Made by a program: the position numbers and the translations under genes. Under the pieces are notes generated by a model, which saw only the letters and a program-made list of their open reading frames with translations, was not told the origin of the DNA and ran no database searches. From contig CP070758.1 in the NCBI GenBank assembly GCA_020348925.1, positions 2,144,030 through 2,183,687 on the forward strand: a stretch of DNA of 39,658 bases, in the 5' to 3' direction. The stretch is from Gemmatimonadota bacterium (lineage in GTDB: Bacteria; JBHIER01; G020348925). This document shows positions 1-39,658 of this stretch, one piece after another; position 1 is the stretch's first letter, and every line of letters starts with the position of its first letter.

Positions 1-1278
1 GGACATCAGAACATGCTGCGTACGAGATGTATGCATCGCAGTTACGACGGGACGGCTGGCGGGACCGTAGTGACTGGCGAGGTGAAAACATGACCGGTAA
101 GGTGCGATTGGCCATTGGCAAAGACTGGAAGTTGTCTCTCTCTTCCCTCAACCAGCGCATTCGCAGCCAGACACCAGGGGCTCTTACTCCGGCTCAACTT
201 CAGGAAGACAGAAATCAATCCGTGTTGGATCTTGATCGAGAAGATCAGCGCAGGCATCTCCTTTTTCTCAATGTCGATCGAGAGCATTTCCGGAGAGGCA
301 GAGTCGAGGCCAACCTCTACTTTCAATACAAGGATACGGATATATACCGGACGCTGTTTTTCGAGACGAAGGAACAATCCAAGGAGACGTACCATGTCCG
401 GGCGAGCACCCAGTATAGTACATCCCTCTCATGGAAGGGGATCACGCATCAACTCGTATGTGGCGCCGAAGTGGAATGGGGGAGGATGCACAGCAGGTAC
501 TTCGATCTCCTCTCCGCCGACCGGTTTTCTGAAACGCCTTCGACAAAGGGCCTCGGAGTGAGGAGGAAAGCGGCCTGGTATCTTCAGGGGAAATTTTTCC
601 CGGTGGAACACGTGAGCGCCACATTGGGATTGAGATGGGATGGGATATACGATGATTATGAAGACGAGCTCCGCAACAATTCATCCCTCACATCGGACAA
701 GTCCGCTCTGAGCACGAAGCTTGGCCTCAATTGGAAACCGGATGAGTACGGCCACCTGTATGCGAACCTGGGACGGGCATTCAAGGCGCCCACAATCGAA
801 CAACTCTTCGATCAAAGGCCATTTTACCATGAGTATTTAGGGACTGTTTTCATTTCAAATGCTGCCCTGGAAGCACAGAGTGGGATAAATTATGAGATCG
901 GATTAAGGCGGAGTTTCGGCCCTTTGATGGAGACAGGTCTCTCGTTGTACCAGATGGACATGGAGGATGAGATCGAGTTCGATATGGGCACTCTTCAATA
1001 CGTCAATATAGGGAAGAGTCGACACCGAGGTTTTGAAGGGGAGATAAGGATCCAACCCTTTTCAAGCGCAACGGGTTTTGTCAGTTATACATATTCGGAT
1101 GCCCAGTACAGAACTGGAGGGAACACGGGCAATCAAATCAACAACATACCCAACCATCAGATGACGGTAGGTCTCCTTTACACGAGTGATGTGGGCTTCA
1201 AATCCGGAATCCTCATCCACTCGGTGAAGGACCAATATATGGATGCGGAAAACGAATATCCGCTCGCCGATTACACCA
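1..1278 (+). CDS. TonB-dependent outer-membrane receptor, C-terminal beta-barrel part (partial: open at the window start, cut by the N-gap)
   Basis: The frame is open from position 3 to the gap. It has amphipathic beta-strands and typical TBDR barrel motifs: TLGLRWD, KLGLNW, YANLGRAFKAPTIEQLF, SNAALEAQSGINYEIG, YVNIGKSRHRGFE, SYTYSDA. Confidence 0.85.
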
Positions 1279-1378
1279 NNNNNNNNNNNNNNNNNNNNNN
1301 NNNNNNNNNNNNNNNNNNNNNNNNNNNNNNNNNNNNNNNNNNNNNNNNNNNNNNNNNNNNNNNNNNNNNNNNNNNNNN
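1279..1378. other. Assembly/scaffold gap (100 N)
   Basis: Run of exactly 100 N; the true gap size and the adjacency across it are unknown. Confidence 0.99.
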
Positions 1379-1529
1379 TGATTCCTCGGGTGCCGTTTCT
1401 GAGTATTTTGAGATTGAATCTGCGGTTGTTATTCTGCGAAAAAATGGGTGGAAGTTTCTCAATGGCCAAACTTTTTTTGCGCCTGTGCAATCGGAATAAT
1501 TTCTTTGGTTATCAGTTTTTGATGTTCAG

Positions 1530-1659
1530 ACCTTAACGGCTCACAAAGCGGTTCAAGGGGACGAGAAGATGTCTAATGTAGATTCAAAGATTTTAAAAGC
1601 TAATGTGTAAGATTTAAAGCTCGTCGCTTCTTTGCCGCTTCTGAGCTTTGTCGTTAGGT
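1530..1659. repeat. Imperfect ~130-bp inverted repeat resembling an integron attC site
   Basis: It starts ACCTTAAC and ends GTTAGGT (matches GTTRRRY). The arms TAACG-GCTCA-CAAAGCGG...GACGAG and CTCGTC...CCGCTT-CTGAGC...CGTTAG enclose an AT-rich central loop, and the flanks are AT-rich. Confidence 0.4.
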
Positions 1660-1820
1660 ATTGTATAGATATCTTTTCGTAATTTATGTGAATTTTGGGG
1701 AAATCAGGGAGTTTGGTTAAAATCCGGCACTGTAGAACATCTTTGATAACATTCACTTTGAGAGAGAGGATTAATTTAGTATCCTCCAGGGAATAAGCGA
1801 TAGATTTCTCCACGTGAAAT

Positions 1821-1845
1821 AAAAAATGGCGGCCGGAAGGCCGCC
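1821..1845 (-). terminator. Rho-independent terminator of the DUF4412-like gene
   Basis: GGCGGCC-ggaa-GGCCGCC hairpin (1828-1845) followed on the minus strand by ATTTTTT, about 30 nt after the stop at 1878. Confidence 0.8.
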
Positions 1846-1877
1846 TTTGGAAGGATACGTGTGGCGGACAAAATCCT

Positions 1878-2705
1878 TTACTCGGGTCTGATCATCATAT
1901 TTTCATCTTTTTCCAATCGCAAGCCTTTGGGCAGCTCGAATTCACTATCTTTTAACGAAGTTTTTACTACCTCAGAAACCGTGGTAACGTTCCTCATCGT
2001 GCCCATGCCCATGTTTATGGTGAAGATGGTTTTCATGGGAAAACTTTTGAACGTGTTCATATCCTCACTGGGCTTGTATTTGAAAAGATTCATCTTCTCG
2101 TAGATCGTGAAGAGCTCGCCTCCCAGCTCGTACTCATCCGTCACCCACATCTCGACAAAAGGGTCATCATCAATGGTTACGACAACCTGCTGGCAATCAT
2201 GGCCGCTTATCTTCTCCTTCTTTCCCGTGCGTTCCAGGATCAATTCCCCGGTTTCATCACCACCACCCAACATTTTGGACATCTGGCTGCCCATCATCTT
2301 TTCCACCATGGCCCGTTCTTCGGGAGACATGTCCTTCATCTGCTGCTCCATTTCCACCCGTGCCGCCGCCATCTGCTTTTTGCCCTCTTCGGACATCTTC
2401 TCCATCTGGGCAAAGGTCATTTCCGTGTACGTCGAGTCCTCGACACGAATGTCCCAGACCAATTCCTTATCCATTCGAACAATCGTGATCTCATCCTCGC
2501 CAAGATCGACAATCTTGATCATACCGGGCTTGTAAAAAACCTTCTGCTTCGTTTTCTCAGAACTCTTTCCCGTCATTGACATTTCAGACTCTGAAATCGT
2601 TGTCTGCAGCCAATACCCTTCAAATCCGGCATACCCAGGTGTGGCTAAAAACGAAGCAGCCACGAGCACAACAATACCGACCGCGAACCATCGAACAAAA
2701 CGCAT
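1878..2705 (-). CDS. Exported DUF4412-like protein (275 aa)
   Basis: AAAGGAGG SD precedes the ATG at 2705. It has a Sec signal peptide (MRFVRWFAVG...GYA), the motifs RTGKKEKISGHDCQQ and EMWVT, and a C-terminal EFELPKG typical of DUF4412/GLPGLI-like proteins, plus a Met-rich helical insert. Confidence 0.65.
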   Translation of the reverse strand: MRFVRWFAVGIVVLVAASFLATPGYAGFEGYWLQTTISESEMSMTGKSSEKTKQKVFYKPGMIKIVDLGEDEITIVRMDKELVWDIRVEDSTYTEMTFAQMEKMSEEGKKQMAAARVEMEQQMKDMSPEERAMVEKMMGSQMSKMLGGGDETGELILERTGKKEKISGHDCQQVVVTIDDDPFVEMWVTDEYELGGELFTIYEKMNLFKYKPSEDMNTFKSFPMKTIFTINMGMGTMRNVTTVSEVVKTSLKDSEFELPKGLRLEKDENMMIRPE

Positions 2706-2856
2706 TGACAAACCTCCTTTGGACACAAGTAAAAACCCGCGTATCGTAGAAAAAAGATTTGAATACTCTTGATCATCACAGCGCGCTCTTTAAGTATATG
2801 GAAAAACATGAAGAAAAACAAGAACTGTTTTTCAGTCATGAGATCGATCCAAGTAC

Positions 2857-2883
2857 AAAAGGGAGATCCGACCGATCTCCCTT
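2857..2883 (-). terminator. Rho-independent terminator of the HPF-like gene
   Basis: AAGGGAGATC-cgacc-GATCTCCCTT hairpin with TTTT at its base on the minus strand, about 30 nt after the stop at 2914. Confidence 0.7.
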
Positions 2884-2913
2884 CGTAAACGTATGTATGT
2901 AATAAAAGCCTCT

Positions 2914-3315
2914 TTATGTCACATTGAACTCCTCCTCAAATTCCATCTCCTCTTCCGGAGCGGGTTCAGGGGGCGTTTTTATGGTTTGAGCGCGGCCCTT
3001 CTTCCAAAATTGTTCTCGCCGGAGCTGTGTTCTGTACTTTTCGAATTGCGTAGTGATATCATCAAAAGCCGTATCCAGTGACTCGAGGATCTTATACCCC
3101 TCGTTGGTCGTATGGAGGGTTTTCCTCGGCAGTCGAAGCGTCAGAGTGCATGATTTCAACTCCTTTCCGATGCGTGCCTCGATGACGCCGCTCAACTGAA
3201 CACCATCCTCTGGAAAATGGTTCAACCGACGCTTCAGTTTTTTTACCTCACGGTCGAAACGCTGGCGAATCTCGTCGGTCGAGTCAACGTGCTTGAAGGT
3301 GAGTTCACTGAACAT
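2914..3315 (-). CDS. Ribosome hibernation factor HPF/RaiA (S30AE) family protein with an acidic tail (133 aa)
   Basis: AAGGAGG SD precedes the ATG at 3315. The pattern ELTFKHVDSTDEIR...KKLKR...CTLTLRLP..TLH......LDTAFD.I..QFEKYR fits the S30AE fold. Confidence 0.75.
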   Translation of the reverse strand: MFSELTFKHVDSTDEIRQRFDREVKKLKRRLNHFPEDGVQLSGVIEARIGKELKSCTLTLRLPRKTLHTTNEGYKILESLDTAFDDITTQFEKYRTQLRREQFWKKGRAQTIKTPPEPAPEEEMEFEEEFNVT

Positions 3316-3460
3316 TGACACCTCCTTGTGAAAGTGAAATGAAACTGGGCCTCGCTGTGTATTTCTTATTTTCAATGTTCCAAAGAATTAAACGGAATAA
3401 ACGGCATTTCGTTCCTCTTGAGTAATGACACGATCTTCTGTCAGGATGAATATCACGTTC

Positions 3461-3489
3461 TTGACTTAGGCGATCCATCCTGGTAAGAT
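3461..3489 (+). promoter_or_regulatory. Putative sigma70 promoter reading toward the TPR/DUF362 operon
   Basis: TTGACT (3461-3466), 17 nt, TAAGAT (3484-3489), with a TGn extended -10. Confidence 0.45.
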
Positions 3490-3498
3490 CCAAATCCT

Positions 3499-3527
3499 AA
3501 TGTAATCATTCCGAAAAAGGAATGCAA
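3499..3527 (-). promoter_or_regulatory. Putative sigma70 promoter for the HPF-like gene
   Basis: Minus strand TTGCAT (3527-3522), 17 nt, TACATT (3504-3499). Confidence 0.4.
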
Positions 3528-3766
3528 GAGAATTGTTGCGGAAATGGTACGAAAACGACCCCACCGCTTTCGTTTTATAAGGCGTTACAGTACAATAAGT
3601 AAGATGGAAGAAGGGGGCACAATAAGGATTCTTTTAAAGAAACCTCAAAGGGGGAAAGGCTCATCGCAGCTTCAAAATATCTTGCCAGTATCTCCTTGAC
3701 TTTCGTAGACTAATGACATTATTTTGTTGCATGTCAGGAAGTTGTCCTTAAACGAAAGGGGTCACT

Positions 3767-5200
3767 ATGAAAAATATTGCCGTATATTTTGGGCTGTTTT
3801 TCTTCTTTGCAGCCCACACGATCTGCATGGCAGAACAATTCCAGGAAGCGGAAACGGCCCTGAAACAAAGAGACTTCGATCAGGCGGCGGAGGGCTTCCT
3901 CGGCTTTGTCCGGAGCGAATCCGATCACGAAAATGCGCCTCTGGCTCTCTACACAGCCGCGCGTATTCGTGCCCTTGTCCAGGATCGTCTCGAGGAAGGG
4001 AAAGCCCTGTTTCGCGAACTCATCGATGGATATCCTGAGAACGAATGGGCTTTTTACGGGGCTATGAGGCTGGCTGAGTATGCCATCGAACAGGGGGATT
4101 CACTCCAGGCGGCGAAGGTCTATGAGGAGGTCGCGACTATCGGTGAGACCATCTTCCATCCTGTCACCGATGTCAGTGATGCGCAATTTGGGGCCCTCAA
4201 GAAGTGCGGAGAAACCTACCTCAATCTCCGCCGGTATCATCAGGCCGAACCCTATTTCTCAAAACTCCTGGAAACGAACATCAATGATCGCAGAACCATG
4301 CCCGACGTCTACGCCAAACTTGCCGCCTGCCTCGAAGGTGAGGGGGAAGGAGCCCGGGCCGCCGAAACCTATCTCAAGCTCATTGAAACGTACCCCACTG
4401 CCCGGGAGGCCTGCGGACTGTGCCAGACGAAGGAGAAGATCGATCCGTACGCGTCCTTTGACTGGGAGCCGTACGAATATTTTGTCGAAGGGTACACGGT
4501 CTTTCGAACCTGGCCTTCCAAGGCGGCGAAACATATGATCAATCTGGAAACCATGGGCGGATCACCGGACTTGGTCCAAACCGCGCTCAGACTTCTTCCC
4601 TGGGTCTATTACTATTCCTCCGATTTTAAAAAGGCACGGCAGGCCCATCAGAATTTTGTGAACAGATATCCTGATGATACTGACATCTATGTCCGGTACT
4701 TTCCCATGTATCTGGACTCTTATAAGGAGGAGTTTGAGTTCAAACAATTCCTGACATCTGTCTCCTTTCTTGTTGCCGAAGCCGATACGACGGCGTCCTC
4801 GACTCCGCAGGAGGAATATGTCTCCATCTCCAGAGCAGACGGCTGGAGAGAACTGGATTTAACGCCTCATTACGGTTACTACAACCAACTCCTCTATGTG
4901 GATCGACCTCTGAATCCAACAGATCTGGCGTATATTCGGATTTTCGTGAAGTCTGACAGTGAGCGAAGGACAAATATGGAGGTCGGTAACGACGACCCCT
5001 GGATACTCTGGCACAACGGCAGTCTTCTCGGTGAATTCACAGGAAATCCGGGAAAAGCGCCCCTCGATTTCATCCCCGGGTGGAACGAGATCATGATCAA
5101 ACTGACCCAGCGGGAGGGTGACATGACGGCTACTCTCCGCTTTGTAAATGATGAGGACGAATCCGAACAGGATCTCACCTGCAGCGCAGTAAAGGATTGA
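3767..5200 (+). CDS. Exported tetratricopeptide-repeat (TPR, BamD/CpoB-like repeats) protein with a C-terminal beta-sandwich domain (477 aa)
   Basis: Signal peptide and TPR motifs (ALFRELIDGYP, AAETYLKLIETYP, FVNRYPDD). The C-terminal EVGNDDPWILWHNG...PGWNEIMIKL pattern fits galactose-binding-like sandwich domains. Confidence 0.7.
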   Translation: MKNIAVYFGLFFFFAAHTICMAEQFQEAETALKQRDFDQAAEGFLGFVRSESDHENAPLALYTAARIRALVQDRLEEGKALFRELIDGYPENEWAFYGAMRLAEYAIEQGDSLQAAKVYEEVATIGETIFHPVTDVSDAQFGALKKCGETYLNLRRYHQAEPYFSKLLETNINDRRTMPDVYAKLAACLEGEGEGARAAETYLKLIETYPTAREACGLCQTKEKIDPYASFDWEPYEYFVEGYTVFRTWPSKAAKHMINLETMGGSPDLVQTALRLLPWVYYYSSDFKKARQAHQNFVNRYPDDTDIYVRYFPMYLDSYKEEFEFKQFLTSVSFLVAEADTTASSTPQEEYVSISRADGWRELDLTPHYGYYNQLLYVDRPLNPTDLAYIRIFVKSDSERRTNMEVGNDDPWILWHNGSLLGEFTGNPGKAPLDFIPGWNEIMIKLTQREGDMTATLRFVNDEDESEQDLTCSAVKD

Positions 5201-5227
5201 TATCAACGACACCGCAAGGAGAAAAGG

Positions 5228-6136
5228 ATGGAATTGAAAAATTTGAATCGCCGCCAATTTATTCAGACAGGCCTCATGACGCTGGGGGCCGTCACCTCTG
5301 GTTTGGTAAGACCTCCATCAATACTCAGTCTATCACGCCCGGACTTGACGGTCGCCCACGGTTCCGATCCTTACAAGGCCACGGTCAAAGCCATCAATTT
5401 GCTCGGAGGGATCGAACGCTTCGTCACACCGGGAAAAAACGTCCTCCTGTTCCCCAATATCATCAGCCCCTCACCTCCAGAGTTCGCCATCAATACAAAC
5501 CCGGATGTTGTCAAAGCTGTGGCCGAACTCTGCGTGAAGGCCGGCGGGAACGTTCAGGTCTACCATCACCACGATCCCGGGTACGCGAAGGTCCTTGGTA
5601 TTCAGGACGGTGTCGCGTCCGTTGGCGCCAGGATGGTCCACATGCCTTCATCAGAGGAAGCGGCCGATCGCTATATCGAGGTCCCCGTACCCATGGGTCG
5701 AATCCTCAACAGGATTAAGGTCGCCGATCTTGTTCTGAAGGCCGATGTTTTTATCAATATGCCCATTGCCAAGCACCACGCCGGTTCGGAACTGACCATG
5801 ACCATGAAGAACCTCATGGGAGTGGTCAGCGACGCGAGATCCTACCATTATCTCGGACTTCACGACTGCATTGCCGACGGGGCCACCGCCATTCGCTCCG
5901 ATCTCGTGGTGATGGACGCCACGCGAATTCTCCTGAGCAACGGGCCCAGCGGTCCCGGGGAAACGAAGGTGGTGAATGAGGTCATCGCCTCCACCGACCC
6001 GGTGGCTGTTGATGCCTACGGCGCGTCTCTTTTCAAAAAAGACGTCCGCGACGTGCCCTTCATCACCCAGGCGTACAAGCAACGTCTCGGGGAAATGAGA
6101 CTGAACCTCCTCACTGTCGAGAGGACCGATGCGTAG
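5228..6136 (+). CDS. Tat-exported DUF362 family protein (302 aa)
   Basis: Twin-arginine NRRQFI. DUF362 motifs: LGGIERFV.PG.NVLL.PNI, TNPDVV.AV, INMPIAKHH, TMTMKNLMG, STDPVAVD. Confidence 0.85.
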   Translation: MELKNLNRRQFIQTGLMTLGAVTSGLVRPPSILSLSRPDLTVAHGSDPYKATVKAINLLGGIERFVTPGKNVLLFPNIISPSPPEFAINTNPDVVKAVAELCVKAGGNVQVYHHHDPGYAKVLGIQDGVASVGARMVHMPSSEEAADRYIEVPVPMGRILNRIKVADLVLKADVFINMPIAKHHAGSELTMTMKNLMGVVSDARSYHYLGLHDCIADGATAIRSDLVVMDATRILLSNGPSGPGETKVVNEVIASTDPVAVDAYGASLFKKDVRDVPFITQAYKQRLGEMRLNLLTVERTDA

Positions 6137-7007
6137 ACATTTGATCATACCGGTCCTGTGTCTCTCCTTTCTATGTGCAGCACACCCTCTCTGGTCCGAT
6201 CTTCTGCCGGACACGTTGGGTGATTGGAAGCTGACGGAACGGAAGACCTATCCCGGACAAACCCTCTACGACTACATCAATGGCGGCGCCGATGTGTATT
6301 ACGAATACGGATTTTCAACGGTCGATGTGGGATATTACTCCAAGAGTGAACGAGAGATTCTGGTAGAAGTATACACTATGTCCAGCCCACAGGCAGCCGC
6401 CGGAATCTACTCCTTCTTCAGAAGGTATGACGCTCCTTCACTCCCCGAACCCTATACGGGTAAACTCTATGATTTTCACGTAGAATGCTTAAACGGCAGT
6501 CAGTACATAAAACTGATCAATTACGACTCCCTCGGTGTCGACGAACGTTTGGCTCTTTTAAAGGATCTTACCCCCAAACCGACGCAGGATTTGAATTCGC
6601 TTCGTTTTGATGCGCTCCCTGAGAAACGACTCCAAGGCAGCGAGGTCTATTTCAACGGATTTCTTGCCCTGAAGAATTTTGCGGGACTTGGAAGAAAAAA
6701 CTTCTTCGGAACCGGTGAAAGAGCTGCGGCCTATGGTTGTCTCATTGAAATCGACGGGAAACAGTTCAAATGGGTCACCATCTGCGGTGATTCCCTCCAA
6801 ATCGCCCAAGACTCAGAGCGGTTTCTTGCTTTTCAACGGAGAAATGATTACACGATCGAGGATCATTCAGAATATAGATTGTTGGCGGATCAACTAACAG
6901 GAAATTATGTGGGAATAATTCAAAGAGGAAATTGCCTCCACTTTGTGTTCGGGTTTCGCGACGAAGAGAAAGAAAAGATCATCAACCTTATCACATCTCA
7001 AAAATAA
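6129..7007 (+). CDS. Exported DUF6599-like protein (292 aa)
   Basis: Signal peptide; LYDYINGGADVYYEYGF and VEVYTM...AAGIYS signature; overlaps the DUF362 stop, suggesting coupling. Confidence 0.7.
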   Translation: MRRHLIIPVLCLSFLCAAHPLWSDLLPDTLGDWKLTERKTYPGQTLYDYINGGADVYYEYGFSTVDVGYYSKSEREILVEVYTMSSPQAAAGIYSFFRRYDAPSLPEPYTGKLYDFHVECLNGSQYIKLINYDSLGVDERLALLKDLTPKPTQDLNSLRFDALPEKRLQGSEVYFNGFLALKNFAGLGRKNFFGTGERAAAYGCLIEIDGKQFKWVTICGDSLQIAQDSERFLAFQRRNDYTIEDHSEYRLLADQLTGNYVGIIQRGNCLHFVFGFRDEEKEKIINLITSQK

Positions 7008-7082
7008 GAGCAGGACAATACCCTCGCATTTGCCGCGGCACCTCATAATACGAGGATCGAGGGCAGGCTCATCAACGATTAT

Positions 7083-9179
7083 TTATGTCAACGTTTTTTC
7101 AATCGCGAGAACAAAATTGATCCTCTTTTTCTCTCTCGGACCTATCTTTACCCGCCAATGAGGGAGAAGAGATATGCCCTGATATGTTTTCTCAATGCCG
7201 GATTCCGACTGGGATATTGTCTGCACGGGAAAAATCCACATCTTCGCCTCTTGAGAAAATTGAAATCGTATCTTGAGTTCTTCGGCCTCCCCAGTAAGCT
7301 CGAATTGTGAAGACTTACGAAACGACCGTGGCCGTTTACTCAACTCCGAATGCCACAGTGAAAAGTTGCACTCGCCGCCGAATACGAACTCAATCTCCTT
7401 TCGGCTGGGATTTGTTATAGTATACGTCACTCCAATCTCAGGGCGTCTGGCATGCAGAAGGATGTTTTTTTCAACAGAAACAGTTCTCTTCGCAACATGA
7501 CCTTTTCGCTGAAAGTACAAAATTGCTTCAGTCGGTTTTGACGTATCGATGTTTTTTAAAGTGTATGACTGATCTGTGAAATCTCCCAATTCCCTGTATT
7601 GACCGAGAGAAAATTTTTGAAGTGTGACGTCCTTCCCCAGGAAGTGATCGATCAACATTCCCCGCCGATACGAGTCATACACCAGGAGCTTCTCCAATCC
7701 CTTCTCCTTTGAAACCGTAATGTCATGAATGGATTGAATCTTCCCCTCGGAATGTTTTTTCGGTTCCGGGATTGAAACAAGGTGGCGATGGTACGCTTCA
7801 GGCCGACGGGAAAGCGTATTGGCAAGATTCACGGATCGAGGCCTAAAGTCCCATTCTGTAATCATCCCACCATTGACATCCAAGCAGAGACCGCTGTGAG
7901 GCGTTGAGACGAGTATCTCCTCCTGACCATCGCAATTAAAGTCGAGCCGCTCAACGTCCAACCACATCCTTCTCTTGTGAAGAATTTTATCGGCCAGGGT
8001 CTCGGCCTTGATAAGGTGTTCGTAAATGGCCGAACGGAGATGCCCCAGATAGAGCCCCCCAAAGACACCGTGCCAGTATGCACAGTTGCACTGGGCTCGG
8101 AAAAGCTCCTGCTGTGCCTTTTTCACCTTGACTCCGGTTACTTTTTTACGAGATGCTTTACTGACCTTATCGCTGACGTAGATCATGCGCTTGTGCATAT
8201 GATTGGACTCGGGATATTTTGTCAGAAAATTGCGCCAGTAACCGCCTCTCAGGAACGGTCCGTAGACATCCCCATTGCCCTTATCCTTCACTTCCGTGAG
8301 AATATCTTCAAAAAGGGCTCCCATTTTAGCCGGAAGCGCCCAACCCATCATCTCATCATAGGAGGCGGTCGGAAGATAGACTCTGTCTGCTGGGGGATAT
8401 TTCGAAAGGTACTCCGAAGGGGTCACAAGATGAATCCAATCCCGATGTTGCACAAGAATATTGAAGAAACGTTTCAACCACCCTTGACCGAAGACCCACT
8501 TATGCGTCTCCGGCCAGAGTCCAAACTTTTCGGCGTCATCCCCATAGACCAATAATCTATGCCCATCCCTTGTCGAAACGCGCTTCAGAAAGTATACTGT
8601 CTCATCAACCTCCTGAAAAGGAATGAAGTACCTTAACCTTTTGCTCGAAGGAAATACTGCTATGGCTTTGCCCTGATCTTCCGTCATGAAATAACCGTAC
8701 GTCTTTTCCTCCTCCACTCCGGCATATTTCAGGAAATTTTCATCAATAATCGTGTACGTGACTCCTTTCTCGCCCAAAATGCTTGGAAGGTGAGGTTCCC
8801 AAATTCGCTCCGCGTTCCAAGCACCAACAGGATGAATACCGAAACGTGAGTGGATATATTCCGTCAGGAGAGCTACCTGATTGAGGGCATCGCGCCGAGG
8901 GATTTGAGTCAAAATGGGCTCGTAAAAACCACCGGTCAGGAGTTCAACCTGTCCTCTCGTTACCAGATGAGATATTCTCTCCAAGAGATCGGCACGATGT
9001 TCCTCCAGCCATTCCAGAAGGCAGCCGGTGAAATGGAGAGCCATTCTCACAGCAGGATAGTCCGACAACATTTTCAGAAAAGGGCCATAACACACGTTGC
9101 AGGCTTTTTCGAAAACGTAATCATAATTGCCCACCGGTTGATGGAAGTGAATAACCATCGAAAGATGTATTGATTTCAC
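7083..9179 (-). CDS. Cytoplasmic GH57 4-alpha-glucanotransferase/alpha-amylase (Dictyoglomus AmyA / Thermococcales GTase type, with C-terminal DUF1925/1926-like domains; 698 aa)
   Basis: GH57 motifs HFHQPVGN, GGFYEPIL, WNAERIWEP (nucleophile Glu), YGDDAEKFGLWP (acid/base Asp), AQCNCAYWHGVFGGLY. No signal peptide. The GTG start overlaps the glgA stop (GTGA). Confidence 0.9.
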   Translation of the reverse strand: MKSIHLSMVIHFHQPVGNYDYVFEKACNVCYGPFLKMLSDYPAVRMALHFTGCLLEWLEEHRADLLERISHLVTRGQVELLTGGFYEPILTQIPRRDALNQVALLTEYIHSRFGIHPVGAWNAERIWEPHLPSILGEKGVTYTIIDENFLKYAGVEEEKTYGYFMTEDQGKAIAVFPSSKRLRYFIPFQEVDETVYFLKRVSTRDGHRLLVYGDDAEKFGLWPETHKWVFGQGWLKRFFNILVQHRDWIHLVTPSEYLSKYPPADRVYLPTASYDEMMGWALPAKMGALFEDILTEVKDKGNGDVYGPFLRGGYWRNFLTKYPESNHMHKRMIYVSDKVSKASRKKVTGVKVKKAQQELFRAQCNCAYWHGVFGGLYLGHLRSAIYEHLIKAETLADKILHKRRMWLDVERLDFNCDGQEEILVSTPHSGLCLDVNGGMITEWDFRPRSVNLANTLSRRPEAYHRHLVSIPEPKKHSEGKIQSIHDITVSKEKGLEKLLVYDSYRRGMLIDHFLGKDVTLQKFSLGQYRELGDFTDQSYTLKNIDTSKPTEAILYFQRKGHVAKRTVSVEKNILLHARRPEIGVTYTITNPSRKEIEFVFGGECNFSLWHSELSKRPRSFRKSSQFELTGEAEELKIRFQFSQEAKMWIFPVQTISQSESGIEKTYQGISLLPHWRVKIGPREKKRINFVLAIEKTLT

Positions 9180-10660
9180 TGTGAAACTCCTTTCATCCGT
9201 TTTTCGATAGTGTTCTCATAAATTTCAAGATATCTCCGCGCAGATCTGGCCCATGAGAAATCAGTTTGCATAGCATTCCGCATGAGATGGCTCCAGGCCT
9301 CTCTGTCATGATAGAACTCAATCGCCTCTCTTATCTTCTTAAAAAGCTCATCTGCTGCATAATCGTAAAACTTGAACCCGTTGCCTCTGCCAGTCCTCGG
9401 ATCATAGTGTTCGACGGTGTCATCCAAACCGCCCGTGGCTCTGACAAGCGGCACGGTGCCATATCTCAGACTGTACATTTGGTTGAGACCGCAGGGTTCA
9501 TACTTTGACGGCATCAGAAAGACATCACAACCAGCCTCTATTTTATGAGCCAATGCATTATCAAAAGCAATTCGAACACCCATTTTCCCAGGATATCGCA
9601 CGGCTATTTTTTGAAACATGTCTTGATATCGTTGGTCCCCGGTTCCCAGAAGGACAAGCCCCACATCCAGAGTCATCAGGTCGTCCATGATTTCTGCAAG
9701 CAAATCGAATCCCTTCTGATCGGCCAGCCTTGAAATAACACCGAAAAGAGGCGCCTTGCTCGAATCAATGTTCACCTTGAATGTTTCCAGAATGTCATCC
9801 TTACATTTCTTCTTCCCTGAAAGATCGTGCACACTATAATTCGCCTTTAGAAACCGATCGTTCTCTGGGTCCCAAACATCCGTATCAATTCCATTCAGAA
9901 TACCGAAGAGATCCTCGCTCCTCTCTCTCAGAACACTATCCAGTCCGTAACCGTACTCAGGTGTTTGAATTTCCCGGCTGTATTTCGGGCTGACGGTCGT
10001 AATGACATCCGAATAGTTGATGCCGGCTTTCATAAAATTGATCCTGCCCCAGAATTCCACACCAGCCGCAGTGAATTCCTCATCGGGCAAACCGATCAGG
10101 GCCATAACCTCCCGAGGAAAGAGCCCTTGATAGGCGAGATTGTGTATGGTATAACAACATGATGTGTTCGCAAAAAGGATCTCATCACTCCATAGCGTTC
10201 TGACGTAGGAGGGAATAAGCCCTGTCTGCCAGTCGTGGCAGTGGATGATATCCGGTTTCAGATCAAGAGCATCGCACACGGGCAGGAGTGACCGGCACAA
10301 GAAGGCAAACCGTTCCGCATTGTCGGGGTAATCTCCTTCTGGAGTTCCATACAGGTGGGCCCGATCAAAGTACGTATCCTGCCTCACACAGTAGACTTTC
10401 ACATTACGATCGCTCTCAGCCTCGAACAGCTCTCCCTCTTTGATAGTCCCACTTATGGGAACTTCGAACTTCGATATCACTTTTCGCACTTCGAAATTTC
10501 CCTCACCGACCACTCGGTAGAACGGGAGTATGACACGAACATCGTGGTCCAGAGAGGATTGAGCCGCCGGTAACGAACCAACGACATCGGCCAAGCCACC
10601 GGTTTTGGCATACGGTGCGACCTCCGAGGATACGTGGAGAATGCTCAGTCTGTTTTTCAT
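9176..10660 (-). CDS. glgA: Glycogen synthase (GT5, ADP-glucose type; 494 aa)
   Basis: SEVAPYAKTGGLADV, HCHDWQTG, TIHNLAYQG, GILNGID, SRLADQKG, MPSKYEPCGLNQMYSLRYGT. Confidence 0.97.
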   Translation of the reverse strand: MKNRLSILHVSSEVAPYAKTGGLADVVGSLPAAQSSLDHDVRVILPFYRVVGEGNFEVRKVISKFEVPISGTIKEGELFEAESDRNVKVYCVRQDTYFDRAHLYGTPEGDYPDNAERFAFLCRSLLPVCDALDLKPDIIHCHDWQTGLIPSYVRTLWSDEILFANTSCCYTIHNLAYQGLFPREVMALIGLPDEEFTAAGVEFWGRINFMKAGINYSDVITTVSPKYSREIQTPEYGYGLDSVLRERSEDLFGILNGIDTDVWDPENDRFLKANYSVHDLSGKKKCKDDILETFKVNIDSSKAPLFGVISRLADQKGFDLLAEIMDDLMTLDVGLVLLGTGDQRYQDMFQKIAVRYPGKMGVRIAFDNALAHKIEAGCDVFLMPSKYEPCGLNQMYSLRYGTVPLVRATGGLDDTVEHYDPRTGRGNGFKFYDYAADELFKKIREAIEFYHDREAWSHLMRNAMQTDFSWARSARRYLEIYENTIEKRMKGVSQ

Positions 10661-10699
10661 CGTTCTCTCTTTCTTTTAATGAACACCTGCATGTTCATT

Positions 10700-12595
10700 T
10701 CACTCGATCTTTACGGTTGTCTGACCCGCACTCGCCATCCTTGCGTAGGTTCTCTCTCCGATTGTGACTTTGAGAAGAAATCCCTTTTCAGACTCTATGT
10801 CCAATCGTGCCGGGTCACTCGCTGATGAACGAGCTCTGCAAAGAAGTGTGATCCACTGATCCCCTAACCGAACATGTTCGACTCCATGGCGATCGAGCCG
10901 GCGAAGGCGCCATCGGACCGTGTTGCGGAGCCCATCCAGTTCGATACCCATGACCGTCTCTATCAGCATCGCAATGGGTCCCAAGCCGGACCATCCCACA
11001 AAATCCTGTCGGGAGTAAAAGGTATTGTCCCAGCGGGTCGCCGGCTCCGGATAGTCCGGGGAATAACACTCCCAAATGGTGTGATAGCCATCGCCGTACC
11101 GTTCCTCAAAAGCGATCTTGTCCTCATCGGGACTGAATTCACGGAGGATACGGTCCATCATTCCAATATGATTTTCAGCAATGTCAGCAGCCACATCTCG
11201 ATATCCATACCCTTCAAGCCCCCTGACGACCATGTAGTTCGTCGGGGCCCAGACGCTGCCTCTCCAGTAGTGGCCCCTCGGATCATAATCCGGATGATCC
11301 GCCGATAACGTTGGCACCAGGTGCTGTCTCCAAAACTCAGCAGGATTTTGTAAGTGTTCCACCATGCGGATCGCGCGAGGTTCAGTCGCAACACCGGAGA
11401 GGAGTGTCCAGAATGCTCCGATGTGCTTCGACGAGCACAAGGTATCATGGCGCGTTCGATCAAAGTAGAACCTTCGACTCGGATCCCAGCATAACCGATT
11501 GATATCTGCAGCAATACGAGTGAAGTGGTTTTCAAAGGCGTCACGGATTTCATCATCTCCGATGAGTTCTCCTAATCGCGCGATACTCCTGGCAGCCAGG
11601 GCTTGCTGAGCCGAAAAATCGATCCAGATCGCCTGATCGATATCGGGTCGAGGGGCATTGTCCATTCCGCACCCGAGGTCAGTAGTGTAATACAAACCAT
11701 ACCCGTGGCGATCACGGCAATTCCCATCGATCCAATCATAGTATTTGATGAGAACTGGTAGGATCGATCGGACCCTCGATGTGTCGCCGCTTAAAAGAAC
11801 ATACCGCAATTCCGCCCAGGCGAAAAGGGGTGGATTGACAACAGGCTCCTCCGGAGTCGGCAGGTCGACTTCCTCGCCGTTCTCCTCATAATAGACTCGC
11901 TGTATATATCCGTCGTCGCGCTGCTTCCGGTAGAAATTGTCCAGAGAAGGCATGACCGGAAAGAGGTGCCGGGCGTACATACCGAACATGGTCATGAAGA
12001 CCGTGTCCCACTGGAAAATCATCTCATTAAAACCCTCATCCATAAATCTGTCTACGAAACCGTTGTCCGGACTGCCAAAGGAGATCTTCTCCCAGGCCAT
12101 CTGCCAGGCGGCATAATAGAGATCGACCCATTCGGGATTTCCATCGAGGACCGGTCTCGGGAGTTTTTCAACCGGTAAGGGTCCCAATTCACCCACTTTT
12201 CTCTCAGGAGTCGCTGGATCTCCAACCTTGAGGATCGAATTGAAGCCGTCTCCCCCGTCATTCACTCGAACCGGGTTGTCGGGATCAGGAATCCATTCAC
12301 CATCAACGACGAACTTGTAATAATAGTATCCGGTCGAAAGCATGGCCGATACGCTCCACCTTCCATTTGGATCTTTTTCCATTCTGAGATCAGGAATCCA
12401 TCCATTAAAGCTCCCGGCGACAAAAATGGAATCAGCTTCAGGATTGTCATAGGAGAAGACGATGTGGACTGCTTGCACTTGGTCTCCGGGGCTGCTCTTT
12501 CCCCGGAGAAGGGAAACAGAGAGAATGAGTGCTATGATTATCAACGGCTTTTTACAGAAGGGAACTTTACGCACTCCGTTTTTCGTCTTCTTCAT
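10700..12595 (-). CDS. Exported CBM48 (AMPK-beta type) + GH63/MGH1-like (alpha/alpha)6 glycosidase (start 12595 or 12610)
   Basis: Basic plus hydrophobic N-terminus. CBM48-like IFVAGSFNGW...YYYKFVVDGEWIPDPDNP. Catalytic-type motifs IFQWDTVF, NPPLFAWAE, GCGMDNAPR, YWRGSVWAPTNY, IWECYSP, DFVGWSG. Confidence 0.75.
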   Translation of the reverse strand: MKKTKNGVRKVPFCKKPLIIIALILSVSLLRGKSSPGDQVQAVHIVFSYDNPEADSIFVAGSFNGWIPDLRMEKDPNGRWSVSAMLSTGYYYYKFVVDGEWIPDPDNPVRVNDGGDGFNSILKVGDPATPERKVGELGPLPVEKLPRPVLDGNPEWVDLYYAAWQMAWEKISFGSPDNGFVDRFMDEGFNEMIFQWDTVFMTMFGMYARHLFPVMPSLDNFYRKQRDDGYIQRVYYEENGEEVDLPTPEEPVVNPPLFAWAELRYVLLSGDTSRVRSILPVLIKYYDWIDGNCRDRHGYGLYYTTDLGCGMDNAPRPDIDQAIWIDFSAQQALAARSIARLGELIGDDEIRDAFENHFTRIAADINRLCWDPSRRFYFDRTRHDTLCSSKHIGAFWTLLSGVATEPRAIRMVEHLQNPAEFWRQHLVPTLSADHPDYDPRGHYWRGSVWAPTNYMVVRGLEGYGYRDVAADIAENHIGMMDRILREFSPDEDKIAFEERYGDGYHTIWECYSPDYPEPATRWDNTFYSRQDFVGWSGLGPIAMLIETVMGIELDGLRNTVRWRLRRLDRHGVEHVRLGDQWITLLCRARSSASDPARLDIESEKGFLLKVTIGERTYARMASAGQTTVKIE

Positions 12596-12620
12596 ACCAG
12601 GGTATTCCATTGAATGTGTA

Positions 12621-14510
12621 TTACAGTGAAGTCCTGAACAAAAAAATCTTCCCCTCACTGTACTCAAAATCAACGTCCTCTTCAGACGCCGAACTGATCT
12701 CCAGGGTATCACGTTTCAAATACTCAATCCACATTCCTGGTTTGGGAAAGGGAAGGGAGACATTCTCATTACCCTCCCTGTCATCTCCAAAGTTCAGAGC
12801 CACGAGAACGTCGTCATCCGCGGCATCATTTTTCACCACCCCTCTTGAATAGACAAAAATATGATGCTCAGAATCATTTTTCAACACCGTCAGATCTTCC
12901 GAGCGCAGACTTTCATAATCCTTTCGCAGTGAGGCCAGCCTTGTATAGAATTGAAAAAGTGAATCGTTGGCCTCCTTGAGATCCCAATCCACGGGATCGT
13001 ATTCCCAGGCGAGATCATCGTCCGCCCCAAACTCCTGTCCTTGAAAGAGCATGATAGGACCTGGCAGCGTAAAAAGGAGCACACCGCCCAGCCGGGATCG
13101 AGCAAGGCTGCCGTTAGAGAGCGTATCGGGCAGGATGTCATCCCCATTGATGTCCAGCCAGCCCTGAGGCCCTCCGCCATGCTGGGCGAGGACAGTTCCC
13201 CTGGCAATTCTCGGTGTGTCGTGGCTCTCCAGGAAACGGACCATCGGCTTGTGCGGTCCCCACGGAGCGTAGACATAGCCGGTCAGGTTTTCCTCAAGTT
13301 TATCCTGGGAGTTGACCGTGGAGCCGACGAAACCGTCGAAGTATGAGTAAGCCTCCCGCAGGAGAATGGCCCCGCACCACTCGGCGAAGAAAAAATCCCA
13401 GCAGGAATCAAAGTCCGTGTTCCGGACAATTTCTGGGGTCGGATTCTCGGCGATGAGAATGATATCCGGCTTTACTGATCTCAGTTGCTCGGTGAACCAG
13501 GCCCACGTCCCTCCGGGATACCACTCCACAGCCTCATCCTTATACTGATCGATCCAGTCCATGCGGAAGCCATCGATATTATACTCCTGAATCCACAGTT
13601 GCGCCGCATCGAGCATGTACGTTCGCGCACCTTCATGGGACATATCAAACTCAATCATCCCCCAGGGATTGTCGGCCCTCTTCAGCCAATCGGTGTGGAT
13701 CTCTCCAATAATCTGTCCCGATCCGTGACCCATGGAAAAATCGAGAAGAACAGCGATCCCTTCCCTGTGAGCGGCTTCGACCAGTTGCCTCAGGTCCTCG
13801 GGAGTCCCAAAATCACCGTTCAGTCCGTACCAGGTGATACAATTATACCCCCAGGGATCGCGCTCGAAACCGTCCCTATCATAGCTGGTCCAGGCTGAAG
13901 AAAAGATCGGCATGAGCTCGATGGCATTGACTCCGAGTTCGGTGAAATATCCCCTCTCAATGGTCCGCGTGATGTCCCGAAATACGATCCCGAGTGTCTG
14001 CGCATTTGGATCGGTGGAGACTTCTGCGAAAGGAACCTGAGGATCCACAAACTCCCTCGGATTTAGCTCGTATATGATCAGATCGGGTATCGACGGAGGT
14101 TTGAAAGGAGTGAAGTTTTTCTTTTGTCTCTTCATAATAACCACCGAATTTCTATTTTGCGAAGCATCAATGAGTTGAGCTTTGGGATCAGTAAGGGACA
14201 GCCAGACGTTCTGATCCGACCTGTGGATCATGAATTTATACTTGTAGTAGGACTGGCCTGGTGAGAGAGACAGCGTCGTCGTCCAGAACTGACCGGTCGA
14301 ATCTCGCTTCATACCGATGGGCTTATTACCCGGCCCTGTTACCTCACCGACAAGCTGCACACTATCAACGACACCCTGATCAACATCCAATTGAAAGATA
14401 ACTGTCCTATTCTCCGCTGTTCCTGCGGTCGTGGATCCATCATCTCCTCTTTCACCACATCCACAGAAAGCGGATAAAAAGAGATTCAGAACGATAAAGA
14501 ATTTCCACAT
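12621..14510 (-). CDS. GH13 lipoprotein with an N-terminal E-set/CBM48-like domain (branching enzyme / trehalohydrolase-like clan; 629 aa)
   Basis: Lipobox-like AFCGC. GH13 motifs IYELN, GVNAIELMPI, WGYN, DGFRMD (nucleophile), IAEN (acid/base), FLESHD, PMLFQGQEFG-like. Confidence 0.85.
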   Translation of the reverse strand: MWKFFIVLNLFLSAFCGCGERGDDGSTTAGTAENRTVIFQLDVDQGVVDSVQLVGEVTGPGNKPIGMKRDSTGQFWTTTLSLSPGQSYYKYKFMIHRSDQNVWLSLTDPKAQLIDASQNRNSVVIMKRQKKNFTPFKPPSIPDLIIYELNPREFVDPQVPFAEVSTDPNAQTLGIVFRDITRTIERGYFTELGVNAIELMPIFSSAWTSYDRDGFERDPWGYNCITWYGLNGDFGTPEDLRQLVEAAHREGIAVLLDFSMGHGSGQIIGEIHTDWLKRADNPWGMIEFDMSHEGARTYMLDAAQLWIQEYNIDGFRMDWIDQYKDEAVEWYPGGTWAWFTEQLRSVKPDIILIAENPTPEIVRNTDFDSCWDFFFAEWCGAILLREAYSYFDGFVGSTVNSQDKLEENLTGYVYAPWGPHKPMVRFLESHDTPRIARGTVLAQHGGGPQGWLDINGDDILPDTLSNGSLARSRLGGVLLFTLPGPIMLFQGQEFGADDDLAWEYDPVDWDLKEANDSLFQFYTRLASLRKDYESLRSEDLTVLKNDSEHHIFVYSRGVVKNDAADDDVLVALNFGDDREGNENVSLPFPKPGMWIEYLKRDTLEISSASEEDVDFEYSEGKIFLFRTSL

Positions 14511-14511
14511 A

Positions 14512-16920
14512 TTACGCACGAGTTCGAGGCCCACAGTTTCCGATTCCCAGAATAACGTTCACAACGCTTACGGCATCCACAGCATCCACCTCCCCATCAC
14601 TATTGCAGTCGGCACACCAAAAACGGCTGCCCGTTAAGCTTTCGATCTCCAAAATGTGTCTCACGATAGCGATGACATCCAGAACGTTCATGCTTCTGTC
14701 ACCGTTCACGTCGCCCTTATCCGAAAGTGGTGCCGTGGTGAATTCAAAGACATCCTCGTGCGTAAACGGTTTCAGGGTTGCCAGCACAAATTCATCACCA
14801 AGTTCAGGCGGTGTGTACGAAGGATTGCCGGCAAAAAAAATCATCCACGTCAGGAATGGCCCACTCTGATCCTTCTCTTCGAGGATGTAAACCTCATCAC
14901 GCGGGCTCAGCTCTCCGCTGCCATCCGCCTCGTTGAATACTATATCCACCTGACGATCCTCCGTCCTGTTCCAGACCGTGAAGAACATCGGCACGGCCAG
15001 GGCTCCTAAGAATGTGCTCGAGGTATCAACGATACGATCGTATATCTTCAGAACATAATCAGCCGGATAGGGGTATCCTCGAATAATCTCTGTTCCAAAG
15101 TCCAATTCGGGTAGCGAGATGGTGTGGGTCATGTTCGTCTGCCCGATCTCCCAACCTGTGCCAGCTTGATCGACCACAGCCCGCGGATAATCGAAGATGA
15201 CCAATCGCAATCCATCGAAGGCGGGTCCTTCCGTAACGCCATCCATCTCTACAGCATTGCGCACGACGAACGTGTCCGCATCCAGATCATAAACACTGTA
15301 AGTCTTCTGCTCGGAGAGTGCGTCCTCAAACGTAATCCGATAGACGTGCCCGGTCAATTGTGATGCATCGATGATATTGCCGCCGACCGCACCACTCCCA
15401 TCTCCCCCGATGTGAAGGAAAATGGACTCAGGAAGCCCGCTCCGCTCATTGTGAACGGTGAACGTCTGTGATGTATCCGCGACCTCAACGGATCCATCTG
15501 TGCAGCGGAGCCTCAAGCGATAAAACGGCGAATTCGGCATTCCTCTCGTGTCCCAAAGGTAAGAGCTATCATTCTGTTCATCGGTTACAATTGCTCTCCA
15601 CGTAACTCCGTCATCACTGCTCACGTCGAGTGAAATAAGTAACGGATCACCGTCGGCATCGGCAGCGCTCCATCTGATCTCGTATTCATCGTGCAGCAAC
15701 TCGCCGCCCCGTGGATCATTCAGTTCGATCTCCGGAGGAGCATTTCCCGGATTATTGACAGTGAAGGGACCACTCGACTCCGTCATACCGAAGCGTTCCT
15801 CTCCGAGGACTACGATGCGAAGCTTGTATTGAGTTCCATCGGGCACCGAAAGTGTGTTCCACGGATACGAATTGTTTTGTCTCTGACCGCTCCACAACTC
15901 ATTCCAGCTCGCGCCGGCGTCATCGCTGACAAAGAGTGTCACGAACAGAGAATCCCCTGCATCTTCGAAGGTCCACGAGATATCGATCTGACCGGACACC
16001 TCATCACCAGCTAAGGGTGAGCGCAGACGGACATCCAAGGAAAGCAGGGTCGTCTCAAAGGTGCTGTACACGCCGATGTGATCCGAGGGATAGATTCCCC
16101 CAGAGCTCGGTCTGTTCAAAACCAATCGAGAATCAACCGCTCTGCTTTTGTCGCCATCTCTCAAAAAGACGTAATCGATTCGGGCGTTCGGTGATTCGGC
16201 CGGGACAGTATACCCGGACCCTCCGGGATTGCTCTCGGCCCAACTGTCCAGGTAACGGATACCCTCCGCGTCGACCTCCGTCATGTTCCGAACCGGAGGA
16301 GCATCAGGAACCGCGTTGAAGTCACCACAGACAATATTCGCCGCAGGAACACCGTCAGCACTTTTCTCCTCAACATACTCTTTGATCTGCCGCACCTGGG
16401 CCACGCGAACCTCCTCGTCCTGGGCGAGATGCGAGAGATGGGCATCAAAGAAGTTGACGATCCCTGCCGGGGTCAAGATCCTGCAATACAATGCTTTTCT
16501 CTGAAAGACACCTACTGGTAAATCTCGCACACCTTCTTCAAGAATGATGTGTCGGGTCATGATCCCGAGACCCTCATCGTATCGCCCCCACCCTGTATGG
16601 GTCCGCTCAAAGATATACTCGTATCTGATTCCGGTCCTTCGATAGACCGAATCGGCGATCACCTTGGCGCTGTTGTCACCACCTCCGGTCCCCGGTGTCT
16701 GAAGAACCTCCTGAAGGCCGATGAGATCCGGTTGAAGCTCCTCCAGCTCTTCAACAATCATACTCAATCGTGTCCCCCACTCGATCTCCCAGCCGTGAAG
16801 GTTGAAGGTGAGAACAGTGAGTGAATCTCCGAGACTGCTCTGCACCTGTTGACCTTTACAGGGAATAATCCGGGCGATGAGGAGAATACAGAGTATACCC
16901 CACAACAGTTTACTTTTCAT
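14512..16920 (-). CDS. Exported endonuclease/exonuclease/phosphatase (EEP) protein, MapP-like, with two Ig-like repeats, an unknown domain and a C-terminal dockerin-like module (802 aa)
   Basis: Signal peptide. EEP motifs VLTFNLH, DLIGLQEV, AHLS, CGDFNA, RIDYVF, PSDH. The segment THTGWGRYDEGLGIM resembles maltose-6'-phosphate phosphatase homologs. Duplicated Ig-like units (VSDDAGASW / VSSDDGVTW). Dockerin at 14512-14718. Confidence 0.8.
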   Translation of the reverse strand: MKSKLLWGILCILLIARIIPCKGQQVQSSLGDSLTVLTFNLHGWEIEWGTRLSMIVEELEELQPDLIGLQEVLQTPGTGGGDNSAKVIADSVYRRTGIRYEYIFERTHTGWGRYDEGLGIMTRHIILEEGVRDLPVGVFQRKALYCRILTPAGIVNFFDAHLSHLAQDEEVRVAQVRQIKEYVEEKSADGVPAANIVCGDFNAVPDAPPVRNMTEVDAEGIRYLDSWAESNPGGSGYTVPAESPNARIDYVFLRDGDKSRAVDSRLVLNRPSSGGIYPSDHIGVYSTFETTLLSLDVRLRSPLAGDEVSGQIDISWTFEDAGDSLFVTLFVSDDAGASWNELWSGQRQNNSYPWNTLSVPDGTQYKLRIVVLGEERFGMTESSGPFTVNNPGNAPPEIELNDPRGGELLHDEYEIRWSAADADGDPLLISLDVSSDDGVTWRAIVTDEQNDSSYLWDTRGMPNSPFYRLRLRCTDGSVEVADTSQTFTVHNERSGLPESIFLHIGGDGSGAVGGNIIDASQLTGHVYRITFEDALSEQKTYSVYDLDADTFVVRNAVEMDGVTEGPAFDGLRLVIFDYPRAVVDQAGTGWEIGQTNMTHTISLPELDFGTEIIRGYPYPADYVLKIYDRIVDTSSTFLGALAVPMFFTVWNRTEDRQVDIVFNEADGSGELSPRDEVYILEEKDQSGPFLTWMIFFAGNPSYTPPELGDEFVLATLKPFTHEDVFEFTTAPLSDKGDVNGDRSMNVLDVIAIVRHILEIESLTGSRFWCADCNSDGEVDAVDAVSVVNVILGIGNCGPRTRA

Positions 16921-16961
16921 GAGCTCAATTCCTCGGGTATCACCATACAACCAGCACCTTT

Positions 16962-19592
16962 TCACGGACACTCCGGAATAATACCCAGAACAACATTGAC
17001 GATAGAAACGACGTCCGTAACATCCACCCGACCATTACCGTCACAGTCAGCCCGCCAAAGGGCGCTCCCCCCCAACACCTGTATACCTAAAATATGCCTG
17101 ATGACCGCAATCACGTCCAAAACATCGAGGTGCCCATCACCGTTCACGTCACCCTTGTCACCGACGAATGAGAGGTCCTGACCGTACAACACCAACGCAT
17201 CCTGCGTCTCCGGCACGTTCTGTATCATTATCAGGACCACATCCTCATCCGAATGATACCACCAGCCTTCCCCCCCACCCCAGAATTGACCGGCCGAGTC
17301 ATACTCGGAGATCCTCCCTCCATTTTTCAGAAGGGAATCGGGCGGGGTCGGGACACGGTTGACGCGGCAGATGTACACCCGGCCGGGACGTCTTCCGGAG
17401 AAGCCTCCCTGGGCCGGTCCAATATCGATCGTTATCTTTCCTGGGTGCACCTGACACGTATATTGTGTCGTATCCCAATCGCCGGACTCGTAACCGCAGC
17501 TCTTTCCATCGTCCTCGTAGACTATGGCGGAGGAAAATCCGGAGGGATAGATATCCAGGGTCAACGTGTCCAGGGGTATCTGATCCGAATAGTCCATTTC
17601 AGGGCCCATGGGGATGATGGCCCCTGCTTTGATAAAAAGCGGCATGACATCCAAAGGTGACGGAACAGTGTGGTATCCCTGCGTATATATGTCCTTGGTC
17701 CAGTAATCGATCCATTCGCCCCGGGGAAGATAGACCGTTTTTGAGGTTGCACCCTCCTCGGTAACAGGAGCGACCAGAATATCGTCACCCCAGAGATATT
17801 CCCATCCGAGATTGACGACCTCGGGATCGTCGGGATATTCCAGCACGAGAGGCCGGGCCAAAGGTAAGCCCACGGACATATTTCTGTAGGCCATTGTGTA
17901 AATATATGGCAGCAATCTGTACCTCAGTTTGATGTACTTCTTACAAATAGCTTCAACCTCAGGACCATAACCCCAGGGTTCCGTCGTATGGCCGACACCG
18001 TGGGGCCGGGTAATAGGACAGAAGGTGCCGAACTGCATCCAGCGTGCATACAGTTCACCGCTCGGTGTTCCCCAAAATCCGCTTATGTCGGAATGTTGAT
18101 ACCCGACACCCGACAGACTCATGCCCAGCATGATGGGAATCTGGTTCCTCAAACCTTTGAAGGTACAGGAGACATCCCCGGACCAGGGCGCCGTACCGTA
18201 GCGCTGCATCCCGGCATATCCCGACCGTGTCACAATGAACACACGCTCATCCGGACGATAGGCGCGATACCCGTCGTACAGCGTCTTACTCCACAGTAGA
18301 TTCAGAATATTATGGGCCTTGGCTGCGGAGCCAAGGTGGTGAACCATATCCTCCGGATGGGTCTCCGGCTCTCCCAGATCGGTCCACCACCCGGCAACAC
18401 CTTGATCCAAGAACGGCTCGTGCTTCGACCACCACCACTGACGGGCTTCCGGGTTGGTAAAATCGATAAGCCCGGCGGGGCCGGCCCACATATTGACGAT
18501 ATAAGTGGCTCCGGAAGGGTCCATGCCGAAATAACCGTTCGACGAACCCTCACTGAAATTGGGCGTCCAGTCCCTGACATACGGCTCCTCGATGAGGATG
18601 GTCTTAATCCCCACATCCTGAAACTCCCCCAACATCCTTGTTGGATCGGGCCAGTTACTCAAATTCCAGGCAAAACGGCCCATATCTCCGGGATACCCGA
18701 ACCAGTAGAGATCCAGGATGATGGCATCGATGGGGATATCTTTCTCCCACATGGTCGAGATCATAGCCTTGGCCTGATTTTCGTTCTCATACCCGTACTT
18801 TGACTGGAGATATCCCAAGGCCCAGCGGGGCGGCAGCGGTGCTCGGCCCGTCAGCCACGTGTATCTTTCAAGTATCCTTTTCATATCAGGACCGTAAATC
18901 ATGTAGTAGGTCATTTGGCCTCCGTCTGCCCGATAAAACCAGTAATCAGAACTCTCCTCCCCGAAGTCAAAATTGCCGGTATAGGTATTATCGAAATAGA
19001 GGCCGTATCCGGAATTCGTGCAGACAAAGGGAATATTTATGCCCATGGTTGGATGCTCATCATCTCCGGAGCCATGCCGGTTATAGGTGTCAAAGCTCCA
19101 GCCCTTTCGATCCAGGTCGATGGCTCGCATACCGAGGCCGTAAAAATGATCGTCTTGGGTTTGTGAGAAATAGACATACTGATTTGGCCTCTCCCACCCC
19201 AGACCTCCTTCAGGACGCTCTTGCAGAAGTAATTGACCCGACCTATCGGAGAAAGAGAGGCGGAACGGATATTTCTGACAATGGATGTCAAATGTCTGGG
19301 ATAGGATATGAAGACTACTATCCTCGTCCTCAACTGTAAAACTCACGCCAGGCCAGGATGAGTGCATCACAACGAATGAGCTGTCTTCCAGTGGATTCCA
19401 GATAAAAGAGAGCATCACCTTTACGATATCTTCAGTGCAGAACTCGAGGGACACAAAAGCCGGCAAACATTCGAAGACAATCTTGTTGCCATCAACTTCG
19501 TGAGATCCGTAATCTCCCACAAACTCGACAGCCTCGAGCCTCATGTTTAAGGCAACAACAAAAAACGCTGTAAATATTATTTTCGCTCGCAT
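16962..19592 (-). CDS. Exported GH31 alpha-glucosidase / alpha-transglucosylase with a C-terminal dockerin-like module (876 aa)
   Basis: Signal peptide. LTGRAPLPPRWALGYLQSKYGY, ILDLYWF, AGWWTDLGEPE (nucleophile Asp), TRSGYAGMQRY, WSGDV (acid/base), LRYRLLPYIYT. Dockerin at 16962-17156. Confidence 0.92.
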   Translation of the reverse strand: MRAKIIFTAFFVVALNMRLEAVEFVGDYGSHEVDGNKIVFECLPAFVSLEFCTEDIVKVMLSFIWNPLEDSSFVVMHSSWPGVSFTVEDEDSSLHILSQTFDIHCQKYPFRLSFSDRSGQLLLQERPEGGLGWERPNQYVYFSQTQDDHFYGLGMRAIDLDRKGWSFDTYNRHGSGDDEHPTMGINIPFVCTNSGYGLYFDNTYTGNFDFGEESSDYWFYRADGGQMTYYMIYGPDMKRILERYTWLTGRAPLPPRWALGYLQSKYGYENENQAKAMISTMWEKDIPIDAIILDLYWFGYPGDMGRFAWNLSNWPDPTRMLGEFQDVGIKTILIEEPYVRDWTPNFSEGSSNGYFGMDPSGATYIVNMWAGPAGLIDFTNPEARQWWWSKHEPFLDQGVAGWWTDLGEPETHPEDMVHHLGSAAKAHNILNLLWSKTLYDGYRAYRPDERVFIVTRSGYAGMQRYGTAPWSGDVSCTFKGLRNQIPIMLGMSLSGVGYQHSDISGFWGTPSGELYARWMQFGTFCPITRPHGVGHTTEPWGYGPEVEAICKKYIKLRYRLLPYIYTMAYRNMSVGLPLARPLVLEYPDDPEVVNLGWEYLWGDDILVAPVTEEGATSKTVYLPRGEWIDYWTKDIYTQGYHTVPSPLDVMPLFIKAGAIIPMGPEMDYSDQIPLDTLTLDIYPSGFSSAIVYEDDGKSCGYESGDWDTTQYTCQVHPGKITIDIGPAQGGFSGRRPGRVYICRVNRVPTPPDSLLKNGGRISEYDSAGQFWGGGEGWWYHSDEDVVLIMIQNVPETQDALVLYGQDLSFVGDKGDVNGDGHLDVLDVIAVIRHILGIQVLGGSALWRADCDGNGRVDVTDVVSIVNVVLGIIPECP

Positions 19593-19604
19593 TTTTACTC
19601 TCCA

Positions 19605-21665
19605 CTACGGCCAACAAGAACCACGACCCGTTATCACACTCACAACGAGAAGAATATCTCCTACATCAATAGTACTATTGGCATCACAATCCCCACGCCA
19701 GAGAGTGCATGCGTCGGGCTCAATGATCCCAAGCGAAAGCCTGACCGCTGTGACAATATCGAGCACATTGATCACTCCATCATTCGTGACATCGCCCTTC
19801 TGACCACATTCGTTGGCAATACCTCCCTCTCTGTAGACGGCCAATCCACCACCGGCAGTCCCTATCCACATGTTCCCCAGAGAATCCTCAGTCAGTGCCC
19901 AGATCCAGTTACTCGGCAACCCTGAATTACCCGTCATGAACACCTGCCACTCGGAATCGTCGAACCGCACAAGCCCCCTGCTGGTCCCGAACCACTTGTC
20001 CCCGTGAGAATCTATCGTCATGACCCAGACATGATTGTCAGGCAGGATCGAGTTCATCGTATCGTAGACCGTCCAGCCATCACCATCAAACCGCGCCACT
20101 CCGCCATACGTACCAATCCACCGGTTTCCGAGGCTGTCGATGGCGATGTCATTGATCCTGTTATCCGGAAGACCCGAATTGTCGGCCTGATAGACCGTCC
20201 AATGGAGACCATCAATGACAGCCAGCCCATTGAACGTTCCGATCCAAAGATCACCGATCTCATCAAAGGCCAGTGCGAGAACATCATTATCAGGCAGGTC
20301 GGAGTTTTGAGTGTTGAAAACAGTCCAACTCGTCCAGTCAAATCTGGCCAGTCCTCCACCAATGGTTCCCACCCACAGGGCACCGGACCAGTCAACGACC
20401 AGCTCGTAGATTGCGCTCCTCGGCAGACCGGAGTTCTGGGCCGTAAACGAATACCACTGTCCGCCATCGTAGAGACCGAGCCCACCCGGTGTCCCGAACC
20501 ACTTGCTCCCTGAAATGTCGAAGGCGGACACCCACACCAGGTTGTCGAGGGAAACGGTTTTCTTGAGGTCGTAGGCGGTCCATGTGAATCCATCGTATTC
20601 CGTCAGGCCGTTTTCGGTCCCAATCCATCCGTGCCCATGTTCATCGAAAGATACTGTAAAAACGTCCTCATGCGGTAAGCCCGAATTCGCCGCGCTATAC
20701 TCCCTCCACCTTTCACCGTCAAACCGCACAAGTCCCTCGTCCGTGCCAACCCATAGCATCCCGTCGTCATCCTCATCTATTGCCCTCACTTCGTTACTTT
20801 GCAATCCGGAGGTGGCGGTGTTATAGACAGTCCATTGCCGTCCGTCGAATCGAGCGAGCCCACCACCCAGCGTCCCCATCCATTTGTCACCCCGACTGTC
20901 AACAAAAACAGTCCAAATCCAGTTATGAGGCAAGCCGGAGTTGGAGGTGCTGTATACCGTCCACGAAGCACCGTCAAATCGGGCCAAACCGTCTCCCGTC
21001 CCAACCCAGATATGTTCCTCTTCATCGAAGGCTATCGAATAGACATAATCGTTCGGTAAACCGGAATTCAGAGTATTGTAGCTCCTCCAGGCAGATCCAT
21101 CGAAATGCGCCAATCCTCCCTGAGTACCGATCCACACCTCAAAGGAGTCTCTGACGGCCAAGGACCTTATTTCATTATTTGGTAAGCCTGAATTCGAGGT
21201 TGTATACTGGATCCAGTCTTCCCCATCGAATTGGATCAAGCCGTCCTGCGTCCCGATCCACACAGTATTATAAAAGTCAATGGCCAGAGCTCTCACTCTG
21301 TTGTCCGGTAAACCGGAGTTCGATGTGCTGAACGTTGACCAATGCGCACCATCAAATCTGGCCAATCCCCCGGACGTTCCAATCCAGACACTCCCTCTCG
21401 AATCGACGGCGACGGTCCTCACCCCATTTTCCGGAAGACCGGCATTTGCCCGGTTGTAATGAACGACCTCATCGGTTGATGTGCCGAGCTGTGTCAATCC
21501 GCAGCCACCAACCCAGAGATATCCGTTCACCGCAACGAGAGCATTGACATTCGGTGCTGTGTAATTGATCCATTCCGGGTCGTGCGCCACAACCGAAGGT
21601 ACCCAGATGAAAACGAACACTCCATACAATAGAAATTTACAATCCAGTTGTATTGAGGATTTCAT
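19605..21665 (-). CDS. Exported double beta-propeller (Reg_prop / two-component-regulator-propeller repeats) with a C-terminal dockerin-like module (686 aa)
   Basis: Signal peptide. About 14 repeats of ~44 aa with consensus W..Y...NSGLP.N.V..I..D..G..WIGT.GGL.RFDG. No Y_Y_Y, kinase or TM domain. Dockerin at 19605-19799. Confidence 0.85.
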   Translation of the reverse strand: MKSSIQLDCKFLLYGVFVFIWVPSVVAHDPEWINYTAPNVNALVAVNGYLWVGGCGLTQLGTSTDEVVHYNRANAGLPENGVRTVAVDSRGSVWIGTSGGLARFDGAHWSTFSTSNSGLPDNRVRALAIDFYNTVWIGTQDGLIQFDGEDWIQYTTSNSGLPNNEIRSLAVRDSFEVWIGTQGGLAHFDGSAWRSYNTLNSGLPNDYVYSIAFDEEEHIWVGTGDGLARFDGASWTVYSTSNSGLPHNWIWTVFVDSRGDKWMGTLGGGLARFDGRQWTVYNTATSGLQSNEVRAIDEDDDGMLWVGTDEGLVRFDGERWREYSAANSGLPHEDVFTVSFDEHGHGWIGTENGLTEYDGFTWTAYDLKKTVSLDNLVWVSAFDISGSKWFGTPGGLGLYDGGQWYSFTAQNSGLPRSAIYELVVDWSGALWVGTIGGGLARFDWTSWTVFNTQNSDLPDNDVLALAFDEIGDLWIGTFNGLAVIDGLHWTVYQADNSGLPDNRINDIAIDSLGNRWIGTYGGVARFDGDGWTVYDTMNSILPDNHVWVMTIDSHGDKWFGTSRGLVRFDDSEWQVFMTGNSGLPSNWIWALTEDSLGNMWIGTAGGGLAVYREGGIANECGQKGDVTNDGVINVLDIVTAVRLSLGIIEPDACTLWRGDCDANSTIDVGDILLVVSVITGRGSCWP

Positions 21666-24600
21666 TCACCATCCCTACGATGTCCAAAACGTTCACGGCC
21701 CCGTCGTCGTTGAAATCGGCGGCCCACAATTCATATTCTGTCGGGAGAGGGGGAAGTATCAGAATAATATTGACTGCCATGACAACATCCACAACATCTA
21801 TGGATCCGTCTCCATTCACGTCCCCTTTCAGTCCGAGATCAGTGTTGAGTGAGTCCCCTAAAACGAGAATCTGCGCCTGATACGGCTCAAGTTGGAAGTG
21901 GATCGTGTCAAGATTGGCCCCTCTGTACGGATACTGATGGTCGGCCAACACATCAGTCAGATAATACTGTTTCCCCGGATCGACACTCCAATCCTCAAGG
22001 GGCAGGATCACATCGGCCGTCCGTACCTCATCGGCAAAATTGAGATTGACGACAACGGTCTCATCCCCTTCACGCCGGAAGAAGGAGTAGACGAAATTGC
22101 TGTTCCCGTTACTGAGCCGATCGATGGTCTGGTTGCGCATGGATGGGTACGTTTTCCGAACGAAGATGAGCTTCTGATAGTAGGGTCGCAGCTCGTTGGG
22201 ATCGCTCCAGTTAATGAGACCGCGCTGGCTGCTTTCCCCCACTTCCTGCCCGGCGTAGATGAGGGGTATCCCGGGGATCGTCAGATTGAGAGCAGTCAGT
22301 ATCTTCGCCTGGGGGACAGTATACTCGGACATGAGGCGCTGCTCATCGTGGTTCTCCAGAAAACGCAGGGGGTATGCATTGTCCGGGAACCCGTACACGA
22401 TCCCGTTGAACTCGTTGATGATCTTCTCATGCAGCCATCCCACGTCTCCACCGGAAAGAATGTTCCCGAATCCGTCCCAGAAGAGGGGCCAGTCGTAGGC
22501 CGAATCGAAACGCCGGTCGAAGAGTGTAAAATCAGTGGCACCGGCTTCGGCCAGGCACAGGATATCCGGCCTGGTCGTCTTCAACGCCTGCCGCCATTCA
22601 AGCCAGTAATCGGGATACCGGTCCTGGATGCCCCAGGCCACGTCGCACCTGAAGCCGTCAATCCCGAGGGAATCCGTGTAAAATTTGGCCATGTTGATGA
22701 AGTAATCCCGGGCATCCTCATCGCTCTGATTCAAATTGGGCAGGCTTGTCCAGTCATAGTAATAGGTGTAGAGACCGTTGGGGCTCAGCGTCCCTCCCAG
22801 CTCCTCCCTTCGCTCGTAGAAATCGTAATAAAAGGAATGCTGGCGGAACCTGGCCATATCCTGGAAGAAGGCATGATCGATGGAGGAATGGTTGACCACG
22901 TGATCGATGATGACGCGCAGGCCCAGGTCATGCGCCGTTTCGATAAATGCCACAAAATCATCCATGGTGCCGTAATCGGCCTCGATGGCCAGGTAATCAT
23001 TGACCGCATAGCCGTGATCCGACGGTCCCTCGTTGATGGGCATGAGCCAGATGGCCGTTGCGCCCAAATCGGCGACATCCCCAAGCCGTGCCGTCGCCCC
23101 GGCGAAATCCCTGCTGGAGCTGAAGGACCGGATGTAGATCTCGTAGAGTATGGCATCCTTGACCCACTGGGGGCTGTCGTTCATGCTGCCCCCCCAGGCA
23201 CTGTCGGACGTCACGGAAACAAAGGTCCGCCCGTAAGACTCCTCACTGTCAATATCACTGGCGATGAGATCGAAATAGTATTCCCCCTCAACCTCGGGCT
23301 TGGGGAAAGAGGGCGTGGCCGACGTCGGATCGTCCAACACCACCAGCGACGGATTGTCCGAATCGACCAGCCACTGGTGAAACACTTTGGGACCGTTGGG
23401 ATCATTACTCAGACTGGCATCAAGGCTGATCGTACTGTTGCTGAATATGGCCGGCGAAAATACGATGTTCGGCCGGGTATAAAATTTTCTGAAGAAGATT
23501 AGATTCGCGGAGTAAATGGAATCGCCATCGCTGACGACCAGGGCGCGGAAAACGTTCTCCCCTGTTGTCAGAAAAGCCGCGTAGGCGAATTCATTCTCTA
23601 TCACAGGAACGATAACGGGTGCTTCGTTGTGAAAAAGCGTTACCTCCACCACCGAACCACCCTCGACACTGCCGACGATCTCGACGTTTTTCTTCAGCGT
23701 GGTTCCCCCTCTGGTCAGAAAGGACACGACGATATCCGATGCCTTCAGACTGCTGTCGATATCGCTGGGGCTGATGCCGACATATCCGCGTCCCTCATAA
23801 TCAAGGGCCGCCTGGCGACTGCTGGTGAAGTTGTTGAACAAGCGAGTCTGGAGCTCGGGTGAATCACAGAACATGGCGTCAAATACATCCGCCTCACCCT
23901 CCTCAGCCACGCCACCCATATTCTCATCAACCTCCGTGACCATCCCCCCTGTTCCCGTCACATACGAATAGATGCAACAGTACCACTTGTCCGTGAACGT
24001 CCCCAGCAGACCCGTCAAATCCGACAAAGAAAGCGAGAAGGCAAAGGTATCGGACGCAACCGCACCCGGGGGCATAGAAACCCGAAGATCCCCGATGAGT
24101 GGGTCTCTGGTCGTGTAGAGTATATTATGCATCTCCCCATCGCAGTGGGGAGACTCAGGAGATACAATGGGAACATAGATACCGACACCGGTCCACTCAA
24201 GGTGACTCAATTCCGTACTGATAATATCCCCGACCAGGCCGGCATCGATGGAATTGGTCAGAATAAAGGAAAGGGCCGTATATTCCGTAATATCTGCCAG
24301 ACCGATCCGAAAGTGCAATGAATCTTCAGCCCCCGTCAGCCTGATGTGCATACTGAGAAGATCAGCCGAACCATCCGGGACGCCTTCGGGATAGGTGTAG
24401 GTCCCGGTACCGGCATCGTCACCGTAGCTGTCAAGATAATGATATCCGGACTCCGACGGATAGACGCCGAAGACACTCGTTTTCCGGGGCGCGGCCCGAC
24501 CCTCATTATCCGAAACGTCAAAGGTGAGAAGATGATCCCCCGGGGAGAGATCCGAAACGGAACCGGACAGCACTGACCAGAAAGGATCGTACGAGAAACC

Positions 24601-25491
24601 GAGGGGTTCGCTGTCCAAGGTGAGGGACAGGGTCGATTCGTCAATTCCGTCATCGTAATCCCCATCGATGACGGCCGCTGCAATTTCCGTCCCCGTAATA
24701 TCAACCAGGATAGCCCCATCCTCGGGCACCGTGACCACGAAGGACGGCAGTGTATCGGCCACAACGATGATGATCGAATTGTTGTACTCCGACGGATTCG
24801 TCTTCGGGTTGTCGGGATCCGAGAACCACTCCTCGTGATTGATCACGAACTTGTACTCGTAGTAGCCCTCCTCCAGAATTTTCGTCATCGTATAGACGCC
24901 ACTCTCATCTGGACCGTTCATGGTGTCGGAGTACCGGCTCCAGCTGTTGAAGGTCCCCGCCAGATTGGCCGTATTGATCAACGACGGGCTGTAGCCGAAC
25001 TGGGCGCTGCGGGTGTCCAACACGAATTCAACGTCAGCTGCCAACTGCTCCGGTTGCTCGACAAGCTGGATGTCCCAGTTGGCGTTATTGTTGTTATCCC
25101 ACTGGGTACCGTTCGTGACGACGTAGTGCAGGGTTTGGGTTTCACTCTCCGTCTGGATCGAAATTCGCCACAAGCCGGGATTTGTCTTCGTCATAGGTGA
25201 CTGGACGGCCAAATTGTCACTGTGCGGAACCGTCCCCTCTGGCCACATACTCTCCGGGGCTTTCTGCCAGGCCCCATGGGCCGTCTCATTGATACCCCAG
25301 TGGAGCTTCACACCGGTACCATCGTCAGGCAACGTGCCGGGAATATCGTTGTAATAGATCGTGAGCAGATCACCGGGATTCGGGCTTTCGGGCTCCCACC
25401 AACTAACCTGTCCCCGGCCGCCCGATGCACTCACGAGAAGAACAACAAGAACGAATACACCCCGTCGTGTTGTTTTCAAGAATTTTTCCAT
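21637..25491 (-). CDS. Large modular exported GH13 alpha-amylase/neopullulanase-like enzyme: CBM-like + CBM48-like + Ig + DOMON/glucodextranase-C-like + PKD-like + GH13 + dockerin (1284 aa)
   Basis: Signal peptide. KLHWG...WDNNNNANW (starch-CBM-like), NLAGTFNSW...YEYKFVIN..WFSDPDNP (CBM48-like), DSYGDDAGTGTYTYP (glucodextranase-C-like), ISLDASLSNDP (PKD-like). GH13 motifs DHVVNH, DGFRCDVA, LAEA, FLENHD. Dockerin at 21637-21828. Confidence 0.9.
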   Translation of the reverse strand: MEKFLKTTRRGVFVLVVLLVSASGGRGQVSWWEPESPNPGDLLTIYYNDIPGTLPDDGTGVKLHWGINETAHGAWQKAPESMWPEGTVPHSDNLAVQSPMTKTNPGLWRISIQTESETQTLHYVVTNGTQWDNNNNANWDIQLVEQPEQLAADVEFVLDTRSAQFGYSPSLINTANLAGTFNSWSRYSDTMNGPDESGVYTMTKILEEGYYEYKFVINHEEWFSDPDNPKTNPSEYNNSIIIVVADTLPSFVVTVPEDGAILVDITGTEIAAAVIDGDYDDGIDESTLSLTLDSEPLGFSYDPFWSVLSGSVSDLSPGDHLLTFDVSDNEGRAAPRKTSVFGVYPSESGYHYLDSYGDDAGTGTYTYPEGVPDGSADLLSMHIRLTGAEDSLHFRIGLADITEYTALSFILTNSIDAGLVGDIISTELSHLEWTGVGIYVPIVSPESPHCDGEMHNILYTTRDPLIGDLRVSMPPGAVASDTFAFSLSLSDLTGLLGTFTDKWYCCIYSYVTGTGGMVTEVDENMGGVAEEGEADVFDAMFCDSPELQTRLFNNFTSSRQAALDYEGRGYVGISPSDIDSSLKASDIVVSFLTRGGTTLKKNVEIVGSVEGGSVVEVTLFHNEAPVIVPVIENEFAYAAFLTTGENVFRALVVSDGDSIYSANLIFFRKFYTRPNIVFSPAIFSNSTISLDASLSNDPNGPKVFHQWLVDSDNPSLVVLDDPTSATPSFPKPEVEGEYYFDLIASDIDSEESYGRTFVSVTSDSAWGGSMNDSPQWVKDAILYEIYIRSFSSSRDFAGATARLGDVADLGATAIWLMPINEGPSDHGYAVNDYLAIEADYGTMDDFVAFIETAHDLGLRVIIDHVVNHSSIDHAFFQDMARFRQHSFYYDFYERREELGGTLSPNGLYTYYYDWTSLPNLNQSDEDARDYFINMAKFYTDSLGIDGFRCDVAWGIQDRYPDYWLEWRQALKTTRPDILCLAEAGATDFTLFDRRFDSAYDWPLFWDGFGNILSGGDVGWLHEKIINEFNGIVYGFPDNAYPLRFLENHDEQRLMSEYTVPQAKILTALNLTIPGIPLIYAGQEVGESSQRGLINWSDPNELRPYYQKLIFVRKTYPSMRNQTIDRLSNGNSNFVYSFFRREGDETVVVNLNFADEVRTADVILPLEDWSVDPGKQYYLTDVLADHQYPYRGANLDTIHFQLEPYQAQILVLGDSLNTDLGLKGDVNGDGSIDVVDVVMAVNIILILPPLPTEYELWAADFNDDGAVNVLDIVGMVNEILNTTGL

Positions 25492-25583
25492 TTGACACAC
25501 CTTTCTTCTGAGAGTGAAAAACTTTCGCACTCCTTGTCTTGAAATCATGAATAATCGTCTCCTCATTCACCCTCGGTCCGACT

Positions 25584-27011
25584 TCATTCTGAGAGAAAAA
25601 CCATTGACTCATAAGGTTTCAAAGCTATTTGATGGGTCGGCTTTGATAAGAGCTGAACGGGCTTCTCTTTGCCTCGGATGAATTTCTCGCCGTCCCGCCC
25701 ACTTCTCAATTCTTCGGGGAACTGAAGTGTCGCAGTCATCTCCCTGTCGGAAAAATTGAGAGCAACGACAGCCGTGCGGTCACCTGTCATTCGAGCGTAG
25801 GCCACAATTTCGGAGGGACGATCCGTAGGGATCTTCATCGTCTCTCCATGGACGAATACTGTATGGTCCTTTCGCAAACGAATCAGTTGTTTATAAAAAC
25901 GTCTGACTGCGTAATCGGCATCTCCCCAATGGACTTCAACCTTATCGAAGAGCGCCGGCTTGACCGTATCGGCCACTTCCTGGCCGGCGTACAGCATGGG
26001 CAGACCCCTGAGGGTGAAAACGAACGTCGCATACGGCTCGAATCCCGGAACGCCAAACACTTTTGCCGCCCGTTGCTCGTCATGATTCTCAAGAAACCGC
26101 AGCCTGAGTGCGCCTTTGGGGAATTCCCTCTCCTTTTTCAGGACAAGATCGATCGCCTCCTCGGCTTTCGCCTCTCCCCTACGAATCTCTTTCAAAGTAT
26201 GATAAAGGCTCCAATCGTACGTCGCATCGAACTGATTGATGTGCATTTTGGGATCTTCCCACTCAGCCAGCAGAAAGAAGGTGGGCTTCATTTTACGCAA
26301 TTGCGCCCGCACATCCACCCAGAAATCCCCCGGAACCATGCCGGCGACGTCGCAGCGATACCCATCAATATTGAAATCTCTGATCCAGTACTGGAGAGCG
26401 TTATGCATATAGCTACGCATCTCGCGGTTATGGTAATCGAAATCAGTTACATCCCACCAGTCATCGACTTCACGGGTAAAATTTCCCTTTCTGTCCCGGA
26501 CAAACCAGTCCGGATGTCTGCCCATCTCAATATGATCATTGGCCGAGTGATTGGCCACCCAGTCCAGGATGACTTTCATTCCCAACTCGTGGGCCGTAAT
26601 CACGAGTTGCCGCAGGTCGGTCCCCCGTCCAAACTCGGGATTGATGGCCCGATAGTCTCTGACTGCGTAGGGACTGCCCAAGGTTCCTTTTCGCCCGACT
26701 GTGCCGATCGGATAGATAGGCATCAACCAGACGGTTTCAACACCCAACTCCTTGAGTTCCGGCAATCTCTCCGTCACCTTCTGGAACGTGCCCTCCGGAC
26801 TGAACGCTCGGACGAACACTTCGTATACGATGGTTCCGGGAACCCATGAGGGACTCGTGACGCTGTGAAACGTGCCGAAGTCTTGAGGCTCTTCTTGCTC
26901 CGGAGCCCGTTGACAACCCCAGGGGAATATCAAGAGCGTGCTGGCGAAAAGAACCAGCAGCGTCACGGCGATAGAGATACGAAACCTTTTCATAAGAACG
27001 CTCACTTTCAT
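25584..27011 (-). CDS. GH13 alpha-amylase/maltodextrinase lipoprotein (475 aa)
   Basis: Lipobox-like PWGC. YEVFVRAFS, WLMPI.PIG...RKGTLGSPYAVRDY, DWVANH, DGYRCDVA, LAEW, FLENHD. ATGA overlap with the upstream stop. Confidence 0.9.
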   Translation of the reverse strand: MKVSVLMKRFRISIAVTLLVLFASTLLIFPWGCQRAPEQEEPQDFGTFHSVTSPSWVPGTIVYEVFVRAFSPEGTFQKVTERLPELKELGVETVWLMPIYPIGTVGRKGTLGSPYAVRDYRAINPEFGRGTDLRQLVITAHELGMKVILDWVANHSANDHIEMGRHPDWFVRDRKGNFTREVDDWWDVTDFDYHNREMRSYMHNALQYWIRDFNIDGYRCDVAGMVPGDFWVDVRAQLRKMKPTFFLLAEWEDPKMHINQFDATYDWSLYHTLKEIRRGEAKAEEAIDLVLKKEREFPKGALRLRFLENHDEQRAAKVFGVPGFEPYATFVFTLRGLPMLYAGQEVADTVKPALFDKVEVHWGDADYAVRRFYKQLIRLRKDHTVFVHGETMKIPTDRPSEIVAYARMTGDRTAVVALNFSDREMTATLQFPEELRSGRDGEKFIRGKEKPVQLLSKPTHQIALKPYESMVFLSE

Positions 27012-28999
27012 TTTGAAATGATTGGATCGAACCGGGGAATTTCCATTTGAGCACCCGCTAAATTGGCATATCTGTAAACATTGGTCAGGTGAAGTCTGAA
27101 GTTTTCGTCGAACAGCAGATCGCCTCCGCCTCCGGCTGTTTCATCTGCTCCATACCACCAGAACCAATCGGATCCCTCCGCAGCGTACATCTCCTCCCAG
27201 GCCTGATACGTGTACCACGCTTTCGAGTACCTCTCCCCAGGTTCGTCAACCTCAGGGTCCGGCGGTGTCAGTCCGCTCTTCTCCAGATCCCTCCTCGTTC
27301 TCAACAGGAGCTCCCAGCCTGCATTTTCCTCGTCTTCACCGATCCAGTTGGAAAAGTGCGGCAGAAACCAGGAGGCCGGATACAGGGGATCGATTCTGGT
27401 GGCCTGTGCAACAGGATGAGGCTTCACCCCCCTCTCGGGATTGCCGTCAATAAATTCGGAAGGCGTTACGCTTATGATCCGACCCTCCTCATATCTTTTT
27501 TCCAACTCCGCATACAGTTTATGAAAAAACTTCGAACCGTCGTTATCCTTCTCAAAATACTCCCAGGCATTTTCACCGTCCAAGAGAATTGTCAACAACC
27601 GGTCGCCCTCTCCGGGCGCAGGCAAATACTCCTCCACGGCTTGAAAGAAGTGTCCCACATTCTCCTCGGCCGTCCGTCTCGAGTAATCGAATGCGATCTG
27701 GTCCGATATTCCTAAATCACGAAAGACAATGGCCAGTTTCTCACCACTCTGGCCATCAACGGAATACATTCTGGCCAGTTCTTCTTTCGTGAGATCCTCA
27801 GGTCCATCCTTGCCCAAGGATTTTGCTAAAACGTGTGGTCCGGTGGCGATCCAACGGACACCACTGTTGAGAAAAAGAGGAACGACCTCCTCTGCCACAG
27901 AACCCTCGGCCGGCCACATACCGTTGGGAGGTTCCCCGAATATCCGTTCAAACATCGTGACACCTTTACGGACTTGATTCTCGGCATCAAAAGGATAGGA
28001 ATAGCGCTCGGGAAGCGGGTCCTGGGGTTGGCATTTCAATGCAATATCACTATCATAGATCAGTGGAAGGATAGGATGATAGAAGGGCGTCGTGATGAGC
28101 TCGATTTGTCCCAGCCTGGTCTCCGGATGATACATCAATTTCTTGTGAATCGGGATCACATTGGCCATCACTTTGTACGCTTCGGCCACGAGTCGCTGGC
28201 AATCCTCCTCGGTCACATCCCGTTTCAAGATGAAACTGTCATCGGAATCGTCCTCCGGGGAACCGGCGGCATCGTACAGAACCAGATCGGAAAGGTCAAC
28301 AACCATCGGAGAACCATCGGGATTCTGCAGCGGGAGTGTCACAGGGCCTTTCAAAAAGGATGGATCGAACAGGGCCAGGAAGAAAAAAGTCTTGATCCGG
28401 ATTTTCTGCTGCAGCGTGTACGATTCCCAGGGTTTTCTCCCTTGAAAAGACCCCACATTTCTTCCTATAGGAAGGAGCGTGTTGTACTGGGGAAAACGTC
28501 GAATAATCTGCTCGGTGAGGGAGAAACACGACCAAGCCTGGTCTCCGCTTTTATTGAATAAATAATCCAAATCCCGGCTATTGAAATTGCGCGTATCCAT
28601 CAGCATGAGGTCAATCCAGGGATCGGTCTTGCCTCGCCATTCCGACAGAAAACCTTCGGCATCAATCCGATTTGCTCCCGTATCAACATACGGACCGAGC
28701 CGATCCACATAATACTCCTGCAACTGCCGCAGGAGCACTGAGGTGAGATCTATGGTCAGATGCACTTTCGGATACTTCTCCAGAACGGCGGCCATGTCAT
28801 AATAATCCTTAGTGGAATGCGTTCTCACCCACGGACCGATGAGCTGATCCTTTGTGGCATCGAGATACGATGGCTGGTGCTGATGCCAGATGATATTCAG
28901 GTACAACTTTCCGGGTTCCTTGGGCCCACAGGATACGATTAGAAGAAGCAACAGAAGACCAATCCCCAAAAATCGAGATCGTTTTTTATATTTTTTCAT
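27008..28999 (-). CDS. GH57 amylopullulanase-like lipoprotein (catalytic module only; 663 aa)
   Basis: GAGGAG SD; lipobox IVSC. IIWHQHQP, PWVRTHSTKDYYDM, TTPFYHPILPL, GMWPAEGSV (Glu), ILLDGENAWE (Asp), AEGSDWFWWYG. Confidence 0.88.
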   Translation of the reverse strand: MKKYKKRSRFLGIGLLLLLLIVSCGPKEPGKLYLNIIWHQHQPSYLDATKDQLIGPWVRTHSTKDYYDMAAVLEKYPKVHLTIDLTSVLLRQLQEYYVDRLGPYVDTGANRIDAEGFLSEWRGKTDPWIDLMLMDTRNFNSRDLDYLFNKSGDQAWSCFSLTEQIIRRFPQYNTLLPIGRNVGSFQGRKPWESYTLQQKIRIKTFFFLALFDPSFLKGPVTLPLQNPDGSPMVVDLSDLVLYDAAGSPEDDSDDSFILKRDVTEEDCQRLVAEAYKVMANVIPIHKKLMYHPETRLGQIELITTPFYHPILPLIYDSDIALKCQPQDPLPERYSYPFDAENQVRKGVTMFERIFGEPPNGMWPAEGSVAEEVVPLFLNSGVRWIATGPHVLAKSLGKDGPEDLTKEELARMYSVDGQSGEKLAIVFRDLGISDQIAFDYSRRTAEENVGHFFQAVEEYLPAPGEGDRLLTILLDGENAWEYFEKDNDGSKFFHKLYAELEKRYEEGRIISVTPSEFIDGNPERGVKPHPVAQATRIDPLYPASWFLPHFSNWIGEDEENAGWELLLRTRRDLEKSGLTPPDPEVDEPGERYSKAWYTYQAWEEMYAAEGSDWFWWYGADETAGGGGDLLFDENFRLHLTNVYRYANLAGAQMEIPRFDPIISK

Positions 29000-29040
29000 G
29001 GTGTTCTCCTCGAGCACCCTTCGTCACAGAGAGAAAGTTT

Positions 29041-29116
29041 TCCGTTTTGGATATTGAATTTTGGATCTTTCATTTTCCTGCTTTGATTTTGCAGTTTTCA
29101 TTTTGAATTTCACATT
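29041..29116. repeat. Degenerate 7-nt tandem repeat (~11 units) in the malG-GH57 spacer
   Basis: tccgttt tggatat tgaattt tggatct ttcattt tcctgct ttgattt tgcagtt ttcattt tgaattt cacatt. Confidence 0.7.
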
Positions 29117-29959
29117 CTATCCCTTCACACTTCCCAGTGTCAGTCCTGAGACGAGCCACCGACTCAGAAACAGAAAAAGAGCGACAACAGGGATGCTGAC
29201 AACAACAGCCCCGGCCGAGTACAATCCCCAGGAGACCTCCATATTCGACTGAAACATCTTGAGGCCGAGAGGGAGCGTAAAGAGGTTCTGGTCCTGAATG
29301 AGAACGGCGGCCACCAAATACTCCGACCAGGCCGTCATGAATGAAAACAGAGCCGTAATCACAAGCGCCGGTGCGGCCAAGGGGAGGACAATGCGCCAGA
29401 ATATGCCGATTTGCGAACACCCGTCGATGGCTGCCGCCTCCTCGAGACTGTAGGGAATCGTATCGTAATACCCTTTCATCTGCCACACAATGAAGGGCAA
29501 GGCCGTGGCAGAATAGGCGATGATGAGGGCAAAGTACGAATCATACGCCTTGAGTTTGATCAGCACAATAAACAAGGGCAGCAGAAGCATGGTCAGTGGA
29601 AACATCTGTGTCGTAATGAGACCGATCATGGCCGTATCACGCCCTCTGAACTTGTATCGGGAAAAACCGTATCCGGCCGTTGCGGCCAGGGCCACACCAA
29701 ACAATGTGACGGCCGCGGAGACGATGATGCTATTTCCCAGCCATCTCAGAAAGGGCTCTTCCAGAAAGAGACGGACGTAGGTGTTCAACGTGGCATCCGG
29801 AGGAATAACGGCCAGTGATTTATCCAGAAGTCGATCCCCCGGCCGAAGGGAAATAGCCCGTACCCGCAAGATCGGATACGCGGCGAAGAGGGTGAATATC
29901 GTTACAATTACATAGCTGGCGATTCGCGCCGGTGATGAAAGTGTTCTCGGTCCTCTCAT
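29117..29959 (-). CDS. malG: Maltose/maltodextrin ABC transporter permease, MalG type (280 aa)
   Basis: GAGGAG SD; WLGNS, AGYGFSRYKFRGR, QMFP, EAA loop KGYYDTIPYSLEEAAAIDG, AWSEY, TLPLGL. Confidence 0.88.
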   Translation of the reverse strand: MRGPRTLSSPARIASYVIVTIFTLFAAYPILRVRAISLRPGDRLLDKSLAVIPPDATLNTYVRLFLEEPFLRWLGNSIIVSAAVTLFGVALAATAGYGFSRYKFRGRDTAMIGLITTQMFPLTMLLLPLFIVLIKLKAYDSYFALIIAYSATALPFIVWQMKGYYDTIPYSLEEAAAIDGCSQIGIFWRIVLPLAAPALVITALFSFMTAWSEYLVAAVLIQDQNLFTLPLGLKMFQSNMEVSWGLYSAGAVVVSIPVVALFLFLSRWLVSGLTLGSVKG

Positions 29960-29975
29960 GTGTCTCCTCGACAGA

Positions 29976-30905
29976 TCAATACACAGCCTGTGTCGCCTGC
30001 GTCCTTTTGATGAAGTTCCAGCTGAAAACGAGCAAGATGGCAAAAATAATCATGGAAAAGGCCGCCGCATACCCGGTCCGGAAATAGGTGAAGCCGACCT
30101 TGTACACCCAGGAAACGAGAATATGCGTCTTATCGGATGGCTCACCTCCGTTGCTGACGAGCCAGACCACATTGAAATTGTTGAATGTCCAGATGATTCC
30201 CAGTGTGATAGCCGGAATCATGACAGGTTTCAGTAAGGGAATGGTGATGTTTTTCAGCTTCTGATACCACGAAGCGCCGTCGATGTCCGCAGCCTCATAG
30301 AGCTCGTCCGGAATGCTCTGCAGTCCCCCCAGGGCAATAATCATCATAAAGGGAAATCCCAGCCAGATGTTCGTGATCAGGCAGGCGGTGAAGGCCCCCC
30401 ACTCAGTGGTCAGCCATGGTACCTGGAGTCCGAGAAATCTATCCAGGATGATGCTGATGGCCCCGTATTCGGAGTTGAACATGCCCCGCCACGTCAGGGC
30501 CGTGATATACTGCGGTACGGCCCACGGGAGTATGAGCAGGGTCCGGAAGAAAGTCTTGCCCTTGAGGTCTTTGTTCAAGATGATGGCCAAAAAGACACCG
30601 ATGGTGACATGAAAAAAGACGTTGATGACGGTCCACAGAATCGTCTTCACGAAGAAATACCAGAAATCGGGAACTTCGATGCCGAGTAATTTCAAATTCA
30701 TCGTAGTATCGGTCAAAACGGTCCAGAAGTTGCCCGGCCCAATGAGGCGCCAATCACGGAAGTGGGTCAAGTTCATGTTCGAAAGGGAAAGTATGATATT
30801 GTAGATGAAAGGATATACGATCACCAGGGCCATAATCATAAGAGCGGGCATGGTGTACACGTACGCCAATCGATTATCTCTTCTTTCTCCGATTCCTACT
30901 GCCAT
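29976..30905 (-). CDS. malF: Maltose/maltodextrin ABC transporter permease, MalF/MalC type (309 aa)
   Basis: FRTLLILPWAVP, NIWLGFPFMM, EAA loop LQSIPDELYEAADIDGA, FNNFN. Confidence 0.88.
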   Translation of the reverse strand: MAVGIGERRDNRLAYVYTMPALMIMALVIVYPFIYNIILSLSNMNLTHFRDWRLIGPGNFWTVLTDTTMNLKLLGIEVPDFWYFFVKTILWTVINVFFHVTIGVFLAIILNKDLKGKTFFRTLLILPWAVPQYITALTWRGMFNSEYGAISIILDRFLGLQVPWLTTEWGAFTACLITNIWLGFPFMMIIALGGLQSIPDELYEAADIDGASWYQKLKNITIPLLKPVMIPAITLGIIWTFNNFNVVWLVSNGGEPSDKTHILVSWVYKVGFTYFRTGYAAAFSMIIFAILLVFSWNFIKRTQATQAVY

Positions 30906-30923
30906 TTCCTTTCCTTAGAGGAT

Positions 30924-30952
30924 ATTTCGAATTCCTGAAGATTTCGGAAGTC
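30924..30952. repeat. REP-like imperfect palindrome, copy 1 (malE-malF spacer)
   Basis: ATTTCGAATTCC-tga-AGATTTCGGAAGTC; shares AGATTTCGGAA with copy 2. Confidence 0.5.
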
Positions 30953-30961
30953 CCGTTATTC

Positions 30962-32194
30962 CTACTCCCTGTTCTCCTCGATCAATTTTAAGGCCAGGCG
31001 TTGCATACTCTCCGCCGCCTGCTCCGGTGTCTTCTCCCCAGTAAATATGGCCTGATAGCTCGGTCTCATGGCATCCCAGATCCAGCGCAGCTCGGTCACG
31101 ACCGGCATTGTCTTTCCGACCATCAGCTGGTAAACAGACTGCTGAAGGAGCTCATTATCCTTCACAATGGAACTCCGAAAGGCCTCTTTTCTCGAAGGAA
31201 TGGAAGCCGTCGCCCGTGTAAATATCAACTCAACCTCGGGAGAAGTGAGGAATTGCATCAATGCAACCGCCACCCTCAACCGCTCACCCCTGACGTTGAC
31301 GTTCAGTGAATAGCCCAGGGGAGAAATCATCGGCGAGGGCCACAGGTCGGTCTCATCTATTTTCGGAATCCGGGTGATGCCGATATCGATATTGTTCTCA
31401 ATGTACGTTCCCCACGACCAGGGTCCGTTGATAATCATGGCTGAATACCCATCCTTAAACAGAGCGTTGGCTATCTCGTAATCGCATTCACGGGGAATGA
31501 TCCGATGGGTATTGGCCAGATCGTAAATCAGTTGCGCAGCGTCTACTACGGCGTCAGTGTCCAGGGTAGGTCGACTCTCTGCGTCCATGATCCATCCGCC
31601 GAAACCTCCGATAAAGGGTATGGCGAAAAAAGGCTCCGTATAGTTCCAGGCCAAGGCGTAGCGATCCGGTTTGCCGTCCCCGTTTGTATCCTTGGTCAAC
31701 GCAACGCCCATCTCAATGAGCTCATTCATGGTTTCAGGAGGTTCGGGGACCATATCCTTGTTATAGACAAGACAGAGATGATTCCCCACGCGGTCGGCGA
31801 TCTGATAGAGATGATCCTGAAACCAGGTGTTGGCCTCTATCGGATCGGTTAAGAAGCTGTCAAGGTAAGCTTGGTTCACATGGGGCTCGATAGGCTGGAT
31901 GACCTGCAATTCCACGAGCGGGCCAATATTGTCGCTGGCACCCCACAAGAGTGCAGGGCCGCTTCCTCCCAGGGCGGAGATGATAAAGTTCGTGCGAGCC
32001 GTCTCAGGAGCGTAAAACAGCTCCCCAAACTCCCACTCGGGATGTTGTTTCCCGAATTCCTTGAGCTGCTCCCGAAGAATCTCTCGCTCAATCGGCCGCA
32101 AGGAGTGCCAGACCATGATGCGTTTTTCGTTGTGGGAACAGCTTAAAATACTGAGAGCAAAGAATACGAATACCACAAGGTACTTGACCTTCAA
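30962..32194 (-). CDS. Maltodextrin-binding lipoprotein of the ABC transporter (MalE/CymE-like); start uncertain (TTG at 32194 proposed, ORF open to 32281)
   Basis: Lipobox ILSC followed by IMVWHS. LVYNKDMV.EPP.T..EL, IPFIGGFGG, AMIINGPWSW, MPVVTELRWIW match family-1 maltodextrin SBPs. Adjacent to malF and malG. Confidence 0.85.
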   Translation of the reverse strand: MKVKYLVVFVFFALSILSCSHNEKRIMVWHSLRPIEREILREQLKEFGKQHPEWEFGELFYAPETARTNFIISALGGSGPALLWGASDNIGPLVELQVIQPIEPHVNQAYLDSFLTDPIEANTWFQDHLYQIADRVGNHLCLVYNKDMVPEPPETMNELIEMGVALTKDTNGDGKPDRYALAWNYTEPFFAIPFIGGFGGWIMDAESRPTLDTDAVVDAAQLIYDLANTHRIIPRECDYEIANALFKDGYSAMIINGPWSWGTYIENNIDIGITRIPKIDETDLWPSPMISPLGYSLNVNVRGERLRVAVALMQFLTSPEVELIFTRATASIPSRKEAFRSSIVKDNELLQQSVYQLMVGKTMPVVTELRWIWDAMRPSYQAIFTGEKTPEQAAESMQRLALKLIEENRE

Positions 32195-32281
32195 GATCTT
32201 CGAATCCCACAATAGGTTTTGCCTCAGTGGAGCACCGTGTGTTGTTTTCGTTTCAAATCTTGAAACCATAGTCTTAACCAT

Positions 32282-32311
32282 ACTTCCGAAGTCTTAGAGA
32301 TTTCGGAATTC
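32282..32311. repeat. REP-like imperfect palindrome, copy 2 (symporter-malE spacer)
   Basis: ACTTCCGAAGTCT-tag-AGATTTCGGAATT. Confidence 0.55.
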
Positions 32312-32318
32312 TTCTCAC

Positions 32319-34154
32319 TCACACTATTTTCTCATCCCCCACGGCTTCAACCTTCACCTCCGATGAGAGATGCCTGAACCAGGTAAAATAGAGACCGGTT
32401 GAAAGGGCGATTAGTATGACAAAAAGAACGCTGACGGTATCCCATCGTTTCATGATAACCATCATGAAGGTCAGAAAGAGGATGACCTGCCACGGCACGG
32501 CAAAGAAAGTCGATACGATATCACGCTTGTTCTCTTTGTTGACTTCCTCCATAACGTTTTGCGGGATCTGCCTCCGGATATGCCCCCAGAATCCGAAAGG
32601 CCGGGTCCTTTTGTAAAACTCAAAAAGGACGGCATCGTTCGTCGGTTTGGTGGCAAAGGTTCCCACCAGCATGGCAACAAAGGAGATGCCGCTGGCAAAG
32701 GAGAACGCCACATACTCCGGGACGTTCGGGAACAGGAGCCGCTGCAGGATGGCGGCCATCATGCCGGCTCCGGTGCCGATGGCAAAACCATACCCGTTCA
32801 ACCGCCACCAGTACCAGCGCACCAGTGTGGGAATAATCATGCCCGCTCCGATGCTCATGGTGATCCAGCCCCATATTTCATTGATGTTGGTGATGGCCAA
32901 TGTAAAGAGCAAACCAAGAATGACCATAATAATGCTGGCCATGCGACTGTGCAGCATCAATTGCTTCTCCGTGGCCTTCGGATTGATGTACGCCTGATAA
33001 ATATCTTTGACCCAGTAGGAGGCTCCGGCATTGACCGTCGAATCGAAGGTGGACATGGCGGCGGCCATCAATCCCGCGATGAGAAATCCTTTGATGCCAA
33101 TAGGGACCAGCTCGTTGACGACCACGGGGAGGACGGTTTCAGGATCGTTGATCACCCCTCGGCTGGCTCCCATGGCAACCCCCATCAGGGCGATGGCGGC
33201 GATGAAGGGCCAGCGAAAGGAGAGCAGAAAGGTCCAGAAGAGGGACAGCAGTCCCGCCTCCCGGTCGCTCCGCGCCGCGAAATAGCGCTGGATCATGTAG
33301 CCGCTGGTTCCGCCACTGCCTTCAATCGTCACCTTGATGAGATAGAAGAGGATGGCTATTCCGAAGAGGTTGTATATCGAATAGGAGGACCCTGCCGGCA
33401 TGTTCAATTTCCACTGGGGAAGAACGCTGGTCCAGGCCTCCTTCGTGGTTTGAATGGCTTGAAAGGTCCCGTCCCTCATGGGAACGGAAATGGAAAACAC
33501 ATCGGGGATGTTGAACTTGGTGAGGGCCATAATACAGATGAAGAGAATGGTCCCGAAAATGAGAACCCCCTGAAAGACATCGGTCCAGACCACACCGTAC
33601 AGCCCGCTGGCCACGGTGTAGATCATGGCCAGAACAATCATGAGGGTGGCTGCCCAGAATTGGCCGGACAAACCCATGAACGACGGGATGCCGAGAAACT
33701 CGGCCACGAACTTTCCGGACCCGATGGCAAAGTAGGTGATCATGGCAATGGTCACCACCATGATGGAGACGGCCGCCAGCAGGCGGGCGACATCACCCTC
33801 CCTGTCTTTGCCGAAGCGAAAGCGCATCCACTCGGCCATCGTCATCACCTGCGCCCGCCGGTTCCATTTTCCCATGAAGATCATGAGAAAGGCCATGATG
33901 AGGGTCACACCGCCGCGGATTTCGATGAAAAATCCCATGGCCCCCAGGGCGAAGATCCAGGCCGTATTGATCATGGTGCCGCTCACATCGAGGTTTGAAG
34001 CCATCCCGGAGGCACCCAACACCCACCAGGGAAGTTTCCGATTGCCCAGGAAATAGGAGTCTATCCCAGCCGATGCCCTTCGCTGCATGAGCAGACCGAT
34101 GGTCACAATTCCGGTGAGATAGAGAACAACAATGACATAATCAATCCAGCCCAT
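32319..34154 (-). CDS. Sodium:solute symporter (SSS/SLC5 family), probably sugar uptake (611 aa)
   Basis: AAGGAGG SD; many TM helices; YFLGNRKLPWW, YTVASGLYGVVWTD.FQ, QRYFAA, AAAMSTFDSTVN. Confidence 0.92.
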   Translation of the reverse strand: MGWIDYVIVVLYLTGIVTIGLLMQRRASAGIDSYFLGNRKLPWWVLGASGMASNLDVSGTMINTAWIFALGAMGFFIEIRGGVTLIMAFLMIFMGKWNRRAQVMTMAEWMRFRFGKDREGDVARLLAAVSIMVVTIAMITYFAIGSGKFVAEFLGIPSFMGLSGQFWAATLMIVLAMIYTVASGLYGVVWTDVFQGVLIFGTILFICIMALTKFNIPDVFSISVPMRDGTFQAIQTTKEAWTSVLPQWKLNMPAGSSYSIYNLFGIAILFYLIKVTIEGSGGTSGYMIQRYFAARSDREAGLLSLFWTFLLSFRWPFIAAIALMGVAMGASRGVINDPETVLPVVVNELVPIGIKGFLIAGLMAAAMSTFDSTVNAGASYWVKDIYQAYINPKATEKQLMLHSRMASIIMVILGLLFTLAITNINEIWGWITMSIGAGMIIPTLVRWYWWRLNGYGFAIGTGAGMMAAILQRLLFPNVPEYVAFSFASGISFVAMLVGTFATKPTNDAVLFEFYKRTRPFGFWGHIRRQIPQNVMEEVNKENKRDIVSTFFAVPWQVILFLTFMMVIMKRWDTVSVLFVILIALSTGLYFTWFRHLSSEVKVEAVGDEKIV

Positions 34155-34174
34155 AATCCCTCCTTATTATACCT

Positions 34175-34270
34175 GCCATTGCGAGTGATAACGAAGCAAT
34201 CACATGCCCAAGGGACATTATTCCCTAAGGGAGTCAGGAATCCTCCTCATTGTGCGCGCCTCGCCATGAC
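34175..34270. repeat. Degenerate palindromic element of the GTCATTGCGAG...CTCGCAATGAC type
   Basis: GCCATTGCGAG-tgataa-CGAAGCAATC ... CATTG...CTCGCCATGAC; the terminal arms are complementary. Confidence 0.6.
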
Positions 34271-34281
34271 TTGAAAAACGA

Positions 34282-36654
34282 TTATTTAAACTCTCTCTTT
34301 CTCCAGTCCCTTCTCAATTTCGTCTCAAGAAAATCCTTTATCATCAGGCATTGTACGTTTTCAGGCACCTCGGTCTCGGCCAGCATACTCGCTCCTTCGG
34401 GCTCAAGTACCATTTCAGGGAAAGACAAGGTCAATATACCATCAGGCTCCAAAATGTACTCCGTGTCATAAAACACAACAGGAAGCGCTTCCGTCAGATC
34501 GGAGGCAGCCACAAGCGCTTTTCCATCATCGAAGTCATACCTCATCTGTATACGACCCAACTTTGTCAGGATGACAAACTGAAGTGTCCGGTAATACTTT
34601 AAAACAGCCGATGGTTGAAGTCGGAGACCATACCTGTCAAAGAACGGAGAGACACCGAGGAAATCCTGATAGAAATTTCGCACATATTCCGCCAGACTCC
34701 AGGCCTGGGTAAAGGTGCCGGTCACTTCCGGCTCAGTGTGATCGGGCTTCGGGGCCGCATCAACCAGCTCAGCAATTGTCCCCACAGCCCCTCTATTCAG
34801 TATCTGTTCGGTGAGTGCGTCGAAGAGAACATGGGGTACGAACGTCCGCCCACGACGACAGAATGCGGTGACAACCGGCCCGCTGTTCCACGTCCAGATG
34901 ATGCCGTTGTGATAGGACGCATCGTAGTGGTAGTTGGGATGGTGGTGATAGGGATGATAATTGACCTCTTCCTTCCACAACGATCCAACGCCGAAAGGAT
35001 AGACCAGTCGCTCAGCGAACAGATCAAGATCGACACGACCGAGACCGCCGTTCAGACCGGCATACAGGCTCCCTTTCGGAAACGGGTCTGTAAAGGGAAC
35101 CGTCAGGCAGAACACCTGATTGGGCCGGTACTGTAAATCCGGCGTTCCGTCCGGATCGAGGTGGTCGTAAATTCCCGAACGGTCGGTTGTAATAAAATGG
35201 GTTGAAAAGTTCTGGCGAATCCTCTCTGCGACATTGAGCCATCTCTCCATCACATCTGTTCTCTCCGCTGCAAGTTCCCCCAGCTTCACCCCGGCAATCA
35301 GCTGCGTATACCACAGGGCCTGGATGTCGCAGGCCCGATCCCCGCGTGAGGACCAGGGGACGGTTCCTTCGATCTTGGCATCCATCCACGTATCAGCACC
35401 ATCGTGCACCAGAAATCCGTTCTCATCAAGCCGATACCGGATCGTCCCTTCAATGGACCGTTTGACCACCGGAAAGATCTGTGAGGCGAAGGCCGTATCT
35501 CCTGAGTAGAGAACATACTCGTACGCCCCCCTCACAAACCACGGCGTTCCATCGGCCGTGTTGTAAATCACCTCGTCGGGACGAACCCGATTCGGAATCC
35601 GTCCGTCCAGGAAATCGGTATCATCGGTCATTTGGTAGGTGCCGAAATCCAGGAGAATCTCTCGTGCCCGTTCAAACTGACCTGTAACGAGCAAGGCGCC
35701 CGGTAGCGAGATAAAGGTATCACGACCCCAGTAATCGTTGAACCAGGGCAACCCGGCGAAGATGCCTCTTTTATCCTGATTCATGACCAGGGCGTCCAGG
35801 GAAATCTTGGCCCAGGAGAGGGCCGTGTTGAGATCCTCATTATTTGTATGAATGTAAGTCTCACGCAGAAGGTTTTCGAGGCGCGCGCTCTTTGTATCGA
35901 CGCCGATATTCGGCGATTGAAGAGTTTCTTGTATCAAACGGGCAACCGTATTCTTATCATGATCGGCCGCGAAAATAATATGAGCTTTCCCGTGAGATTG
36001 CACACTGAGACTTCCCAGGGTCTGAAGGTTATGAGGGACATACTCCGGCACACCAGGTTCGAATACACCCGACGCACCTGTGGATATGCCCAGCCATCGC
36101 GGCCTGCCGGGCTCATCCGGCAGAGTGAGCCAATCATCTTGTGTGACAAAGAGGACACCCTGTTCATCATCCCACTCGGCATTGCATTGGGCTTCACCCC
36201 TCGGAAAAACCGGCGTCAGTTTGAGCCCGCTGCCCCCTTCTACCTCGACGAGCAAAACCGTCCTATCATCAAGCAATGTCACCCTCTCTGTAATCTCACC
36301 ATAATCCCTCACCAACTGGTGGAAACAGACCGATGCATTGGCTTCGGATCGAGGGAGGAGACGATCATCAACGGATAGATAGTAATCATCAAGGAGTTTC
36401 ACCCTGTAATCGGTCAGACCTTGAAAAAAGTGATCGTTATAACCGTTCGTATTGCCGTAATAAAAAGCGGCTTGTTTGTTGGTGTACGAGAACTCCCGGT
36501 TGTTGCCAGGGTGAACCTCTATCTTCATGGACTCCGTCAATTGACGGCCCTCAGGGATTTCAAAAAGCACGGCTTTGGTCGCTCCTCTCCATGAAGTAAG
36601 AATTAGGATACAAAAACTCAAACGTAGTATTGAGGTAGAAAATCCTGCTCTCAC
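34282..36654 (-). CDS. Amylo-alpha-1,6-glucosidase (glycogen debranching enzyme GDE_C / GH133-like), apparently exported (790 aa from the GTG at 36654)
   Basis: GGGAG SD before the GTG; hydrophobic N-terminal segment. AGLPWFNDYWGRDTFISLPG, GRIPNR, YNTADGTPWF, TWMDAK, RPNQ, YHNGIIWTW, QAWSLAE. Confidence 0.88.
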   Translation of the reverse strand: MRAGFSTSILRLSFCILILTSWRGATKAVLFEIPEGRQLTESMKIEVHPGNNREFSYTNKQAAFYYGNTNGYNDHFFQGLTDYRVKLLDDYYLSVDDRLLPRSEANASVCFHQLVRDYGEITERVTLLDDRTVLLVEVEGGSGLKLTPVFPRGEAQCNAEWDDEQGVLFVTQDDWLTLPDEPGRPRWLGISTGASGVFEPGVPEYVPHNLQTLGSLSVQSHGKAHIIFAADHDKNTVARLIQETLQSPNIGVDTKSARLENLLRETYIHTNNEDLNTALSWAKISLDALVMNQDKRGIFAGLPWFNDYWGRDTFISLPGALLVTGQFERAREILLDFGTYQMTDDTDFLDGRIPNRVRPDEVIYNTADGTPWFVRGAYEYVLYSGDTAFASQIFPVVKRSIEGTIRYRLDENGFLVHDGADTWMDAKIEGTVPWSSRGDRACDIQALWYTQLIAGVKLGELAAERTDVMERWLNVAERIRQNFSTHFITTDRSGIYDHLDPDGTPDLQYRPNQVFCLTVPFTDPFPKGSLYAGLNGGLGRVDLDLFAERLVYPFGVGSLWKEEVNYHPYHHHPNYHYDASYHNGIIWTWNSGPVVTAFCRRGRTFVPHVLFDALTEQILNRGAVGTIAELVDAAPKPDHTEPEVTGTFTQAWSLAEYVRNFYQDFLGVSPFFDRYGLRLQPSAVLKYYRTLQFVILTKLGRIQMRYDFDDGKALVAASDLTEALPVVFYDTEYILEPDGILTLSFPEMVLEPEGASMLAETEVPENVQCLMIKDFLETKLRRDWRKREFK

Positions 36655-36717
36655 ATTAATGCTCCCACCCTGCCAGCCTCTCGCCAAGGCTTCTGCATGT
36701 CATTCCGGCTTCAGTGA

Positions 36718-36825
36718 TGTCATTCCGGTCGGAGTACCGGAATCTCCTCAATATAAAGGAACGTCTCATCTCTCTCCACTGCTGTCATTGTCGGTCGGAG
36801 ATTCCTGGACAAGCCAGGAATGACA
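36718..36825. repeat. Palindromic element of the GTCATTCC...GGAATGAC type (two internal hairpins), with a partial extra left end at 36698
   Basis: TGTCATTCCGG-tcggagta-CCGGAATCTCC ... GGAGATTCCTGG-acaag-CCAGGAATGACA; TGTCATTCCGG is repeated at 36698-36708. Confidence 0.75.
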
Positions 36826-36869
36826 GGCACAATTAAAAATGACTCAACGTAGTGATTAAAACCCCTTGC

Positions 36870-36904
36870 AAAGAAGGGAGGAGGTCCTTTCAAACCTCCT
36901 CCCT
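36870..36904 (-). terminator. Strong stem-loop after the CBM-dockerin-CTD gene (leaky terminator or mRNA 3' stabiliser)
   Basis: 11-bp perfect stem AGGGAGGAGGT / ACCTCCTCCCT with an 8-nt loop; only TCTTT follows on the minus strand. Confidence 0.55.
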
Positions 36905-36985
36905 CCTTCCGTTCGACTCAGGGCCGAGTCTCGAAATGAGGCACGTATGTCAACCGAGACATAGCTTGCCCCGTTCGATACCGTT

Positions 36986-39325
36986 CTACTTCATCAGCAC
37001 CATCTTTCTGGTCATAACAGAGTTGTCAGTTTGGAGCCGATAGAAGTAGATGCCACTGGCCATGTCACTTCCATCAAAGGTCACACTGTGAAAACCGGCT
37101 TCCATCTGGCTGTCAACCAGAACCTTCACCTCCTGACCCAGGACGTTGAAGACGCTCAACTTCACTTTGCCTGAGAGAGGCAAGGCGTACGCAATCGACG
37201 TCTCCGGGTTGAAGGGATTGGGATAGTTCTGGGCCAGGCTGTACTCCCCCGGCATCCCTATTTCGGCCTTGACGAGCGCCATGAACCTGGAGAAATCCTC
37301 CGGAGCCATATAGTCAGCCAGGGATTGCAGGAATTTCATAGCTTCCGCAGACACCTCAAGCTTCGCCGCGGCAGGCGGGCACGTGCCAATACCCAGGACA
37401 ACGTTGACGATGCCCAGAGCATCCAACACATCCCAGGCCCCGTCTTCGTTGCAGTCCGCAGTCCATATACCGGGAAGAGTCGTCGGGTCAGGCTCCGTGG
37501 CCAGGATAATATTCACGACATGAAGCACATCCAGGATGTCGACAGCGTGATCGAGATTGGCATCGCCCTTCAGCCAGGGCCGCTTCGCGTTGAAATCCCA
37601 GGTCCAGTACTGGGGCGGAGCGATATCTCCAAACTGGGCGTCAACTTGAGATTCCGCCTGACTGTCGTTGATATTCTCGATGTGGTTGTTCCCGTAACCA
37701 CCCTCGTTATCACCACCGTTGACGCCGAACTTGAACTCCTGACCGACCACGTCGGAACTGTCCACAAAATATGACTCGATACGGGTGTAGATACTGTCGC
37801 CGGCTGTCTCGTCCCCGTTGGTCCCGTCATCCACCATCCGCTTGTAGTCCAGGGTCATGAGATGGGCGCCCCAATCGGAGAACCCCTCGCCGTTGGACCA
37901 TCCAAACTCCGTCGCCGGCCCGTTCATGGCCACACCATAGGCAATAACATCATCCGGATTGCTGATATCCAGCGATCCCTGGATGTCGTAGAGGGTACTG
38001 CCCACGGCCACCTGGTAGATGGCCGGCCTGACGTCGCAGGTGAAGGTCACCCTCACATCCATGGCAATCACCGACGTGTTACGGAACAGGGGCATGCGGT
38101 GAACGTCATCCTCGCTGTCCACGATATCCTGAATGACGATGTTATTCCCCTCGACAGGATCATACACCCGCCGCTCCGCCTCACCGGCTGTCAAGCCAGT
38201 ATAGTAGAAGTTGTAGTATATCTCGCGGTAGTCGATATCATTCACGTTCTTGTAGTACTGGTAGTCCAGGAACTCGCCGATCGTCGTCATGATGGTGTCC
38301 GTGGCCGCGTAGATGTTGGTGAAGCCCTGACGCGTCATCGTCGCCGCATAAACCTCAGACGCCGTCCCGTAGTACCCACAGTTGACCACCAGAGGCTGGC
38401 CGTGGGCAAAACCATTGTTGGCAATGGCGTTGGACATGTCCGCCTCAAACCGGACGATAACCTCGTCCTCATGGATGGCGGTCACCGGACGGAGATTGTC
38501 GAACCAGAACCAGTGCAGGGTCGTGTCGGCACCGGTCAAGTCAATACGAAGCTGCTGCTGACTGGGATTGTAGACCATGTCGCCCCAGTCCTCCTCACAG
38601 GGGGCCCCAGCATTGTGCACCACCACCTTGAATTCGATCCCTGCACCAGCGTACGTATCAGGCACATGGATCGCGCCGCTGTAAAGGAATCGACCCGAAT
38701 ACTGCTGGCTGCCGCCGTTGACATGATCCGGCTCCGGACTGAGCCAGTGGGTGCAGCCCCAGCTGAGCTCGCCGGTCTGGCCCCAGTCGACGTAGTTGGA
38801 GCCCCGGATACCCACCTGATGAGTCGGCGAGAGATCCTCCCAACCCTGCATGTTCACCCGAACCCAGACCGCAAAGGTGCCTTCCACATCCTCCCAGGGC
38901 GTCGCCTCCGGATCACCAGAAAAAGTACCGTACACGAACTGCAGGGGAAGAACCGTGGCATCATCGGGAACGGTCAGTGTCCTGTTCGGATCGCCTTCCC
39001 AGCCCTGGTGTTCCCACTCCGCTCCCCCATAGACAGTGTCGTGGGAGGCGTTGGTGAAAAATTTGTACTGGATATTACTTCCTGCGGCGAAGTCCCACGA
39101 ACCTTCCCAGTAATCCCCGCCGACATTGTGCAGAAAAACCTCGGACGTCCCGTCCCACTCCAAGCCCCCGGCCACACCATCATCACCACGCATCTGAACG
39201 ACGGAGTTCGGTCCCATGGTATCAGGCACCGTGGCCGTATTCCCCACAAACGTAATCTGAACCGCACTGGCGGCCGTAAAAGCGGCCAACACGGTGAAAA
39301 CTGCAAACAAAGAAACCTTTCTCAT
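36986..39325 (-). CDS. Secreted, apparently non-catalytic protein: about 4 CBM20-like beta-sandwich modules + dockerin-like module + helical linker + T9SS/FlgD-type C-terminal sorting domain (779 aa)
   Basis: GAGGGG SD and a signal peptide ending ASA. Repeated V.ITF/V.VRF...G....W...Y/FKF pattern, and a DDGTNGDETAGDSIYT motif. Dockerin at ~37373-37570. Tail YSLAQNYPNPFNPETSI...VFNVLGQEV...ASGIYFYRL...RKMVLMK. Confidence 0.8.
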   Translation of the reverse strand: MRKVSLFAVFTVLAAFTAASAVQITFVGNTATVPDTMGPNSVVQMRGDDGVAGGLEWDGTSEVFLHNVGGDYWEGSWDFAAGSNIQYKFFTNASHDTVYGGAEWEHQGWEGDPNRTLTVPDDATVLPLQFVYGTFSGDPEATPWEDVEGTFAVWVRVNMQGWEDLSPTHQVGIRGSNYVDWGQTGELSWGCTHWLSPEPDHVNGGSQQYSGRFLYSGAIHVPDTYAGAGIEFKVVVHNAGAPCEEDWGDMVYNPSQQQLRIDLTGADTTLHWFWFDNLRPVTAIHEDEVIVRFEADMSNAIANNGFAHGQPLVVNCGYYGTASEVYAATMTRQGFTNIYAATDTIMTTIGEFLDYQYYKNVNDIDYREIYYNFYYTGLTAGEAERRVYDPVEGNNIVIQDIVDSEDDVHRMPLFRNTSVIAMDVRVTFTCDVRPAIYQVAVGSTLYDIQGSLDISNPDDVIAYGVAMNGPATEFGWSNGEGFSDWGAHLMTLDYKRMVDDGTNGDETAGDSIYTRIESYFVDSSDVVGQEFKFGVNGGDNEGGYGNNHIENINDSQAESQVDAQFGDIAPPQYWTWDFNAKRPWLKGDANLDHAVDILDVLHVVNIILATEPDPTTLPGIWTADCNEDGAWDVLDALGIVNVVLGIGTCPPAAAKLEVSAEAMKFLQSLADYMAPEDFSRFMALVKAEIGMPGEYSLAQNYPNPFNPETSIAYALPLSGKVKLSVFNVLGQEVKVLVDSQMEAGFHSVTFDGSDMASGIYFYRLQTDNSVMTRKMVLMK

Positions 39326-39404
39326 CGCTTTGTCCCCCTCAACATCTGAAGATTGAAAAAATAATTGGATGAACAAAGAAACCTCACCGTTTTGATCTGT
39401 GACC

Positions 39405-39462
39405 TCACCTCCTTTCACATATAATGTAAACCCTGAGTCTCTATCGCGGCATCACCTCCTTA
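39405..39462 (-). promoter_or_regulatory. Two extended Shine-Dalgarno-like boxes in the leader, far from the likely start codon
   Basis: Minus strand TAAGGAGGTGAT (39462-39451) and AAAGGAGGTGA (39415-39405); the likely ATG at 39325 has its own GAGGGG. Confidence 0.5.
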
Positions 39463-39479
39463 GCACGTGTTCCTTTCGC

Positions 39480-39658
39480 TTACTTAAAGAACACCAATTT
39501 TTTAAGATCCTTAAAATTTACAGTCTCCAGCTGACACCAATAGACTCCCGACGGCAGGTGGGATGGTGCTTCCCATTCGAACAGGTACTGGCCGGAGGCC
39601 AACTCTCCTTCGAAGAGCGTCTCGATCTCCTGACCCAGGAGATTGTAGATTTTCAAAG
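39480..39658 (-). CDS. 3' end of an upstream gene ending in a T9SS/FlgD-type C-terminal sorting domain (partial; not in the ORF track)
   Basis: Manual translation: LKIYNLLGQEIETLFEGELASGQYLFEWEAPSHLPSGVYWCQLETVNFKDLKKLVFFK*, with the TAA at 39482-39480. Confidence 0.85.
   Translation of the reverse strand, partial: LKIYNLLGQEIETLFEGELASGQYLFEWEAPSHLPSGVYWCQLETVNFKDLKKLVFFK

Follow-up and report, generated by a model that had tools for sequence, protein, structure and literature searches.

Does an alpha-glucan locus with several dockerin-bearing exported proteins encode a dedicated starch-degrading complex in a Gram-negative bacterium, or do these proteins take part in something larger? The question arises from a 39,658-nucleotide stretch of the genome of an uncultured Gemmatimonadota bacterium (hereafter, the window), for which an initial annotation had proposed a starch-specific multi-enzyme surface complex of five dockerin proteins. 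This complex does not withstand genome-wide analysis: dockerins are present on about 303 mostly unrelated proteins, and the five from the window form no subtype. The fallback idea, that the dockerin is a generic sorting or anchoring tag, is supported. The proteins of the window are a handful among some 300 dockerin proteins, which points to a general docking system rather than a dedicated starch machine, and we lean, on balance, toward the reading that they are clients of a genome-wide cohesin-dockerin plug-and-socket system of the cell envelope, not a starch-only complex.

All five dockerin proteins proposed initially were recovered, with the same coordinates and on the minus strand, where all features of the window located below lie. 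Each carries a Sec-type signal and the duplicated Ca-loop/helix module, either at its end or internally; four of the dockerins pass the Pfam Dockerin_1 (PF00404) cut-off of 22.9 bits, the exception being that of the propeller. A secreted multi-CBM GH13 enzyme of the alpha-amylase type without a T9SS tail (21637..25566, likely start 25491) comprises the Pfam domains alpha-amylase, AMPK1_CBM, Ig_N_CWD1, PKD-like and Dockerin_1, retains the nucleophile and third-Asp motifs of GH13, and ends in a dockerin (21658..21828; 36.9 bits, residues 1247-1303). It is followed by a secreted beta-propeller with Reg_prop repeats (19605..21665; PorZ-like below cut-off), whose divergent C-terminal dockerin (19632..19799) scores 18.1 bits with Pfam, under the cut-off, and 52.9 bits with a genome-trained profile; a secreted, Agd31B-like GH31 alpha-glucosidase or oligosaccharide 4-alpha-glucosyltransferase (16962..19592; PDB matches 6jr6 and 4b9y) with a C-terminal dockerin (16995..17156; 36.7 bits); and a secreted EEP-family phosphatase/nuclease assigned with Pfam (14512..16971), in which an Ig-rich chassis precedes the C-terminal dockerin (14551..14718; 39.1 bits). 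The same chassis is common to a metallophosphoesterase-dockerin and an esterase-dockerin-CTD protein encoded elsewhere in the genome. Two of the five proteins, the EEP enzyme and the propeller, have no starch-active domain. The fifth gene (36986..39325) encodes a secreted putative starch-binding protein with CBM20/CBM48-like modules; its CBM_20 score is 23.1 bits, borderline, in one scan and 25.8 in another, and its atlas neighbours are CBM20/CBM48 at 0.97. Its dockerin (37406..37570; 25.9 bits) is followed by a conserved spacer (approximately 37253..37351), modelled by AlphaFold2 as two helices, and by a type A T9SS C-terminal sorting domain, or CTD (36998..37225; Por_Secre_tail, PF18962, 40.2 bits; TIGR04183, 45.9 bits), in agreement with the tail initially read there. 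The length of this spacer is 56-61 aa in 65 of the 72 dockerin-then-CTD tails. PDB sequence searches returned no match for the payload of the starch-binding protein or for the N-terminal half of the amylase.

The locus is headed by LacI, and upstream of it lies a TonB-dependent receptor, followed by a large CTD-like protein and a PorV-family gene that stands immediately ahead of the locus. Besides the dockerin genes, the locus encodes an amylo-alpha-1,6-glucosidase (GDE_C; 34282..36687); sugar uptake proteins (29117..34154), namely, two ABC permeases, a MalE-like binding protein and a sodium:solute symporter; GH57 (27008..29017) and GH13 (12621..14534) lipoproteins, both assigned with Pfam and a lipobox heuristic; and a probable GH13 lipoprotein (25584..27011), whose lipobox, like that of the solute-binding protein at 30962, was missed by the heuristic and recognised by eye. 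The glucosidase, the solute-binding protein and these three enzymes all lack dockerins. A hydrolase combining CBM48-type and GH63/MGH1-like domains (10700..12712) carries a Sec-type signal and lacks both a dockerin and a lipobox, and the locus ends with a cytoplasmic GH57 4-alpha-glucanotransferase and glycogen synthase (7083..10660). No SusC-SusD pair of the kind that defines a Sus polysaccharide utilisation locus was found: SusD_RagB is absent from both this genome and the sister genome G002, with the Bacteroides thetaiotaomicron control detected, and the upstream receptor scored 61 against the SusC cut-off of 368 in a scan of its N-terminal ORF only. GH15 was likewise not found in either genome. 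Below the rank of domain, a search for relatives of the lineage yielded a single further genome, and no look-alike of the window was found in the other genomes searched.

The proposal that dockerin and lipid anchor exclude each other holds genome-wide, as judged by the crude lipobox heuristic: 0 of the 132 signal-bearing dockerin-only proteins were called lipoproteins vs 82 of 762 signal-bearing proteins without these modules (Fisher p 1.8e-6), and T9SS-tailed proteins likewise avoid the lipobox (3/107). The two features are not, however, a strict either/or, as the hydrolase at 10700..12712 has neither.

The diderm cell plan assumed initially is borne out by BamA (TIGR03303, 550 bits; cut-off 297) and TonB-dependent receptors. 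Of a type IX secretion system, the genome encodes the SprA translocon (725 bits; cut-off 200), the PorU sortase (737; cut-off 420), PorV-family proteins (about a dozen genes above cut-off) and 256 CTD proteins as cargo. Its GldK/L/M/N (PorK/L/M/N) motor and ring are putative: a search for GldN gave no match in either genome, nor in any of 14 controls. Type II secretion was rejected as an export route after a search for secretins: the only one in the genome belongs to a pilus operon, behind pilM, pilN and pilO.

How widespread are dockerins and their sockets? Iterated genome-trained profiles run over 13,222 ORFs identified the approximately 303 dockerin proteins, 105 cohesin proteins and the 256 CTD proteins; the dockerin and cohesin profiles yielded 0 matches among reversed ORFs. 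The whole-genome Pfam search suggested in the initial annotation produced 148 Dockerin_1 matches (150 scored of 527 candidates) and 81 Cohesin (PF00963) matches, 73 above cut-off. In total, 337 of the ~3,869 predicted genes, accounting for 18% of coding residues, carry a dockerin or a cohesin, in an assembly interrupted by 205 gaps, each of 100 N, some of which truncate genes outside the window. Of 164 dockerin-only modules, 133 retain the two Ca loops in full, repeats 1 and 2 have a near-identical consensus at recognition positions, and a profile built from 90 dockerins of this genome matches the solved type I dockerins 2ccl, 1ohz and 5nrk. The cohesin profile matches solved cellulosomal and archaeal cohesins, and a cohesin modelled from this genome adopts the type I fold, so that profile and beta-sandwich fold jointly place cohesins in the same genome. 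Within the window, as initially noted, there is no cohesin; the nearest genes lie ~30-43 kb before and 17 kb after it. The initial annotation would have given up a starch-specific complex if dockerins were spread over unrelated proteins and cohesins were lacking; the former is the case, but the latter is not, the genome being rich in cohesins. They include T9SS-tailed multi-cohesin proteins, among them non-catalytic scaffolds such as signal-6 cohesins-Ig-CTD, five minimal signal-cohesin(s)-CTD proteins (minimal cohesin-CTD genes start at 2626821, 2627805 and 2977763, for example), and two standalone proteins with lipobox-type signals (G000:C1:3165985-3166671 and 2246564-2247163, the second recognised by eye); none is of the sortase type and none is linked to the alpha-glucan locus of this genome. 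One of the scaffolds is encoded at G000:C1:4337232-4340957. The mean pairwise identity of the cohesins is only 20%, which leaves room for hidden specificity.

The dockerins are attached to payloads of 118 sequence clusters, and a sample of 151 contained 26 peptidases, 24 FG-GAP propellers and 2 glycoside hydrolases, with 51 having no match at E 1e-14. Starch enzymes and starch binders do not form the main carbohydrate-active clientele with a large share, as they would in an amylosome of the Ruminococcus bromii type, although a signal-bearing dockerin GH13 protein exists, one of the six GH13 proteins in the genome; the other secreted amylase is T9SS-tailed and dockerin-free. The mean pairwise identity of the five window dockerins is 0.436 vs 0.434 +/- 0.061 for 5000 groups of five drawn at random, so that they are no more alike than chance sets, and a starch-specific subtype is rejected.

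What the window newly adds is that the dockerin appears, from comparison with homologues, to sit where related enzymes carry the T9SS export tail. All 6 relatives of the amylase at 67-99% identity (one nearly the query itself) have a C-terminal dockerin only, whereas all 10 distant full-length homologues at 35-41% have a CTD only; the dockerin is conserved to the same degree as the payload (71-78% vs 67-81%). Among the best 120 matches of the GH31 enzyme, 92 have a CTD only, 2, the closest homologues, a dockerin and a CTD, 1 (the protein itself) a dockerin only, and 25 neither, some of these being partial sequences. An assembly artefact behind the tail-less genes of the window was rejected, given that each abuts the next gene and that the amylase and the propeller are tail-less in other genomes, too. 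In G002, the propeller orthologue (57% identical) is also dockerin-only, and a 70% orthologue of the starch-binding protein has the same tail.

Under the preferred reading, that of a general envelope docking system, the dockerin would, after Sec export, bind Ca2+ and dock on a cohesin, while cohesin-CTD scaffolds, by analogy with Bacteroidota, would use the T9SS for secretion and end up anchored on the cell surface. The amylase, the GH31 enzyme and the starch-binding protein would join this coat when the locus is expressed, and the products would probably be taken up by way of the TonB-dependent receptor upstream, those GH13/GH57 enzymes that are periplasmic or lipid-anchored, and the ABC transporter. 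Because the dockerin replaces the T9SS tail of their homologues, the four dockerin-only proteins would in all likelihood travel to the surface on a cohesin-CTD carrier; this is the weakest link in the scheme, the outer-membrane route of CTD-less proteins being putative. Further observations stand against the scheme: 69 of the 105 cohesin proteins bear a dockerin themselves and may thus have their cohesin filled in cis, dockerin domains outnumber cohesin domains (327 vs 177), and 25 of the 120 GH31 homologues have no tail at all. In G002, the signal-cohesin-Ig-CTD gene directly behind the propeller-dockerin orthologue speaks for the scheme, and its lack of an in-frame start codon and its decayed neighbours speak against it. 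A natural dockerin-linker-cohesin tail was modelled by AlphaFold2 with a pTM of 0.87, vs 0.53 for the dockerin-hairpin-CTD tail, and a low-confidence linker, which suggests a fixed dockerin-cohesin contact, although this value may reflect likeness to solved complexes. A predicted complex of the amylase dockerin, Ca and cohesin 6 of the six-cohesin scaffold scored 0.13 (mark 0.32) and was weighed neither way. The idea that the helical spacer masks the dockerin is unsupported, as the dockerin-hairpin-CTD tail was modelled without fixed packing (pTM 0.53).

A more specific version, which we entertain tentatively, is that small signal-cohesin-CTD shuttles and larger scaffolds bind dockerin enzymes in the periplasm, pass SprA with them and hold them at the surface, so that the dockerin could replace a T9SS tail. 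If so, one reusable adaptor for export and anchoring would serve some 190 enzymes, and the starch locus would be a swap in progress, from CTD only through dockerin plus CTD to dockerin only.

Alternatively, the dockerin-only proteins lost the T9SS tail and stay in the periplasm, held at the membrane by the standalone lipoprotein cohesins, in which case the dockerin would be an indirect lipid anchor. The existence of these cohesins, the genome-wide exclusion of dockerin and lipobox, the confinement of the sole secretin to the pilus operon, and the 25 tail-less GH31 homologues, which indicate that members of this family can also lack a signal for export across the outer membrane, all fit this scenario. 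Nevertheless, it seems rather unlikely: the several starch-binding modules of the amylase and the T9SS cargo status of its distant homologues fit an extracellular, insoluble substrate, T9SS tails are present on 79 of the 105 cohesin proteins whereas only two are lipoproteins, and two sockets seem few for 191 tail-less clients that include many peptidases and large propellers.

Improbable, too, is a dockerin that works without cohesins, either as a tail that binds Ca2+ and aids folding or stability, or as a sorting signal read by a PorV-family protein. The abundance of PorV-family genes, one of them next to the locus, and the position of the dockerin in the place of the CTD would accord with such a role, as would the 112 proteins that carry both modules and thus show that dockerin and CTD are not simple alternatives. 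However, dockerins and cohesins have expanded in step in both genomes, the natural dockerin-cohesin tail is predicted as a single rigid unit, and the conserved, symmetric helix positions of these dockerins are those that we take to face the cohesin in solved complexes.

Finally, a dedicated amylosome, with the five proteins on a shared starch-specific surface scaffold, is largely refuted and very improbable: the four consecutive, overlapping or nearly overlapping dockerin genes in an alpha-glucan operon, the similarity of the EEP and GH31 dockerins (60% identity; ranks 1 and 5 among 290) and the signal-cohesin-Ig-CTD gene directly behind the propeller-dockerin orthologue in G002 speak for it, but only about 4 of the 303 dockerin proteins are alpha-glucan-related, the scanned cohesin proteins have no reported starch-binding module and no CBM48-type or CBM20 match, the locus of the present genome includes no cohesin, and in G002 the dockerin GH31 and EEP genes have decayed to remnants, adjoining that cohesin gene, which itself has no in-frame ATG/GTG/TTG start.

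Mixed clientele alone does not exclude an amylosome, given that, according to the portions of the published accounts used here, starch enzymes make up only 4/26 (PMC4611034) or 5/27 (PMC12663171) of the dockerin proteins of R. bromii. As described there, R. bromii shares with the present system a dockerin-bearing GH13 with starch-binding modules, a dockerin-bearing starch-binding protein, cohesin-plus-dockerin proteins, and peptidases on the same anchoring cohesins; it differs in being a monoderm starch specialist with sortase anchoring and experimentally shown binding, whose amylolytic proteins dominate the proteome (PMC4611034, PMC12663171), whereas here the cell is diderm, scaffolds are T9SS-tailed, alpha-glucan-related proteins are ~1% of the clients and the amylase has no cohesin. 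In the parts of the sources considered, Gram-negative cohesin-dockerin complexes are sequence-based proposals only (PMC8542988, PMC6461901). For Ca. Stygibacter (Cloacimonadota), a cellulosome-like complex for starch, chitin and protein has been proposed in silico; that diderm likewise combines a multi-cohesin scaffoldin bearing a T9SS-type CTD with a dockerin-bearing secreted GH57 amylase-like enzyme and S8 and C25 peptidases, and both systems are known from sequence alone (PMC8542988). There, the relevant part of the account describes a handful of dockerin proteins alongside a single 3,755-aa CBM2/CBM3 scaffoldin, compared with ~303 and 105 here, where there are also scaffolds with Ig spacers, minimal cohesin-CTD proteins, and cohesins that are lipoproteins; the exit of CTD-less dockerin enzymes from the periplasm is not a topic of its section 7 (PMC8542988). 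The "planctosome" of freshwater Planctomycetes is another non-cellulosomal Gram-negative system, proposed, in the relevant part of its description, for peptidase display, and in the present genome, too, no enzyme class among the clients is larger than that of the peptidases; it is an in silico proposal with few components and a Lamin-tail anchor in lieu of a T9SS tail (PMC6461901). A literature search on dockerin/cohesin with KSB1 returned no match, and none of four terms searched occurs in a paper on Latescibacteria (PMC4454575). Like the Sus loci of Bacteroidota, the locus unites a TonB-dependent receptor, a LacI regulator, lipoprotein GH13, a periplasmic-type glucosidase and starch-binding proteins, and homologues of its amylase and GH31 enzyme are T9SS cargo, as are secreted amylases of Bacteroidota; unlike in Sus, no SusD was found and dockerins replace or precede the CTD.

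Thus, what first seemed an amylosome is most probably not one, yet it belongs to a large system, and the locus offers a clean handle on its function: an ordinary, assayable amylase whose relatives end either in a T9SS tail or in a dockerin. If co-export on cohesin-CTD carriers is true, it would represent a T9SS route for cargo without a signal of its own, one that might be adapted as a tool for displaying modules on the surface of Bacteroidota hosts.

The five dockerin-bearing genes of the window, all on the minus strand, lie where the initial annotation placed them and encode an EEP protein (14512–16971), a GH31 enzyme (16962–19592), a propeller (19605–21665), a GH13 amylase (21637–25566) and a starch-binding protein (36986–39325). 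The module call also holds: four proteins exceed the Pfam Dockerin_1 cut-off of 22.9 bits (EEP, 39.1; GH31, 36.7; GH13, 36.9; and the starch-binding protein, 25.9, which ends in a T9SS C-terminal sorting domain, CTD), and the propeller, at 18.1 bits below that cut-off, scores 52.9 bits with a dockerin profile trained on the source genome (G000). This profile matched none of the reversed ORFs, and a profile built from 90 G000 modules matched solved type I dockerins. The claim that dockerin and lipid anchor are mutually exclusive in the locus stands insofar as no lipoprotein enzyme there carries the module. It is equally absent from the debranching enzyme and from the CBM48-GH63-like enzyme, whose signal peptide is of the ordinary kind.

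Of 527 Dockerin_1 candidates in G000, 150 were scored and 148 matched; Pfam Cohesin had 81 matches. Iterating local profiles across 13,222 ORFs brought the totals to 303 proteins with dockerin, 105 with cohesin and 256 with CTD, dockerin and CTD being combined in 112, dockerin without CTD in 191 (a few truncated by assembly gaps), cohesin and CTD in 79, and dockerin and cohesin in 69. The sister genome from the same family (G002) yielded at least 121 dockerin and at least 69 cohesin matches. The payloads of the dockerin proteins fall into 118 single-linkage clusters, one of them large. A scan covered 151 of these 303 payloads, drawn from the 40 densest regions beyond those already covered and trimmed to 620 residues or fewer. 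It detected 26 peptidases from seven families, 24 FG-GAP propellers and 2 glycoside hydrolases (GH99 and GH57); 51 had no match at E 1e-14 and the remainder were mixed. Tandem dockerin-bearing peptidases, six consecutive M28 and three consecutive C25, occupy G000:C1:2581686–2600586 (stretch L117) and L121. Outside the starch locus, a GH57-like protein (L137:4711–6570; G000:C1:2547205–2550090) carries a dockerin at its C-terminus, a pairing also reported in Ca. Stygibacter.

The G000 cohesins are genuine by both sequence match and fold. Non-catalytic scaffolds occur, for example at G000:C1:4337232–4340957 (signal peptide, six cohesins with Ig spacers, CTD), alongside cohesin-dockerin adaptors, five minimal signal-cohesin(s)-CTD proteins and two standalone lipoproteins (L102:486–1172 and L103:565–1164, the second adjoining a ComEC-type competence gene). 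Of 164 dockerin-only modules, 133 retain both Ca loops intact. The consensus of the dockerin is symmetric between its two repeats, a mark of the dual binding mode in the cellulosome literature. For a natural dockerin-linker-cohesin tail encoded at another site in G000, the model reached a pTM of 0.87 with a low-confidence linker; for the dockerin-hairpin-CTD tail of the window it reached 0.53. The two alignments were 17 and 47 rows deep, and the tails differ in their number of domains. The contrast hints at a dockerin-cohesin contact, and likeness to solved complexes could explain it. Dockerin and CTD are joined by a two-helix spacer of near-fixed length (56–61 aa in 65 of 72 cases), exemplified in the window at 37253–37351 on the minus strand and present likewise in 64 other tails; the 47 aligned tails share two invariant cysteines, one inside the dockerin and one just past it.

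Sixteen full-length amylase homologues were retained at E 1e-150 from the 8,000 best candidates scored. The six at 67–99% identity, which include a near copy of the query and one sequence from G002, all terminate in a dockerin and lack a CTD; the ten at 35–41% all show the opposite arrangement, a terminal CTD and no dockerin. The dockerin is conserved at 71–78%, versus 67–81% for the enzyme body. Among the best 120 of 3,126 GH31 matches, 92 have a CTD only and 25 neither domain (some being partial), and the two closest (74% and 71%) carry dockerin plus CTD; the remaining one is the window GH31 itself, which terminates right after the motif beyond which those two extend. Identity ranks, rather than a rooted tree, suggest the direction CTD to both to dockerin only. 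In best-match pairs (at least 50%) between G000 and 82 of the 670 G002 contigs, chosen for dockerin or cohesin matches, 14 are dockerin-only and 7 dockerin plus CTD in both genomes; three pair dockerin-only with dockerin plus CTD, one pairs dockerin plus CTD with CTD, and in two further pairs the G000 partner is gap-truncated. These counts point to a tail-less state that is stable in most cases, with occasional switches. In G002, a signal-cohesin-Ig-CTD gene (profile match 98%; L232:4612–5742, contig G002:C123) immediately follows the propeller-dockerin orthologue and is itself followed by GH31 and EEP remnants; this cohesin gene has a ribosome-binding site and no in-frame ATG, GTG or TTG start, and may be decaying.

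We lean slightly towards a reading in which the dockerin would be a general plug on many proteins, cohesin-CTD proteins would be the surface sockets, and the starch enzymes would dock as clients. Tail-less clients would then need an exit route, the simplest being co-export on a cohesin-CTD carrier, which we advance tentatively. Weighing against this, dockerin domains outnumber cohesins (327 to 177), many cohesins may be occupied in cis, and GH31s without a tail occur elsewhere. Cohesin-mediated T9SS co-export had no match among the literature titles and abstract openings listed. The main rival, periplasmic tethering of dockerin-only proteins on lipoprotein cohesins, is doubtful, and draws on the genome-wide mutual exclusion of dockerin and lipobox (lipoproteins called among 0/132 signal-bearing dockerin-only proteins versus 82/762 signal-bearing proteins with no module, by a crude heuristic that missed two lipoproteins of the window). 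A cohesin-free role of the dockerin is unlikely. The dedicated amylosome that headed the initial annotation is very improbable: only about 4 of the 303 dockerin proteins are alpha-glucan clients (GH13, GH57, GH31 and the starch-binding protein) and the window dockerins are as diverse as random sets (mean pairwise identity 0.436, versus 0.434 ± 0.061 in 5,000 draws of five from 291 near-complete modules, half of which reach the window value), so that a starch-specific complex is unsupported. The fallback idea of a generic sorting or anchoring tag is supported. Of the five window modules, just those of the EEP and GH31 proteins resemble one another closely. Family searches in G000 found a dockerin on one of six GH13 proteins and one of five GH57 matches. 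A further secreted amylase carries a CTD and no dockerin. No starch-active domain was found in the EEP and propeller proteins, and the C-terminal chassis of the former is common to unrelated dockerin enzymes.

The amylosome of R. bromii is itself defined, with amylolytic proteins making up 4 of 26 (PMC4611034) or 5 of 27 (PMC12663171) dockerin proteins. A separate study lists one non-Bacillota genome, a PVC-superphylum member, among its marginal cases (PMC11557425). For the diderm Cloacimonadota, a cellulosome-like complex has been proposed from sequence alone that would be anchored by a CTD, would target starch, chitin and protein, and includes a dockerin GH57 (PMC8542988). A peptidase "planctosome" (PMC6461901) has also been proposed, and dockerin-type giant proteins are described in Omnitrophota (bioRxiv 10.1101/2023.11.21.568195).

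Most of the alpha-glucan operon lies inside the window on the minus strand and comprises the starch-binding protein, debranching enzyme, symporter, ABC transporter, GH57, GH13, four dockerin genes, a GH13 lipoprotein, the CBM48-GH63-like enzyme, glycogen synthase and 4-alpha-glucanotransferase. Upstream of the window it extends through genes for another CBM-like protein with a CTD, a PorV-family member, a protein of 1,305 aa that matches the CTD weakly, a TonB-dependent receptor and a LacI regulator. The nearest relatives of the window GH31 are Agd31B-type enzymes, and the payload of the starch-binding protein resembles CBM20/CBM48 proteins (atlas features, 0.97; CBM20 score borderline). SusD was detected in neither G000 nor G002, the positive control being detected. 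The receptor heading the locus (L092:6438–9620; G000:C1:2189837–2193019) is broken by one in-frame TAA, apparently a sequencing error or a recent inactivation, and both halves align to a paralogue in one frame. One gene arrangement recurs at L092:1429–9620 and L155:5775–14403: a TonB-dependent receptor, then one or more large CTD-like proteins that have no Pfam match, then a PorV-family gene, possibly a SusD-free capture module. At the window's start, 3–1499 (plus strand) encodes the C-terminal portion of a TonB-dependent receptor and includes a 100-base N gap, one of 205 in the scaffold; at 3767–7007 (plus strand), consecutive genes for a TPR protein, a DUF362 protein with a twin-arginine-like leader and a DUF6599 protein converge on the starch operon. 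On G002:C45, the starch-binding dockerin-CTD gene forms two nearly identical tandem copies (L093:2705–7578), either a recent duplication or an assembly repeat, followed by a different GH31, 35% identical and without dockerin.

The organism is represented by a single 5.04-Mb scaffold, 96.3% complete, with 41 tRNA/tmRNA genes including tRNA-Sec (G000:C1:405376–405474) and tmRNA (3579028–3579382). Of 20 relatives returned, G002 alone belongs to the same family and the other 19 share the domain only. An FCB-like placement seems probable because the named GH31 homologues come from KSB1, Fidelibacterota, Bacteroidota, Ignavibacteriae and Calditrichaceae. G000 encodes BamA, SprA, PorU adjoining PorV, and many PorV-family genes (about a dozen above cut-off); a GldN profile found no match in G000, its controls being silent too, and the single secretin sits behind pilM, pilN and pilO. 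The interest of this system rests on its scale and on the exchange of CTD for dockerin, and it is this exchange that makes the export question testable.
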